This document shows, piece by piece, positions 1 to 64,000 of a stretch of DNA of 64,000 nt; position 1 is the first letter of the stretch, and the number at the start of each line of letters is the position of its first letter. Below the pieces are notes generated by a model. The model was not told the DNA's origin. It did not search any database and saw only the letters and a list, made by a program, of their open reading frames with translations. This DNA comes from a virus. The stretch spans positions 19,646 to 83,645 of IMG/VR virus record IMGVR_UViG_3300009703_002430. The stretch is one strand, 5' to 3'. The position numbers and the translations under genes were made by a program.

Positions 1-203
1 ATGTTTGTAGAGACATTGAGCTGCAAGGTCTTTTTCATTATAACTATGAACCAAAATTGGGGATGTTTCATTACGGCTCAACTGCTTATCCATATATTGC
101 AACCGCGATTGTGGGTGGAAAATGGAATCTTTCGGGATACACGGAATTAAGAGGGATACTGGAAGACTGCAATATTGATTATAATGACAGAGGGTTTTTA
201 TAA
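1..203 (+). CDS. 3' end of a gene truncated by the window edge, part of the glycan cluster (unknown function)
   Basis: Frame from nt 3 is open to TAA 201-203 (...GMFHYGSTAYPYIATAIVGGKWNLSGYTELRGILEDCNIDYNDRGFL*); TAATG overlap with the next gene. Confidence 0.7.
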   Translation, partial: VCRDIELQGLFHYNYEPKLGMFHYGSTAYPYIATAIVGGKWNLSGYTELRGILEDCNIDYNDRGFL

Positions 204-682
204 TGGCTATAGAACTTGTAATATTAGACATAGATGGAGTGCTGACAGATGGCACAAAAATATACGACGAGGATCACAACGTGGTAGCAAAGAAGTACTG
301 TGACCTAGACTTCACCGCTATAAAAAGAATGGCCAAAGCCGGGGTCAATGTATGTTTTTTGTCGGGAGACAAAAGAATAAACGAGGGCATGGCTAACAAA
401 AGAGGAATCGACTTTTGGTATAGCAGGCAAAAGCTTGAGACTCTAGAGCAGATATTAGATAAATACAAATGCAGAGCATCTAACGTGGCGTTTATGGGGG
501 ATGATGTTTTTGACATTCCAGTAATGAAAGCTGTAAGTTTCTCATGCTGTCCAATAAATGCCCCAGTAGATGTACAACACGTAGCAGATAAAATCTTTCA
601 GCGCAGAAGCGGCGAGTATCTAGTCTCAGCGCTATACGACTATTTGGCGCTAAATAGATTAATACCAAAGGCAATGATTTAA
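203..682 (+). CDS. HAD phosphatase, KdsC/YrbI (Kdo-8-P phosphatase-like) family
   Basis: Motif I LDIDGVLTDG, motif II LSG, motif IV GDDVFD, 159 aa. Confidence 0.85.
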   Translation: MAIELVILDIDGVLTDGTKIYDEDHNVVAKKYCDLDFTAIKRMAKAGVNVCFLSGDKRINEGMANKRGIDFWYSRQKLETLEQILDKYKCRASNVAFMGDDVFDIPVMKAVSFSCCPINAPVDVQHVADKIFQRRSGEYLVSALYDYLALNRLIPKAMI

Positions 683-685
683 CAT

Positions 686-1381
686 ATGACACACCAAAGA
701 AAAATATTCCTGTTCGGGCAAAAGTATACAGACTACATATATACCATGGGTTCCGAAATAAAACTAGGTACTAGGAATCATGCTCAAGCTTATAAGACAC
801 AGCTTGGAGGAATATACAACATAGTAAGATTTGGGATAAACAGCGCAAACTATGTCTGCAAGACTTTTGGCGAAACAGATGCGGTTATTATACAGGAGCT
901 GTCAGAATCAAGAAGAACATCAATAACTAGGTACAAGCACGAAGAAGACATGACCCTTGAGGTTACAAGTTGTGAGTGGGCACATATAGCATACATAGAC
1001 GACACAGCCGCCCTGCCAAACATAGAGCACTTCAATGTTCCCGTAACTTATGATTTTTGTACTGACACTGATAGAACTATATACAAAGATTTGATAGACA
1101 AAGCCGATTTTATCTTCGACTCAAGAGAGAATAAGCACCTATATGCTAAGCTGGATACAGATACAAAGATTGTATTGCACGACCCATACGGGTCTGAGGT
1201 ATTGCACAAAGGCAAAGTTTTCTACAAGCAAGAAATTGTTCCGATAAAAAGACTGGCAGTTAATGGCGCTGGCGACCTTTTTGCATCAATCTTTATCAAC
1301 TTGTGCTTAGAGCGTGACTTTAAAACAGCCGCACAATTCGCGACACATTTAACCAAGGACTTCATGTTAAGGAACCTATAA
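686..1381 (+). CDS. PfkB/ribokinase-like carbohydrate kinase (divergent)
   Basis: C-terminal anion-hole motif VNGAGDLF matches the PfkB GAGD signature; the rest is divergent. Confidence 0.6.
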   Translation: MTHQRKIFLFGQKYTDYIYTMGSEIKLGTRNHAQAYKTQLGGIYNIVRFGINSANYVCKTFGETDAVIIQELSESRRTSITRYKHEEDMTLEVTSCEWAHIAYIDDTAALPNIEHFNVPVTYDFCTDTDRTIYKDLIDKADFIFDSRENKHLYAKLDTDTKIVLHDPYGSEVLHKGKVFYKQEIVPIKRLAVNGAGDLFASIFINLCLERDFKTAAQFATHLTKDFMLRNL

Positions 1382-2544
1382 TGAAATATAATATTCTAAT
1401 TCCAATGGCTGGTAAAGCTCAGAGATTTGCTGATGCAGGTTACACAATGCCAAAACCACTTATAATGGCTAAAACGAAGCAGATCATAGATTGGGCAATG
1501 ACTTCGGTTGACACAGCTGAGGCAAATTTGATTTTTGCAATTAGGTTAGACCATATAAATAATTTTGCGATAGACGAAATACTGCGAGAAAAGTTTGGAA
1601 ATAAGATAAACTTAGTGATTATTGATGGCGATACGGATGGTTCTGTATCTACATGCCTATTGGCTAAAGAACATATAAATAATGATAAGCCGCTCTTGAT
1701 ATATACGCCAGATGTTTACTTTGAGCCAACGTTTGATCCTTCAACAATTAGCGAGGATGCAGACGGGTTCTTGTTAACATTTAAAGCCAATAGTCCAGCT
1801 CACAGCTACATAGCGCTAGACGAATCCGGCAGAGCTGTTAAGACGGCAGAGAAGCAAGTTATTAGCCAAAACGCAGCGGTGGGCGTTTACTATTACAAGA
1901 CGGGTAGAATGTTTGTTCAATATGCAGAAGAGCTTGTAAACAAAAACATTAGGACAAAAGATGAATTTTATATTTGCCCCATGTATAATTTACTAATAAG
2001 AGATGGGTTAGATGTTTATATCAAGCAGGTGGAGAAAATGCACGTACTAGGAACGCCTGCTGAGCTAGAATTCTTTATAGACAATGTGACGTATGAATTT
2101 GGTGAGAAGCCAATCGCTCTTTGTTCGGATCACTCAGGTTTCAAGACAAAAGAAAAAGCCAAAAACATCTTGTCTAAATATAACATGCCGTATATAGACT
2201 TTGGAGCATTGGTTGGTAAAGACTCTGACTACAACGACTTCATGACACAGGCTGGTGACGCAATAAACTCTAAGGTTTGTGACTTTGGATTTGGATTTTG
2301 CAGAACAGGTCAAGGTATTAACATCTCTGCCAACCATATCAAGGGCATTAGGGCGGCCTTAATATTTGATGAGTACACTGCAGAAATGTCCAGAAGACAC
2401 AACTGCGCTAACTTCTTCAGTATTCCAGAAAAATATGTAGATGCAGAAATCCTAGAAAAGATTATACTATCGCTAAAGAACAATTCGTTTGACGGCGGTA
2501 GACACATGACTAGAATGAAAAAGACTATTGATATTGGTGGCTAA
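1381..2544 (+). CDS. Fusion: sugar nucleotidyltransferase (GT-A fold) + RpiB/LacAB sugar-phosphate isomerase
   Basis: N-term IPMAGKAQRFADAGYTMPKPLI (NTP-transferase motif). C-term SDHSG, CRTGQG, ANHIKGIRAA, RRHNCAN and FDGGRH are RpiB motifs. Confidence 0.85.
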   Translation: MKYNILIPMAGKAQRFADAGYTMPKPLIMAKTKQIIDWAMTSVDTAEANLIFAIRLDHINNFAIDEILREKFGNKINLVIIDGDTDGSVSTCLLAKEHINNDKPLLIYTPDVYFEPTFDPSTISEDADGFLLTFKANSPAHSYIALDESGRAVKTAEKQVISQNAAVGVYYYKTGRMFVQYAEELVNKNIRTKDEFYICPMYNLLIRDGLDVYIKQVEKMHVLGTPAELEFFIDNVTYEFGEKPIALCSDHSGFKTKEKAKNILSKYNMPYIDFGALVGKDSDYNDFMTQAGDAINSKVCDFGFGFCRTGQGINISANHIKGIRAALIFDEYTAEMSRRHNCANFFSIPEKYVDAEILEKIILSLKNNSFDGGRHMTRMKKTIDIGG

Positions 2545-3140
2545 TGTTTTTAAGCGAAAAAGATAAGTTCATATTTGTACATGTTCCAAAGACCGGCGGG
2601 ACATCCATGCACATAGCTTTTAAAGACCACTATAGCGTGGCCGACAGAACAGACCCAGAGCCAGAGGAGCACCACGCACCTTTGTGGGAAATACTCAACA
2701 ATAATTCGTTTGCTGAAGGTATAGAAGAATACTACACTTTTGGATTTGTGAGAAATCCTTGGGACAGACTTGTCTCAGGTTTTCATGACTTTCAACAGCA
2801 GAGAGCTCAGCTTTCTGGGATAGAGTTTAAAGACTTTGCTATAAACATGGCTAAAGGAGAGGGGAGATATCACGAATTAATTCGAGACGTACACTTTAGG
2901 CCGCAGCACACTTTTTTAGACTGCGTTGAAAAGACGATTGATTTCGTAGGCAGGTATGAAGATCTAATAAACTCATTTAAGTACGTTATGAATGAGTTGA
3001 ATTTACCACCTCTCACCCTGTATAAGCACAGAACTTCAAGCCATCCACCGTATCAACAACTTTACGACCAATATACTATAGATGTAGTTGCCGACCTGTT
3101 TAAGGAAGATATAAAAACTTTTGGATATGAATATGAATAA
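2544..3140 (+). CDS. Sulfotransferase family 2 (carbohydrate sulfotransferase-like)
   Basis: 5'-PSB motif FVHVPKTGGTS, 3'-PB motif FVRNPWDRLVS, HFRPQ. Confidence 0.85.
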   Translation: MFLSEKDKFIFVHVPKTGGTSMHIAFKDHYSVADRTDPEPEEHHAPLWEILNNNSFAEGIEEYYTFGFVRNPWDRLVSGFHDFQQQRAQLSGIEFKDFAINMAKGEGRYHELIRDVHFRPQHTFLDCVEKTIDFVGRYEDLINSFKYVMNELNLPPLTLYKHRTSSHPPYQQLYDQYTIDVVADLFKEDIKTFGYEYE

Positions 3141-3792
3141 AATAGGACTAGTCTTCTCTCATGTATTTGTGAGAGGCGAAGAAAAATATAAGTTTGATAT
3201 GATTGAGTATTGCGCACAAAAAATGCGCGAGTTCGATGATTTTTTTATTGTTCTGTCTGGACACGGAGATAAACCTCCAGAAAATTTTGCAGATGTGTTT
3301 GACGAAATCTACTGGGAAGATGCGATAAAAACAAACGAGATAGGAAGAGGGCATCCTTACTTTTGCAGGAAGGGCTTCGAGATATGCCAGCAAAATGGTT
3401 TGAGCAAAACTTTAAAGCTTAGGGCGTTTGACTATATAAAAAACAAGGAGTTGTTTGAGCTACTGAAGAACAGCGAAAGCCTAGCCACTTTTTCAGAGCA
3501 AACTTCAATCGAGAAAGAGTTCTTGGGAGACCTTTTCATGTTCGGTGAAACCAGTTTTTTGGTCGATTTATGGTCTACTCTTAAATGGGACTACTCAAAG
3601 AGTGGTTTGATAAATTTATATTACAGCATGTTACATATGAATCCAGACTTCAAAGAAAATACTAGCTTTGTTTCGCCTCAAGACATAGGCTGGCACACAG
3701 CAGAAGGACTCTGGGATATTACACATAAAAAAACTAAGGGTGAAGTCTTATGGGGTCAACTTCCCGGCTTCGGTTATTACGGAGGATTTTAA
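3133..3792 (+). CDS. Hypothetical protein in the glycan cluster (possibly glycosyltransferase-like); start uncertain (3121/3127/3133)
   Basis: Long ORF tightly packed between neighbours; GGA 7 nt before ATG 3133; no motif securely recognised. Confidence 0.7.
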   Translation: MNKIGLVFSHVFVRGEEKYKFDMIEYCAQKMREFDDFFIVLSGHGDKPPENFADVFDEIYWEDAIKTNEIGRGHPYFCRKGFEICQQNGLSKTLKLRAFDYIKNKELFELLKNSESLATFSEQTSIEKEFLGDLFMFGETSFLVDLWSTLKWDYSKSGLINLYYSMLHMNPDFKENTSFVSPQDIGWHTAEGLWDITHKKTKGEVLWGQLPGFGYYGGF

Positions 3793-4665
3793 ATGAGCGA
3801 TTTTACAATCGTGGTTCAGGGGCCACTAACAAAAGCAAGCACATGTGCGTGTGTACATTTTTTGGATCACTACATAGAAGACTATCCAGTTGTGATAAGC
3901 ACTTGGAAATCAGAAAACAATGAGGTGGTTGATATACCAGAGGGGTGTGAGATTATCTACGACGACCTCCCAGAAAGACAGAGTGGTAAGATATACGACC
4001 CGTACAGCACATTCTACTGGGCTATAAAGTCTCAATATAACGCAATGGCAAACGTTAAGACAAAATATGTCGTTAAGACTAGAACTGACGAGGGTTTTTA
4101 TCCAATTAAAACAATGATTGATAGTTTTAAGGATGGTGAAGATAACGTATTATTTGGTAACGTATTTTTCAAACCGTTTACGGACTATGCTTATCACATA
4201 GGCGATCACGTATATGTTTGTGAGACTGAAGTGGCGCGTAATGCTCTTAAATACATCTTGGACATGTATGAGGAAAGAACAGCTCCTAAAGACTGGGCTG
4301 TACAAAAGTCTTGGGATGATGATACGAACACCTACTGCGCTGAACAGATATTAGCGTTTGGGTTCTTGCAGGCGCTTGGCTACGATTTCTACACCAGCGT
4401 GAGACACCTGCAAGCTTCATCCACTGTTAATGGCAAAACTGTGAGCATTAGAGACTGGAATAAGCAACCACTACTGGATAGTTTCAACGTTTTTGATATA
4501 GACAATTTTGAAGACTATGTATGCAGATGGGCTCATGAAAATATTATCTTTTCAAAAAATCCAAAGCTCAGAAAAAGCTTTAGTGTTAGAGGTGGGCAAA
4601 CAGCAGAAGAAGCACATTTTGTTGATTTCAAATATGGTGCAATCAGTGAAAAAGAGGAGATATAA
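3793..4665 (+). CDS. WavE-like lipopolysaccharide synthesis protein
   Basis: TIVVQGP, VVISTW and YVVKTRTD motifs resemble the WavE family. Confidence 0.65.
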   Translation: MSDFTIVVQGPLTKASTCACVHFLDHYIEDYPVVISTWKSENNEVVDIPEGCEIIYDDLPERQSGKIYDPYSTFYWAIKSQYNAMANVKTKYVVKTRTDEGFYPIKTMIDSFKDGEDNVLFGNVFFKPFTDYAYHIGDHVYVCETEVARNALKYILDMYEERTAPKDWAVQKSWDDDTNTYCAEQILAFGFLQALGYDFYTSVRHLQASSTVNGKTVSIRDWNKQPLLDSFNVFDIDNFEDYVCRWAHENIIFSKNPKLRKSFSVRGGQTAEEAHFVDFKYGAISEKEEI

Positions 4666-5093
4666 TGAGACTGATATCACACAGGGGAAACTTGGACGGG
4701 CCTCAAGAATGCGATAATGTTATTAGCACCCTTGAAGAAGTATCCAAAGAAATGCTTGTAGAAGTAGACGTTTGGTACATGGAGCACGGCTGGTATCTTG
4801 GTCATGATGGCCCAGAAAGAGCTGTGTCATTTGATTTCATTACGAATCCAAATTTTATTTTACACGCTAAAAACTTGCAAGCCTTGTACAAACTCACAGG
4901 CACTAACCTGCACTACTTTTGGCATCAAGAAGACGACTTTACACTAACATCAAAACAACTAATATGGACATATCCCAGAAAAGAAGTGACTCCAAGATCA
5001 ATCATCGTTTGTCAGACTGCTGAAGAAGCAGTCGAATACAGCACCACTGATGTTTGGGGAATATGTACTGATTTTATAAAGGAGATATCATGA
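4665..5093 (+). CDS. Small PLC/glycerophosphodiester phosphodiesterase-like protein
   Basis: LISHRGN, EVDVW, YLGHD and GICTD motifs. Confidence 0.7.
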   Translation: MRLISHRGNLDGPQECDNVISTLEEVSKEMLVEVDVWYMEHGWYLGHDGPERAVSFDFITNPNFILHAKNLQALYKLTGTNLHYFWHQEDDFTLTSKQLIWTYPRKEVTPRSIIVCQTAEEAVEYSTTDVWGICTDFIKEIS

Positions 5094-5554
5094 ACTTAGG
5101 AATTTACTTTAGGCAGGCAAGCTCCGCTGAGTCTGTCATCGCGGGAGATAAGGATAAAAAGCTAATAGAAGATTTAAATCAGAAATTGTCTGACGGCACT
5201 TTGAATGATGCGGCGATTTTCTATGACTCAATCGGCCCAATAGCTACCGTGCCTAATTTTGGTCTTTTTAACTCAACAGATATATGGGCTTTTACTGGGA
5301 GTCTCATAACAACTTGCTCACAGACTACAATGACATGCAAGAATATAGTTAATAAGTTTAAGCACTATTATTATTACAATCCGTTACAAGAAAAGGATGC
5401 GCTACAGGTAATTCAAGCCGTTAGTAATGACGATGTAAAAGTCATATGCGCCAGCAAGGAGGACGCTAAGGAGCTGGTAAGAATCACAGGCGTAGAGCCG
5501 GAGGCAGTTGTCGAAGGCTTTGAGCTAGAAAAAATTATAGAGGTAGTAAAATGA
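5090..5554 (+). CDS. Hypothetical protein
   Basis: 154-aa ORF with ATGA overlaps at both ends and GGAG SD. Confidence 0.75.
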   Translation: MNLGIYFRQASSAESVIAGDKDKKLIEDLNQKLSDGTLNDAAIFYDSIGPIATVPNFGLFNSTDIWAFTGSLITTCSQTTMTCKNIVNKFKHYYYYNPLQEKDALQVIQAVSNDDVKVICASKEDAKELVRITGVEPEAVVEGFELEKIIEVVK

Positions 5555-6342
5555 ATAAGCAAAGAAGAAACAGTTCTGAAGAACAATCTATTATAGATCT
5601 GTATGAAAAAGAAGGTATGAGTACATACCAGATAGCAGAACATCTAAGCACATATCCCAATAAGATTAGAAGAACTCTTAAAAAGCATGGCATAGAGCTT
5701 AAAACTAGAAGTGAAGCTCAAAAAAATGCGCTGTCTAATGGTAGGGCTAAGCACCCAACTGTTGGTAGAAAGAGAACAAAAGAAGAGCGCCTAAAAATTA
5801 GTAGCTCGGTGTGTGACTATTGGGACAGTATGAGCGAAGATGAATACAAAGATAGATGCAAGCAGGCGTTTGTAAGATGGCACTCTATGTCAGAGGAGCA
5901 AAGACAAAACATTTGTACCCTCGCTATTCAGGCTATCCAAAAAGCTGGGAAAGAAGGTTCTAAGATGGAAAAGTTTGTCCTTCAAGAACTAGAATCGGCG
6001 GGCTATGTAGTGGAGTTCCATAAGAAATCGCTAATTCCTAATGAAAATTTAGAAATTGATTTGTATATTCCCGAGATAAAGACTATAATAGAAGTAGATG
6101 GCCCTTCCCACTTTTTACCAATTTGGGGAGAGCAAAAACTTGCTAAGCAAATAAAAGCAGACGCTCAAAAGTCGGGCTTAATACTAAGCAAGGGCTATCT
6201 AATCATAAGAGTAAAATTGACATCAGATTTCGTATCTTTAAAATCAAGATATGAACTTATCAACAGTCTTAAAAACTTATTAAGTAAGATAGGCAGTAAA
6301 TTTCCACCAAAGGGAAAGAGGTATATTGAATTAGAACTATGA
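5551..6342 (+). CDS. HTH + Vsr/DUF559-type PD-(D/E)XK endonuclease (homing-endonuclease-like)
   Basis: N-term HTH (LYEKEGMSTYQIAEHL), NUMOD3-like GRKRTKEERLKIS, C-term EIDLYIPEIKTIIEVDGPSH. Confidence 0.7.
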   Translation: MNKQRRNSSEEQSIIDLYEKEGMSTYQIAEHLSTYPNKIRRTLKKHGIELKTRSEAQKNALSNGRAKHPTVGRKRTKEERLKISSSVCDYWDSMSEDEYKDRCKQAFVRWHSMSEEQRQNICTLAIQAIQKAGKEGSKMEKFVLQELESAGYVVEFHKKSLIPNENLEIDLYIPEIKTIIEVDGPSHFLPIWGEQKLAKQIKADAQKSGLILSKGYLIIRVKLTSDFVSLKSRYELINSLKNLLSKIGSKFPPKGKRYIELEL

Positions 6343-7106
6343 TTAAAAAGGAACAAGAGGATATGTTTGAAACAGTAGAATTGCAAACGGCGCAAGATAT
6401 AGATACGAGCCCAACAGATATTGTGATGTCTGATGCACCAGATATTACATCTCCAGATTGGAACGATTATGTCATGAGCTTGTTTACAGAAAAGGAACTT
6501 TATGATGGCAATCCTTTGGTTGCTGGACTTCGCAGGGTTGCAGAATTGGTTATTGGGCCAATCGTGTTTAGTGGCCCGACGCAAGTCTTTCCACCTCAGA
6601 GAGAAGACCATCACGGTAGAGCTACTGTGGTTTTCACAGTAGAGTTTGACAACGGTATGAGATTTTCAGACGTTGCAGACTGCTGGGAAGGAAACACAGA
6701 CGATATGTTTTGTGCATACGCTGTGGCAACTGCCAGCACAAGAGCTGAAGGAAGAGCTCTTAGGAAAGCACTTAGAATCAAGGCTGTCGCAGCTGAGGAG
6801 ATGACTAAGAAGGATACGGCAAAGATCGTTAGAGATTTGTCTACCAAGAAGGACAGTTCTGATGGTGGCTACAACGAAGATAGTCGTATGTCAGACGCGC
6901 AGTACAACTTCATTGATGTGAAGTGTAAGCAATTAAATGTGAACGGAGAGGAATTGTTTAAACAAATATTCTCCGTAGATAATAAACGTAAGGTATCAAA
7001 AAAGGTAGCAAGCGATATTATCGACAAACTCAATGAATATCAGAGGGATAAAAGTAATATCCCAGAGGCAATTTTAGGTTATACTCAGGAGTGGCGTGAA
7101 TCATGA
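6339..7106 (+). CDS. Rad52/Sak-like single-strand annealing protein
   Basis: ATVVFTVEF strand then ATASTRAEGRALRKAL helix; C-terminal MSDAQYNFI helical module typical of phage SSAPs. Confidence 0.6.
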   Translation: MIKKEQEDMFETVELQTAQDIDTSPTDIVMSDAPDITSPDWNDYVMSLFTEKELYDGNPLVAGLRRVAELVIGPIVFSGPTQVFPPQREDHHGRATVVFTVEFDNGMRFSDVADCWEGNTDDMFCAYAVATASTRAEGRALRKALRIKAVAAEEMTKKDTAKIVRDLSTKKDSSDGGYNEDSRMSDAQYNFIDVKCKQLNVNGEELFKQIFSVDNKRKVSKKVASDIIDKLNEYQRDKSNIPEAILGYTQEWRES

Positions 7107-7438
7107 AATTAAGATACACAACTAAAAATGGTAAAATTAGCGTAGAATTTGATGGAGACTCTCACAGAGATCTCTTTGAACAGATCAACAAGTTCCAAGA
7201 AGTCTTTGAAGAAGATGTATGCGGCAAGTGTGGGCACGACGACATTAAGTTTGTTGTCCGCACAGTTGATGAAAATCAATACTACGAATTAAGATGTGCC
7301 AACTGCGGTGCTAGGCTTTCGTTTGGTGCCAATAAGAAAGGCGGTGGTTTGTTTCCTAAACGTAAGGATAGCGAAGGAAATTGGCTCCCAGATAAAGGCT
7401 GGGTTAAATGGAATCCCAAGACTGAGCGCAACGAATGA
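7103..7438 (+). CDS. Small protein with two CxxC motifs (putative Zn-binding)
   Basis: CGKC and CANC; ATGA overlap; GGAG SD. Confidence 0.75.
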   Translation: MKLRYTTKNGKISVEFDGDSHRDLFEQINKFQEVFEEDVCGKCGHDDIKFVVRTVDENQYYELRCANCGARLSFGANKKGGGLFPKRKDSEGNWLPDKGWVKWNPKTERNE

Positions 7439-7459
7439 TCGCCTAGCCCCAGTTGGACT

Positions 7460-7499
7460 AAAAAAGCCCCTTTCCATACGGATTGGGGCTTCTTTTTTT
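7460..7499. terminator. Bidirectional rho-independent terminator
   Basis: AAAAAAGCCCC-tttccatacggatt-GGGGCTTCTTTTTTT: GC stem flanked by an A-run and a T-run, between convergent gene blocks. Confidence 0.85.
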
Positions 7500-8299
7500 G
7501 AAACTACTTTTTTAGATTACAGATACTCTAAAGTAAAGTAAAGTCCGTAATCTGTTTTGCTACCTACAGAGTCTGGTGATGCACTGATGGCACAGTACCA
7601 GTCGTGTCTAACGGATTGGTGAGCAGCTCCATCTCTACTGTTATGACCAAGCGTTGAATCTACAAGTGGGTCTGGATCGTTAGTATTAGTGTTCATACCA
7701 CTAACTCCCGGCCCTGCAGTGAAGTCAAGTTCAGCAGCCGTGCTTATAATCCCAGAAGGTGAGAACTCTTTCCAAGTGTCTGCAGCGACCTGTTTATGGT
7801 CTAGATTCGCTACTGACTGTAGAGTTGCAGGATGTCTAACTTCATATACATAAGTATAAACGCCCTTTGCTGGCTTTGTTATATCGTTTCTATCAAAGAT
7901 TTTCATCTTACAGTTTTGCACCTTTACGGCGGCATCATTTGTAAAACTAATCTTTAATGGTGCTAAGTAGTTTGGTAGGTTGGCTAGGAACAAGCCTGCG
8001 TTTCCATTAGAGTCTATACCACTAGTTGGTGTTGCTCCAGCGGTTGGCTCAATAGCTTTTGTATTATGTAGCTGTGTATAGTCACTAGCTGTACCATTAG
8101 CATTTGTAGTAAAAGTAGTAGTTTGATAGTCATTTAAGGGTACTGATATACCGTATCCAGCACCGTAAAAACCTAAGCCAGAGCCAGCACCATGATTAAT
8201 TTCTATAGTGTGGGAGTCTGAGCCTGTGTTACTAACATTATTGGCGTAAAATTTGATTGCCGCTGCCATTTCTAGCTCTCCTCAAAAAAAAGTAGTTTC
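7500..8299. repeat. Perfect 14-bp inverted repeat (7500-7513 / 8286-8299) flanking the 250-aa gene
   Basis: GAAACTACTTTTTT at 7500-7513 and its reverse complement AAAAAAGTAGTTTC at 8286-8299. Confidence 0.85.
7517..8269 (-). CDS. Putative highly expressed virion protein (unknown function)
   Basis: 250 aa, Ala/Thr/Gly-rich; GAGGAG SD, own promoter-like motif and terminator; last gene of the structural block. Confidence 0.8.
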   Translation of the reverse strand: MAAAIKFYANNVSNTGSDSHTIEINHGAGSGLGFYGAGYGISVPLNDYQTTTFTTNANGTASDYTQLHNTKAIEPTAGATPTSGIDSNGNAGLFLANLPNYLAPLKISFTNDAAVKVQNCKMKIFDRNDITKPAKGVYTYVYEVRHPATLQSVANLDHKQVAADTWKEFSPSGIISTAAELDFTAGPGVSGMNTNTNDPDPLVDSTLGHNSRDGAAHQSVRHDWYCAISASPDSVGSKTDYGLYFTLEYL

Positions 8300-8315
8300 T
8301 ATAATAAATATACAC
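8299..8315 (-). promoter_or_regulatory. Putative late promoter GTGTATATTTATTATAG
   Basis: Intergenic; 16/17 identical to the site at 56046-56062. Confidence 0.6.
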
Positions 8316-8326
8316 GAAATTTTCTA

Positions 8327-11300
8327 TTAGGTTACGCTGAGATTGACAGTTGTGAACTGTTGATGCCCCGTGGCGTACTCTTCGTCCATATTTGTTAATA
8401 TAACGTGATTTGCATCACTGTGATAGTGTAAAAATACGTCGTAAGTATCGTCTACTGACGGCGTTTCCAAGGCAAAAGTATGCGAAAATCCTGTAGTTAT
8501 TTTACCTGCTTTTCCATCCTGCGTTTTTGGTGTAATCTGCGTTAATCCTGCTTTTTCTGCTGGCCCGCTATCAGCGGTAACTTTTAGTCCAACGGTGCCG
8601 TATGGGGCATAAATTACACATCCCTCACCAGCAGTTGTTTGTTTATTCTGAGTGTAAACGTCTGGTATTGCATTATTTCCAACTCTATCTAAAACCCATC
8701 TACCAGCAGCATTTGTTGATATTTTTACAGAGTTTGGATCTTCTTCTACAGGGTCTCCAGCCTCTTCTTCTTTTCCTTCCTCTCCGGGTGTTATGCCCTG
8801 AGAAAACGAACTTTGCGCCTTAGATTCTGTATCTCCAGTTATTTCTGTATCATTATCGCTACCTGCCGTACTTCCCTCTTCTGACCCTGATTGTGTAAAG
8901 TCTCCACCAACCTCATCCCACCAACCATAAGGTAAAAAGTCTGATGGCATGTAGTTTTCACCAAAGTCATATCCATAAACAGGAGTTCCCGTGTCCAACT
9001 TCTTGCTCCCATCCATTGTAGTGGTTCCTTTTTCCAAGGAGGCAACTATGGTACTTTGAACAGAATAGTTTAAGACGGCGCCTAATGGCCCCTGATTCTC
9101 ATCTGAGTTTACTTTTGTAACTGTTAGAACACAGCCACTACCTGTACCACCAACAAATTCAAGCTTATCGCCAACTGCGTAGCCCGTTCCAGAAGATCCT
9201 ATTAACATATATTGGGGTTTGAGGCCAAGAGCCCTATATGAATATCTATAAGGAAGTAGTTTCCCTCTACGAGTAGTATCAATTATCCAATCACTTTGGT
9301 TCCTAACAAATGGAGCCTGTTCTTTGCAAATGAATGTTCCTACTCCGATAGCCCGACCATAAGGTTCAACGTCAGCAACCGCACTCGCAGCATCGCTATT
9401 CCAAGAAACTCCACTACCCCAAGTTGGAATACGTATATCTACTGTAGTCTCCGGCTTATAGGTGTAGCGTAATAGGTTCCCGTCGTCATCTTTTTTAGCA
9501 ATGCCATAAGCATCGTCCTTCCACGGCCCAATATTGTGACCATTCGACAGCGCCCCAATCATTGACGCAAAATTAACATGTCTAGGGTTGAAGTGGAATA
9601 TTGCAAAACCTCTAGGCTCTACAAGAGTATCTTCTTCGGGCCATCCTTCAAACAGTCTAGCGTAGCAGACGGTTGTGTTGGGAGCGTAGATGGCATCGCC
9701 CTGCGTACCCCAAGTCGGACTTCCTTCAGGATTACTTATAGGAGATGGCACAAAAGGAGCTTGTCCCATACTATTTTCGGTATTGATAGTTAACTGGTAA
9801 TTTTTCATCCTGACCTTAGCTCTGGCCACAGTCACGCCAATACAAGTTGGCCCATACTGAGCATCCCACAATGGATTCGCTGGCGACTTAAAGTCTGGAG
9901 ATGTATGAGGTTGGTACTTTCCAAAAGGAAATCCAAATTTACAACTAGGCCCGAGACAGCTTGGCGGTCTGGTTGGATGATTGTTCCCAGCGTAATCTAC
10001 CATGCCTATATTTTCTCCCTGCCAATCCCAGACTCCACCTCTTAGTTGAGTGAACTGCCATCTCATCCTTGAGTTCATTGAAGCTTCAGGCTGTGACCAA
10101 GGCCTTCCAATCAGCGCTTTATCCCATGTGTCAGAACTGGGATCAAAAACATTGTTACCAAATGCCGTCATCTGAGCTCTTTGAAATACTTTTCTACTGA
10201 GCAAGTCATCTGTCTCGTAAGTTGGACTTATATACTTTGAGTTGAAATATGCTTCTAAGGCACTAACCGCTTGGGTGTCATACCCACCCGTATTAGGGTC
10301 AATGCCTTCAATTTCCGTGTTCTCCCCATCCGGGCCGGTGCCCGTGAAGAAAGTAACAATAGACCCCCAGATGCCTCCAAGAGTCCCAGTCGAACCGCCA
10401 TCGTCTCCCTGTCCGGGATTTGCACCGCCTACGCGACCTTGTGTTGGGATTGTGCTTGGATCCATCGGATCACCCCCCGTATCGTTAAGATAAAAATTCC
10501 CTCTCAAACCATGCATCGCTCTGGCTGATCGGTATATTTTGTCTTTATCTAAAAGCACTGGAGCAAACTTACCAAAGTATTGGTCATAACTTCTTATGAA
10601 TTCTGCTGAGAGTGGCACAAATGTTACAGAGTTTGCAGACCTCGGTTCTAAATTATATAGATCATTGAATATGTCTAGCTGCCCACTGTTATCAGGGTCT
10701 GTACCTTGAGCTGTCTTATCAAAGCACCACATCTTAGACCAGCTATAAGCAGTTCCTTTTTTCGCTCCAAAGCCTACATTGACTTTGCCCATATAAGCAT
10801 CTACACCAACTCTTAAACTTCCAAGCCCTCCGTAACTTCCACCTACGTCAGTATAATACTGCATAAGTTCCATATCATCTATAGGCTGACCTCTAAACCC
10901 TTTATCATCGGGGTCTCTGTATGGAGAAGCATTAGTTCCTATATCCGCAGGCAGCTGCAGCCAAACACTATCGTCACCATCGTGCCAACTTCCGGCGATA
11001 TGCTTGCTAGAACCGCCGACTATGCCCTTTGTTCCAGCTGCTTGAGCGGAAAACTCGTGCTGCAAGAAGAAGTTTTTCCTAGTGGATGATCCGCCGTAGC
11101 TCTGGTAAACGCCAACGTCTCCACTGAGCATAAGGTTGTCTATTTTGCCCACATTGAAACCCTGTCTAAACACAGGCCCAAAGAATGGGTATGTTGACAA
11201 TCCCGCCGCGTTTGCGCCCATAGCTCCACCTTCTAGACTGGCATATGGATTTGTTTGCGCTATTAGGTTAATGCCCTCTATGTCACTTGTGTTAACAGCC

Positions 11301-14083
11301 GGGTTTGCACCTAGCCAAGTTCCTCCACACTGTTGACACATATCCTGCGCACTGGTGAAGTGTTCAGTTGTGCCCAACCCCATACTACCAAGAACATGAA
11401 CTTCATAAATATCCTCCCACTGACTAAAGTCAACACACGTAACGTCTACGTTGTCAAGATCCAGCTGGTGATTACTCACTATTTCGCCATTCTGATGACA
11501 ATAATCTGAGCACGAAGAATTGTCCGCTGGTCTGGCTGGATTTATCGCAGGTACAGGATTTTCATAAAGTTTTGCAAACGCTCCTTTAGCTCCACCACTA
11601 ATATTACCCGCTGCAGCCCCAATCGTACTAACAACAATACAGCCCGCATCAAGACTACAAGAGCCTTCATCCGAATCTGTAGGGCCCGGATGAGGACTGG
11701 CCCCTCTTGCGCCGCCTTTCTGTATAGCCCCTATGCCCATACCCTCTTTTGAAATAAAGTCAAACGATGTAACTTGTATCGTTCTTCTACTAAGGCTTGC
11801 GTTTCCTTCCGACACTCCCGCTTTTGCGGGTTTGTTCATCTGATACTCTAACCACTTTTGATACGGAGTTTTGTTTGGCGATGAAGACAATAGTGCGTTG
11901 AGTTTTTTTGGCAGTGATTTAATATTGTCTATTATATCTTCAACTACGCCCCGATTGAAGTTTAGGCTATCACCGTCTCCTCCGCCAGTTCTTGCTTCCA
12001 TACCTTCTATAGCAAGCTTTCTTAAGAATGGAGCTAGCGGATTATCCTTCTCGCTCTCTAAAGATTTTATTTTTTCATCATTAAATTCAAAATCAGCTTC
12101 CGTCAAGTCGCCAGAAAGTTTTGATTCTCCTCCAGCATCTGTAATAGCTTTGTCTTGCTCAGCGCCTATTTCTCCAGCCACATCAGACCTAGATAATCCA
12201 ATTCCAAGCAATCCAGTTGATTGACTTGTTGTATTTGTGTTTACTGGAGTCCAGTACTTCCTTCTAAATGCACCCTCGTAAAAAGCAGGAGACATCAAAA
12301 AGTCAGCCGTTCTTGGGTTTGAGCCGTCATGATTTGCGATCTTTTGGATCATGTTTTTCTTTCTGAAATACCCAGCGGCATCTGCCACAAAAGTCCAGAA
12401 AGACCACCCCTGCACGCCATAGTCTGCAGTTGAGGTAGGAATCCCAAAGTCCTGAATAACCCACTCACCATCTATATAATGACAAAGGACTACTTCACCC
12501 TTTATAAATGATGTACCAGATCTATTAACGACAACGATCTTATCTTTTCTGTTATCGCCACAGTCTTTGTTTGCCCACACTGGCCCTAACTGATTAGGGT
12601 TTCCGTTATTTAGCGTGAGTGGTAGGGCTTCTCCATAAGTCCAATTACTAGTAAAGTAGTCGCTGTCGTAATCGAAGAAGTCTGCTTCAGAAGCAGCATC
12701 AACATCGTCTGGCAGCGGATTGATTTGTGCAGGAGCTAGGTTTGTCAGAAGTCTAGCCAATATAGTCCTTGTTCCAGCTTCTACCTTTCCTGTGTTTTTA
12801 TTGAACGTAACATCTAGATCTGAATGTACTAGGTTATCAGGATTTTCCATCCCGCCTTCTCTTATTGACCCAGCGCCGCCTAATCTTTGGTCAGTGGGTG
12901 CATACTTTCTTCCGTAGCTGGTTCTTGGTATAACAGCCATTTTGGGAGAGCCTTTAGATACTATCTCCCTTTCTGCGTTGGCAGGATTTCTTCCATCGTG
13001 CAATTGACAATGAAAAGAAACAAGTCTTTCAGTTACACATCCATTTCCAATATCAAAAGCTAGCACGCTTTTCCATTGCATATTGCCTTGCTTGCTGGTC
13101 TTTATCGCACATAAAAATGCTTCTGCCTCAGACATCTCATTGCCTTCTATAGTCCTTAACGGATTCCAAGATGTTGACAATGTACCAGCGGCATGGAAAT
13201 GATTTAAGGCCATTATTTTGAGAGCTGGTATGTCAGGTCTTCTAGAAATCTCTGGAATGTCTCTGTCTGGATCTCCGGGAACAATCACTTCAGGAATATT
13301 ATTAGTAACACCGTCTGGAGTTGTGATATTTATGCCGGGTTTTCCTTCAGCTTCTGTTTCTCTAGCTTTTTCCTTCTCTTCCTCATCCATGTCTGCAAGC
13401 TGTTCAGGTGTGAATTTCTCTTCCAAAGGACGTGGCCCATCTAGTAAGAACCAAGAGTTTGCAAAGTCTCCATGCTTATTGCCATAGTGTTGGCTAAGTG
13501 GTGTTTTTATATATTGCCTGCTTTTAAAAGTCCATACGTCAGAATTACAACCATTTATTGAGTCAGGAACACCTATAAAGTTTCTGTTCCTTATATATTC
13601 ATCGGCGGCATAGTTATATGTTTCACTGTCTGCTTCATTAGGAGGGGGATGGCCACCGCCCAGAGCTTTGAAAAATACAACACTAGGATCACTACTCCAA
13701 CCACTAGCTGCAGGCTGTGCAGCCGTCACAATATATTTATTGCTGCCCTGAGCACATGTCCCATCTTCGTTTGGGGTGGTTGTGGCAAATACCCCACCGT
13801 TTGCTACGCAGCTGGCTTCGGCATTGCTTGGGTCAAAACTAATCGTAGCCCCCGGAGTATCAGGGTCTGTACAGGTACAGCATCCAGTTGTTTCCCCTAC
13901 CGCCGGATCTGTCTCGTACTTAACCTTAAGCGTAGTCTGGTTTGTCTTTAGAAAAGACCAGAAATCTCCAGACGTAAAAGTAGACAGACCAATATATCTC
14001 ATAAATGGGTCGTCTGTCGTAATTACATTAAAGTCTTCATGAGTATGGTTAAATACCGCACCAAAATCTTTAAAGTCACTCAT
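8327..14083 (-). CDS. Large tail-tip/virion structural protein (1918 aa, unknown function)
   Basis: Downstream of the TMP; AAGGAGG SD; Cys clusters (CCTC, SCSDYC, MCQQCGG); GSSGTGYAVGD fibre-type motif. Confidence 0.8.
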   Translation of the reverse strand: MSDFKDFGAVFNHTHEDFNVITTDDPFMRYIGLSTFTSGDFWSFLKTNQTTLKVKYETDPAVGETTGCCTCTDPDTPGATISFDPSNAEASCVANGGVFATTTPNEDGTCAQGSNKYIVTAAQPAASGWSSDPSVVFFKALGGGHPPPNEADSETYNYAADEYIRNRNFIGVPDSINGCNSDVWTFKSRQYIKTPLSQHYGNKHGDFANSWFLLDGPRPLEEKFTPEQLADMDEEEKEKARETEAEGKPGINITTPDGVTNNIPEVIVPGDPDRDIPEISRRPDIPALKIMALNHFHAAGTLSTSWNPLRTIEGNEMSEAEAFLCAIKTSKQGNMQWKSVLAFDIGNGCVTERLVSFHCQLHDGRNPANAEREIVSKGSPKMAVIPRTSYGRKYAPTDQRLGGAGSIREGGMENPDNLVHSDLDVTFNKNTGKVEAGTRTILARLLTNLAPAQINPLPDDVDAASEADFFDYDSDYFTSNWTYGEALPLTLNNGNPNQLGPVWANKDCGDNRKDKIVVVNRSGTSFIKGEVVLCHYIDGEWVIQDFGIPTSTADYGVQGWSFWTFVADAAGYFRKKNMIQKIANHDGSNPRTADFLMSPAFYEGAFRRKYWTPVNTNTTSQSTGLLGIGLSRSDVAGEIGAEQDKAITDAGGESKLSGDLTEADFEFNDEKIKSLESEKDNPLAPFLRKLAIEGMEARTGGGDGDSLNFNRGVVEDIIDNIKSLPKKLNALLSSSPNKTPYQKWLEYQMNKPAKAGVSEGNASLSRRTIQVTSFDFISKEGMGIGAIQKGGARGASPHPGPTDSDEGSCSLDAGCIVVSTIGAAAGNISGGAKGAFAKLYENPVPAINPARPADNSSCSDYCHQNGEIVSNHQLDLDNVDVTCVDFSQWEDIYEVHVLGSMGLGTTEHFTSAQDMCQQCGGTWLGANPAVNTSDIEGINLIAQTNPYASLEGGAMGANAAGLSTYPFFGPVFRQGFNVGKIDNLMLSGDVGVYQSYGGSSTRKNFFLQHEFSAQAAGTKGIVGGSSKHIAGSWHDGDDSVWLQLPADIGTNASPYRDPDDKGFRGQPIDDMELMQYYTDVGGSYGGLGSLRVGVDAYMGKVNVGFGAKKGTAYSWSKMWCFDKTAQGTDPDNSGQLDIFNDLYNLEPRSANSVTFVPLSAEFIRSYDQYFGKFAPVLLDKDKIYRSARAMHGLRGNFYLNDTGGDPMDPSTIPTQGRVGGANPGQGDDGGSTGTLGGIWGSIVTFFTGTGPDGENTEIEGIDPNTGGYDTQAVSALEAYFNSKYISPTYETDDLLSRKVFQRAQMTAFGNNVFDPSSDTWDKALIGRPWSQPEASMNSRMRWQFTQLRGGVWDWQGENIGMVDYAGNNHPTRPPSCLGPSCKFGFPFGKYQPHTSPDFKSPANPLWDAQYGPTCIGVTVARAKVRMKNYQLTINTENSMGQAPFVPSPISNPEGSPTWGTQGDAIYAPNTTVCYARLFEGWPEEDTLVEPRGFAIFHFNPRHVNFASMIGALSNGHNIGPWKDDAYGIAKKDDDGNLLRYTYKPETTVDIRIPTWGSGVSWNSDAASAVADVEPYGRAIGVGTFICKEQAPFVRNQSDWIIDTTRRGKLLPYRYSYRALGLKPQYMLIGSSGTGYAVGDKLEFVGGTGSGCVLTVTKVNSDENQGPLGAVLNYSVQSTIVASLEKGTTTMDGSKKLDTGTPVYGYDFGENYMPSDFLPYGWWDEVGGDFTQSGSEEGSTAGSDNDTEITGDTESKAQSSFSQGITPGEEGKEEEAGDPVEEDPNSVKISTNAAGRWVLDRVGNNAIPDVYTQNKQTTAGEGCVIYAPYGTVGLKVTADSGPAEKAGLTQITPKTQDGKAGKITTGFSHTFALETPSVDDTYDVFLHYHSDANHVILTNMDEEYATGHQQFTTVNLSVT

Positions 14084-14100
14084 CCCTATCCTCCTTTATC

Positions 14101-17100
14101 CTAGAACACAGTTATAGCAGCTGAAGATCTGTAGTTATCAATACCAGCTGAAAGTGATGTTGATCCCGTTACAAAGTTGTTAACACCCGTATCCAATGGT
14201 ATGCTTGACTGTTCATTAGGATTATACACGCTACCGTCTCCAGCGCCGCCACGAGCACCTTCAGGCTGCTGAAATCCTGCAACAGCAGTATTTTTGGTAA
14301 CCTTGGAGGGATCACTTGGCTGACCACCACCAACGTTATCATATGCTTTTTGATAAAAATTAACCCTCACGCAGGTTTGGTTTAAATAAGGTTTGCCAGC
14401 CATACCTGCAGCTCTCGCAGCGTGGCTTACTGCAATCCTAGATTTAGCATTGTCCACCACCACGTTGTCCTGATGTAACCTTTGTTTCATCTCAGGGCTT
14501 ATGACTCTAGCCTGTGCTGCCAAAAAAGATCCCATATCTTGATTAGTTATACTCTGCTGAACATTTCCAAATGCGGTATCACCTGCAGTTGCTCCCGCCA
14601 ACCCCTCAGTTCTCCTTGGCTGCAAATCTTCGTAGCCTCTTCCCTGAACAACGTCTGGCATCCTAAGCGGGTCATTATAAGACACACTTGCAACCTCAAG
14701 GTTTTTAGACGGTTTCTTTTCAAAGTTATTTAGTAAAGCCTCGCTTACCCCAGCGAGATTTCCCAAGCTTGGATCTACACCAAACGCGCCTCTGCTTTGC
14801 CACTTTGCCAAACCTCTGCGCCTAAGCTCATTATTAAAGTCTCTTTGCTTTCTCTTTTCTCTGCTCTGTCTATCTAAAGCTTCTTTTCTTTGCTTTTGCA
14901 GTTTTCCAAACCTTGGGCTATATAAATCCATATTAAATGTTGTGTTTAATCCATTCAATCCAACGTCTATACTTATGCTTGTTATGAGTGGGCCGCCGCT
15001 GCCAAGCTGTTGAAATAACTGATCTCCTCTTGGAATATTCGGGAACGTCAGGCTTCCTTTTTCGGATTGAAGTAAAATACTATTTGAGAATTCTGCCTTG
15101 AGTGATCCAGCCTCATTCATTAGCTGATATCCACCATAGTTCCAAGGTGCTAGCTCTTCTTCTTTTACAAACTCAACCTTCCCACCTATTCCTCCATAGC
15201 GGAATGTAGAGAAGTTTCTATTCTTCCTAACAGATCTTTGACTAACGCCGCTCAAACTAGAGGATATCCAAGGCCCATAACACCTTTCGTTTGATCTTAA
15301 TGCCAGAGCAACCATGTTTGGATATACAGGAGAAGGCGAAGCTAGATGTATTTGTCTTTCTGGAGATCCATACTCAAGAGCTGACATAGCTGTTTGGAAC
15401 GCATTTCTAGCATTTGCTACCGTATCAACATTGTTAAGTATGCCTTCTGTTACACCAAAGCAACTTGGCCCAAACCTTCTAGGCTTACCTCTAAACGTAG
15501 GGATTTCAAATCCGGGCATACCTTTCACAGTATCCATAGTCAAGAAGTTTTTAATCATAGTCCCTTGGAACAACTGGAATGGCCCATCATTCATCCTTGA
15601 GTCTATCGTAGGAACTATTCTTCCCGGCAGAGTTATCTTAGCGTAAACATGCTCAGGATCTACACCGCTTACAAAAGTGGTGTCTATTAACTGACCGTCA
15701 AACACAGGGTCGTAAATCCTGTAGAAGTCTTGCTGCATGGCCATCCCGCCTGCAAATCCACCATTAGCAGGATTAGGAATAAAGTTTGCTTCGTACCATC
15801 CTTGCATAGGAACCCAAGTACAGGTGGTTTCGCCTGTTTCCTGATTGGTTCTAACAATATGTTTTGACTTTGGCTGATAGTATTGCCCAATGTCAACAAC
15901 ATCCTGACCAAATACAGCATCCATAAAGAACGGCAGACCAAGCAAATTCTCAGTATCTCTGCGACCTTTTTTAGTTGGAATACCAACAGTTCTTGGGGCG
16001 TGATAAAGTTTAGAATCAACCTCTACTTTGACAAACGCCGCTGCTTTCGGCAAAGATAATAACTTCTGCCTAGTGTTAAATGACTCAAATTCAGATTTTG
16101 ATCCAGCGGTGTTATCCAAAGCTCCAATCAAGTCTGGTATAATTTCACCGTATCTAGTAATAACTTGTTGAGTCATATCATCAGCGCCAACGCCTTCAAA
16201 ACTCAAAAACTGACTATTGTCAAATCTGACATATGAACTTATCTTCCCATTATCCTGTAAGAAATTAGTCGTGTCAAATGGAAACAGGTTGTACAAGGTT
16301 GCTTTGGGAAGCTTGTTCTCATCTGGTATTCTTTGTAAATCATGCTTTGAGAAACTATTGCTAAATATTTCAAAGTCAAAGAAACCACCCTCTGTATCTG
16401 GTTCATAGTTATATTCCCATTTGTCGTCAATCGGATTATAATTATTCTTCAGCGCGCCAAGTGTGTAGCCTCCAGCCTGTCCATTATATCTACCCATAGA
16501 GTTTGAGCGTGAGTTATCATAAGTAGTTCTGCGGAGACGTAGCTCTCTTTGGAAACCGGGTTTATAGTAATAATCGGGGTCTGGGTTTACTGGTCTAGGC
16601 CTGAAACCAAAAGGGCCATACTCTATCTCAGAGATTCTAGCGACATCACCATTCAGGGGGTTAGCACCAAATGGCATTTTTAAAGTTATCTTATTGTCAT
16701 ACCATAAGTTTGTTTCTTTTGGTAACTTTACCAAGAAATCTTTTCCAAGGTGTTTGTCTGCCACGCCTTTGACAAACTGGTAAACTTTTTGCGAGTTTTC
16801 CACGGCCCTGTCTGAGTAATCAGTAAGACTTCTCATTATACCAAAAACTCTTCTACTAGTTTCTTCTACAAACCCAATGGTTGCGCGGGCTCTGCGCTCA
16901 CTAAGGCTTCCAGAAATAGACGCTCTGGTAAGCGAGTCCTTCTGTTCAGACAACGCTTCCATTTCTTTTTTAATTTGAATAAGTCTTTCTTCTTGATTCT
17001 GTCGATCCAACTGATGCTGACGCACCTCTCCGTCAAGGTAGTCTAGATCGTTAATAATTTCAGCTTCGCTATAAGCCTCTTCTTTTTTATTGTACTCTTC

Positions 17101-19584
17101 ATTTATCTTATTTATATTGTCACGCAGAACTGTAACTTTGTCATTTAGAGAATCGGGGTCAGCTACTTCATTTCTAAGACGAGCTAGGTTTTGTATAATT
17201 TTGTTACCTTGAACGCTCATTCCTGCGATACCTGCTTCCGGTATCCCTATTTTTTCTGCTCTCTTAAAATATAGTGGGTATCCGTATGGAGGGTTGCAAG
17301 GACTAGCGGGCAATCCATCTGGCCCCATATAGTTTCTATCAGATCTCCAAACACTTCTAGGACAAGCTACGCCATAGTTATTAGATATGTTTGGGTTAAA
17401 CCCATCTGTGTTAGGTGTCTGAGACAGGAACGACTTGTCAAATGCATCTCCCGGCTCCATGCTTTGCATGTACATATCATTATAAAGTGTTAAGAACGTG
17501 CTCCATCTTTCATAAGATATTGAAGCTGCCCTTAATTCCATTTCAGTCGCTACGTAATAATTGCCCACACCAAAAGCATTAAGATCTCTGGCGTCAAGCA
17601 CAATCTGCTGAAAAGAACCAAAGCCTCTTGGTATTGTTACAGTGTTAGGGCCGAGCATACCATAAAAAGGAATGACCTGCTGATTAAGAGACGACTCAAG
17701 CGTCCACTGGTTTGCTATCTGGGCTGGCAGCGTATTTAATACGCCAATGTCTTGCTTTCTTGCGTTTAAGTGATCTCTGTCATACGTAGTGTCAAAGAAA
17801 TATAGATCTGAAGTTTGAGCTCCAACAACAAACTTATCGGTCACAACATCAGTCAATTCAGTCCCAGTGTTGCTATTTGAGACACCTATTCCAGATGCGG
17901 ACAGTTGACTGACGTAATCTTTTATAGCGCCATAGCTTGGTTTCTCAGATCTATCAATAGCTTCTAGTCGTATAATTCCAACAACCATGTCTTCAGGGCG
18001 ACCCGCGCTTGCCAAGTCTTCGTTCCTGTCGTAAAACCACTCACACGCATCGTGATCTATAACTGGCATTAGTCTAACATACAAATCGTGACTAAGTACA
18101 TCGCACAGTTCCATAGCTAGATCTAGCAATGACATTTCTTCAAAATCTATGAAGTAGTACTTAGGAATTAGATCTAATGGTATCCCGCTAAAATCGACTG
18201 CATACTTGAAGCCTCTAAAGTCGATATAACCACCGTAGCCAGCTTCTGCATATTCAGACAATGGGCCATGATTGATTGACCCAAACGTATTCAGCAAGGC
18301 TTCCAAACCCTGCTTGACTCTATACCAAGGAATACCCTTGTCTGTTCTTCTAGCCATTCCTTCGCCTGTAACAGGAAACTCAGTAGGAGCACTATCTAAC
18401 CCTAGATATGTGTAGCCAGCAGTTTTTCTGTACATATCATCGCCCTCGTAGAGGACTTCCCCAGCGTCTAAAACTCTACCAGTTGCATCTATTTCTCCAA
18501 GAGGAGGCGCAGCTCCAGTACCAACCTTTTTGATTAGCAAGCTTCTACTGTCGTAGTTGCTCACAAAGTAATTGAAAAGCTGATCGCTTGGGTCGTGTTC
18601 TAAGAATCCATATACATTGAATAAGTTTTTATTATTATATGTAGTACCCGCATAATTGTTTAGTATTATAGAACAACTATCTAGTATATTTCTAGGGTCT
18701 GTCACACTTACAGACCATACTGGGTTTCCTCCATCTCCTCTTTTTTCGTCAATGCCCTGTAATATTCCTCCAAATGGTACATGGTATCTACCCCTGTAAA
18801 TAGTGTCTGGGTTGAGCATGTCTTCATAGCTTATATATAGATCGCCACTAGGATGTTCTGGATTGCTTATATCGTAGGTTTCATACTTCGCGTTTTTTGA
18901 GCCAGCGTCTACAAGATACAATCCATCGCTTGTAGGATTTGGGCCGACATAGTAGACTCCATCTCCAAGAAGTTCCGCAGCTTTGTCTACAGGGCTCTTT
19001 ATATTCATACTAAGAATTGATTGATTGTTCGTGTCCAAGCTGTGGTGAGTCATTCTTTCAAAGTCGGTTATTTCCCTACTTGGCCCCGGATCATCGGCAC
19101 CCATGCTTTTGCCCATAGTGCCTTCCCTCTGCCATCTTTTAGCTCCTGAAGGATCATGGTATGCGTCGTCAAATACTTTTCGCCAAGCTTGTTCTACAGT
19201 GGCTCTAAATTTACCGAACTTAAAAAATACAGGCGCTCCTACCGATGGAGGTCTAAAATAATCATGCAGCCCGCTGTGGTATACATCGTCGCCCTCACCA
19301 AGCGGAGTCTCATCTGATGTATTATATTCGTCATTTACAAGCTCAACGCTAAGACTGGCACTACTTGTTCCAAATCCACCATTCATACTAAAACTGCGTA
19401 TTGATGCGCCCAAGAATGTTTGCTGAACAAACCCCTCGCTACCATACAACTGACCACCGCAAGAATAAGAAGCTGGTATAGCTCCACTTGCGTGCCACTG
19501 TTGTTTCATATTTTCTATACTGGTAGCCGTAGGGTAGTTTCCACTACTAGGCACTACTGATAAGTCTGGAAGAATATTAGACAT
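14101..19584 (-). CDS. Large tail-tip protein, possible hub/Tal-like (1827 aa) with central coiled coil
   Basis: Position after the TMP; beta-rich N- and C-termini (SIRSFSMNGG..SLSVELV; ITSISIDVGLNGLNTTFNM); heptad-rich NLARLRNE...EMEALSEQK segment. The hub call is inference. Confidence 0.65.
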   Translation of the reverse strand: MSNILPDLSVVPSSGNYPTATSIENMKQQWHASGAIPASYSCGGQLYGSEGFVQQTFLGASIRSFSMNGGFGTSSASLSVELVNDEYNTSDETPLGEGDDVYHSGLHDYFRPPSVGAPVFFKFGKFRATVEQAWRKVFDDAYHDPSGAKRWQREGTMGKSMGADDPGPSREITDFERMTHHSLDTNNQSILSMNIKSPVDKAAELLGDGVYYVGPNPTSDGLYLVDAGSKNAKYETYDISNPEHPSGDLYISYEDMLNPDTIYRGRYHVPFGGILQGIDEKRGDGGNPVWSVSVTDPRNILDSCSIILNNYAGTTYNNKNLFNVYGFLEHDPSDQLFNYFVSNYDSRSLLIKKVGTGAAPPLGEIDATGRVLDAGEVLYEGDDMYRKTAGYTYLGLDSAPTEFPVTGEGMARRTDKGIPWYRVKQGLEALLNTFGSINHGPLSEYAEAGYGGYIDFRGFKYAVDFSGIPLDLIPKYYFIDFEEMSLLDLAMELCDVLSHDLYVRLMPVIDHDACEWFYDRNEDLASAGRPEDMVVGIIRLEAIDRSEKPSYGAIKDYVSQLSASGIGVSNSNTGTELTDVVTDKFVVGAQTSDLYFFDTTYDRDHLNARKQDIGVLNTLPAQIANQWTLESSLNQQVIPFYGMLGPNTVTIPRGFGSFQQIVLDARDLNAFGVGNYYVATEMELRAASISYERWSTFLTLYNDMYMQSMEPGDAFDKSFLSQTPNTDGFNPNISNNYGVACPRSVWRSDRNYMGPDGLPASPCNPPYGYPLYFKRAEKIGIPEAGIAGMSVQGNKIIQNLARLRNEVADPDSLNDKVTVLRDNINKINEEYNKKEEAYSEAEIINDLDYLDGEVRQHQLDRQNQEERLIQIKKEMEALSEQKDSLTRASISGSLSERRARATIGFVEETSRRVFGIMRSLTDYSDRAVENSQKVYQFVKGVADKHLGKDFLVKLPKETNLWYDNKITLKMPFGANPLNGDVARISEIEYGPFGFRPRPVNPDPDYYYKPGFQRELRLRRTTYDNSRSNSMGRYNGQAGGYTLGALKNNYNPIDDKWEYNYEPDTEGGFFDFEIFSNSFSKHDLQRIPDENKLPKATLYNLFPFDTTNFLQDNGKISSYVRFDNSQFLSFEGVGADDMTQQVITRYGEIIPDLIGALDNTAGSKSEFESFNTRQKLLSLPKAAAFVKVEVDSKLYHAPRTVGIPTKKGRRDTENLLGLPFFMDAVFGQDVVDIGQYYQPKSKHIVRTNQETGETTCTWVPMQGWYEANFIPNPANGGFAGGMAMQQDFYRIYDPVFDGQLIDTTFVSGVDPEHVYAKITLPGRIVPTIDSRMNDGPFQLFQGTMIKNFLTMDTVKGMPGFEIPTFRGKPRRFGPSCFGVTEGILNNVDTVANARNAFQTAMSALEYGSPERQIHLASPSPVYPNMVALALRSNERCYGPWISSSLSGVSQRSVRKNRNFSTFRYGGIGGKVEFVKEEELAPWNYGGYQLMNEAGSLKAEFSNSILLQSEKGSLTFPNIPRGDQLFQQLGSGGPLITSISIDVGLNGLNTTFNMDLYSPRFGKLQKQRKEALDRQSREKRKQRDFNNELRRRGLAKWQSRGAFGVDPSLGNLAGVSEALLNNFEKKPSKNLEVASVSYNDPLRMPDVVQGRGYEDLQPRRTEGLAGATAGDTAFGNVQQSITNQDMGSFLAAQARVISPEMKQRLHQDNVVVDNAKSRIAVSHAARAAGMAGKPYLNQTCVRVNFYQKAYDNVGGGQPSDPSKVTKNTAVAGFQQPEGARGGAGDGSVYNPNEQSSIPLDTGVNNFVTGSTSLSAGIDNYRSSAAITVF

Positions 19585-19600
19585 TTGTTGATACTCCCAT
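19577..19600 (-). other. Candidate 7-aa micro-ORF (MGVSTNV) overlapping the 1827-aa start
   Basis: GGGAG + 7 nt + ATG 19600; stop TAA ends 8 nt into the downstream gene. Confidence 0.3.
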
Positions 19601-19611
19601 TAATTTTCTCC

Positions 19612-21288
19612 CTAGTTAACAACTTTTATATTAAAGCTTCGTTGTTGTCTTTGTATTTCTTTCTCTTTCGTCTCTTTGTTTTCGCATTCTACATTTGCCT
19701 CCACAATGATTTTTGCGCTTCCCAACTCCAATCCTTCAATCCAAATACTTCCCTTGTTCCCTGTGACACTCGGCCTCCATCCGATTGCCCCATTCTTTAT
19801 TATAGAACCGCCGCCAACACCAATACCCCACGTCATATCTCCGTCAGCACCTTCCATCCACCCTGAGAAGGTGAAACTTACATTCGTGATTGCCCCAAGC
19901 GGTATTTCTCCTGTCCCATCCAAGCTTGCGCTTACGTCGTCACATTCTACTTCGTCTTCCTCTTCCTCTTCTTCCTCCGTATCTACTGGCACTGGCGTAT
20001 CTACTGGGTCGTCTTTATCCGTAGATTGACACGCTATTATGCATTCTGATAAACTAGAGTATTCCCCGTCCTCGTCTGGTTGGCACTCCCCATCTACGCA
20101 TGAATATCTACCACCGCATCCAGCAGAAAGACATTCTGACAAACTAGAGTATTCCCCTTCCTTGTCTGGCTGGCATTCTCCATCTATGCATGAATATTTT
20201 TCGTCGGCAGGAGGTGGTTCTGGCTTTGGCTCTTCTTCCTCTACGACATACGGAGTCTTTCCGTGGTAGGGCGCACTCATTTCATATGGCACCCAACTTC
20301 CTGCAAAGCTGTTCTTTAATCCACCACCAGTTATTGAATATCCTTTATGAGGTAGTGGTATACTCGGATCTGTTTGAAATAGTATAGCTGGAGGGATTGA
20401 TATGGCATTTCTATTATGTTTACCTCTACCTACTATATTACGTTTAGATCTTTTGAATGTCTGATAATGAATATAAGGGTTGAATACTGTTGGGTTGCTT
20501 TCGCCATCTTCATAATAAGGAGCCATGCCTGATGACTCAACAATCTCTCCGCTAACAGTGTAAGCATCTATATGCTGATCATGCACAGTCTTTCTTGATT
20601 TTATTGCGCTGGATAGGTCGGAATCTAATTTATTCCAGTAAACAAGGGATTGATTTATGCCACTGTTTAATATCATCATTGCCGTGTCAGAGCGAGCTAC
20701 ACCAGACCAATAGAACCCACTGTTAGGATGGGGGCTAACCCAAATATTACGCACTCCAATTCCCGAAGCGCCCTCGTCTCCAGCAAAACTTATTTTGTAT
20801 CTAGAACCAACATTTCCACTTCCGTCTGGCCATCCGGCGACAGTTACAGTGCCGCTTGCATCGCCCCCTGTGGCTATTGTTTCTTGTCTTTTTCCCCCGT
20901 CATTACCAAACGTTGATACAAAAGCCCCAGCTACGCCTGTAAAGTCTTTTCCAGCGCTTTTAAAACTGTTATCAGTAACGTCACTTATATTACCTTCTAG
21001 TGACTGGCCATCATTTACGCCAGACTCCCACCAGTATAAAATCTTACCCTCAAGAAACATGACTGGAGCAAAATGTTCTGTTCCATCAAATTTGCCATAG
21101 CTATACTGAGGCTGAGCAAAGCTTACTAATTCTTGCGAAAAATCAAAATAGTTTGATTCACCAGACCCCAAGACTCCAGACCCAAAGACTGCGCCAGCAC
21201 TAAGCAAGCCACCGCTGCTCGCAACCCATGCAGGGTCTGAAGACAACGGCTTGTGAGCCAACAGGTCTTGTGGGTTTCTAGTCGCCAT
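19612..21288 (-). CDS. Structural protein with SG-rich N-terminus, Cys-rich tandem repeat and acidic linker
   Basis: 558 aa; two YSCxDGECQPDxxGEYSSLSEC units; EEEEEED tract; TAATG overlap. Confidence 0.8.
   Translation of the reverse strand: MATRNPQDLLAHKPLSSDPAWVASSGGLLSAGAVFGSGVLGSGESNYFDFSQELVSFAQPQYSYGKFDGTEHFAPVMFLEGKILYWWESGVNDGQSLEGNISDVTDNSFKSAGKDFTGVAGAFVSTFGNDGGKRQETIATGGDASGTVTVAGWPDGSGNVGSRYKISFAGDEGASGIGVRNIWVSPHPNSGFYWSGVARSDTAMMILNSGINQSLVYWNKLDSDLSSAIKSRKTVHDQHIDAYTVSGEIVESSGMAPYYEDGESNPTVFNPYIHYQTFKRSKRNIVGRGKHNRNAISIPPAILFQTDPSIPLPHKGYSITGGGLKNSFAGSWVPYEMSAPYHGKTPYVVEEEEPKPEPPPADEKYSCIDGECQPDKEGEYSSLSECLSAGCGGRYSCVDGECQPDEDGEYSSLSECIIACQSTDKDDPVDTPVPVDTEEEEEEEDEVECDDVSASLDGTGEIPLGAITNVSFTFSGWMEGADGDMTWGIGVGGGSIIKNGAIGWRPSVTGNKGSIWIEGLELGSAKIIVEANVECENKETKEKEIQRQQRSFNIKVVN
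20042..20197. repeat. Tandem repeat, 90-nt period (two 66-nt cores) encoding Cys-rich units
   Basis: 20042-20107 vs 20132-20197, 7 mismatches in 66 nt. Confidence 0.9.
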
Positions 21289-23054
21289 TATCTATCCAAT
21301 TCGTAAACCCAGTTTAAGCTAATATTATACGTACCTTCTTTAGGAGACCAGTTTTCAGATGGTGGATTTAAAAACCACTTTCTTATTCCGGGCTCACTTT
21401 CAGGGCTAAGCTCTTTTATTAGTGATCTCAACTGACTTCTAGTCGGCTCTACAATACTTGGTTTGAGTAACGTCAAAGACTCTCTGGTGCTTCCGTAGCC
21501 GATATCTGTGTAATCCATCAATAAGTCTATAGTAAGGTTTCTTGAGTACTCTGTGCGACTTCCTATATATTGTAGTACTGGCCCTGTTTCTCTACCTATA
21601 ACTGGTATAACTGCAAACACGTCTCCGGGATAGGTGTCTTGAACTTGTATATTTTCACTTAACACTCCTGAGATTATGTTTAAAGGTCTATTGTTAAATT
21701 CTAAGGAGTATGTTATTTCTCCAGTATATTCATTCATCCCAATGCTTATACTGTTTGGCTGAGAGTTAAGACTTACGCCGACTGCGTTATTTGCTCTTTT
21801 GTATACTTCTGACGTTAACCCAAACTGACCACCGTTTGTGACCGTGTGATACTTTTCAAGAGCGTTTTTATATTTTGTGCCGCTTGTGGATGGGAGTCCT
21901 CCATTGTAGTTACCGCCGTAACCACTTGGTGGTAGCTCGGACAAACCCTGCACAGTTCCATCAATTGAAACAGTGGTAAATGGGCTATCTACACCGTTAG
22001 AAGCTGCCATACTATAATTTTCATAAGCGCTTCCGCTGGCAAGTAACCAAGTCTGACTTAGGGTATAAGAGCCACCAGCTAAATCAACACTTTCATTTTG
22101 AGAGTGGCTATAGCCCCTGTAAACATTAAGAAGGTTAACAGTCCCACTACCTATAAAACCCACATGTGTTGGTAAGTTAGGATACTGCGTTTCCACGCCG
22201 CTAACAACACTACCATTTACTTTTATTCTATCTTGAACAAAATTTCTTGCGTTCCACCAACCACTTAGCTCAATAACGCTATTACCATCAGACGTGGGAG
22301 TATAATGCGTTGTGGCCTGAGCTGAGATATTTCTGGTTATCCTATAAGTGTAAGGGAGGTCGCTTGTTTCACCTATACTTTCATCAACCTCCAGCGCCCA
22401 GTCATCACTGAAGCTATTGATATAGTTTGCGCCTAAAAGATACAGTTGTTGCTCAGTATGCTGGAACCCCGAAGCGATTGGGTTGCCTTCTAAATCTACA
22501 TTATAATCTTTGTCGAGTAACGTGTCGGCCTCTAAGGTTATGGTATAATCCATTCTTTCGATATAGGTGCCTTCAGAAAAGTCCAAGGACGTAATTCTTG
22601 GATAGCAAACCACGCTAGCTTCGTCGCCATGAACGGCTTGTATTTCCATCCTCTGGCCATCTCTAGCAAATAACTCTCGCATACATTTTTGTTTCCAAAA
22701 CATGGCGTCAAGTTTTTGCTCAAATGTTACAGCTTGCCTTGGAACTTCTTTCATGTAGTGAGACTGGTTGCTGTGCTGGACAGAGACATCCCAAGAATTA
22801 TAAGGCCCTTTTAATGACCTAGTGCTATTGTAGCTGGAGTCTCTATAATCAATAACGCTCCCGTTTCTTGGGTCATACGCCAAGGGGAATCCGCCATCAT
22901 CAAGCAGAGTGCCTGTTAGAGTAATAGTGTATCTAGTGCCGTATTTTTCGCCACCTTCAGACCGCTTTATTTCTTCAGATATAGAAATTAGCGGAGCCGG
23001 TCTTAAAACACATACTTGCGCACTATCATTTTTATAATAGACGTTGATTGGCAT
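21288..23054 (-). CDS. Tail-associated structural protein (588 aa; possibly Dit-like)
   Basis: Beta-strand-rich ORF in the post-TMP module; function by position only. Confidence 0.7.
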   Translation of the reverse strand: MPINVYYKNDSAQVCVLRPAPLISISEEIKRSEGGEKYGTRYTITLTGTLLDDGGFPLAYDPRNGSVIDYRDSSYNSTRSLKGPYNSWDVSVQHSNQSHYMKEVPRQAVTFEQKLDAMFWKQKCMRELFARDGQRMEIQAVHGDEASVVCYPRITSLDFSEGTYIERMDYTITLEADTLLDKDYNVDLEGNPIASGFQHTEQQLYLLGANYINSFSDDWALEVDESIGETSDLPYTYRITRNISAQATTHYTPTSDGNSVIELSGWWNARNFVQDRIKVNGSVVSGVETQYPNLPTHVGFIGSGTVNLLNVYRGYSHSQNESVDLAGGSYTLSQTWLLASGSAYENYSMAASNGVDSPFTTVSIDGTVQGLSELPPSGYGGNYNGGLPSTSGTKYKNALEKYHTVTNGGQFGLTSEVYKRANNAVGVSLNSQPNSISIGMNEYTGEITYSLEFNNRPLNIISGVLSENIQVQDTYPGDVFAVIPVIGRETGPVLQYIGSRTEYSRNLTIDLLMDYTDIGYGSTRESLTLLKPSIVEPTRSQLRSLIKELSPESEPGIRKWFLNPPSENWSPKEGTYNISLNWVYELDR

Positions 23055-23055
23055 T

Positions 23056-26000
23056 TTATTTTCCTCTTACACGTAGATTAAGTTGGCTTGTGAGTTGCTG
23101 TATTCCACTAACCGCTAAAATCATACTTCCTGACCCAGCAGTCTTGCTTACTCCACTAACAGATAGGGGCATCCCAGATTCTGTCACAATGTATGCTGAC
23201 TGCGTGTACAATCCTATATTATTATACACGGTTGCTTTAGGCTGAGGCAGGATATATAAATTCATTCCTCCGCTAACGGATACGCCTGAACCCTCTGTAA
23301 ATAGCTGAACAAAGTCACTGACAGGAGTTCCTGAAGGTATGCTACCTTCTGCTGCTAGTACATAAGGCCTATGCTCTATAAAGCCTTTAGTCGCAGGATC
23401 TTGTCCAGATGATTCTAGGAATAACTCACCATCACTATTGCTAAATACCATTCCGGTTTTTTCGTAAGCTGTATTTGCGATGTTTACAGCTTGGTTAACT
23501 TCTAGGCGCACAGCGTATGTTCCAGAGCCGTCTCCGTAAAGATTTGCAAATAATGTTGCTTGTTTAGACCCGCTGGTTGCCGGTTGTTCTCTGAGCATTG
23601 CATCATATGTGTACGCCGCCCCTGCATTTGGTAGCGGGTTGACATCGTTTATGTTTCCGCTAGCAAACATGTGGTGAGGAGCTCCGACAGATAGAGTGTA
23701 ATCCGCATCTGCTCTGTCAGATCTAGTTATATGAACACTTCTTCCAAAGTGGTCGTTTTCAGATCCGGATATCGCAACTGGGCTAGACTCGTCTGTGTAG
23801 GCTTTTTGTTTTCTATCGTTGTATCCTTGAGCTACAACTTTGTCAGCTTCTACATATTCTTTCGTTCTATTGCCCCAGTTTACTATTCCGTACCTGTAGG
23901 TGAATACCGCACCATTATTAAGTACAGGTGTTCCACTATTAATTATATCAGTTCTTGTGCCCGAATACCCTAAGTCATATACATTATGAAGAGGAATATC
24001 AAACTCAAAGTTAAATTCTTTCCTCAAGAATGAACCACTGTCATATACGTGCTCATGGTAGTTAGTAAAGTCGTGTCCCGGAGCTCCAATGGCCACAAAG
24101 TCACTATCCATACTAACAGAATATCCAAACATATCTCCGACAGCCATCAGTTTTTGTAGGTCTGCGGCTGTATAGTTGTTTGAACCAATGTAATTTTGTG
24201 AATCTGAAAGATTTGTATATCCATCTATTGGCTCATTTGCTCCAGAAGGTTTTAGCTTCTGCATAAACTGCCAAGGTACTCCAGAGCCAAATACATTCAT
24301 ACCACTTCCGGTTCTCATGAACCCAAACACTGCTCCAGCACCACCGTTGCCTCCAACGGATATACCAGATATATCAGTGAGATTATTTTTGTTGAATCCA
24401 CTAACTTGAGGCCAGTAAACAACACTGTTGTTATCAAAGCCGTTGAATGGACTTCCAACTATCAACCTGTCTCCTTGTAGTGCTATTGAGTATCCGAACA
24501 GATCTCCGGGATATCCTGATGGATAAGCGTCAAAGTCTATATGGTCTCTACCAAGAACTTCTACGATTGAAGGCATACCACCAGCAGCATCTCTGTCCTT
24601 ATAGACAACGCTACCAACTGTTTCGTGGAATTTAGCATTTGCGCCAGCTTCAGCCGCAAGCGTAAGGAACTTAGCCATTTCTTTTTTCTTCAGCGGTAAA
24701 GTTTCTGGCTCAGGCACTCTTGTGACAGTTTTTGGATCTCTGTCGCTACTATCGAAGTAAGAGCCTGAAACCCTAGCTGTTCCACCGCCAAACTTGGACG
24801 CTAATCCAGCCATTCCGCTAGCAGCCCAGAACTTCTGAGGACTACCTCTTTCTGGGGATATAATTTTTTGTATGTGTTCAAACTGCCTTCCGCCATCCAA
24901 ATTCTGCAAAATTCTTCTAGTCGCTCCGTCACCCCTAGTCGTACCCGAATACTCTGACCCATCATTTCCACCGTCTAAGTCCATGATGGTTGTGTTTGAG
25001 TCTCTGAGCTTGCTCATGGTAGAGTTTTTCTCATACAAGCTCTTAACAAATTCTGCATTTGCAGACTGTTGTGTTCGATACTCTGGACATGTACCCTGTA
25101 GTATTGAGGCATCACTTATAAGAATAATTCGTGATCTATTCTTACCGGCGGCAAAGGCGCTGAACTTTTCAGGCTCTTCAGCAACAACAACTGGCCCATC
25201 TGCAATCAATTGACCCTTTGTATCAGACAACAAATCGTTTGTAGCATCAATGCCAGCTTGGATTAGATCTGCGTTGGCCTCGTTGTTCAACTCTTCCATA
25301 ATCTTCATCTCTATTATCTCTTGCTGGCTAAAGCCTTGTGATTCAAGGTCTGCAACAGAGCTTTCAGTAGCCACAGCAGGTTCAATGCAATACTTGCTGT
25401 TGTCAGTTTTTATAGGTCTGAGTCTTTCTGGGAAGTTATATGTGATAGCAGGATGTTCTATGTATGTCACCTCTTCGGTGCATTCATCTCTTAGATGTAT
25501 TTTCTTATGCGTTAGATGCGTTCTTTCCTCTATTGGAAGCAACGAACCAGAGGCAGAAAGTATTCTAAATGTTCTTGGTATGTAATCTGTACTTGGTGTC
25601 ACTCTTAAATTATTAGCTTCAAAGTATAGATTGATCTTGCTTATGCCAGAAGGTATTCTAATGTCAACTGTTGATATTCCAGTTTTTCCTATTTCTGGAG
25701 CTAGTATACCACTAGTAATCATTATGCCATCAGCATATTCATAGGCGGTATCATCTTCTTTATAATCAGTTACTGTGCCTATGCCATATCCGGGCCTCAT
25801 CTTATCCTTGTCATTTCTATGGTCAGGATCAAATTCAAAACCTTTACCATACCATCTTATTGGCTGTTTCTCAGTTTGGAATTCTCTAGCAAAGTCTACA
25901 AACACTCTATAACCAGATCCAGCTTGCACGTCTGCGGTCAGAGCAAACACTCCACTCTTTATTTCCCATAGTGAACGAGTTTCAAACAGTACACTCTTAA

Positions 26001-29000
26001 TAGGTACGCTATACCTGATTAGGTTTCTTCCTCGTTTACCAATGTTTATAACAACAAAGTCAGCTATTGTTCTGTCTTCATTCTCAATCCAGCCTTGGTT
26101 GAAAGTATCGTCTGATGTCTTAGATATAGCTAAGAACTTGGACTCGTTGTTCTTGCCTTCACAGCCCTTAACAATATAAAGATCTTCGTTCATAGCCTGC
26201 TTGTTTGAACCGCCATCCATGTCCACGTCTTTTTGAGCCCACTTGTCTATTCCTTCAATCTCTCCGTTCTCAGTAGTATGTATTAACAGAGGCTTGATAT
26301 CTGTTCCAAGTTGGTTGCAAAGATCAAACACATTTCTTGCTATTGCCTGATCGTTATCAAGAGTAATAACAAGGGTCTTATCGCCTCTATTCAACCAGTC
26401 TTTTATTCTTCCAACTTCTGACGCGCTTGGTGTTCCATTTGGATTAGCCACCCAGCAGACATGTGCTTCGTTTGGAAGTGAGACAGATTCTCCGTCAGAG
26501 TTGACAGTAGATACATTTTCTACTACGCCATGACCATCGGACTGAAACGCTAGCTTGAGTACGGATTTATCATAAGCATCCTTGAAGCTAACCCTGTTTG
26601 TCCAGCCGCCTATCTGTGCTATGAGACCTTTGTTTCTTCCGCAGTCATATTCACCGTCAGAACGTTTTTCAACTAAGTTGTAATAGAAATTAGTATTGCC
26701 ATCTATACTACGGTCTTGGTCGTGAACCATATTCTTTTCACTTTCAGACGCTACAGATGATATAATCACTATCTTAGAAGTGGCTTCATCAATCCAGTTT
26801 TCTTCAGCAGCTAAGTAACTGTCTTCGTATACTCTTTTCTCTTTCTTTACTACTTCGTCTTTACTGGAACCCATAGCCTGAAGTATCGCATCTCTTCCAT
26901 TAAATGGTTTTGGATCTTTCCAAGCGCCCTGTCCTGTTATAGACATGTTGCTGATGCCATCGTCTGAGTATGAAAATGCTGACTGACTAAGATGGGTATC
27001 TTCAAAGTGATAGGTTTTTTCTGTTTTGGTGACAAAGCCGGAGATTGGCACACAGACACGCTTAACAACTTTTTCTACCCAGCTTGGTATCACTATTGGT
27101 TCAGGGGCTTTGTATTCACCTGCAACTAAAAGCGGTTTAGGTTCGTTGTTTGGTCTTTGTATAATACCACTTAGAGGAGCAACTTCGCACTGCATTGATC
27201 CATTTCCATACTGGAATGGCCAGTAGTAATTTTCAGTCACTAGTCTGCCTGCGTCATCAATACATTCTTCTTTCCAACCTGCCCTCAAGTCTCCGCTATG
27301 AGCCAAAGGCATATCGCAGCAGTTGCTACCATGCTCTGATTTGGAAACAGTGCTGCAAGGTGGATACTGTGTCTCCCATGCCGGAATGTGCATACGTATG
27401 TCGCCAACGCCATGTGCAAACATTTCGTCTCTGAGTACGCTTGTATTTCTTGTGTAAGGAATGTCAGTCGATCTCAACACGTTAGGCTTGCTTGTTTCTG
27501 GACACCCAGATAGAGATTCATACTGAGTCCTAGCTGCAGACAGCCTCATTTCTGAGCCAAGTTTTTCAAGAATCTTATTTATAATGTCGTTTGAAAGCTT
27601 GTACTTACCATTTTCTTCCCACACTGGATCATTACCAACAAGCACAAGTGTTCTGTCACCAAGAGCTAACCAGTCTTTAATGTTCTGTAGTATTTCGTCA
27701 CTTGTAGCATCTATTTCTGGAGTAATGATAAATGCGGTTCCAGCGTCTTTTGGTATGTCTAGTTCTGAGTAAGCAGTTCTAGTAAACGGAACGCCGTGAG
27801 TTTGATATGTATCTTTAAGGAATGTATAATTCTCTTCGTCGTCTGGGTGTGTTGACATATCTAAGTTACCAAACTTAAAGTATTCAACTACACTTCCGTG
27901 AGGATGATACTGCCTAGATCCAAACATCCTTACTGCTCCAGCGTTTGTGTCTGAAGCCCAAGCTGTGGAATAACCAGTTCCCTCTTGATCTTTGTAGTAA
28001 ACGTTTGTGTCGTCAGCTTCATTAAGACTGTCTGTAGGAGCTCCGAAGGCTACCAAACTTCCGTCTTCGTTTACAGCCGTACTCCATCCCAATCGTGAGG
28101 TAGGAGCTTCTCCACTTCTACCTTCTACTCCAGTGAGTATAAAGCCCCATGTTCCTCTGTACGGAATGTCGTCGTAACCAAATCTGTATATTTGGCTGTA
28201 CTCATTGATATCATTATCTTTTCTGAACGCAAACCTGTCTGTTCTACTTAGTTCGTAGTAGATCATTTCAGAGGCTTTTCTCCAGCCGTACTGAGCGTTA
28301 TAAAGTTCGTACTGTGTCAACTGGCTGGTTTTAGCGTTGTCCGCTAACCATGCCCTAACAAGTTTGAACATGTTTTCTTTTACTTCCGGCTTGTGCTCGA
28401 ATATAGAACAAGCCTCACTCATGTAAGGCGAGCCAATAGTGAGTATCTCTGCGTTCTTACTAATGGCAACAGAGTGTCCAAATCTATCAGGCGTGTGGAA
28501 CTGGTATTCTCCCGGAGATTTTATTTCTTGTATTAAGCCCCAAACTCCACTCTCTTTTTCAAACACATAGACTCTACCACCACTAGCAGGAGGAATTTGC
28601 AATCCGGAAGAAAGTAGAACGCTTTCAGACGGCTCTCCAAGAGATGTGGTTATTAAGGTTACTCCATCTTGTGTTACAAGTCTTCCAGTGTCGAGCAGTC
28701 CAGATCCATTGGAGTTAGTAAGCAACTCACTACCCATCTGTACCCAATCTTCCACATCTGCCTGCATCCTTTCAGCAGTCTGTTCTTCGCTGCTGACAGG
28801 TCTAAAGTATTCGTAGAAGTGACCGCTGGACTGAATACCGCTTCCACCAAGAGTCTTAACACCACTCAAGAAACTGTAGTCATTGTAGTGGTTAATGAAT
28901 CTATCTATTGCTGGCTCTACCTTGCTTCTACCCAAAGTTCTACTTGGGTCTACGAACAATCCAAATAGCGGAGGTATACCACTGTGGGTTTTGGCGCCGT

Positions 29001-32000
29001 CGTAAGGGAAGGCTTCTTCAAAGGCAGACAAGATGCCACTGTACATATCGTCTGAGTTTGTTTTATTTACATTGTTTACTTCGATTTTTCTATGAATCAT
29101 CCAGCTTGGCAATTCACCGTGAGATTCTATATTTCCAAAGGCTCCATTGGTAGGTTGAATAATAACAACCTTTAAATCCAAGTGTACAGCGGGATCTCCG
29201 TAGAATTTCCACAGGTGGTTTTGGCGATTTATTATACTGGTTAACTCTTGTAACTGAGTTCTCTTAGGTGTTTTGAACTCGTCTGTAACAAGCATAATTC
29301 CAACAGGAACACCAGACGTTGTTATGTCTCCGAATATTCCAGACCAAGAAGCGTTTGGAGCGCCAACGACTGCTATCTCTCTAGTCTTATCTATGAGAGA
29401 AGTATTGTTTTCTGTTATTGCTAAGTCTACTGAATGTCCAAACTCTCGGCCTTGCTGCCCCACCTGCCAGTTTCTTACATGGATGTCAGGTAAATTGTTG
29501 ACCTTAATCTTAGCTACGCCAGACTCTGGATAAGATTTTCTATACCCTGAAGGCAATACGAGCTTGGTTTCCAAACTCCAGAAGCCTTTGTCTCCACTGT
29601 TGGCTAAGGCGTTCTTTCTGTATAGATAGACAGCGCCTGCGTCTTTGAGGTATCCACTTCCGACCTCATCATAAGCGTGCTTAGGAGCACTTACGGCAAG
29701 TAGGTCTTTACTAACTGCTGTTGTAGAGCCATACTTATCGCCCTCATTTCTGCCGTTTGGTCGTAGGTTTGGATAATCACCAACTATCTTATGACCTGAG
29801 AAGTTTATATCGCCTATACTTCCGTATTCCCATTCTTCCCACTCTTTAGGAACTTCTATCTTATTATCAGTACCAGTCTTTCCTTTAAGAGTGACTTCAT
29901 AAGCCGTATTTGGCTGGAGTCCGGTTATCTTGCGTATTCCATAGTAATTACCACTGTATGAGTATAGGGCATTAGTATATGTATTTTTGGCTCTGGTTAT
30001 TCCAGCGTCAACACACTTATCATCATAGTAAGATATGCCATCTTGTGTCAACGCTTTTTCTTGAGCTCCAGTTACGCTGCAGTCTCCAAAGGATATTAAA
30101 TCAACGCCTCTAATTTCATCGCTGGCCGCTACGGTTGTATATCCTTCGTCGTTAACCTCTATTGCACTACCATAGTTTCTACCGTTCCACTGGAAGCTGT
30201 GACTTCTTATATATGGGTGGTTGATTGTGAATAGACCCATAAGTCCAGAGACAGTATTGACAGGCTCAGGATGGCTCAACACCAAATTCATTGATGCGTT
30301 GCGATAAGGAGAGTCCTTTGTAAACACAAATAAGTTCATATGAGAGTCTACATTGGCATTAAATCTTTCTCCCATACCTCTAGCATGGAAAACCATTGCT
30401 CCTGAAGCTGTTCCAGACTGTATATTCTTGTCTGGCGTGTACATTACTACTGGCAGGTAGCCAAATGCTCCTCCGCCGATTCCGCCAGCATGAATGTTTA
30501 AGTTCAGCAAAGAACCTGAGTCTCCAAGCGACTGAACGTTATGAGCGTGTAGGTTCATAGCTGCGAACTGACCACTGATGTCTGAAACATCTGCATACAA
30601 GTTCATGCCGCTGGCTATAGACTTAGATGTAAACGAGTGAAGCGAAAGTTTGGTTAGAACATTGTCTGGACTGCCGGATGCATACAAAGACATCAGTCCT
30701 GAACCAGAGACAGGAGGCTGTGAATAAGAGTGCAGATTTACAGAGTTCACTATTCCTGAATGTGATACGTTAAACAGTCTAACAAATCCGTCTTGTCGCT
30801 GTTGCACACCACTCATTGTTAGCGTCATCAGGCCGCTGGTTGGATAAGCACTAACATAGGCGTCGTCTGTGGTCACATGCGCGCTATGGATATCTATAGA
30901 AGAATCGTACTTACCACCGGATGGATAAACAACATCGTATTGCAAGAACATGTCATTTATATCTTCAGAGTAGTATCTATGATTGAACTCGGAGAGTTTT
31001 CTCTCTTTGTTGTCTGAGAAAGAAGCCCAAGCTTCAGATGTGTCGAAGAGACTGTCGTAGTCAAAGTTTGTATATATCTTATGAACGCAACCAGAAGGTT
31101 TCAGGTAATGCGAAACCCTGTTAATCAATCCCCAGTTAGTCTTGTTAGGATCAAACCTATGGTCTTTGTTCTTTGTGTAAAGACTTACTACTAGCTTTGG
31201 CCCTTTACTACCATTAGTCCAAACTATATCGTTAGTAGTTCTATGCTCTAAAACCGTCTCAACAACAAGTGCTCTTTCTGAGAATTTGTATCCCCTTGGT
31301 ACGCTCTTAGTTATTCGTGGGCCAATCGAGTGGAAGTTTTCAGCGGCTTGCGATAAGTTAAATCTTAGGAAGTCATTTTCAATCTGACTGTGATAAGAAA
31401 CTCCACTGTCTATGTTTGACGGCATAGTGAAGGGGTTTGACGCTTTGTTTATATATGGATCGCCACTGTTTGATATATTGAAAGATAGTAAGTCTCTACC
31501 AACTCTGGTAGTCCACCAGTCGAATGACGAATCAAACTCACAGTATTTAAATGCTCCCAAGTCCCACTTTGTGGTATCTTGGTTTACTCTGTCCCAAAGT
31601 TTATATCTATCATTTTCAGGCGGCTCTCCACTGGCCCAGAATTTGACTCTGTTGTTTTCCAAAAACTCTTCTGCTGTTGTTTGCTTATGTGTTAGATCTG
31701 GAGAGCTGTATACTACATTGCCGCTGTCTGACAGGCCAAATTCGCTAACGAACATATCCATTCCAACGCCTGTACCTGCTGTGTGGCCAAGAAGCAGATT
31801 GCCTGTGCCGGTAGCCATTACAAACTCATCTGAGCTTGCTCTATGTGTTGTCCAGCTTCCGCTTGCTATTTCGTTGTCAGTATACAGCCTTAGTTTTTTA
31901 GACCCCTTATCGTTATAAGTAAGCACTACTGAAAGAGGATACTGGTAGTTGCTGTAATCAACTGTATCTTTTGCTGTTATGATATCTCCACCAGCCGTAC

Positions 32001-34869
32001 TTGCAAAACCACAAAGGTAGCCGTTTGACCATCCCAAAGCAAACTCAGGCACAGTAGTACTGATAAATTTAGAAAATAGTATGCCGGAGCTAAACTGGTT
32101 ATAGCTTGCGCCACTAACTGTAATATCTGGAGTAAACCTTATATAGGCAGAGAATCCTTTGGCTGCTTCTACCTCAACATCTCCAAGGTTTATATAAGAG
32201 TTTGCGCCAGAAGTTCTAACGACAGTATTGAAGGCATCTGCTATATTTCCGTATAATTCGTGATCTGAAAAATCATCCGCACCATTGGCAAGAGAAGTCC
32301 AGTCTGTGGTTTGGTATGCAGTGGTGTGACTTGCTAGCTGCTGTGAGAATATATCACTTGAAGTAAATCTCCAGCCGTGGTTGTTCAAGTAGGGAGAGCC
32401 AAACGCGACGTTGTGCAACGTTCCCGTTAAAGTACCCACACTTGGCCTTATGGTTGTTGAGCCAGCTTGATTGTCAAAGTCAAAGAACCCAGACATGAAT
32501 GGGCTGTATAAGGTCGGGTTTTCAAATCCAAAATCAAACTCATCTGGATCGAATGGGCCATTTACTAATCCAATATGACCACGCCATCTTCTAGAGTAGT
32601 TTGACTTTATAGTGTCTGGAGTTTTGTACCCATGAGGTATGCTTGATATAGTTGACAGAGCGCCATATCCAGACCCTGCATTTATAATATCATCCCCTGT
32701 CTGTCTAGTCGTGGGGTATATTTTTGCTTCAGGCCTTGTGCTGTCAATCTTCCCAATCTTTTCTGAACCGATAGTATGTACATTCAGAGCGTTTGTAGGC
32801 TTGTATGTTACGCAAAGTTCAATCTTTGATATTGCAGCGCCGGTTGGCAGCGGGAATATATCTAAGTACATATTCTCAAAGAAGGACGATGATTTAAAAT
32901 CAGTTTTTGTACCTATCTCTACAGGGTCTTTATATACTTTTAAAGGAACCTCGTAATCTGTGAACGTTGTTGAGTTAACAATGGTCGATGGAAGCTGGTA
33001 GTGGTCGCCTCCGTCATTGTTGGTTGTGCTTGTGGAGTAGAACTGGTCTTGGTCAGATACAGATTCTGCTGATATGCCAAATTCATCCGTAGGGTTATAC
33101 CCAGAGAAAGTCGGTATGGTTCCATAGCCACTTGCGTTTTGTAGGAATCCGCCAACCGCGCTTGTAACATTGAGCAACCTGTCGTCACTGAATCCAACTA
33201 CATCTAATGCGTAGTCTCTAGTGCCTGCAGCCTTTTTAGCGTTAACCTTAAGATATACTGAGTCAACTGTAAAGAAGTTGTCTATTGGTTGTTCTTTAAC
33301 AAGTTCAGCAACTGGATAAGCACCGCTAGCAAACCCAAATCCAAACTCACCATTCTTATAAGCAAAGTAAGCTCCGGGAACAGTAGTTCCAAACTTCAAT
33401 ATTAACTTACCAGAATCCGCTATAGTTGTAACGGGAGATGATGTAGAAGCCATCTTTATGTATTCAGACTTGCTACTGTTGGCAATGTTTGATACTAGCT
33501 TGGTAATTCCAGAAGAAGTTTGATTTGAATATAGAGATCCGTTATCATGCCAAACGCTGCTGGACAAAGGATATATTCCAGTATCAAAGTCCCACGCCCT
33601 CATGTCCGTTGGTGGGAAACATCTCGTTAATCTATTGCCGGTTGGTGTGACCTGCAAATGCATACCAAGATAGAGTTCTTTGTGAGTATCAAAGTATCCA
33701 CTATTAGCTATTTCTATAGCAGATATTCTTATACTATTAGTTGGATTGTTTGTTCCGTCTTGTATTCTCGTAGAAAGCGGAGAGCCGTCAAATGCCAAGT
33801 AATCATTGTTACCATGTAATTCAGAATCTTCATGTAAACACCCTGACTCAAAACCCACGTCAAAGCCAACATTAAAGGGTTTATCTAAACACTCTGCAAA
33901 CAAATCGAAAGAAAGAGTATAGCCGTTATCCTCTTCCATGTAGGGATAACCATGTTCCCACTGCTTCTTAGTTAGGTTACTCTTTATTGCCTCAGAGCCA
34001 TAAGTAGAGTAGTTATAGTACGTCGGATGACTTGGGTCTTCGTAGTCACAATCTCCATATAGCTGTATGTTACCATACTGCACAATGAGATTTCCCGAAG
34101 GGTCTTCAAACTTAATGTTCTTTATAGTATATCTTGGGGATGTTGTTTTTTCTGTGTCCCAAGGTGCCGCAGCTCTAAAATATATTTTACTATCTACTGG
34201 TGTAACTCTGGGCGCGTCCACTAGACACTTGTATGAGAATGTGCCATCAGTATATACAGAAGAAGGATGTATGAATGTAGATATGTCATCAGAGTATCTA
34301 TCACTATGTTTTAAGTTTTCATGATAATTACCATCAAACACACCCTCGTCTATACTTAGATAAGTATTTGTAGTGGTGTTACCTTGATTTACAAACAGTC
34401 CGGGAGTATGATCTCCAGAAGGATAGAGTTTCTGAATTCCGCTACATGTACTATTGTAATCTACTTTGAAAGGAGAGTAGCCAGATGGCGTAAGTCTATC
34501 ACCGGCCTTGCATCCAAGAGCAGAAAAGTCTCCAGCAAACTTATCTGTGTATCCGGGCAAAACAACGCCGCTTGCTCTGATTCTTCCAAAGACACCCTTT
34601 GAAACACCTATAGATTTGCTAAGTATACCTTTGCCATCAAGACTTTCTGTTACTGAGTAGTTGGCGGTTATACCATCTGTAAGATCAACCTCAGCTTTCA
34701 TATCAGCTGAAACTGTTTTCTCTCTGATAAGATCAGCCTTGAATGTAGCTTTGGCCGCTATCGGGCCTCTTAACTGCGCAGGCCAAGCGTTTGCAAAGGC
34801 TTTAAGGACTGCTCCCTCACCCTTTACACTACGGCTGACACGTTTTACACATAGACATTCTACTGACAT
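23056..34869 (-). CDS. Giant tail-tip/adhesin protein (3937 aa) with 7 FG-GAP repeats, a LamG-like region and short MxL beta-repeats
   Basis: Seven (D/E)x(F/Y/L)GxS...G(A/S)P units; SG-rich; immediately after the TMP with TAATG overlap. Confidence 0.85.
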   Translation of the reverse strand: MSVECLCVKRVSRSVKGEGAVLKAFANAWPAQLRGPIAAKATFKADLIREKTVSADMKAEVDLTDGITANYSVTESLDGKGILSKSIGVSKGVFGRIRASGVVLPGYTDKFAGDFSALGCKAGDRLTPSGYSPFKVDYNSTCSGIQKLYPSGDHTPGLFVNQGNTTTNTYLSIDEGVFDGNYHENLKHSDRYSDDISTFIHPSSVYTDGTFSYKCLVDAPRVTPVDSKIYFRAAAPWDTEKTTSPRYTIKNIKFEDPSGNLIVQYGNIQLYGDCDYEDPSHPTYYNYSTYGSEAIKSNLTKKQWEHGYPYMEEDNGYTLSFDLFAECLDKPFNVGFDVGFESGCLHEDSELHGNNDYLAFDGSPLSTRIQDGTNNPTNSIRISAIEIANSGYFDTHKELYLGMHLQVTPTGNRLTRCFPPTDMRAWDFDTGIYPLSSSVWHDNGSLYSNQTSSGITKLVSNIANSSKSEYIKMASTSSPVTTIADSGKLILKFGTTVPGAYFAYKNGEFGFGFASGAYPVAELVKEQPIDNFFTVDSVYLKVNAKKAAGTRDYALDVVGFSDDRLLNVTSAVGGFLQNASGYGTIPTFSGYNPTDEFGISAESVSDQDQFYSTSTTNNDGGDHYQLPSTIVNSTTFTDYEVPLKVYKDPVEIGTKTDFKSSSFFENMYLDIFPLPTGAAISKIELCVTYKPTNALNVHTIGSEKIGKIDSTRPEAKIYPTTRQTGDDIINAGSGYGALSTISSIPHGYKTPDTIKSNYSRRWRGHIGLVNGPFDPDEFDFGFENPTLYSPFMSGFFDFDNQAGSTTIRPSVGTLTGTLHNVAFGSPYLNNHGWRFTSSDIFSQQLASHTTAYQTTDWTSLANGADDFSDHELYGNIADAFNTVVRTSGANSYINLGDVEVEAAKGFSAYIRFTPDITVSGASYNQFSSGILFSKFISTTVPEFALGWSNGYLCGFASTAGGDIITAKDTVDYSNYQYPLSVVLTYNDKGSKKLRLYTDNEIASGSWTTHRASSDEFVMATGTGNLLLGHTAGTGVGMDMFVSEFGLSDSGNVVYSSPDLTHKQTTAEEFLENNRVKFWASGEPPENDRYKLWDRVNQDTTKWDLGAFKYCEFDSSFDWWTTRVGRDLLSFNISNSGDPYINKASNPFTMPSNIDSGVSYHSQIENDFLRFNLSQAAENFHSIGPRITKSVPRGYKFSERALVVETVLEHRTTNDIVWTNGSKGPKLVVSLYTKNKDHRFDPNKTNWGLINRVSHYLKPSGCVHKIYTNFDYDSLFDTSEAWASFSDNKERKLSEFNHRYYSEDINDMFLQYDVVYPSGGKYDSSIDIHSAHVTTDDAYVSAYPTSGLMTLTMSGVQQRQDGFVRLFNVSHSGIVNSVNLHSYSQPPVSGSGLMSLYASGSPDNVLTKLSLHSFTSKSIASGMNLYADVSDISGQFAAMNLHAHNVQSLGDSGSLLNLNIHAGGIGGGAFGYLPVVMYTPDKNIQSGTASGAMVFHARGMGERFNANVDSHMNLFVFTKDSPYRNASMNLVLSHPEPVNTVSGLMGLFTINHPYIRSHSFQWNGRNYGSAIEVNDEGYTTVAASDEIRGVDLISFGDCSVTGAQEKALTQDGISYYDDKCVDAGITRAKNTYTNALYSYSGNYYGIRKITGLQPNTAYEVTLKGKTGTDNKIEVPKEWEEWEYGSIGDINFSGHKIVGDYPNLRPNGRNEGDKYGSTTAVSKDLLAVSAPKHAYDEVGSGYLKDAGAVYLYRKNALANSGDKGFWSLETKLVLPSGYRKSYPESGVAKIKVNNLPDIHVRNWQVGQQGREFGHSVDLAITENNTSLIDKTREIAVVGAPNASWSGIFGDITTSGVPVGIMLVTDEFKTPKRTQLQELTSIINRQNHLWKFYGDPAVHLDLKVVIIQPTNGAFGNIESHGELPSWMIHRKIEVNNVNKTNSDDMYSGILSAFEEAFPYDGAKTHSGIPPLFGLFVDPSRTLGRSKVEPAIDRFINHYNDYSFLSGVKTLGGSGIQSSGHFYEYFRPVSSEEQTAERMQADVEDWVQMGSELLTNSNGSGLLDTGRLVTQDGVTLITTSLGEPSESVLLSSGLQIPPASGGRVYVFEKESGVWGLIQEIKSPGEYQFHTPDRFGHSVAISKNAEILTIGSPYMSEACSIFEHKPEVKENMFKLVRAWLADNAKTSQLTQYELYNAQYGWRKASEMIYYELSRTDRFAFRKDNDINEYSQIYRFGYDDIPYRGTWGFILTGVEGRSGEAPTSRLGWSTAVNEDGSLVAFGAPTDSLNEADDTNVYYKDQEGTGYSTAWASDTNAGAVRMFGSRQYHPHGSVVEYFKFGNLDMSTHPDDEENYTFLKDTYQTHGVPFTRTAYSELDIPKDAGTAFIITPEIDATSDEILQNIKDWLALGDRTLVLVGNDPVWEENGKYKLSNDIINKILEKLGSEMRLSAARTQYESLSGCPETSKPNVLRSTDIPYTRNTSVLRDEMFAHGVGDIRMHIPAWETQYPPCSTVSKSEHGSNCCDMPLAHSGDLRAGWKEECIDDAGRLVTENYYWPFQYGNGSMQCEVAPLSGIIQRPNNEPKPLLVAGEYKAPEPIVIPSWVEKVVKRVCVPISGFVTKTEKTYHFEDTHLSQSAFSYSDDGISNMSITGQGAWKDPKPFNGRDAILQAMGSSKDEVVKKEKRVYEDSYLAAEENWIDEATSKIVIISSVASESEKNMVHDQDRSIDGNTNFYYNLVEKRSDGEYDCGRNKGLIAQIGGWTNRVSFKDAYDKSVLKLAFQSDGHGVVENVSTVNSDGESVSLPNEAHVCWVANPNGTPSASEVGRIKDWLNRGDKTLVITLDNDQAIARNVFDLCNQLGTDIKPLLIHTTENGEIEGIDKWAQKDVDMDGGSNKQAMNEDLYIVKGCEGKNNESKFLAISKTSDDTFNQGWIENEDRTIADFVVINIGKRGRNLIRYSVPIKSVLFETRSLWEIKSGVFALTADVQAGSGYRVFVDFAREFQTEKQPIRWYGKGFEFDPDHRNDKDKMRPGYGIGTVTDYKEDDTAYEYADGIMITSGILAPEIGKTGISTVDIRIPSGISKINLYFEANNLRVTPSTDYIPRTFRILSASGSLLPIEERTHLTHKKIHLRDECTEEVTYIEHPAITYNFPERLRPIKTDNSKYCIEPAVATESSVADLESQGFSQQEIIEMKIMEELNNEANADLIQAGIDATNDLLSDTKGQLIADGPVVVAEEPEKFSAFAAGKNRSRIILISDASILQGTCPEYRTQQSANAEFVKSLYEKNSTMSKLRDSNTTIMDLDGGNDGSEYSGTTRGDGATRRILQNLDGGRQFEHIQKIISPERGSPQKFWAASGMAGLASKFGGGTARVSGSYFDSSDRDPKTVTRVPEPETLPLKKKEMAKFLTLAAEAGANAKFHETVGSVVYKDRDAAGGMPSIVEVLGRDHIDFDAYPSGYPGDLFGYSIALQGDRLIVGSPFNGFDNNSVVYWPQVSGFNKNNLTDISGISVGGNGGAGAVFGFMRTGSGMNVFGSGVPWQFMQKLKPSGANEPIDGYTNLSDSQNYIGSNNYTAADLQKLMAVGDMFGYSVSMDSDFVAIGAPGHDFTNYHEHVYDSGSFLRKEFNFEFDIPLHNVYDLGYSGTRTDIINSGTPVLNNGAVFTYRYGIVNWGNRTKEYVEADKVVAQGYNDRKQKAYTDESSPVAISGSENDHFGRSVHITRSDRADADYTLSVGAPHHMFASGNINDVNPLPNAGAAYTYDAMLREQPATSGSKQATLFANLYGDGSGTYAVRLEVNQAVNIANTAYEKTGMVFSNSDGELFLESSGQDPATKGFIEHRPYVLAAEGSIPSGTPVSDFVQLFTEGSGVSVSGGMNLYILPQPKATVYNNIGLYTQSAYIVTESGMPLSVSGVSKTAGSGSMILAVSGIQQLTSQLNLRVRGK
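23214..23229 (-). promoter_or_regulatory. Putative internal promoter GTGTATAATAATATAG
   Basis: 15/16 identical to the site upstream of the tube gene; lies in the 3' end of the 3937-aa gene, about 160 nt before the 588-aa start. Confidence 0.4.
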
Positions 34870-37800
34870 TAATTCCTATTCCTTAGAAAGCCCCCGCCAA
34901 ACTTGGCTCTACCAGATTGGTCAAATTCTAGAGTCTTGATTTTCTCTCCAACTTCCTGCATCAATTCGTTCTTTATGTTGTCTTTCAAGTCAGCAAGGAA
35001 TCCACCGCCATTTAGATTAACATTAACGTTTGCAGTATCTAGTTTAACCTTGAACTTCATGTTCTGCAGCTTAGCTATATTGTTTGCTAAGTCAGCATTA
35101 AACTGGTTTAGACTATTTGTGAGGTTGGTAACGACTGTAGGATCGAGACCAATTCCAATCATTCCACCGTTGTCTGCTATTGGTCTGCTACTACCTCGTT
35201 GTAAGTATTGAACTCGACCACCTCTTGCATAGCCCTGAGCTGCGTTGCCGTTATTCATGGCTTTTAATAGCTGCAGGTTATTACCTCTTTGCACTGCGCC
35301 CCTATTGACTACAAACTCACCCGGAGTAAGCATAGCCGGAACTGTGTCTGTCCCTCTAGGAATGAACATGCCATTGCTTGCGTATACCATACCACCTCTC
35401 GCAAACCCTCCGGGAGTTGTAACTGTTGCATTTGGATTTGTTGCGTTGGCGGCTATCTTTGCGTTCTGGACATTTATCTCTGCTGTCTGAACTTGCATTT
35501 GTGCAAAGTTTGCCATCTCTTGACCAGCAGCAGCAAGCTCTTGAGCAAGACCTATTTGCTCATTTTTCAATGCTTGTTCTTCTCCCGTCTGCCCTGCAAG
35601 CATAGCGGCCATTCTCGGATCGTCAACACCTCTGGCGCTTAAGGCCATTCCCGCAGCTCGTTGCTGAGCTTCGTTTATATCAAGACCAAACACATCACGC
35701 ACACCAGCCTCTGACATTTTCTGTATATTTTCAAACGCTTGACCCAGAGCGTCTGCACCAAACAGGCTGGCCAACTGCTGGTCTCCCAATGAGATTGCAG
35801 CCGTCGCGCCTACAGCAGCTTGGTCTGTCAAGAATTTCTCCATATCTCCTTGTATCAGAGCCTGTAGAGATTGCTTCTCAAGTTCATTCTTCTTCTGAAC
35901 AATCTTAAGTTCTTCTTGGCTTACCTTAATGAGATCCTTAACAGTCTTTGCATAATTGTTAAGTTCTTTCTGTAACGCTTTTTGTCTCGCATCTGTCTCA
36001 ACACCTGCTACCCCAGCTCTTCCAGACTCTGTTTGTAATTGGCTTTCTGTGGCAAAGAGCCCTGCGCTTATTTGGTTTCTTCTGTCTCTTAAAGACCCAA
36101 TTCCTGCATTTCTTAGGTTTCCTATACCCGCCGCTCCTGACCCAGCGTTTGCACCAGCAACTATCATTTGTTTGCGCATAGCGGGAGTTACCTGTGGCCC
36201 ACCGGCCTTAGCAATGATATCCGCAGCTTCCATCTGCATATCTATCGCCTTGCGTTGCGCCTCAACCATTTGCTGGCGAGCAGCAACCTCTTTCTTAGTA
36301 ACGTCTATAATAGCCTTTTCTGCAGCAATTCTTTCCTGCATCATTGTCTGCAGTTTTTCTTGCAGGTTAGAGTTCATGTCGCCAAGCTTGTCAGTTACAA
36401 CGCTAAAGTCTCCACCAAGTATCTTCTGGAAGTCTTCATCGCTAAGTTTTGCGCCTCTAAACTGCGATTGTATTTCTTTGATAACTGTTTCATCAAAGCC
36501 AGCGCCTCTCATTGACTGACCTACCTGATCTCCAAGTGTATCTAATAGTCCTTGAGCACTTAAATCTCCAGCGCCACCCTGAGCAATCAAGCCTGCCTTA
36601 AAATCGTCACTGAACATCTTAGAGAAGTTTCTCTGTACGTGTGCCATACCTTTAAGCTGATTAGTGAATCTAGATATGTCTGCGCCGCCAATGTTTAATG
36701 TGTTAAGTTGATCTTCTACATTTTTAAATGCCTTATCAAACTCAGCGCCTGTCATTGCACCACCGGCAGTCTGCAAGGCAGCCTGAACAGTGTTGAAGCT
36801 TTGCTCTAATGTGCTATGGCCAACTTCTAATCCAGCAACAAAGTTCTGCACCCTCATACCTGCCGCTGCGGATGCCGCCTCCAAATCTCTTAGCCCAAGG
36901 TTCATAGCCTTGAGTCTTTCTACAGACCTAGCGGCCTCTTTGTTGATGTTGTCAAACATCTGAGCATATTTATCTCTGAGGTCTTTCTGGCTCCCTTCAA
37001 TAGCCTCGACCATTCCAGTATCGCCTCTAGCTTGGGCGTCAGCCTTCTTTTGCTCCAACATTCGGAACGCACCACTGCTCTCTATGTTGCGCATGAAGTC
37101 TTCTTTGTTACCAGCTCCACCAGTGGCAAATGCCATCGCTTTGGCTTGGTTGGTTACAAGAGGAGTCATGCCTTCCGACAGTGATTTCGTAATAGACTTA
37201 CGAAGCTCAGCGTTATTTTTATCCATCGCTTCTTGAGCGCCTGCCTGTCTACCAAACACATCCGGGCCAGCGAATATTGATAAGAAGTTTTCAAGCCCAC
37301 TGCTTTTTGAGTCTTTAATCCTCTGTCTCTCTAGGGCATTTTGTGCGCCACTTACGTCTATATCTGCGCCAACTCCTCCAAACTCTAGCTCGTGCAATAA
37401 CTGAGCAGCACTCTTTGTGCCTTCCTCAAGTTCTTTCATTGCGTCTTTTAACTGTTTAGCCTGCTTCTCATTAGCTTCTTCTGCGACCTTCTTTTTAACT
37501 GCTATAGCCGTTTCAGCTTCCATCACGGCAGTACTAGCAACCAATCCTCCAGTCCAAGAGCTTAAGAAATTTCTAATCACCTTAAACATATCGCTGAATA
37601 TTTCCATTTGACTGGCGACAACTAAGAACAAGGCTCCTAAAATCATCAATGGATTCATGAGCGCGCCCATCATGCCCATCATACCTCTTCCTCCAGCTTT
37701 ACCAGCAGCTGCTGCGCCACCCTTTATGCCTCCAGCCGCTCCAGCTGCACCTATAGCATTAGCAGCACCAGCCCCTTTCATGGCTGCGCTGCCAACAGCA

Positions 37801-40800
37801 CCTGATGCAGCCCCGCCCATCTGAGCGCTTGAATTTCGCATCGTAGCGCCGGTATTTGTATTTGTAGCCGCAGTGTTAGCTTGTTCAGCAGTTGAGTTGA
37901 CGAGAGTGTCTTTCGCTTCTTTTCTCTTAGCTATTATTAAGCCAATGCCAGTTTTAGCCATAATCCCAAGCATGGCGGCAACAGCTCCCATCTGCGCAAT
38001 ACCTGCTTTGCCTTCTTCAGTAGTGTGTTTTTGTGCGTCTGCCATATTCATGGCTTCAATCGCAGCTTCTTTTTGTTTTACAGCGTGATCTTTCATTACA
38101 GTTGCTGCAGCAATGAGGGCTGCTGCTATTAGCGTGCTTGAGTTAATAAGCTTATCACTAAACATAGAAAGCGCCATAACAACCATTGAAATTGGCATGA
38201 TAGATTCAGATATTGTTGTCATCCAATACCCGAGGCCTTCAGTAGCATCTTCCATTCCCATGGTTAAGCTGCTCATCATCATTTCCACGGCCATCAAGCC
38301 CATCATAGCGCCTTGGCCGCCACCGCCGCCGCCGCCGCCACCTTTCATGCCACCTCTCGCTGCGCCCTGCATACCGGGATGACTTTGTTGAAGCTCCATC
38401 GCCTCCCTTTGGACTTCAGCTGCAAGTCTGTCGTATGCAGCCTGTTGCTCATTTAAGCCAGCAGTTGTCTGCTTGTGTTCTTGACTTTCCATTTGAGCAG
38501 ATGCCGTAAGCCGTTCAACAACTGCTGTAAACTGAATGATCCTGTTTTTCATTGCCGTTATTGGATGTATGGCCTCCATCATTCTACCAGCGAGCTTACT
38601 TGCTTGCTCTGCTAGCATAGAAGTTCCTCCACCACCTTTCATTCCTTTTCCTGCTCCGGCGAGAGAAGTTCGGAATGGTTTCATAGCTGCTTTAAGCTCA
38701 GCTCTCATCATATCATCTAGCGAAGATATACCGGCAGACGCATTGGCAATAGCCGTGTAAAGTGGCTTTATAGCCTTGGTCATCAACGCCTTAATAACAT
38801 CGTCTACTGTAGAGATGCCTGCTGAAGCATTCGTTATTGCCGTGTTAAATGCGCCTGCGCCCTTGGTCAACATCTCTTTTACTATGTCGTCGATTGTGCT
38901 GATTTTTGAAGCGTCTGTCATAGCGCCAGAAAGCTTTTCTACTCCTTTAGATAGCTCACCTTTGAGATAATCATCTAATGCTCCTATTTTAGTGGCAGCC
39001 TCAGTCAAAGAACCACTGAATTTTTCAACGGCGGCTGTCATGTCAGCCTTTATTATCTCATCTAAGCCTCCTAACTTGGCGGCTCCTTCAGTCACCTCAG
39101 TTTGGAATTTAGTAGCGGGCCCTACAAGTTTTCCGCTAAGTCCATCGACAATCTGTTTTATTCTATTGCCAGCAGTTGTTAATCCAGCGGCTAGATCATT
39201 TGCGGCTGAATTAACCGTTCCTAAGAACTTGTCGTCAGCCACACCAAACTTGGCAGTTGCATCAGTAAGAACACTTTTTAGTGTTTCTAGCTGGTAGCTA
39301 ACCTTTGTCGCGGCTTCAGCCATTGCTAACATAGAGGTTTGAGCTGGGCCAGTATTTATGGCCGGAGCTGCTCCACCTGCTGCGCCGCCTCCGCTCTGCC
39401 TACCACCAAAGAAGAACTTGCGTGGGCCGCCAACCATACCACCAGAAGCATATCCCTCTACTCCCTTACGGTTCATCTTATCAAGTCTGCCATACCCAAT
39501 GGACTGAGCAGCTTTTTTACTTACAACAAACTCTCCGGGAGTTAACATTGCGGGAACAGTGTCTGAAGCGCCTGCGGCCATTCCACCTTTGTTAAGTGTC
39601 TGTCGTTTTTGCGCTTCGTCTAACCTAGCGGATGCTCCGGTTAATATGTGGCTGAGAATTCTCTCAGACTTTTTAACTTCATAGGCCTCAGCTTTTTTGC
39701 CAAGGGATTTCATACTACCTTGATTAAATGTGGCTTTTGCGTCTGTTGGAATACCAACCTTGTCCAAACCTAGAAAGTTTTTTGTCAACCCGCCCATTCC
39801 AGCCGGAAAGTCAAACGTGTCGTTGGCGTTAGGTCGATCAGGGTCGTATGGGCTCACGCCTCCAGCACGTATCAAAGCACCTTCAAAGACGTTTCCAATA
39901 ACATTGTCTATATTAGTCTGCTTTAATAAGCTTGCAATCTCATCAGCGCCCATGGGCTTCAGCCCCGGAGCAATAGTAGGGAATGCAGCAGCGGTTGCAT
40001 TTGATATCCCCTGCATTACGCCTCCAAGGATAGCGTCTTCCGTATTCTCAGACTTGGTTTGGCTAAGCGTACCACCCTGTATAAAAAACTTTTCGTTTAG
40101 TATTGAACTATTGACCTCGCCCATTTCTTGTATGGCTGAAGACCCAAGACCAATTTCCGCAGCATCTTTCTGAAACTTCGCGACTTTTGCTGCAATGGCT
40201 TTCTTTGTTACTTCTGGATTTTTTATATTGCCAATCATCTTCATTGACTGCGGTGATTGTCTCAAAAAAGCTGCGCCGTATATATCTTCACCATCAGCTT
40301 TCATAGCGGCTTCGTATGCCTCGTTCACCCCTTCAATAGCACCTATTGCTATGTTATCTTTACTATAAAATTTCTGCTGCCCCTTCTGCTTCCCAGTTTT
40401 TATCGTTGTCTGCGGAGCAACTCCTTCACCTTTCGGCCCGGGCATTTTTTTCCTAACCGCCCCCGGTTTAGCTGTTCCAAGCCTGTAGTACTGAACACCC
40501 GGAATCTTTCCACCACGGTTATATCCACGCGCATTCATGTCCGCTAGAGTTTCAGCACCAATTGATCTAACGCTGTCTTTTCTTATAACAAACTCGCCGG
40601 GTGTCAGAAGTGCTGGGACTGTATCTCGATTTCCAGAGCCGGGAACCATACCGCCGCTATTGAATCTGCCCATGCCGCCCTTCATACCTGCGCCAAGGCC
40701 GCCAGCAAAGCCTTTCATCATAGTAAAGGCCTTCATTGTTCCCATCATCATAAGCAATGGAATAACTTCTTTAAGAGCGTCGAGTATTTTGATAAACGCG

Positions 40801-42011
40801 CTAGCAAGACTCATCGCGCTCTTAACCATAGACTGGAAGCCCTTAGAGCTTACGATGCCTCTCATCATGGCCGAGAATTCTTCTTTTACTTTGGTTATCT
40901 GAACCGCAAGCGCTTGTTGAGCCGTTGCTGCGTCATCTGCTAAAGAGTTACCACCTTCCATCGCAGCGTTCAATGCTGCCTGTGAAACACCAAACTCCTG
41001 CAGCAATGGAATAACCTTACCAATCTGGCGGAATCCACCAAGCTGTTCAGCTATTTGTACGAAGGTGAGGTCTCCCTGCTCCAAACCGGCAAGAGCCTCA
41101 CTAAGCTTTTGTATGGCAACATAGGGGCCAACAAATTTCCCATTAAGATCTACAAGCTCTACGCCAAACTGCTTTAAGTATTCAATTGTTTTGGGTCTTT
41201 GAATACGAGTAAAGATGGTACGCAGACCTGTAGCGATGGATTCTGCCGACTCACGAGTTGTCGCTCTTACAGAAGTAAACAGAGCGATGAGTTCATTTAG
41301 ATCACCACCGGCGGCTTTGAACACACCACCAGTACGCCGTATAACAGCGATTAAGTCACCGGCCTCAACAGCGAACTGTCCGGCTACGGCATTTATAGCA
41401 CCAAGTTGTTGCTCAAGAGCAGCAGCTCCTTGGCCAAACTGATTAAAGATAGCAACAGCGCCTTCTGCCGTTTGCGTAATATCATCAAACGTTGCAGCCA
41501 ACGTCGATCTCGCCAAGCTGCCCAAAGCTTGTTCAGTCTCTCTTGCAGACATACCCGCTTGAGACAGAATTCTAGAAACTTCGACAAGTTTACCAGAGCT
41601 AACACCTAAACTTGTAGCAAGCTCAGTGATAGTATTGGTAAGGCCTTTGAGGTCACCCATGGTCTTGCCAGTAACCTGAGAGATCTTTATCATTTCTCTC
41701 TCAAAGGTAATGGCTTCGCCAACGGCTTCAGACAAACCGGAAGTGAACGCACCAATAATTCTAGTAGCAACAGAAAACGCAGCGAACCTCTTGAAAGACT
41801 GAGCCATAGTCTTACCAAGTTGGTACGCTGTACTCTGAGTAGCCTTCATTTGGTTACCCAGATTTTTCATGTGCTTAGTAGCGGCTGGTGCTCCTGTAAC
41901 CTGTACATTCGCAGTAACGTTGCTAAGCTGAGCTTGCATCTGCCTAACAACGCTTGCCACATTTGTTGGTGCTGCTAATTGTAGTTGTGCAGTCAGTACG
42001 AATCTAGACAT
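34869..42011 (-). CDS. Tail tape measure protein (TP901-type N-terminal domain), 2380 aa
   Basis: FEREMIKISQVTG/AVAGQFAVEAGDL region typical of TP901-family TMPs; Ala/Gly-rich amphipathic helices; ~29-aa repeats at ~38650-39100; three DTVPAxLTPGEFV motifs. Confidence 0.92.
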   Translation of the reverse strand: MSRFVLTAQLQLAAPTNVASVVRQMQAQLSNVTANVQVTGAPAATKHMKNLGNQMKATQSTAYQLGKTMAQSFKRFAAFSVATRIIGAFTSGLSEAVGEAITFEREMIKISQVTGKTMGDLKGLTNTITELATSLGVSSGKLVEVSRILSQAGMSARETEQALGSLARSTLAATFDDITQTAEGAVAIFNQFGQGAAALEQQLGAINAVAGQFAVEAGDLIAVIRRTGGVFKAAGGDLNELIALFTSVRATTRESAESIATGLRTIFTRIQRPKTIEYLKQFGVELVDLNGKFVGPYVAIQKLSEALAGLEQGDLTFVQIAEQLGGFRQIGKVIPLLQEFGVSQAALNAAMEGGNSLADDAATAQQALAVQITKVKEEFSAMMRGIVSSKGFQSMVKSAMSLASAFIKILDALKEVIPLLMMMGTMKAFTMMKGFAGGLGAGMKGGMGRFNSGGMVPGSGNRDTVPALLTPGEFVIRKDSVRSIGAETLADMNARGYNRGGKIPGVQYYRLGTAKPGAVRKKMPGPKGEGVAPQTTIKTGKQKGQQKFYSKDNIAIGAIEGVNEAYEAAMKADGEDIYGAAFLRQSPQSMKMIGNIKNPEVTKKAIAAKVAKFQKDAAEIGLGSSAIQEMGEVNSSILNEKFFIQGGTLSQTKSENTEDAILGGVMQGISNATAAAFPTIAPGLKPMGADEIASLLKQTNIDNVIGNVFEGALIRAGGVSPYDPDRPNANDTFDFPAGMGGLTKNFLGLDKVGIPTDAKATFNQGSMKSLGKKAEAYEVKKSERILSHILTGASARLDEAQKRQTLNKGGMAAGASDTVPAMLTPGEFVVSKKAAQSIGYGRLDKMNRKGVEGYASGGMVGGPRKFFFGGRQSGGGAAGGAAPAINTGPAQTSMLAMAEAATKVSYQLETLKSVLTDATAKFGVADDKFLGTVNSAANDLAAGLTTAGNRIKQIVDGLSGKLVGPATKFQTEVTEGAAKLGGLDEIIKADMTAAVEKFSGSLTEAATKIGALDDYLKGELSKGVEKLSGAMTDASKISTIDDIVKEMLTKGAGAFNTAITNASAGISTVDDVIKALMTKAIKPLYTAIANASAGISSLDDMMRAELKAAMKPFRTSLAGAGKGMKGGGGTSMLAEQASKLAGRMMEAIHPITAMKNRIIQFTAVVERLTASAQMESQEHKQTTAGLNEQQAAYDRLAAEVQREAMELQQSHPGMQGAARGGMKGGGGGGGGGQGAMMGLMAVEMMMSSLTMGMEDATEGLGYWMTTISESIMPISMVVMALSMFSDKLINSSTLIAAALIAAATVMKDHAVKQKEAAIEAMNMADAQKHTTEEGKAGIAQMGAVAAMLGIMAKTGIGLIIAKRKEAKDTLVNSTAEQANTAATNTNTGATMRNSSAQMGGAASGAVGSAAMKGAGAANAIGAAGAAGGIKGGAAAAGKAGGRGMMGMMGALMNPLMILGALFLVVASQMEIFSDMFKVIRNFLSSWTGGLVASTAVMEAETAIAVKKKVAEEANEKQAKQLKDAMKELEEGTKSAAQLLHELEFGGVGADIDVSGAQNALERQRIKDSKSSGLENFLSIFAGPDVFGRQAGAQEAMDKNNAELRKSITKSLSEGMTPLVTNQAKAMAFATGGAGNKEDFMRNIESSGAFRMLEQKKADAQARGDTGMVEAIEGSQKDLRDKYAQMFDNINKEAARSVERLKAMNLGLRDLEAASAAAGMRVQNFVAGLEVGHSTLEQSFNTVQAALQTAGGAMTGAEFDKAFKNVEDQLNTLNIGGADISRFTNQLKGMAHVQRNFSKMFSDDFKAGLIAQGGAGDLSAQGLLDTLGDQVGQSMRGAGFDETVIKEIQSQFRGAKLSDEDFQKILGGDFSVVTDKLGDMNSNLQEKLQTMMQERIAAEKAIIDVTKKEVAARQQMVEAQRKAIDMQMEAADIIAKAGGPQVTPAMRKQMIVAGANAGSGAAGIGNLRNAGIGSLRDRRNQISAGLFATESQLQTESGRAGVAGVETDARQKALQKELNNYAKTVKDLIKVSQEELKIVQKKNELEKQSLQALIQGDMEKFLTDQAAVGATAAISLGDQQLASLFGADALGQAFENIQKMSEAGVRDVFGLDINEAQQRAAGMALSARGVDDPRMAAMLAGQTGEEQALKNEQIGLAQELAAAGQEMANFAQMQVQTAEINVQNAKIAANATNPNATVTTPGGFARGGMVYASNGMFIPRGTDTVPAMLTPGEFVVNRGAVQRGNNLQLLKAMNNGNAAQGYARGGRVQYLQRGSSRPIADNGGMIGIGLDPTVVTNLTNSLNQFNADLANNIAKLQNMKFKVKLDTANVNVNLNGGGFLADLKDNIKNELMQEVGEKIKTLEFDQSGRAKFGGGFLRNRN

Positions 42012-42048
42012 ATTTACCTCTAGTTGGCGCTGAGACTACACTATCCAT
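42004..42048 (-). other. Candidate 14-aa bridging micro-ORF (MDSVVSAPTRGKYV)
   Basis: ATG overlaps the chaperone stop (TAATG); stop TAG lies 8 nt into the TMP start. Confidence 0.3.
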
Positions 42049-42935
42049 TATTCTTCCGTTTTGTCTTCTATAGCTTCTTCTGTTGCTTTAGTTTCTGGTG
42101 CCTCTTCTTCTATAACAATGGGCTTACCATTGTCGTCAAGAAAAGTAACTGTAAATTCATAAGTACCGTCCTTAGTTACTTTGTTACCTTCCTTATCTAC
42201 ATAATCCCCTGAGTCGTCAATATAACGACCATCTTCATCTATCTTTTCCCCGCCTACATCGACAAGATTTCCCTGTTTGTCTATTAGGCTGAGCTTTTCA
42301 TCTACAAGTTTAAACTTCTTTAGGAACTGGTTTTCAGGCAGTTTTTCCTCAAAACCTTGGTCTAAAGAATACATCATTTCCGCTAAGGCAGAAGCTGCAG
42401 CAAAAGCAACCTCATCCTCTGCATTATCTTTATAATCATCTAAGGAATTATACACTCTTTTTCCGTCAGGGTGATATGTACACTTTGACACCATAAAATC
42501 GAATCTAGCATTGTCTGAGAGGGATTCTGCAGTGTTTGCTTCAAGGCCAATTCTTTCAGCTATGAGGTTTCTAAGCTCAATTCTAGACTTTCTCATCTCA
42601 ATGGCTAGCTCTCTTCCCTTACTAAGCTTCATCTTCGCGCCTTTAACGCTAGTACCTAAGTAAAGTTCTTTTTCGAGCTTTTTAATCTTAGCTGTTATTT
42701 TGTCTTCTTCCTTTTCTTTAGTCTCGTCCCAAATGTTTCTCTGCTTCATAAAAGCTTTGAGCTCTTTCTTGGTCATAACTCCGTCTTTGATGCATTGAGT
42801 CCAAGCCATAGCTCCAACCCGTTGTGCTTCTGTAAGGACGCTATTATTAGGACGTTTAATAACAACTGAAATTTTCTTTTCTTGTTCGGTTCCCTCATTG
42901 AGAACGACTTCTACAGTTTTTTCTTTAGATGGCAT
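42048..42935 (-). CDS. Putative tail assembly chaperone (295 aa) with acidic DxxG-repeat C-terminus
   Basis: Immediately upstream of the TMP; GAGGAGG-AATAAAT-ATG supports start 42935 rather than 42992. Confidence 0.7.
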   Translation of the reverse strand: MPSKEKTVEVVLNEGTEQEKKISVVIKRPNNSVLTEAQRVGAMAWTQCIKDGVMTKKELKAFMKQRNIWDETKEKEEDKITAKIKKLEKELYLGTSVKGAKMKLSKGRELAIEMRKSRIELRNLIAERIGLEANTAESLSDNARFDFMVSKCTYHPDGKRVYNSLDDYKDNAEDEVAFAAASALAEMMYSLDQGFEEKLPENQFLKKFKLVDEKLSLIDKQGNLVDVGGEKIDEDGRYIDDSGDYVDKEGNKVTKDGTYEFTVTFLDDNGKPIVIEEEAPETKATEEAIEDKTEE

Positions 42936-42937
42936 AT

Positions 42938-43306
42938 TTATTCCTCCTCTTTCTTGGTTACAAACGGTATGCTCATACTGTATTTTAACCATTTAATATC
43001 ATACTGAGATAACTCAGCGTCCACGTTCCTAGCCTGATTATTGCCTTTATCCAATATCTCAGACCTAATCTTCTGATAAATTTCTTTCATATATAACTGC
43101 TCTTCGGAAGCAGGTTCACCGTCTTCGTGATTCCATAGAAACCCAAAGTTTTCCTCGATGCAGCTAAGCGCGCCGATCATTGTGGTTTCTATTTTTTTCT
43201 TTATAATCTTAGATAGCCTATCTTTTGAGTCTGTCCTATATTTATCTTCTCGTTGTTTTTTATAGTCTGACCTTTTACGAATCAGATCTGCGTAGTTGTC
43301 ATCCAT
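42938..43306 (-). CDS. Hypothetical helical protein in the chaperone region
   Basis: 122 aa, TAATG-coupled to the upstream gene. Confidence 0.75.
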   Translation of the reverse strand: MDDNYADLIRKRSDYKKQREDKYRTDSKDRLSKIIKKKIETTMIGALSCIEENFGFLWNHEDGEPASEEQLYMKEIYQKIRSEILDKGNNQARNVDAELSQYDIKWLKYSMSIPFVTKKEEE

Positions 43307-44364
43307 TATCCACCTCTAAATTTCCCTTTAAACATTTGATTACTTTGAGTAACCATTTTTAGTTTCTCATCCTGAAAACCTCCAGCCTGTAAAGCGTCTT
43401 CCGCTCCACTGTCGTGCCTTCTTTTGAGCTTCATATCCCTTTGCTTTTTAATGAATTGAGCTCCGGGAGTGTTCATATTTTCAATGTTTTCTCTGTGTCT
43501 ATCGTTTTGAGACACGACAAATATTTCATCAGAGTTCTTAATATTCTCGTTAGTGGATGCTTCAAAGTCGGATTGCGCCTTATCTCTCTTGCGATCCTCG
43601 CCTTGTTTTATAAACCATCCGTCTAACAAGTCATCGTCCTCAATAACGAAGTCTTCTGGGCAGTCCATAGACTGCTGTATGTTGTCATATATTTGCGCCC
43701 AAATAAGCAAAGCCTTTTGAGCCTGCGTTGCTTGGCCATTGTTCTGAAACAGTTTATATTGATTAGTGTCTTTTAGAGACCACAGGCTTTTCCAAGGTTC
43801 ATGCCTCACAAAATCCCTTATTTCAGTCTCTGAGTGCATTGCTGTTCTCCAGAGATTTAAGACGCTTCTCTGGTCAACTTCTGCAAAATCATATAAGCTA
43901 CCATCAATATTATAAGTGCATTGTTCAACTTTCCATAAATCCCTAGCGGTTTCTCCCACGCCTTCGCAAGTATTATGCCGGTACTCTAATTTTCTGGCAT
44001 ACATCTTCTCAAGCGCTTCTGTAGCGGCTCGTATATAAAGCCGTATTCTTTCCCTAGTGCTGTCTATATTCCTGTTAAGGTAAATTTCTTTCCTGAGTTT
44101 TTCTAGATCCTTTTCAATGCCCTTAATCTGTTTGTCGTCTTCGATAGTCCAGATTCCATGCTCATACATCCAGTTAAGCATGTCATCTTCTGTCATTACA
44201 TCCTCCAAGTATGCTTCATTGTAGGCATCCATATAGATATTCAATGATAGCACGTCTTGTTCTATTGTAGTTGGTTGGATATATAGTTTTTGACCCCTCG
44301 TATCTATATATGTCTTCCCGCTACGTATCCTAGCTATAAAAAACTCCCGCATATGCTGTTTCAT
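43306..44364 (-). CDS. Putative tail assembly chaperone-like protein (352 aa), paralog of 42048-42935
   Basis: Between tube and TMP; shares VMT..(M/L)...M....IW and NT.E.....AR......CTY..DG..(V/L)Y blocks with the 295-aa gene. Confidence 0.65.
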   Translation of the reverse strand: MKQHMREFFIARIRSGKTYIDTRGQKLYIQPTTIEQDVLSLNIYMDAYNEAYLEDVMTEDDMLNWMYEHGIWTIEDDKQIKGIEKDLEKLRKEIYLNRNIDSTRERIRLYIRAATEALEKMYARKLEYRHNTCEGVGETARDLWKVEQCTYNIDGSLYDFAEVDQRSVLNLWRTAMHSETEIRDFVRHEPWKSLWSLKDTNQYKLFQNNGQATQAQKALLIWAQIYDNIQQSMDCPEDFVIEDDDLLDGWFIKQGEDRKRDKAQSDFEASTNENIKNSDEIFVVSQNDRHRENIENMNTPGAQFIKKQRDMKLKRRHDSGAEDALQAGGFQDEKLKMVTQSNQMFKGKFRGG

Positions 44365-44399
44365 TACGAGACCTCATAGCGGGAGCTGTGTACTTTCAT
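44364..44399 (-). other. 11-aa leader micro-ORF (MKVHSSRYEVS) coupled to the 352-aa gene
   Basis: GGAAGGAATAAAT-ATG; the 13-nt initiation region is identical to that of 42935; ends TAATG on the next start. Confidence 0.5.
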
Positions 44400-44466
44400 A
44401 TTTATTCCTTCCAACTATCGTATATAGAAGCAGCCCTGTAAGCTTCCATATTATGCATCACCAGTA

Positions 44467-45666
44467 TTACTCTGGTGGCATACCCATCATACCTGATTGA
44501 CCGGGAGCATAGTCCAACGAAGCTGGATCTTTACGGTGCATTACGGTCAAGTCGTTAAAGTTGGTATAACTGTAGGTGATAGAAACGTTACCACCAGTTG
44601 CGTCACCACCACCATAGCTTACAGAAGAAAGTCTATTCTTCTTACCAAGGTCAAATGTGGTTCTGTCTCGCAAGGAAATAACAATTCTACTTTCCTGAGT
44701 GTTGTTACCAGACGCTGCTTCATCAGAAAACAGTGCTGGATCGCCAACTTCGTAGGCACCAACAAAGTCACCGGAGATAGCGATTGCTTCGATCTCGCAA
44801 CTAACTTCAATTGGGAATGATGTGGCACGATAGTATGGAGCTTTTCTACCAAGTTCCAAGATGTCTTCACGAGAGAAGTCAGTACTGATACTAACATTCT
44901 GAAGGTGAACTCTAGGAATTTCGTTAGCAAAGTCATATCCGTTACCACTTTCGATAATTGTGTCGTCACTAGTGTCATGGGTTGTGTTCCAAGCGACTGC
45001 CTTAATTCCATAAATGTCTTTAGGAAGAACGCATCTTGTCAGAATAACATCTTCTCTTCTTTGGATACCACCACTAAAGCCACTCATAGCTTGAGGAACA
45101 TCAGCACCATCAATATTCTGATGACCGCCAAGAACCTCAGTTTGGTTACTTTCGAGTTTCATGCTAGACTGGTTTGTCTGCCACTCTTTATGGTTTCCAA
45201 CGAGAGTAATCGACTCAGTTGCATTTCCATCAACTGGAATCGTATAGCTAACGTTACCAAGATATGCTCCAGAACACTTAACTTCAACCTGTGGCTTGTC
45301 TTGGCTACCATCAGTAACAGCATCAAATGCGTCACTATAGATACCTAAATACAGGTCGCAGCGTTCTTTAGATCTACCAACCAGACCGGCAGATGATGCC
45401 GATGGAGAAGACAAGTGGTAAAGTAGTGGATATCCATCCAGCACTTTCTCCATTGTAACTTCTACATCTGGAAGACCTTCGATGTTTTCATAAATTTGGA
45501 TTTGACCAAGCTCGAAAGCCTGTTCCAAATTAAAGTTAGTTGTAATTCCTACGCTCTGCACACCATGAGCAATCGTAGGTGCGGTTGAATCACCTTGCGG
45601 ATTAATTCCAACAAGCTGGCAAGCATAGAAAATTCTATTATTTGCTGTGTCATAAGGGGATGCCAT
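44467..45666 (-). CDS. Major tail (tube) protein
   Basis: Position before chaperones/TMP; GVQSVGITTNFNLEQAFELGQ and REDILELG motifs typical of tube folds; strong GAGGAG SD and promoter-like motif. Confidence 0.75.
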   Translation of the reverse strand: MASPYDTANNRIFYACQLVGINPQGDSTAPTIAHGVQSVGITTNFNLEQAFELGQIQIYENIEGLPDVEVTMEKVLDGYPLLYHLSSPSASSAGLVGRSKERCDLYLGIYSDAFDAVTDGSQDKPQVEVKCSGAYLGNVSYTIPVDGNATESITLVGNHKEWQTNQSSMKLESNQTEVLGGHQNIDGADVPQAMSGFSGGIQRREDVILTRCVLPKDIYGIKAVAWNTTHDTSDDTIIESGNGYDFANEIPRVHLQNVSISTDFSREDILELGRKAPYYRATSFPIEVSCEIEAIAISGDFVGAYEVGDPALFSDEAASGNNTQESRIVISLRDRTTFDLGKKNRLSSVSYGGGDATGGNVSITYSYTNFNDLTVMHRKDPASLDYAPGQSGMMGMPPE

Positions 45667-45694
45667 TTAATCTCTCCTCTAGAAAGTTGTTATT

Positions 45695-45710
45695 CTATCT
45701 TATTATACAC
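45695..45710 (-). promoter_or_regulatory. Putative late promoter GTGTATAATAAGATAG
   Basis: Intergenic, upstream of the tube gene; matches the shared motif. Confidence 0.6.
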
Positions 45711-45715
45711 AAATA

Positions 45716-46708
45716 TTAAATACTTGTGCGAATCACTTCTGTTGTTAACTTGACTATGCCACCGTACAAATTAGTATTAATCATATCAATACCTTGAACA
45801 GAGGCGTTTTGCAGCCTAACGTGGCCGCCAAAATGTTTCCGGACTAGATCTGGAAACTGCAAAGCCCCAGAACCCGGCGTTCCTCTATAATCTAACGGAA
45901 ATTCCCCGCTAGAGGCTATAGAGTTGCTGTCATATTTATGCAAAGTCTTATCATTTTGCATTGAAACCAAATCTAGTAAATTATTTCTGGTTATACTATC
46001 CTCTGCTATGCAGTGAAACAATACGTCTGTATAGACTTTTTGTCCACCTCCTAGCTGATATCCTTGAAACACTCTCCTTGGAACAATTTCTACAGCTATT
46101 AAGGGAAGTTGTAGTCGCTGTTCTGGTAGTTCATCCCAAGCACCTTTTCCAGTCTGCAGGAATTCAGAGTTTATGTCATATGACCTATACTGAATATCCC
46201 TTAGCCATGGTACGGCACTGGCATAGTCTACATTTATCCACTTGTGGCTATGAGCTACTTGCACAACACTGCCAGTTGGTAATGCTGTATCAAAAATAAC
46301 CTTGCCATTATAGTAGTCTATGTGGTGGGCATATGTACCAGTTGTTGTGGTACCATGAAACCCTCCGTTAACAAAGACTCCTGAAATTCCCGGAGCAGTA
46401 TTATTACTGCCCACATAAGGAGATGGGCTGTGGCTTACCCCGCTCTGCCAAACCCAATTACCTCTGAATCCTTCCCAAACTTGCCCAGATGTATATCTCT
46501 CATCTGAAGAAAGTCTCATCCTGCTCATATCTTGACCATTTGGAGCGGTCTCTCCAACATCTATATTGAAGTAGTTACCCTTTTGTAAAAGAGTCCAATC
46601 TAACCACTCTACTAAGTTGTCTTGTATTTCATTGTTTAAGTTCGCGCTAAAAACGCTACTTATACCTTTTAGAGTAAAAGGATCATACAGTCCACTATTC
46701 CTAATCAT
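45716..46708 (-). CDS. Putative tail terminator/neck protein
   Basis: Directly upstream of the tube gene; C-term LPLIAVEIV...DVLFHCIAED..RNNLLD resembles the terminator fold. Assigned largely by synteny. Confidence 0.6.
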   Translation of the reverse strand: MIRNSGLYDPFTLKGISSVFSANLNNEIQDNLVEWLDWTLLQKGNYFNIDVGETAPNGQDMSRMRLSSDERYTSGQVWEGFRGNWVWQSGVSHSPSPYVGSNNTAPGISGVFVNGGFHGTTTTGTYAHHIDYYNGKVIFDTALPTGSVVQVAHSHKWINVDYASAVPWLRDIQYRSYDINSEFLQTGKGAWDELPEQRLQLPLIAVEIVPRRVFQGYQLGGGQKVYTDVLFHCIAEDSITRNNLLDLVSMQNDKTLHKYDSNSIASSGEFPLDYRGTPGSGALQFPDLVRKHFGGHVRLQNASVQGIDMINTNLYGGIVKLTTEVIRTSI

Positions 46709-46723
46709 CTTTCGACCCTTTTT

Positions 46724-47353
46724 CTAAAACTTTAGAGCTCTGCTGAATATATCTGCTATTTCCTTTTCCCTACCGCTAAATGCTCTAGTTATAAAGTTGT
46801 TACCCTCTTCTCCGGCAAATTGGGGAGGAACCCTCCAAGCTCCACCCGATGTCATCGTTCCGCCGCCAGATCTACCGCCTTTGCCCGGCGTATACTGGTA
46901 TCCAACAACTATTGTTTTGTTTCCAGAAAGTAGTAAATGCCTCAGCCAATGTCCCTCGGGATAAGCTGTATTAATACCTTCTTGTAAATTAAGTAAATTT
47001 TTGAAGCTAGACGGTTGGAAGTTTAGCCACAAGCCGCCGTTCTTCATATATTTGTTATAGTATTTAATTTCAACCGTAGTGGCCTTAGCCACAGAAAGCC
47101 CAATCGCATATACTGCCTTACCTCCATCAGCCGCAGATAACCCAAACTGCGCAGATAAACTTCCCGGCCCGTCTTGGGCCATCGCCTGCATTTCAGGCTG
47201 AGACTGAATCCAGCTGTATAGCTTTCCAGTTGTCTCCCTAACTATCGTCTTTTTAGCAACTCTTAAACGCTTGTTTACATCTTCTGAAATAGCGGCTTTT
47301 ATTTTATCGTCAATCGCGGGAATTGTATCTAAAAGCTTTAAGCTTATCTTCAT
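46724..47353 (-). CDS. Putative tail completion/neck protein (HK97 gp10-like position)
   Basis: Start likely 47353, 1 nt after the upstream TAG; ends GNNFITRAF, a gp10-like C-terminus. Confidence 0.55.
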   Translation of the reverse strand: MKISLKLLDTIPAIDDKIKAAISEDVNKRLRVAKKTIVRETTGKLYSWIQSQPEMQAMAQDGPGSLSAQFGLSAADGGKAVYAIGLSVAKATTVEIKYYNKYMKNGGLWLNFQPSSFKNLLNLQEGINTAYPEGHWLRHLLLSGNKTIVVGYQYTPGKGGRSGGGTMTSGGAWRVPPQFAGEEGNNFITRAFSGREKEIADIFSRALKF

Positions 47354-47354
47354 A

Positions 47355-47849
47355 CTAAACCCTTTCCCAAAAACATGCAAAGTATCTATCTTGCTTCAGA
47401 CCCATAGGGTAGTGCTCTCCAGATCTTTGGAACCTTATTTCTCCGTAGTCCTTTATGTCTTTGTGAATAATTAACTCTTTAGCTCTAAGTATTTTAGGGA
47501 GATCTGTCATGTACGCAATCGTTTGAACAGCGCCTTCAGGGATTACAATATCCCCTCCAACCTTTATCCAACTGCGACTATCCCAATATACCTTGAGCTT
47601 TATGTCCTCCGTCTTTTCGACCTCTTTGTAAACTTTGTTGGATCTAACATATCCGGGATTACCACCGCCTCTTCTATGTGCGCTGATAGATCTCACCTCT
47701 GGAAAGTTATCATCAAAGCTCCCGTCGTCTGTGATTTCCTCAACAGTCTCTATATATACCAGTTGACAAGTAACGCCAAAGATATTAAAGGTTGAGTCTA
47801 TCACTTCAAAGTACTTATCAAAGACACTTTGTGGGACATTAATAGCCAT
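47355..47849 (-). CDS. Putative head-closure (stopper) protein
   Basis: 164 aa beta-rich; position in the neck module; AGGAG SD. Confidence 0.55.
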   Translation of the reverse strand: MAINVPQSVFDKYFEVIDSTFNIFGVTCQLVYIETVEEITDDGSFDDNFPEVRSISAHRRGGGNPGYVRSNKVYKEVEKTEDIKLKVYWDSRSWIKVGGDIVIPEGAVQTIAYMTDLPKILRAKELIIHKDIKDYGEIRFQRSGEHYPMGLKQDRYFACFWERV

Positions 47850-47862
47850 TGTTTAATTACTC

Positions 47863-48147
47863 CTAAGCGCTATCGCCAGAATAGTATCTAGGATCATCGA
47901 ATCTGTTGGTATATTTTGTTTCCAAGGCTGCTGCATTGTACGCTGTGTTAACACCGTCTACTGCACCCTTAGCAACTACTGGTGTAACACCAGATCCAAC
48001 ACCGAGATCGCTAACGTCACCTATCCTCAAGACATACTTAGAGCCGACATGCTGAGCAGCGCTGCTGCCCTTTGGGGCTCCAACGAGACATGTGCCGTTT
48101 CTCTCTTGAGTATCGCTTGAATGAGCGTTTGTTGCTACATCTGCCAT
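47863..48147 (-). CDS. Small hypothetical (possible virion) protein
   Basis: 94 aa; GGAG SD; tight spacing. Confidence 0.75.
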   Translation of the reverse strand: MADVATNAHSSDTQERNGTCLVGAPKGSSAAQHVGSKYVLRIGDVSDLGVGSGVTPVVAKGAVDGVNTAYNAAALETKYTNRFDDPRYYSGDSA

Positions 48148-48171
48148 TTTTACTCTCCGGTTAAAAAATTA

Positions 48172-48423
48172 TTATAAACTGTTTATTCCGTTTTCTTCTC
48201 TCCATTGGCTCACGTTTATATCTTTAAGCCAAGGAAACTTACTTTCCATCTCTCTTCTTGCGGCTATAACAACCGCATGTTTTCTTGCTATGCAATTAAT
48301 ATCCCAATCATGTGTTTCTATCACACGTTTCATTTGGTCTCTTTTAACAAGTCTTAGCAGCCAGTCTCCGTCCCATATGGCTGCATAAGCTAAAGTTATT
48401 GCGTATTGTTCTTCAGGAGTCAT
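48172..48423 (-). CDS. Small hypothetical protein
   Basis: 83 aa; AAGG SD; tight spacing. Confidence 0.7.
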   Translation of the reverse strand: MTPEEQYAITLAYAAIWDGDWLLRLVKRDQMKRVIETHDWDINCIARKHAVVIAARREMESKFPWLKDINVSQWREENGINSL

Positions 48424-48435
48424 ATTATACCTTTC

Positions 48436-51400
48436 TTATGCTTTCTCTTCGCCCCACGTATCAGAAGGAACAGTAACCTTGTTTAAGTTTTCTCCAGTAG
48501 TGCTGTGCCACCTAACACCATCAGAGTACATTAATGCTACCGACTCATCATCCTTCCTCAACATAATTATGACTCCCATGTTTGCGCTTGCGCTTGGTAG
48601 CAGAGGCATTAGTTGGTCATTGTCCAGCCCATTTCCTCTAAGAATTGGAACTCTTAAAAACCCATTACTGTTAATAACTGTGTTATTCGGATCTTCTGTA
48701 ATATCGTGACTTGTTGCTTTATTGCTATCATCTTGAACTTTTGATAACACGCTGTTACTGTAATTCACTACAGTGCTTGCGATTGTTGTTCTAAACAAAG
48801 GATTTGATTGACCAGCTGTTCCAGCGATATGGAACGCAGTTGTGGTAGCATTGTTTGGAATCACATGAAGCGAAGCGCTTGGGTCTCTAGTTATAGCACC
48901 AACTGAAACTCTTCTTACAGTACTGGTAGCGTCACCACCAATTACATTTGAGTAGTTGAACCTATCATTATATCCAGCTCTGAGAACACCAGAAGATGTT
49001 GTACCGTTAATAATATCCTCAAGGGGGTCAAAGTTTCCAACACTAACATTGCGCGACCCATGACCATACATTCCAGCGCCAACGCCAAGGAACAAGTTGA
49101 AATTCTCAGTTGTTCTGTGAGAGGTAGAGGTGTTTTGCTGACCTCGCATTCTTCCTGCCCAATACCCAATTGCCGTCGTTCCATTTTGCGGATTGGTTGT
49201 ACTTGGAGAATTGGTAAAACCAGCCCTGTTGCCTATGAAAACACTATCAGCCATTCCAGAGGCTTTCCACGCAGCGCCTTCACCTATTGCAATCACTGAA
49301 TCTGCCGCATATGCTTCATAGCCAGCGTTACGACCAATCGCTAACAATCCAGAAGAACTCACACTTCCGTATCCAGCATTTTCACCAATTAGTACGTTTC
49401 CAGATGTCATGTACGACAACTTGCCAGCGTTAATACCAACAGCGATTGTTTCAAACACGCCGCTAGAGTTATGACCTGCGTAACTACCAATAATTACTGA
49501 ATCGCGACCTCCACTAGCCCAAGAGTAAGCGTTGTCACCAACCACAAACATGTCTTGACTAGTCCGTGATCCTTCACCGGCCTTATATCCAAAGTATTGT
49601 GAGTCTTCTATCGCACTTGTTCTTGCGCCAGCCTCTCTACCCATAAAGACTATCTGACTAGCGTTGGTAGCTTGGAAAGCGGCGGCGTTACCCATGATAT
49701 CGCCATTATTAATTCCTGAAGTCTCATATCCAGCATTGGGGCCTATCATGTTTACATTGTTATTTCCGCTGGATGAGAAGCCTGCACCAACACCAAGTAG
49801 CGCTGATGAGTCTAATCCGCTAGACGCAAAGCCTGCGGAGTTTCCAAGGAATATAGCATTATCATGGTCAAGACCTCCACTGGCGGCTTGAGCACCTAGT
49901 GCTACACTATACTGCATATTTATCGAGTTAGCACCAGTGAATGGGCCAACAAATATATTGCCACCGTTTAATCCACTAAGCGATCCAACTCCAGCAGTTG
50001 TGCCAAGTCTAATCTCATGCCCCTTAGTAGCAGCTCCTTCAGGGTCTCCAGATACAACCACTAACCATTGAGGATCAATATAGTGATACTGCCCAACGTT
50101 TGTAGTGTAGATTCGTATACCAGAGCTAACCGCCTGTGATCCAGTCTGCACGCCGGAGACCATTGTGATGTCTCTTCTCATGACACCAGAGGTAGAGTTT
50201 ATGTCAACTCTCATATATCCAGAGGCCGTTGAGTACACTCCTGAGACAGAAAGTATTTCAGTGTTTAGATAGCCAGAGCCTGTGTTAAATACTCCAGATA
50301 CAGAAAGTATGTCAGTATTCAAATAGCCAGAGCCTGTATTAAATACTCCTGACACAGAAAGAATATCCGTATTCAGGTATCCAGAAGCCGTCTGAATATC
50401 TGAATTGAGGTATCCAGAAGCGGTCAGTAACATACCGCCCACACCAGACACTTCATATACAGCGCCAGAGGTAGCATTTATGTTGGTTACATTGGTCTGA
50501 ATATCTGTGTTCAAATATCCCGAAGCTGTAAGTAGCATACCGCCTACTCCAGATACTTCGTATACAGCACCTGACGTGGCATTTATATTCGCTACATTGG
50601 TTTGAATATCTGAGTTTAGATAACCAGAAGCATCGTAAATAACTCCAGATAGAGTAGGTATCTGACCATTCGAGGCAAATGTACTAGAGTCAAGTCCAGA
50701 ACCTGTTACCAAAAGAATGTCTCTATTCAAAATACCCGACACAACATTACCAGAAGCAATGTTAAAGCCTTCAGTAGCAGAACTTTGGCTGTCAACATAA
50801 GCCTTTATAGACTGCTGCGTTGCCAGCTTAGTAGCGCTATTGCTAGCCATATTATCTTCGTCTAACAGGTAGTTAGGATGTATGTTAAAGAATAGACCCT
50901 GACCTGTACCGCTAGTTTGAATACTTCCGCTAGCACCATTCAAGAATGAGAATGTCAAATCGCCTGTAGTGTCTGCGGCGCTTCCTGCGTCGGCAGTAAG
51001 TGTTGCTCCGGTTACGTCACCGCCTCCAGCAGACGATACGGAAGTATCAACATAGGCTTTGATTGACTGTTGAGTAGCCAAGTGCGTGGCTGAGTTTGAG
51101 GCCATGTTATCTTCGTCTTTAATAGCCGTTCCGGTTATTTGAGTGTTGAAGATGGGGCTAGTCAGCGTTTTGTTTGTTAATGTTTGAGAGCCAGCAAGAG
51201 TGACCGTAGTTGAGGTAGGAGCTTTCTCTGCTATCATACCAGACAAGGTTGGAATTTGTCCGTTTGCATCAAAGCCAGTAGAGCTATCACCAGACCCAGT
51301 TATCAGGAGAATATCCCTATTCATAACACCTGAAGTGGCATTTATGTTTGCTGCATTTGACAGGATGTCTGTATTTAGATATCCAGAGGCAGTTGAGTAT

Positions 51401-53541
51401 ACTCCTGAGACTGACAATATGTCTGTATTCAAGTATCCAGAGCCAGTATTAAACACTCCGGAAACTGATAGTATGTCAGTATAAAGATATCCAGATGCAT
51501 CCAGTAGGTTCTTGTTACCGGAGGCGTCATAATCAGGATGGACGTTAAAGAATATTGCTCCACCCGTTCCGCTAGTTTGTACACTTCCACTAGCTCCAGT
51601 CAGGAATGACAAGTCTAGGTTGCCCGTATCGTCTGAAGCACTTCCAGTATCTGCAGAGAAAGTTGCTCCAGTTATATCTGCAGCTCCGCCACCTCCACCT
51701 GCGTGACCAGAGGCCCAATAAGCCCATCCAGAGACGAGTTCCAGACCTGTATTGAGTGCTGGTATTTCGCCGGAAGCCCAGTAAGCTATACCAGAAACAT
51801 GGGTAGCTATTCCAGAAACAGACAGGATATCTGTGTTTAAGTAGCCAGATGCAGTATTTAGATTGCCTGATACTGATAGTATATCCGTGTTCAAGTAGCC
51901 GGAAGTTGCTGTAAGCATACCAGACAAAGTAGGTATCTGACCAAAGCCTTTGAACGAAGTGTCACCAGCTCCAGAGCCAGTAATAATAGTCACTATGTTT
52001 GTGCTTTGACTACTATCTTGAAAGCTTCCGTCTGCATTTAGTACAATTGGCTCTTCTGAAGCAACTTTTCCACCGTTCCAGTACAAGAGACCAGATACAG
52101 AATAAAGCCCGCTGGCAGTATCTGCTGGGGATGACGTGGAGTTAATGCCAGAAAGATAGACAACTTGAAAGCCTCCGCTTGGAGCTTGTATGTTATAGCG
52201 TGGGCGAGAAGTAGCATCTGGCCCGATAGAAATTCTAGAATCTCCTGAATAACCTTTTATAAAGTCTTGTATGTTTACTTCGCCGTCATTAAAGAAGTAT
52301 CCAGAAGCATTTATAGACTCTTCAGTAACCCAAGAGTCTGTGTAAATTGAATTGCCATTATTATAGTTGTGTCTCCAAGTCCACTTCTTATCGCCTTCAT
52401 CAGTTTTGATGACAACACCGCCGTCGTCTACATCTGCACCACTCTTATTATATAAAGAATTACCACTCATAGAACCCAGTTCTACTTGATGGTCATAGAC
52501 TGTAACATTGGTACTATCTATATAAGTTACGCTACCACGAACATTAAGATTGCCACCCACGCTGACATCGCTGCTTATATCAACACTTCCGGTAATATTA
52601 AGGTGCGAGCCGTTTTCATTCCACACTAATTTATCAGTATAAACAATAACCCCAGACTCATCCCAATATGGAATACCGCTAGAGTATATCTCGCCAGAGT
52701 GTCTAACGTAAAAATCTTTTAGATCAGGAATGTCGTATTTGCTTAAAGCTCTGAAGCTTGGATACCCGTCTTCGCAAGCTCCGTTGCCATAGGTACAACC
52801 GCTAGCAGGGCCAGCTAATACAGCACCAGCGTTCTGCTTCTTAAACTTAAGAATTTGTTCAACATCTCCGTCAAACTCAAATGCGTCATCTGTTGCAGTT
52901 GTAGAGTCTGTGACATTTGGCATGAAGTGCCAATGCTGCTGACCACTTGGGAACAAGATACCAGACTGGTCTACAACAATACCAGAACTTCTGATAAACC
53001 CTTGGCCAATATTTGGAGCGCCTGCTACGTCGATGGCAAACTCAGGGGTTGATTGGGATACGCCAAGTCTTGAATTAGTGGAGTCCCAAATAAGACTTGG
53101 GCTATAATTGAGTATCTGATCTGTTTCCCAAAATGCTATACCGCTAGAAACGGGATCTTTATAGGCGCTGTCTAAGCCATGAGCTGTAAATACAGAGAAG
53201 TCTCCGGGATAAGTAACGTATATCTCTTTGACGCCGATTGGGAAGTTAACACATCCTAAATTAGGATTGTTACTGTCAGTTACTGTATTTCCCTTTGTTC
53301 GTATAGGGAATCTTCTAAGCTGGTTTTGTAAGTATGCATCATCAGTGGCTGAGTAGTAATACCCAGATCCAACTTCATAATTAGTGCCATCTGTAATTGC
53401 ATAAAAGACTAAGTCGTTATGGACATAGTAGTCACTAAAGGGACTAAAACCCGGAGCGGCTCCAGCAAGCTCCATGTTGCCAGAACCATTGCTCTCGCTT
53501 GTCTCTTTTACACGGTCTGATAGTTTTATATACTCAGCCAT
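48436..53541 (-). CDS. Fibre/appendage protein (1701 aa): DRVKET N-module, SG-repeat shaft, YadA-like beta-roll C-terminal region
   Basis: LSDRVKETS start; ~12 SGY(L/M)xxDI repeats; two MASNSATxLATQQSIKAYVD motifs; ~15-aa xxIGxxAG repeats. Confidence 0.85.
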   Translation of the reverse strand: MAEYIKLSDRVKETSESNGSGNMELAGAAPGFSPFSDYYVHNDLVFYAITDGTNYEVGSGYYYSATDDAYLQNQLRRFPIRTKGNTVTDSNNPNLGCVNFPIGVKEIYVTYPGDFSVFTAHGLDSAYKDPVSSGIAFWETDQILNYSPSLIWDSTNSRLGVSQSTPEFAIDVAGAPNIGQGFIRSSGIVVDQSGILFPSGQQHWHFMPNVTDSTTATDDAFEFDGDVEQILKFKKQNAGAVLAGPASGCTYGNGACEDGYPSFRALSKYDIPDLKDFYVRHSGEIYSSGIPYWDESGVIVYTDKLVWNENGSHLNITGSVDISSDVSVGGNLNVRGSVTYIDSTNVTVYDHQVELGSMSGNSLYNKSGADVDDGGVVIKTDEGDKKWTWRHNYNNGNSIYTDSWVTEESINASGYFFNDGEVNIQDFIKGYSGDSRISIGPDATSRPRYNIQAPSGGFQVVYLSGINSTSSPADTASGLYSVSGLLYWNGGKVASEEPIVLNADGSFQDSSQSTNIVTIITGSGAGDTSFKGFGQIPTLSGMLTATSGYLNTDILSVSGNLNTASGYLNTDILSVSGIATHVSGIAYWASGEIPALNTGLELVSGWAYWASGHAGGGGGAADITGATFSADTGSASDDTGNLDLSFLTGASGSVQTSGTGGAIFFNVHPDYDASGNKNLLDASGYLYTDILSVSGVFNTGSGYLNTDILSVSGVYSTASGYLNTDILSNAANINATSGVMNRDILLITGSGDSSTGFDANGQIPTLSGMIAEKAPTSTTVTLAGSQTLTNKTLTSPIFNTQITGTAIKDEDNMASNSATHLATQQSIKAYVDTSVSSAGGGDVTGATLTADAGSAADTTGDLTFSFLNGASGSIQTSGTGQGLFFNIHPNYLLDEDNMASNSATKLATQQSIKAYVDSQSSATEGFNIASGNVVSGILNRDILLVTGSGLDSSTFASNGQIPTLSGVIYDASGYLNSDIQTNVANINATSGAVYEVSGVGGMLLTASGYLNTDIQTNVTNINATSGAVYEVSGVGGMLLTASGYLNSDIQTASGYLNTDILSVSGVFNTGSGYLNTDILSVSGVFNTGSGYLNTEILSVSGVYSTASGYMRVDINSTSGVMRRDITMVSGVQTGSQAVSSGIRIYTTNVGQYHYIDPQWLVVVSGDPEGAATKGHEIRLGTTAGVGSLSGLNGGNIFVGPFTGANSINMQYSVALGAQAASGGLDHDNAIFLGNSAGFASSGLDSSALLGVGAGFSSSGNNNVNMIGPNAGYETSGINNGDIMGNAAAFQATNASQIVFMGREAGARTSAIEDSQYFGYKAGEGSRTSQDMFVVGDNAYSWASGGRDSVIIGSYAGHNSSGVFETIAVGINAGKLSYMTSGNVLIGENAGYGSVSSSGLLAIGRNAGYEAYAADSVIAIGEGAAWKASGMADSVFIGNRAGFTNSPSTTNPQNGTTAIGYWAGRMRGQQNTSTSHRTTENFNLFLGVGAGMYGHGSRNVSVGNFDPLEDIINGTTSSGVLRAGYNDRFNYSNVIGGDATSTVRRVSVGAITRDPSASLHVIPNNATTTAFHIAGTAGQSNPLFRTTIASTVVNYSNSVLSKVQDDSNKATSHDITEDPNNTVINSNGFLRVPILRGNGLDNDQLMPLLPSASANMGVIIMLRKDDESVALMYSDGVRWHSTTGENLNKVTVPSDTWGEEKA
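50200..51910 (-). repeat. Degenerate coding repeats (18-aa SGYLNTDILSVSGVFNT(G/A) and 35-aa units)
   Basis: Visible in translation; DNA copies are synonymously diverged. Confidence 0.85.
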
Positions 53542-53575
53542 TTATATAGATCCCTATGTATTTTGGAGTTATAGT

Positions 53576-54550
53576 TTAAAAGTCCACGGCTACCGTTACG
53601 TCTGGTTCAAACCCTCTGGTTTCATCAGGGCTCATACCAAATACCACGATGTCGTTAATTTCTCCATCAACATATGTATCGGCTTTGTTTAAAACGCCTA
53701 TCGTCAAAGTCCTGAGACTATTTTTGTCGTCTCCCTGTCTTAATACTACACCAACTGTGTTAATATCGAAGTCTTCCAGACTACCACTGGCAGTTCTAGA
53801 GTTACTAGTGGCGCACACAACATAGTTATTGTCTTTGAATATGCCAGATTGGAATGTGACTTGGTATTTACCTACACCCTTCCAGTTGAGTTGCTTGATG
53901 TTGTATGCAGATCTTACATTTGGGGCGTAAGTGCCGTTGCCACTTCCCTCAAAGTTAATCCAAGCTTTTGCAACTCCCTTGGCACTACTCATTCTAGATG
54001 CATCATTTTTAAATATGAATGTTCCAGAAGTCCCTACATTAATGTCGTCACCATAGTGTTTCCAGTCAAAACCTAAACCTCTCTCAGGTGTTCCGGAGGC
54101 TCCTATCCAGTTATAATCTCCATCACTTGGATTTGTAACGGGATGGCCTAGAGCAACACCTGACTGCATGGGTCTTGCTCCATTTCTAGGCAGATACTGT
54201 AGGTGGTCATCATCTGTAAGACCAGCTATGGAACCATGGTCGATATTTGACTCACCCGGAAACGGGTTGTACTGATACCCTGTAGTTGGCCCGCTGGCAG
54301 AGTTAGGAAAGTAAATTCCAGACTCAGCTATGAACTGACCATAGCTTCCATCTTTAATCTTAGCTCTAACATTAGAGCCAGTAAATGGAAACTCAGTATC
54401 ATGATTACCGCTGCCGACTATATTATTGATAGAGTCAACAGTGTCCACCATGTTATTTCTAACGTCTGCCGCAGAGACAGCACCAGAATTGTTATCTGGA
54501 ATAGCACCTGAAATGCTAGCTATCAAATCAGCCTTCTTTTGTAAAGCCAT
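53576..54550 (-). CDS. Fibre-like structural protein
   Basis: PDNNSGAVSAADVR N-term; HGSIAGLTDDDHLQY motif; C-term AKAWINFEG...GVGKYQVTF domain common in phage fibres. Confidence 0.7.
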   Translation of the reverse strand: MALQKKADLIASISGAIPDNNSGAVSAADVRNNMVDTVDSINNIVGSGNHDTEFPFTGSNVRAKIKDGSYGQFIAESGIYFPNSASGPTTGYQYNPFPGESNIDHGSIAGLTDDDHLQYLPRNGARPMQSGVALGHPVTNPSDGDYNWIGASGTPERGLGFDWKHYGDDINVGTSGTFIFKNDASRMSSAKGVAKAWINFEGSGNGTYAPNVRSAYNIKQLNWKGVGKYQVTFQSGIFKDNNYVVCATSNSRTASGSLEDFDINTVGVVLRQGDDKNSLRTLTIGVLNKADTYVDGEINDIVVFGMSPDETRGFEPDVTVAVDF

Positions 54551-54561
54551 TTAAATCTCCC

Positions 54562-55080
54562 TTAATATAGATATCCGCCGCCACTTCTGTGGTCGCCTCT
54601 ATGGTTTCTTATTACATAGTCACTACCCGGACTGTATGGGCCAAGTATTCCTTGACCACCAATGCTGTTTCCGGCTTTATAATCTAAAACAGCCTTGTCG
54701 TATTTCTGACATAAATCAGCATACAAGACTGTAAGTGTTGAGGCAACGCCTCTTAGATCTATTGCGGAAGGGCCATCTTTGATGGATATGGAATTTGCAG
54801 CCTCACTTCTTATCTGACTACCAATCATAACACACGAAGCTTTTAAACACACTAGATTAATAAAAGCATTGTCCTTTGTGTCGTCAGTCGGATCTGGAGT
54901 AAGTTTACATTGTTCTACGTTTATTGTATATGTATTATCAAAATCAACCTCTAAGGTGACTAGTTGTGCAGCAACTAAGAGGGTTGTTTCTATTCTGTGG
55001 TCGCTAAACTTATAAGCACTAGAATCAATATCATCAATTAAGTACCTAAGCATTGTAGACATTTGACCTTGCCAAGACAT
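54562..55080 (-). CDS. Putative head-tail adaptor
   Basis: N-term MLRYLIDD...FSDHRI resembles the adaptor (V)RxLIxD...(F/L)SDEEI motif; helical, 172 aa. Confidence 0.55.
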   Translation of the reverse strand: MSWQGQMSTMLRYLIDDIDSSAYKFSDHRIETTLLVAAQLVTLEVDFDNTYTINVEQCKLTPDPTDDTKDNAFINLVCLKASCVMIGSQIRSEAANSISIKDGPSAIDLRGVASTLTVLYADLCQKYDKAVLDYKAGNSIGGQGILGPYSPGSDYVIRNHRGDHRSGGGYLY

Positions 55081-55090
55081 AGTTTACCCC

Positions 55091-55402
55091 TTATAGGTTA
55101 CAGTGGACTTTGAAAGTATGTATATTTGTATAATATGTCCCTGCTGATAAAGTCACCTTACCTTGAAGTTTGTAACTTCCAGCTTCGTCCAAGTCTCCTG
55201 CTATTGTGTCGTAGTACATTACGCCAGAGACAACACTTCCGTCTGTCAAGGTTGCGCCAGTGCGAGTAATTATCTCGTCATCTGGCTTCCTAAAATTAAT
55301 TTGTAACAACGACGCCGAGGAAAGATCCACCACTACGCCGCTATCTTTTACAGTACATAGGAATCTAGTACCAATGTCGTTTACATGTATTTCGCTAGCC
55401 AT
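55091..55402 (-). CDS. BppU N-terminal-like Ig-fold structural protein
   Basis: HVNDIGTRF...VDLSSA...INFRKPD...GDLDEAGSYKLQGKV pattern. Confidence 0.6.
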   Translation of the reverse strand: MASEIHVNDIGTRFLCTVKDSGVVVDLSSASLLQINFRKPDDEIITRTGATLTDGSVVSGVMYYDTIAGDLDEAGSYKLQGKVTLSAGTYYTNIHTFKVHCNL

Positions 55403-55479
55403 TATCGTTCCAATGTAATATTGACTTGTCTAGTTACTTCTGCGTCTATTTCTATAATTGTTATCTTATCGTCAGACAT
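55402..55479 (-). CDS. 25-aa microprotein (MSDDKITIIEIDAEVTRQVNITLER) absent from the ORF track
   Basis: Fills the gap exactly: TGATG overlap upstream, TAATG overlap downstream; resembles the C-terminus of the 65-aa neighbour. Confidence 0.7.
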   Translation of the reverse strand: MSDDKITIIEIDAEVTRQVNITLER

Positions 55480-55676
55480 CAATCTAACTCCAAATCTACG
55501 CTTTTCTGTAAGTCTATTTCTACGTCTTTAACAAAGCTAGTGGTTATTGTAGCTGCGTACTCAGGTTGAGTAAATATATCAACATCAAAGTAAAATATCT
55601 CGCCATTTGACGTTTCTGTAAACAGTCCGACAGAGGTACTGAATGATGATGCGGAAAACGTAGTAAAACCAAACAT
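55479..55676 (-). CDS. Small hypothetical structural protein
   Basis: 65 aa; tightly coupled to neighbours. Confidence 0.7.
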   Translation of the reverse strand: MFGFTTFSASSFSTSVGLFTETSNGEIFYFDVDIFTQPEYAATITTSFVKDVEIDLQKSVDLELD

Positions 55677-55679
55677 TGT

Positions 55680-56012
55680 TTATGTGGGGTTAGGGTCAGT
55701 AATTGTAACGGTTGCGTTTACTGCTGCGGCGGCTGCTTTTCTAGCTTCCTCCATTTCAAAAGCAGTAACATGCTGACTCAAAAACTCTCTAACCTTCCTA
55801 TGCACAAACATCCCCTGACTTTCGGGATTTGCGATGTTTTCAGGAAGCGGATTGCCTTCTGCGTCAGTGGGGATAACTTCGCCACCTTCTTCATCGTATG
55901 TGATATTATAGTCAGGATTTGGTATCTCTGAGACATATCCGTAATTGCCGCAAACCGCACTAAATACGCGGGTTACGTCTTCATCAGCTATTTCAAGCTC
56001 AAAAATTGCCAT
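55680..56012 (-). CDS. Hypothetical protein
   Basis: 110 aa; AGGAG SD; preceded by the promoter-like motif. Confidence 0.8.
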   Translation of the reverse strand: MAIFELEIADEDVTRVFSAVCGNYGYVSEIPNPDYNITYDEEGGEVIPTDAEGNPLPENIANPESQGMFVHRKVREFLSQHVTAFEMEEARKAAAAAVNATVTITDPNPT

Positions 56013-56045
56013 TTTGTCTCTCCTATGGTGGAAAATTAATCTTCT

Positions 56046-56062
56046 CTACAATAAATATACAC
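56046..56062 (-). promoter_or_regulatory. Putative late promoter GTGTATATTTATTGTAG
   Basis: Intergenic, A-tract upstream; 16/17 identical to 8299-8315. Confidence 0.6.
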
Positions 56063-56094
56063 TTTTTTCTTTTACGCGGTACTCTTATATTTTT

Positions 56095-56808
56095 TTAGTC
56101 TACAAATAAGTAGAAAGCCGCCGCAGTTGTTGTATCATCATCACCGCCGCCTGACTCTGTATATGTAATTACGACCTTTGGAGCTAGGGAGCTGCTAGTA
56201 TCACGGTCTTTCCAGTCAATTGTCCAGTTGCTACTGCCGTTATGGGCTGAGGGTGTTAATTTCAAATTTATATTACTTCCGCTACTCCAGCCACTTCTGT
56301 TGACCAGCTCTTGCAAAATAGTCTTAATTTCAAGTCCTGCAGATGGGTCTGCATGGGTTGGATACCAAGCGTTATTCCAAGTCTCGTTTGGGCCCATTCC
56401 TCCGTAGGAAGCATCAATAAAACTGCTAACAGTAGCAGATGCAGTTGTAAGTGTCCAACCATTTACAGTAGAATAATTTCCGGGTTTAGAAGCGTCGTCA
56501 ACATCCTCAGCTTTGACAGTCATGCCTTCGCCGGGGTCACTGCCCCCATCAAATCCAGCATTGGCGTGATGGTAAACAAAGAGTTTCGCGCTATCAATTG
56601 TTGCGCCTTGTGCAATAGTTAAATTCTTAAGATGAATCCAGCCAAAATAAGACTTGTTATGCTGGCCATCGCTATTATCTCTTCCTATTCTGACTTTAGC
56701 ATTGTGGGAGAATGTTGTGGTATCTCCCATGTAACCAGTTTGGTCATCTCCAAAAAGAATATAACCATCTTCATCGTTTGCTGCAACTTGTACTGTAAGT
56801 GATGCCAT
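56095..56808 (-). CDS. DNRLRE/CBM96-like beta-sandwich protein (putative carbohydrate binding)
   Basis: IAQGATIDSAKL, ILQELVNRSGW and APKVVITY motifs. Confidence 0.6.
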   Translation of the reverse strand: MASLTVQVAANDEDGYILFGDDQTGYMGDTTTFSHNAKVRIGRDNSDGQHNKSYFGWIHLKNLTIAQGATIDSAKLFVYHHANAGFDGGSDPGEGMTVKAEDVDDASKPGNYSTVNGWTLTTASATVSSFIDASYGGMGPNETWNNAWYPTHADPSAGLEIKTILQELVNRSGWSSGSNINLKLTPSAHNGSSNWTIDWKDRDTSSSLAPKVVITYTESGGGDDDTTTAAAFYLFVD

Positions 56809-59800
56809 TATGACGGTGCCTTTACATCTTGTCCTATGATAAATCCATCTAGGGCCGCTGATCCCGCAAGCCCTCTGATTATGAAACCGTATACATCTGC
56901 TGAGCCGTTTCCAGTTGTCAGTGTTGGAGCTGTTCCTCCGGGCCAGTGTACTGTAACTCTACTACCGCTGTTAACTTGTACATCATCAAAACCGGCACTA
57001 GCACTCAGAACTGCATCCCCTCCGCCAGATCCCGGTTGAATAAATCTAACAATAAACCTTTGCCCCACAGCCGCGTTTGTAATATCTATCGCAGTGGTAG
57101 TCGTATTGTCTGTTAGGGTTATTTCAAAATAATTGCCCTCGCTTAAATCTATAGCTATTGTGTCATCATCTGTTTGTGCATTTATACCAGCTCCCGGAAT
57201 TATTGCTCCAGTGACTTTTAACTCTCCTGCTAGATCAACATCACCGTCAATATCTACAGCATCTAGGTTTGTTGTTCCATCAATATCGACATTTCCAGAA
57301 ATATCCAGAGTAGCAGCGGTTAATTCACCAGTAAGGGTTACATTTCTAAACGACGACACATCTTTATTTGCGTCAACTGTTACCGTCTTGCTAGCCACGA
57401 CGGTTCCAACCGCAGCACCTGTGTCATTATAGTTTAACTCAGCGGCTGTTGAGCTAACATTTGTACCGCCGATATCAAGGGTGGTAACGCTTATTTCCCC
57501 AGCCACCGTTACTAGGCCATCGGCAAGGGTGATAAGGTCTGTATCGTCTGTGTGGCCAATCGTGGTGCCGTTGATGATGACATTGTCCACTGTAAGCGTT
57601 GTAAGTGTTCCTAGCGATGTAATATTTGTTTGTGCGGCGGTTGTCAAAGTACCACCAAGACTTGTTGCAGTTAACAGCCCCGTGTCTGAATTAAATGTAA
57701 GATTACTTCCTGACTTAGGGCCTAAGTCTCCTGTAGCGGCAGTTACAAACAAGGGGAAGCACGTTGTGTCGCTAGACTCATCTGCTACAGTTACGGTTGT
57801 GGCTATGGCAGCGGTTCCTGAAGTGTCTTGGTTAAGTGTGCCAACAACAAAGTCTAGCGTGTTGTCTGAATCATCATATGTAACTCCAATACCTGTTTCG
57901 GTGTTACTACCAACCATAGCGCCAACGGTATCAGCAATAAACTCGTCAAGGGCTGTTCCGTTTACTGTAATTGCGTCAGCTTCAAGGGTGCCATCAATAT
58001 CGGCATTTCCAGAGATGTCAAGAGTTGTGGCGTCTAGCTCACCGGCTACTGTCACAACGCCGTCTGCAAGGGTAATTAAGTCTGTATCGTCTGTGTGTCC
58101 AATAGTTGTGCCGTCAATGAGAACATTGTCTATGTCTAAAGATCCACCAGTTATAAGGCCGGTAGTTGTGATCGTACTCGAACCAGTATCAATGTTGCCA
58201 AACCCAGAAGTAATAGATCCGCCATTAAGAGCGCCAACAGACGTAATGTTTGTTTGTGCGGCGGTTTGTAGAGTTCCTGCTAATTGTGTCGCTGTCAATT
58301 TTCCTGTGCTAGGATTGTATGTAAGGTTGCCATCCATTTCCAGCCCTACATTGCCCGTAGAGCTTGTGGCACCCTCAACAAATGTAATCAGATTATCTTC
58401 ATTCGTGCTTTCATTATCTGTGACTAACACATGAGCAGCGTTAGTAGCATTAGTAACTGTTACACCTGCTATAACTGTATTAAGAGCAGTCCCATCTACA
58501 GTAATTGCGTCTGCCTCTAGAGTTCCATCAATATCCGCATCGCCTGATATATCAATTGAGGCTGCGTCTAGTTCACCACTAATTGTGATATTGCGACCAC
58601 CTGTAATATCTTTGTTTGAATCTGTTATGATGGCTTTACTTGCAATGACCGTACCGTTTGTAATACCATCTATAAGATTGATGTCTGCAGCACTTGCTGT
58701 AACGAGAACTCCACCAAGTTTTAGCCCGTTTGAACCATCGTGTGAAGCGATGTCAAAGTCATAGGCGCCATCGGCAAAGGTGGTGTTTCCTGTAATAGTT
58801 ATTGTAGAGCCATCGGCAGAAATGCTATCAAGTGCTATATCTCCAACATTGGTAATATCAGCATCATTGAAAGAAGTAGCACCAAGGGTATTAGAAGCGG
58901 CTGTTGAAGTAAGGCCAGCCGCAATTGTTACTCCGCCACCATCTGCTATTGTAATTGCATTATCACCGTCTGTAAATTCAATCAAAGGTGTTTGTATAGA
59001 TGTTGAGCCTTTGACCAAAGGAGCCGTAAAAGAAGTAACCGCACTACATGCATCGGCTAATTCAGCGGAATCTATACTATCATCTGCTATTGTCAATGCT
59101 CCACCTGCGGCTACAGTTGCGTCTCCAGATATGTCGGCAAATATTGCGTCTTGCAAGTTAGAGAAAGTTATTTTCTTTTCTGTTCCATTGTCAGAGAACA
59201 TAAAGTGGTCTTGAGTCTGATGCAATCCCGCGCCCCCAAGAGCACTAAGTGCGTCAATGTCTACAGTTGCTGATATTGTTTGCCAGCTACAGGTTCCATC
59301 CCCATCGGCCCTTAAGTACTTAGTTGCAGCTTCATTGCCATTGGTAGTGGATTTCAGTTCTGTACCTTCAAGATCTATAGTAAATGTCAAATCGTAAGGA
59401 TCAGCATCTGTACCGTTGTCTGTGTCAGTCCAGTTAATATCAATACCAGTGCCTTCAACAAATTTTACTTCTTTATTTTCAGTGATTGTGACTTCTGTTC
59501 CGTCACCGTCTTCAAGCACAAAGCCAGCACCCATTGTATTTGTGTCGGCAGCTGCAATAGTTATTGCGCCATCACCTTCTGTGATAGTGACGTTACTGCC
59601 CTCAGTTAGGGTGGCATTATCCCAAACGCTTGCTGTATTATCATATATTAGCAAATGTCCCGCAGCAGGAGAACTTATGTTGGTATCATTGAGTTCCGCT
59701 ATCGTATCTTCTGTAGCGATTTGAGTGTCCACATAATCTTTGACTGCGGCAGACGTTGGTAAGCTAGTATCGTTATCACTGCTTCCAATACCTTCAGATT

Positions 59801-62800
59801 CAGTCACTATAGCACTAGCGGCGAAGTCTGAAACAGCCAAGTCTGGTAGCCTAGCTGAGGCTATAGTTCCGCTAAGCTGTGTAGCCCCAATGGTTTTATT
59901 AGTAAGCGTGTCACTAGAACTGGCGGTGATATATCCGGCATCATTAACAGCTTTAGGGGTCAAGGCGGTAGTCTGATTGCTGCTAATTGTATTAGTTAAG
60001 ATTACCAACCCAGAAGCGCTAGTGGTTGTCATTGGTATATTGAATTGAGTACCGTGTAACACTAAGCCAGAACCAGCAGTATATGTAGTGTTATCATTTG
60101 CAGATGCTATTGTCACAGTATCGCTACCGGCGGTAGTCGTAATCGTTACGTTGGAACCACCAGCTAATGTCAGGGTGTCAGTCTTAGCATCTGCCTCGAC
60201 ATCGTCTTGACCAGCAACTGCAACAGTCGAAAAGGCATTCTGATTTGTTTCACCTGCTCCAGCCGCCGTCCAAGTAAATTTGCCCGTAGCGGCATCGAAA
60301 GATGGGATGTAATTATCTACTGGGCTATTGGTGGCTAAAAGGTTGTACCCACTAATTGCAGAGTCAAACTGTGTTCCGTGCAGTACCAATCCTGAACCAG
60401 CTGTATAGGTCGTGTTTGTGTCTGTTACTGTTTCAGCAGCAGAAGTAATTGCTGTAACGTGACCATTGCTATCGAGGGTTATGTCTTGAATGTATGTTCT
60501 ACTGCCATTATCAACAGATGAAGCTGCGGAAATATTTGGGTGAGCTGTTAAGTAGCCAGCATCATTAACGGCCTTCGGAGTCAATGCTGTTGTTTGGTTA
60601 CTGCTTATTGTATTACTTAGTATAACCAAGCCAGACGCACTGGTTGTTGTCATTGGTATGTTAAATTCTGTACCATGCAATACTAAGCCAGACCCCGCCG
60701 TATAGGTTGTGTTGGTATCAGATGTTTGAGCAACCCAAGTAAACTCACCACCTACATAAGAAGGCACATAATTATTAACAGGACTATTTGTAGCCAGTAT
60801 ATTATTACCACTAATTGCTACGTTAAACTGAGTTCCGTTTAATGAAATGCCTGAACCTGCAGTATATGTAGTATTAGTATCTGTGGCCGCTATCGTAACG
60901 GTGTCACTGCCAGCATTGGTTGTAATCGTCACGTTGCTACCACCGGCTAGTGTCAACGTATCAGTCTTAGCATCTGCGGCAACATTGGTCTGACCATCAA
61001 CTGCAACAATTGAAAATGCGTTTTGGTTAGTTTCACCACCTCCGGCGATTCCGGAAACAGAAAGTATGTCTGTGTAAAGGTAACCAGAGGCAGTAAGAAC
61101 CTGCCCTCCTACGCCAGAAACTTCATGTAGCCTGTTGTCAAGATTTCCCGAAGCAGCAGCCAGATCGTATGTGTAAGCCTTTTCGGATAATAGGGAAGTA
61201 ATCCCTGCTGCATAGTTACCAGAATCGTTGATTGCTGCAGCTAACTCATTAAGAGTATTTAAAGCACCCGGTGCTCCATCTACCAGATTTGATACTGCCG
61301 TTGTAACGTATGCAGTCGTCGCAACCCTTGTACTATTATTGCTAGCGGCTTGAGTTGGCGCAGTTGGGTTTCCAGTAAGAGCCGTGTCAGCAAGGAATCC
61401 AGCCCCAATTACAGAACTAACGGTTGACACAGGTGTTCTTTTACTACTGCCATCAGAGTCTATAAACACCATCTGATCTGTGGAAATCATTGTCTCGTTT
61501 GCGAGCTGCTGCAAGTCTACGTTTACAGTAACGCTACTTTCAGTGCCGCCACCTGACATTCCAGATCCAGCAACTATAGCTGTGATATCACCAATCGTTG
61601 GTTTATTAGTAACATTGTTCCAGTGTACTTGGCCACCACCGCCAGAAGTATTAAGTTCACTTTCTGTATAATATCGAGAGTCTAGTTGTCCACCAGTAAG
61701 CTCAGACTCAGTAAAGTATCTACCGTCTAGGTTTACAGTACCGGCAGTACTTGTTGTCACATGTCCGTTTGAATCTAGGGTAATCTGTATGTCTTGTATT
61801 ACAGTGCCATCAGAGTTATCTAAACTAATGTTGCTGCCCTGTGAGACGCTTGGGTGCGCTGTTAGATATCCTGCGTCGTAGACAGCCTTTGAGGTGGCTA
61901 CTACATTTGCATTATCAGCAACTGTGTTAGAGAGAGTAACTAAACCTGCTGCACTCGTGGTTGCTGTTGGTATGTTTATTTCAGTACCATTTAGAACAAT
62001 ACCTGATCCAGCGGTATATGTAGTATTTGTAGCAACTAGATCTACAGTGCCATCGCTATCTTGATAAGTTGCAGCTATATTTGTCTCAGTATTACCAGAG
62101 AACATGGCTCCAACAATATCTTGTATTTCTTCTGTGGTTTTTTGAACTGCGTTTATTGTCACGTTGTGACCAGAGCCATTACTGGTATTTAAATAAGATA
62201 CAGTTACATTAGTTCCGGCGTCAATATTTAAAAAGTCAGAACTTCTTATTGTTTTGCTTAGGTCAACGCCGTCTAGATATAATTCAAATCCAGCGTAGGT
62301 GGTGTAGCCAGCGTCGTTTGTCAAAAGGCTTACATTTCTGCCGGACTCTAAAACTGTGCTATCAGTGTCAATTTTAAACGTCGTGCCGTCTAATGTAAGA
62401 CCACTACCAGCAGTGTAGGTAGTATTTGTGTCTGCTACAGTTTCCGTACCAACTGAGACGCCGCTAACATGGCCAAATTGGTCAAAGAGTATGTTTTGTA
62501 TATAAGTTCTGCCCGCAAAGCTTGTGCTCCCAGAGGCAGTAGATATGGCTGGATGTGCTGTTATGTATCCAGCATCATTTGTTAAAAAGCTTACCAAGTC
62601 TCCAGAGGACATACCTTCGCCAGCACTAGACATTATGCTTCCGTCTCTAAACTCTAGGCTGGCAGTTTTTAGTTTGACGCCGCTTATTACACCTACGTAA
62701 TCTACATAGGCCAGAGTAGACTGACTGTTGTTCTCCCAAACTTGCAGATGCGCAGACTGACTATTGGCTCCCCTAACCTTTACGGGTACTACTGCAGCCT

Positions 62801-63524
62801 CGGCATTTAAAAACTTAGCTCCGCCAGACTTACTCAGATTAAAAAGATCAGAGTCTCTGTGTTTTATCCATGCACCGTTAGAGTAGTTTACTATAAGAGC
62901 ACTATCGCTAGTTGCGTAAACTCCTGCAGATCCATTGTTACCGTATACATATCCATATGTTGGGGCGGCAGTTGAATTAGAAGGGCCATCTTTTAAGCCA
63001 ATCTTCCAAGTGGGGGCAGAGCTACTTTCTAAGTTAAGAGCTACTGTTCTGTCATTGTCGTTATCTACATAGAAATGAAACAAGTCGCCTGCGTCTGTTC
63101 TCTTGACGGTAAGCGGTGCGGAGATAGCGCCAGTCGCTGAGGTTATCTGTGTTGTTCCGTCTGGAAATAATATGCCAGAGTAGTATGGGGATACGCCGCT
63201 AGCATATCCATTTTCAGTCATTATGAACGCTCTGTTAGCTGGGTATGTACAGAATATTGTTGACACACCGCCTGAAAGAGATAGTTTAGAGCCTGTACTG
63301 CTAGATAGCACGACATCTCTTGATAGACTGTTAGAAGATGAGGTATAAGTACCTATTCCAATCTCCCAATTTACGCCATCTTCTATACCGTAATAAGTCT
63401 TGTTGTTATTCCCAATAGCATCAGCAAATGTCTGGAACCCGCCATAGGCAGAACCGAGTGTTACAGCTCCTGTTCCACTCGTGGTACTTGTCTCTTTTAC
63501 TCTGTCTGTTAAAACAAAAGCCAT
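56808..63524 (-). CDS. Long mosaic fibre protein (2238 aa)
   Basis: LTDRVKETS N-module; repeated TNTTYTAGSG units; ISGxADIDGTLEADAIT and GTTIGHTDDTDLITLADG repeats; C-terminal fibre domain. Confidence 0.88.
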   Translation of the reverse strand: MAFVLTDRVKETSTTSGTGAVTLGSAYGGFQTFADAIGNNNKTYYGIEDGVNWEIGIGTYTSSSNSLSRDVVLSSSTGSKLSLSGGVSTIFCTYPANRAFIMTENGYASGVSPYYSGILFPDGTTQITSATGAISAPLTVKRTDAGDLFHFYVDNDNDRTVALNLESSSAPTWKIGLKDGPSNSTAAPTYGYVYGNNGSAGVYATSDSALIVNYSNGAWIKHRDSDLFNLSKSGGAKFLNAEAAVVPVKVRGANSQSAHLQVWENNSQSTLAYVDYVGVISGVKLKTASLEFRDGSIMSSAGEGMSSGDLVSFLTNDAGYITAHPAISTASGSTSFAGRTYIQNILFDQFGHVSGVSVGTETVADTNTTYTAGSGLTLDGTTFKIDTDSTVLESGRNVSLLTNDAGYTTYAGFELYLDGVDLSKTIRSSDFLNIDAGTNVTVSYLNTSNGSGHNVTINAVQKTTEEIQDIVGAMFSGNTETNIAATYQDSDGTVDLVATNTTYTAGSGIVLNGTEINIPTATTSAAGLVTLSNTVADNANVVATSKAVYDAGYLTAHPSVSQGSNISLDNSDGTVIQDIQITLDSNGHVTTSTAGTVNLDGRYFTESELTGGQLDSRYYTESELNTSGGGGQVHWNNVTNKPTIGDITAIVAGSGMSGGGTESSVTVNVDLQQLANETMISTDQMVFIDSDGSSKRTPVSTVSSVIGAGFLADTALTGNPTAPTQAASNNSTRVATTAYVTTAVSNLVDGAPGALNTLNELAAAINDSGNYAAGITSLLSEKAYTYDLAAASGNLDNRLHEVSGVGGQVLTASGYLYTDILSVSGIAGGGETNQNAFSIVAVDGQTNVAADAKTDTLTLAGGSNVTITTNAGSDTVTIAATDTNTTYTAGSGISLNGTQFNVAISGNNILATNSPVNNYVPSYVGGEFTWVAQTSDTNTTYTAGSGLVLHGTEFNIPMTTTSASGLVILSNTISSNQTTALTPKAVNDAGYLTAHPNISAASSVDNGSRTYIQDITLDSNGHVTAITSAAETVTDTNTTYTAGSGLVLHGTQFDSAISGYNLLATNSPVDNYIPSFDAATGKFTWTAAGAGETNQNAFSTVAVAGQDDVEADAKTDTLTLAGGSNVTITTTAGSDTVTIASANDNTTYTAGSGLVLHGTQFNIPMTTTSASGLVILTNTISSNQTTALTPKAVNDAGYITASSSDTLTNKTIGATQLSGTIASARLPDLAVSDFAASAIVTESEGIGSSDNDTSLPTSAAVKDYVDTQIATEDTIAELNDTNISSPAAGHLLIYDNTASVWDNATLTEGSNVTITEGDGAITIAAADTNTMGAGFVLEDGDGTEVTITENKEVKFVEGTGIDINWTDTDNGTDADPYDLTFTIDLEGTELKSTTNGNEAATKYLRADGDGTCSWQTISATVDIDALSALGGAGLHQTQDHFMFSDNGTEKKITFSNLQDAIFADISGDATVAAGGALTIADDSIDSAELADACSAVTSFTAPLVKGSTSIQTPLIEFTDGDNAITIADGGGVTIAAGLTSTAASNTLGATSFNDADITNVGDIALDSISADGSTITITGNTTFADGAYDFDIASHDGSNGLKLGGVLVTASAADINLIDGITNGTVIASKAIITDSNKDITGGRNITISGELDAASIDISGDADIDGTLEADAITVDGTALNTVIAGVTVTNATNAAHVLVTDNESTNEDNLITFVEGATSSTGNVGLEMDGNLTYNPSTGKLTATQLAGTLQTAAQTNITSVGALNGGSITSGFGNIDTGSSTITTTGLITGGSLDIDNVLIDGTTIGHTDDTDLITLADGVVTVAGELDATTLDISGNADIDGTLEADAITVNGTALDEFIADTVGAMVGSNTETGIGVTYDDSDNTLDFVVGTLNQDTSGTAAIATTVTVADESSDTTCFPLFVTAATGDLGPKSGSNLTFNSDTGLLTATSLGGTLTTAAQTNITSLGTLTTLTVDNVIINGTTIGHTDDTDLITLADGLVTVAGEISVTTLDIGGTNVSSTAAELNYNDTGAAVGTVVASKTVTVDANKDVSSFRNVTLTGELTAATLDISGNVDIDGTTNLDAVDIDGDVDLAGELKVTGAIIPGAGINAQTDDDTIAIDLSEGNYFEITLTDNTTTTAIDITNAAVGQRFIVRFIQPGSGGGDAVLSASAGFDDVQVNSGSRVTVHWPGGTAPTLTTGNGSADVYGFIIRGLAGSAALDGFIIGQDVKAPS
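59931..60713 (-). repeat. Two 162-nt coding copies (59931-60092, 60552-60713) of a 54-aa unit
   Basis: 52/54 aa identical, 33 synonymous codon differences (hand alignment). Confidence 0.9.
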
Positions 63525-63539
63525 GAACAGCTCTCCCTA

Positions 63540-64000
63540 CTAGAATGTTTGTACGGTTCCGTCTATGTGCATGTTGCCATTCTGATCTAGATACGCAACC
63601 ATTTGGCCCAAGTTGTTAAACCATGTTTGTATAGCGTCTGACGACGAAGAAGATGACCTTACATCAAGAGTTCCACTAGGATTGAGTATTGCTCTACCAA
63701 CGGAAACTCTTTGATCTGCCATGTCACCACCAATGATATCTCCAACATTCAATTTGTGACTACTGCTGCCTTGTATCAATCTGTATGGCGAAGTTCCACC
63801 TATCCCTACGGTTAGTTCTATGTTTCTGTCTCCACTGACAGACTCAAGAGCATTGTCACCAATACCGATAGATCTACTAGTCTTCGCATTTAGACCTGCT
63901 GAGTTACCAATAAACACACCCATGCGAGAACCAGAAGCATAGTGACCAGTATTTGGCCCGATAAACACAGAGTTGTCTGCTTGATTGGCGTTCATACCTG
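63540..64000 (-). CDS. 3' part of a fibre gene truncated by the window edge; paralog of the 1701-aa C-terminal region
   Basis: Frame open to the edge (..GGT ATG); VFIGxxAG repeats; IIGGDMADQRVSVG..NPSGTLDV vs VIGGDATSTVRRVSVG..DPSASLHV. Confidence 0.8.
   Translation of the reverse strand, partial: GMNANQADNSVFIGPNTGHYASGSRMGVFIGNSAGLNAKTSRSIGIGDNALESVSGDRNIELTVGIGGTSPYRLIQGSSSHKLNVGDIIGGDMADQRVSVGRAILNPSGTLDVRSSSSSSDAIQTWFNNLGQMVAYLDQNGNMHIDGTVQTF

What the first reader, a model, noticed from the sequence alone, without database searches (positions are those of the whole stretch)
48436..63995. Ser-Gly dipeptides strongly enriched in a subset of structural proteins: candidate glycosylation sequon for the glycan cluster
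Seen (hand counts): 1701-aa fibre ~74 SG vs ~24 GS; 324-aa ~11; 558-aa ~13; 3937-aa ~90; N-half of the 2238-aa ~30. In contrast the TMP has ~15/2380 and the 1827-aa and 1918-aa proteins ~11 each. SG keeps a fixed register in unrelated repeat types: 7+11 spacing in the shaft repeat and the same loop position in the 15-aa beta-roll (AGFASSG, AGFSSSG, AGYETSG, AYSWASG, AGHNSSG, AAWKASG). Known: Ser-Gly is the attachment motif for eukaryotic glycosaminoglycans, and some phages glycosylate virion proteins. Inference: this phage O-glycosylates (possibly sulfates) exposed Ser-Gly sites using its own sugar genes, giving a glycan-coated virion. A purely structural turn preference is the alternative.
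Basis: partly seen in the sequence, partly recalled or inferred. Interest (0 to 1): 0.8.

Follow-up and report, generated by a model that had tools for sequence, protein, structure and literature searches.

The report
Conserved Ser-Gly turns in phage fibres
The outer tail and fibre proteins of this uncultured marine phage lineage carry two to three times more Ser-Gly pairs than chance, at conserved spots just before beta-strands; this most likely reflects how the lineage builds its turns, and sugar attachment at these serines is possible but unproven and is not tied to the sugar genes in this window.

Summary
The tape measure, 1827-aa and 1918-aa proteins are at or below chance.

- **Nature of the excess.** It acts at the amino-acid level, since all six Ser codons are used. 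It is directional and Ser-specific: TG, NG and DG are not enriched. It is not only a repeat effect.
- **Lineage-wide.** 100 homologues of the 3937-aa protein give O/E 2.35±0.31. 150 fibre representatives give 2.40, with GS 0.96.
- **Position.** The whole excess lies at conserved sites with the pattern φ-x-[P/A/T/V]-S-G-φ-x-φ, a loop-to-strand junction. Rare SG sites equal rare GS sites.
- **Strength of selection.** Ser of SG is the third most conserved residue class, after Trp and Gly. It is kept across TCN/AGY codon switches.
- **Interpretation.** This is partly supported. The window's own sugar genes are absent from 11-12 of 12 near-complete relatives that show equal enrichment. All 12 relatives do carry a conserved GT1/GT2 island beside the tail module.
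- **Controls.** T4 fibres show no excess. A complete 33-kb phage with no GT1 or GT2 match shows O/E 2.3.

My odds are about 0.55 for a structural motif and about 0.27 for O-glycosylation. This scan reported the same phenomenon earlier on other genomes.

The parts
48436..53541 (-). 1701-aa fibre (p1701): SG 74 / GS 24 / expected 27.2
   Evidence: Homologues P0101-P0107 and P0112-P0123 have O/E 2.3-2.8.
52612..53541 (-). N-terminal anchor domain of p1701 (aa 1-310), with near-invariant SG at residues 59, 133, 186, 193, 247 and 296
   Evidence: SG59 is present in 146 of 151 representatives, SG186 in 143 and SG193 in 133. AF2 model pLDDT 84: 6 of 10 SG glycines lie 0-1 residue from a strand start.
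51232..51981 (-). Shaft repeat block 1 of p1701 (aa 521-770): 21 SG; units of 7 and 11 residues each begin with SG
50107..50757 (-). Shaft repeat block 2 of p1701 (aa 929-1145): 21 SG
49132..50106 (-). Gly/Ala-rich beta-roll-like repeats of p1701 (aa 1146-1470): 11 SG against 6.4 expected; period 17-20 residues
53576..54550 (-). 324-aa tail-fibre-like protein: SG 11 / GS 6 / expected 3.4
   Evidence: phrog_11355 tail fiber protein, E 1.4e-9
56808..63524 (-). 2238-aa fibre-like protein: SG 41 against 23.3 expected; the excess is confined to the N-half (28-31 SG). It shares a shaft unit with p1701.
23056..34869 (-). 3937-aa FG-GAP protein encoded after the tape measure gene: SG 87 / GS 47 / expected 34.4, at dispersed sites
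   Evidence: 100 homologues have O/E 2.35±0.31. 43 conserved SG alignment sites against 8 for GS.
19612..21288 (-). 558-aa protein: mild excess, SG 13 against 7.5 expected
34869..42011 (-). Tape measure protein, an internal control: SG 16 against 16.0 expected
   Evidence: family orthologues 1.08
8327..19584 (-). 1918-aa and 1827-aa tail proteins, controls without excess (O/E 0.75 and 0.84)
   Evidence: family orthologues 0.91 and 0.90
203..4665 (+). Variable distal end of a sugar island: HAD phosphatase, PfkB-like kinase, NTP-transferase/RpiB fusion, sulfotransferase and WavE-like gene. The island runs at least 9.8 kb further left of the window.
   Evidence: These genes are not conserved in relatives.

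Best explanation
**What it is.** The Ser-Gly excess is a lineage-specific 'strand-entry' turn motif under strong selection. It occurs in the outer tail and fibre proteins of an uncultured phage lineage, probably marine, with genomes of about 150-175 kb.

**How it works (shown).** At some 35-60 fixed positions per giant protein, and at the start of every unit of the fibre shaft repeat, a beta-strand ends. Two loop residues follow, the second often Pro, Ala, Thr or Val. Then come Ser-Gly, and the next strand begins with alternating hydrophobic residues.

**How it works (inferred).** Gly supplies the backbone conformation for the tight turn or bulge. Ser is the small polar residue this lineage uses before it, where other phages use Asp, Asn or Thr.

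**Why the dipeptide is over-represented.** The excess arises because these sites are inherited and kept by purifying selection, not because SG density as such is selected. The sugar genes inside this window are a variable cassette and are not the cause.
For: - All of the excess lies at conserved sites. Per protein, SG has 33.8 conserved, 24.6 intermediate and 16.9 rare sites; GS has 5.4, 12.1 and 16.0. Rare SG therefore equals rare GS, so there is no selection for density or for shifting sites.
- The context of the 43 conserved sites shows hydrophobic residues at -3 (0.55) and after the Gly at +1, +3 and +5 (0.54, 0.52, 0.44; columns 2, 4 and 6), against a background of 0.32. Pro is enriched threefold at -1. 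This is a turn between two strands.
- In the AF2 model of the fibre N-domain (pLDDT 84), 6 of 10 SG glycines lie 0-1 residue from a strand start, against 20% of other Gly. S296-G297 is a two-residue hairpin loop. The p3937 model of aa 230-1000 shows the same for conserved sites 258, 486 and 928.
- Gly is co-conserved: G is kept in 87% of cases when S is kept.
- Enrichment occurs without phage glycosyltransferases. A complete 33-kb phage with no GT1 or GT2 match has a fibre with SG 32, GS 18 and 14.2 expected. MW202675, which has no GT1 match, has SG 14 and GS 4.
- The window's own sugar genes are absent from 11-12 of 12 near-complete relatives that show equal enrichment.
- Several invariant SG sites lie in the virion-proximal anchor domain, one of them inside a confidently modelled strand pair.
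Against: - A plain turn position should exchange Ser with Asp, Asn or Thr. Here S is kept 77% of the time when G is kept, with T, N and D each at about 3%. For comparison, D in DG is kept 35%, N 38% and T 40%.
- Ser of SG is the third most conserved residue class (0.54), after Trp and Gly and above Pro, Cys and Phe.
- It is kept across TCN/AGY codon-family switches at 20 of 34 conserved sites.
- The excess is not a general property of fibres. T4 fibre and baseplate proteins pool to SG O/E 1.01. Other viral-contig (mostly marine) fibres sharing a module with p1701 have SG roughly equal to GS, both at about 1.4-1.5.
- The lineage always carries a GT1/GT2 island beside the tail genes.
- No solvent accessibility could be computed, because the tools return no model coordinates.
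Confidence: 0.55

Rival explanations
1. The conserved SG serines, or a large subset of them, are O-glycosylated in the infected cell. The enzymes would be the lineage-conserved glycosyltransferase island: three adjacent GT1/GT4-type enzymes of about 330, 375 and 560 aa, plus a GT2. The variable sugar-synthesis cassette, which in this phage includes the window's genes, would set the glycan's composition. The result would be glycan-decorated outer tail proteins.
For: - The serine is under Ser-specific selection, with Thr excluded.
- The excess is restricted to outer fibre-type proteins. It is absent from the tape measure, p1827, p1918 and, in a complete relative, most non-structural proteins.
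- GT1 is present in 12 of 12 near-complete relatives with 3-4 copies each, and GT2 in 10-11 of 12, in an island next to the tail module.
- This phage has the orthologous GT1 about 10 kb left of the window.
- The usual route to glycosylated hydroxymethyl-pyrimidine DNA is not conserved: ThyA family in 2 of 12.
- T4 fibres and most other viral-contig fibres lack the SG/GS asymmetry, and GT1 is rare among those other phages, in 2 of 44 records.
- There is a precedent. TibC heptosylates serines but not threonines of TibA, including Ser-313 in the sequence N-S-G-G (PMC4358343).
Against: - No chemical evidence exists.
- The co-occurrence of the glycosyltransferase island with the SG excess is one clade, so it counts as one evolutionary observation.
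- There is no excess of fast-turnover SG sites, unlike the shifting sites of viral glycan shields.
- SG enrichment of 2.3-fold occurs in a complete phage with no GT1 or GT2 match.
- GT1-bearing phages outside the lineage show no asymmetry: in L074, SG is about equal to GS.
- The acceptor of the glycosyltransferases is unknown and could be a host envelope polymer.
- Several invariant sites lie in the anchor domain or inside strands.
Confidence: 0.27
2. The window's own cluster (HAD phosphatase, kinase, NTP-transferase/RpiB, sulfotransferase, WavE-like) builds a possibly sulfated glycan that is attached to SG serines.
For: The genes exist and are adjacent to the tail module. They form the distal end of a larger island that also contains WecB, a dehydratase, a methyltransferase, GT2 and GT1.
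Against: - NTP-transferase/RpiB is found in 1 of 12, the WavE-like gene in 0 of 12 and the sulfotransferase in 1 of 12 near-complete relatives that have the same SG excess.
- The glycosaminoglycan-type context is absent: SG sites with two or more acidic neighbours make up 7-15%, against a background of 20-35%, and SGxG occurs at 3-6 sites per protein.
Confidence: 0.05
3. Chemical stability drives the choice of residue. Asn-Gly and Asp-Gly are prone to deamidation and isoaspartate formation, so long-lived virions in seawater replace them at turns with the stable Ser-Gly.
For: - NG is depleted in all structural proteins here: p3937 family 0.74, fibres 0.70, TMP 5 against 12.9 expected. DG is depleted too, though more weakly in the p3937 family (0.87; 1.10 in p3937 itself) and the fibre representatives (0.94).
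- T4 long-fibre proteins gp34 and gp37 show the reverse pattern for NG and DG: NG 1.2-1.4 and DG 1.4-1.8, with SG at 1.7 in gp34 and 0.74 in gp37.
Against: - Other viral-contig fibres also avoid NG, yet they use DG, TG and SG about equally (DG up to 1.4, TG about 1.5) with no Ser preference.
- The tape measure avoids NG and DG without gaining SG.
- The idea does not explain the exclusion of Thr.
Confidence: 0.08
4. The excess is a by-product of internal repeats or of Ser/Gly-rich low-complexity sequence.
For: 42 of the 74 SG in p1701 lie in the two shaft repeat blocks. Pooled fibres from other viral contigs show SG and GS both at about 1.5, through S/G clustering.
Against: - GS is at chance: 0.88 in p1701 and 1.08 in the p3937 family.
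- The non-repetitive N-terminus of p1701 has O/E 2.7.
- The sites in p3937 are dispersed and conserved by position in homologues of 31-57% identity.
Confidence: 0.03

Closest known systems
Tight beta-hairpin and beta-arch turns ending in glycine (type I turn with G1 bulge; two-residue hairpin loops)
   Same: Gly is conserved at the last loop position or first strand position, with a small polar residue before it, Pro often one residue earlier, and strands on both sides.
   Different: In the general motif (my own knowledge) Asp, Asn, Ser and Thr interchange. Here only Ser is accepted: 77% kept, with T, N and D at about 3% each. The motif is also used far more often than in T4 fibres or other viral-contig fibres.
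Bacterial autotransporter heptosyltransferases (AAH/TibC) hyperglycosylating AIDA-I and TibA
   Same: Many serines, but not threonines, of a repetitive beta-structured adhesin are modified in the cytoplasm. One mapped site is the Ser of N-S-G-G (PMC4358343). This is the closest known way the system could work if the SG serines are modified.
   Different: No GT9-family enzyme is found in 12 of 12 relatives. The conserved phage enzymes are GT1/GT4-type and GT2. No modification has been shown.
Eukaryotic glycosaminoglycan attachment site (xylosyltransferase Ser-Gly consensus)
   Same: The Ser-Gly core dipeptide.
   Different: The acidic flanks and the SGxG pattern (the family definition is from my own knowledge) are absent; acidic neighbours are in fact depleted. 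The SG sites here are followed by hydrophobic strand residues.
Mycobacteriophage virion glycosylation by phage-encoded glycosyltransferases
   Same: Phage-encoded glycosyltransferases proposed or shown to decorate virion proteins. PMC11256854 mentions two glycosyltransferases as suggesting capsid glycosylation.
   Different: To my knowledge the acceptors there are capsid and tail-tube subunits, not Ser-Gly turns. Here the tube-like and capsid-region proteins are not markedly enriched.

Membership tests
Glycine-terminated beta-turn / strand-entry motif | Gly conserved at the loop-to-strand junction | tested here: met
   Gly of SG is conserved at 0.58, and G is kept in 87% of cases when S is kept. 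SG glycines lie 0-1 residue from a strand start in 6 of 10 (fibre) and 5 of 13 (p3937) sites, against 20% and 13% of other Gly.
Glycine-terminated beta-turn / strand-entry motif | Flanked by beta-strands on both sides | tested here: met
   Hydrophobic peak at -3 and alternating hydrophobic residues after the Gly at conserved sites. AF2 secondary structure agrees.
Glycine-terminated beta-turn / strand-entry motif | The polar residue before Gly is interchangeable (Asp/Asn/Ser/Thr) | tested here: not met
   S is kept 77% of the time when G is kept; T 3.0%, N 3.1%, D 2.8%.
Eukaryotic glycosaminoglycan attachment sequon | Ser-Gly core | tested here: met
Eukaryotic glycosaminoglycan attachment sequon | Acidic residues flanking the site, often SGxG | tested here: not met
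   SG sites with two or more acidic neighbours: 7-15%, against a background of 20-35%. SGxG occurs at 3-6 sites per protein.
BAHT-type (AAH/TibC) adhesin hyperglycosylation | GT9-family heptosyltransferase encoded with the substrate | tested here: not met
   PF01075 found in 0 of 12 near-complete relatives, while the control genomes gave hits.
BAHT-type (AAH/TibC) adhesin hyperglycosylation | Ser-specific acceptor sites in repetitive beta-structure | tested here: inconclusive
   The sequence pattern is compatible: Ser not Thr, at turns of beta-rich repeats. No modification data exist.
Phage-encoded virion O-glycosylation (any type) | Phage-encoded glycosyltransferases conserved with the candidate substrates | tested here: met
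   GT1 in 12 of 12 and GT2 in 10-11 of 12 relatives, in an island next to the tail module. An orthologue is present in this phage.
Phage-encoded virion O-glycosylation (any type) | Sugar covalently attached to the proposed residues | not testable with these tools
   This needs mass spectrometry of virions or of co-expressed proteins.
Phage-encoded virion O-glycosylation (any type) | SG excess tracks the presence of glycosyltransferases across independent lineages | tested here: inconclusive
   - Lineage: GT1 in 12 of 12, with SG excess.
- T4: no excess.
- Other viral-contig phages: GT1 in 2 of 44 records, mostly no asymmetry.
- Counter-cases: complete G030, with no GT1 or GT2 match, has O/E 2.26; L074 carries GT1 and shows no excess.
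- In effect this is a single clade contrast.

The most novel reading that the evidence does not exclude
A widespread lineage of large uncultured phages, probably marine, uses a conserved trio of GT4-type glycosyltransferases plus a GT2 to O-glycosylate serines of a Ser-Gly strand-entry sequon on its outer tail and fibre proteins. The enzymes would be strictly Ser-specific. An O-antigen-like variable cassette of sugar-synthesis genes, which here includes a sulfotransferase, would diversify the glycan coat of the virion between strains.
Probability: 0.25. Interest if true: 0.85.

Novelty: new variant of a known kind. Interest (0 to 1): 0.55.

Why it matters
If the motif is only structural, it is a clean example of a lineage-specific 'dialect' of beta-turn building. 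A surface-type serine is then conserved as strongly as proline or aromatic core residues, which is useful for recognising and modelling the huge, unannotated fibre proteins of uncultured, probably marine, phages.

If the serines are modified, this would be a sequon-directed virion glycosylation system in tailed phages. Its variable sugar cassette would matter for host recognition, virion stickiness and persistence in seawater, and for how phage glycosyltransferase genes in viromes are interpreted. They are currently filed as 'auxiliary metabolic genes'.

The fibre N-domain (310 aa, confidently modelled, with six near-invariant SG sites) and the conserved glycosyltransferases give a small, directly testable recombinant system, even though the phage is uncultured.

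Tried and rejected
- **DNA-level motif.** Rejected: SG uses all six Ser codons and all four Gly codons, roughly in proportion to overall usage.
- **Repeat or low-complexity artefact.** Rejected: GS is at chance, non-repeat regions are enriched, and sites are conserved in distant homologues.
- **General property of phage fibres.** Rejected: T4 gives 1.01, and other viral-contig fibres have SG about equal to GS.
- **Glycosaminoglycan sequon.** Context not met.
- **BAHT membership.** No GT9 found.
- **Conserved glycosyltransferases serving T4-style glycosylation of hydroxymethyl-pyrimidine DNA.** Weakened: ThyA family in 2 of 12.
- **Searches that found nothing.**
  - No PDB sequence homologues of p1701, p3937 or the 556-aa GT1.
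  - No convincing PDB fold match for either AF2 model.
  - No relatives of p3937 in the GenBank phage collection.
  - No relatives of p1918 in IMG/VR with a single-sequence query.
  - The shaft 7+11 repeat was not found in 80 loci that share the fibre module.
  - Atlas look-ups for p1827 and p1918 gave only weak baseplate-like leads or nothing.
- **Literature.** Two broad searches on phage glycosylation and sulfotransferases gave little that was usable.
- **Solvent exposure of SG serines.** Could not be computed, because model coordinates are not returned.
Full report
**Setting.** The window is part of an uncultured tailed phage, and no whole genome is held for it. The minus strand carries a long structural module. 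In gene order it encodes a 2238-aa protein, a 324-aa tail-fibre-like protein (phrog_11355), a 1701-aa fibre, tube-region genes and a 2380-aa tape measure. These are followed by a 3937-aa FG-GAP protein, then 588-, 558-, 1827-, 1918- and 250-aa proteins. The plus strand from 203 to 4665 encodes a HAD phosphatase, a PfkB-like kinase, an NTP-transferase/RpiB fusion, a sulfotransferase and a WavE-like protein.

| Protein | SG | GS | Expected | O/E |
|---|---|---|---|---|
| p1701 | 74 | 24 | 27.2 | 2.72 |
| p324 | 11 | 6 | 3.4 | 3.24 |
| p558 | 13 | 8 | 7.5 | 1.72 |
| p3937 | 87 | 47 | 34.4 | 2.53 |
| p2238 | 41 | 34 | 23.3 | 1.76 |
| TMP | 16 | 10 | 16.0 | 1.0 |
| p1827 | 11 | 13 | 13.1 | 0.84 |
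| p1918 | 12 | 21 | 15.9 | 0.75 |

- In p2238 the excess lies in the N-half, with 28-31 SG.
- SG is the single most enriched of the 400 dipeptides in p1701 and p3937 (z about 9; the next dipeptide reaches 5.2 and 2.5 respectively). TG, NG, DG and GG are not enriched.
- All six Ser codons and all four Gly codons are used at SG, so selection acts on the peptide and not on a DNA word.
- The residue after SG is preferentially Tyr, Val, Ile or Leu. The residue before it is Ala, Val, Pro or Gly.
- The 7+11 register of the shaft repeat is real.
- Repeats account for 42 of the 74 SG in p1701. The non-repetitive N-terminal 520 residues still have 18 SG against 6.7 expected. The 87 sites of p3937 are dispersed in non-repetitive sequence.

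**The trait belongs to a lineage, not to this phage.**
- The 3937-aa protein has at least 100 full-length homologues at 31-96% identity, on contigs up to 167 kb. Every one is SG-enriched: O/E 2.35±0.31, minimum 1.52. The other ratios are GS 1.08, TG 0.84, NG 0.74 and DG 0.87.
- By orthologue group across 79 IMG/VR loci, p3937 gives 2.27, p588 1.27, TMP 1.08, p1827 0.90 and p1918 0.91.
- In one complete 161-kb relative, enrichment is confined to a handful of structural proteins that correspond to p2238, p324, the fibre, the 330-aa protein (window 45716-46708) and p3937. Most non-structural proteins lie at or below chance.
- The fibre's N-terminal anchor domain defines a family of 2581 proteins at E≤1e-3. 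Across 150 representatives, pooled SG O/E is 2.40, GS 0.96 and TG 0.85. Their diverse C-terminal parts still show 2.11 against 0.98, and SG exceeds GS in 86% of them.
- Fibres that share only the promiscuous central module with p1701 but come from other phages have SG about equal to GS, both at 1.0-1.7. One such fibre type is found in only 1 of 12 lineage genomes, whereas the SG-rich type is found in 12 of 12.
- T4 fibre and baseplate proteins pool to SG 1.01 and GS 1.03.
- The excess is therefore neither a chance feature nor a universal property of fibres.

**Where the excess sits.** I aligned 91 p3937 homologues.
- There are 43 SG sites conserved in at least half of the sequences, against 8 for GS.
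- Per protein, SG counts are 33.8 at conserved sites, 24.6 at intermediate sites and 16.9 at rare sites. For GS they are 5.4, 12.1 and 16.0. The whole excess is therefore positional conservation. Fast-turnover SG sites are no more frequent than GS sites.
- The conserved sites share a context: a hydrophobic residue at -3, Pro/Ala/Thr/Val at -1, then S-G, then alternating hydrophobic residues. That is the signature of a tight turn between two strands.
- The AF2 model of the fibre N-domain (91-sequence alignment, pLDDT 84) places 6 of 10 SG glycines within one residue of a strand start, against 20% of other glycines. S296-G297 forms a two-residue hairpin loop.
- A weaker model of p3937 residues 230-1000 (pLDDT 66, all-beta) shows the same for conserved sites 258, 486 and 928.
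- Neither model has a convincing match in the PDB.

**What is unusual.** The serine is conserved far more strongly than a turn residue normally is.
- When the Gly is kept, Ser is kept 77% of the time. Thr, Asn and Asp each replace it in only about 3% of cases. The corresponding figures for D, N and T before Gly are 35-40%. The fibre N-domain, which is unrelated to p3937, also gives 0.77.
- Ranked by conservation, Ser-of-SG (0.54) comes third, after Trp and Gly and ahead of Pro, Cys and Phe. Other serines score 0.32.
- At 20 of 34 conserved sites, homologues use both the TCN and the AGY serine codon families. Serine was therefore retained or regained across two-step codon switches.

**The sugar genes.**
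- A Logan contig is 99.98% identical to window 1-6061. It shows that the island continues at least 9.8 kb to the left of the window. That stretch carries a GT1, a GlmU-like nucleotidyltransferase, a GT2, WecB (above the curated cut-off), an SDR dehydratase, a GT-D-like protein, a methyltransferase and an aminotransferase fragment.
- In 12 near-complete relatives (145-176 kb, three of them with terminal repeats), the window's own genes are essentially absent. The NTP-transferase/RpiB fusion is found in 1 of 12 (NTP-transferase part only), the WavE-like gene in 0 of 12 and the sulfotransferase in 1 of 12.
- All 12 nevertheless have 3-4 GT1 genes, including an adjacent trio of about 330, 375 and 560 aa. 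GT2 is present in 10-11 of 12.
- In the complete relative this trio lies directly after the tail module and before the DNA polymerase III genes, which is syntenic with the window's island. The first gene of the Logan contig is 57% identical to the conserved 330-aa GT1.
- The window's cluster is therefore the variable end of an island with a conserved glycosyltransferase core.
- A ThyA-family enzyme is present in only 2 of 12, so T4-style glycosylation of hydroxymethyl-pyrimidine DNA is not the obvious role of the core. No GT9 enzyme is present.

**Does SG track glycosyltransferases?** Only weakly testable.
- Inside the lineage, both are universal.
- Outside it, GT1 is rare (2 of 44 records, 0 of 6 complete) and the SG/GS asymmetry is mostly absent.
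- There are counter-cases in both directions. A complete 33-kb phage with no GT1 or GT2 match has a fibre with SG 32, GS 18 and 14.2 expected. A 61-kb phage with no GT1 match, whose fibre has the same N-domain, has SG 14 and GS 4. A GT1-bearing fragment (L074) shows no excess.
- In effect this is one clade contrast.

**Comparison with known systems.**
- *Glycosaminoglycan consensus.* Not met: acidic neighbours are depleted and SGxG is rare.
- *Closest working analogue if the serines are modified.* This is hyperglycosylation of TibA and AIDA-I by TibC/AAH, where serines but not threonines are heptosylated, including the Ser of N-S-G-G (PMC4358343). The enzyme family is absent here.
- *Closest structural analogue.* The glycine-terminated hairpin or arch turn. 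The motif here differs from it in the strict requirement for Ser.

**Verdict.**
- A structural strand-entry motif is the best-supported explanation (about 0.55). The evidence is that the excess consists entirely of conserved junction sites and that enrichment occurs without phage glycosyltransferases.
- O-glycosylation by the conserved island remains a live rival (about 0.27). It would explain the Ser-only selection, the restriction to outer proteins and the lineage specificity, which the structural reading explains less well.
- Earlier notes of this scan describe the same Ser-Gly phenomenon in outer tail proteins of other uncultured phage genomes, with the same unresolved alternative. I treat those notes as leads, not as support.

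Noticed in passing
L173:1-9798 (sequence immediately left of window position 1): The sugar island extends at least 9.8 kb beyond the window. That stretch carries a GT1, a GlmU-like nucleotidyltransferase with DUF6564, a GT2, WecB (UDP-GlcNAc 2-epimerase, above the curated cut-off), an SDR 4,6-dehydratase-like protein, a GT-D-like protein, Methyltransf_21 and a short DegT-type aminotransferase fragment. The layout, a conserved glycosyltransferase core with a variable sugar cassette, resembles an O-antigen locus.
   Followed up: partly
window 8327-42011 and 48436-63524 (all large structural proteins): Asn-Gly is depleted in the large tail and fibre proteins, including those without SG excess; only p588 and p2238 are not depleted. 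Examples: TMP NG 5 against 12.9 expected and DG 2 against 11.7; p1918 NG 6 against 12.3. T4 long fibres show the opposite. This may reflect avoidance of deamidation-prone sites in long-lived virions.
   Followed up: partly
window 56808-63524 (p2238) and 48436-53541 (p1701): p2238 contains a copy of the p1701 shaft unit near residue 812, so the two fibre-like genes appear to have exchanged a module. It also has six copies of a T-A-G-S-G-(L/I)-x-L-x-G-T repeat at residues 371, 504, 888, 942, 1041 and 1149.
   Followed up: no
window 19612-21288 (p558, residues about 375-425 and 440-455): A duplicated Cys-rich unit of about 33 residues (C-x-D-G-E-C-Q-P-D ... S-E-C) is followed by a poly-Glu stretch. 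It gives a weak Teneurin-EGF hit and could be a small disulfide-knotted or metal-binding module in a tail protein.
   Followed up: no
L166-L167 (G009:59021-70140): In the complete 161-kb relative, the p3937 orthologue is read as two overlapping ORFs of 1530 and 2176 aa. This could be a frameshift, a sequencing error or a genuine split. Both halves keep SG O/E of about 2.2.
   Followed up: no
window 5551-6342: An HNH/homing-endonuclease-like gene (phrog_559, E 1.4e-13) lies between the sugar cassette and the end of the tail module. It is a possible agent of cassette exchange.
   Followed up: no
L168:13344-17203 (G009): In the relative, DNA polymerase III alpha is encoded as two separate ORFs (PHP plus NTPase domain, and finger domain) directly after the glycosyltransferase island.
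   Followed up: no
L168:10649-12319 (556-aa GT1 of the conserved trio): Its nearest ESM Atlas clusters are almost exclusively viral GT4 families, and some members carry the Pfam family GT4-conflict (PF20706). The roughly 300-aa N-terminal extension has no annotation and could be an acceptor-binding domain.
   Followed up: partly
P0101 (identical to p1701): A fibre identical to p1701 is recorded on a 108-kb ENA contig. The window's 3937-aa protein is recorded on a 68-kb JGI contig. Relatives have genomes of 145-176 kb, so most of this phage genome probably lies outside the window.
   Followed up: no
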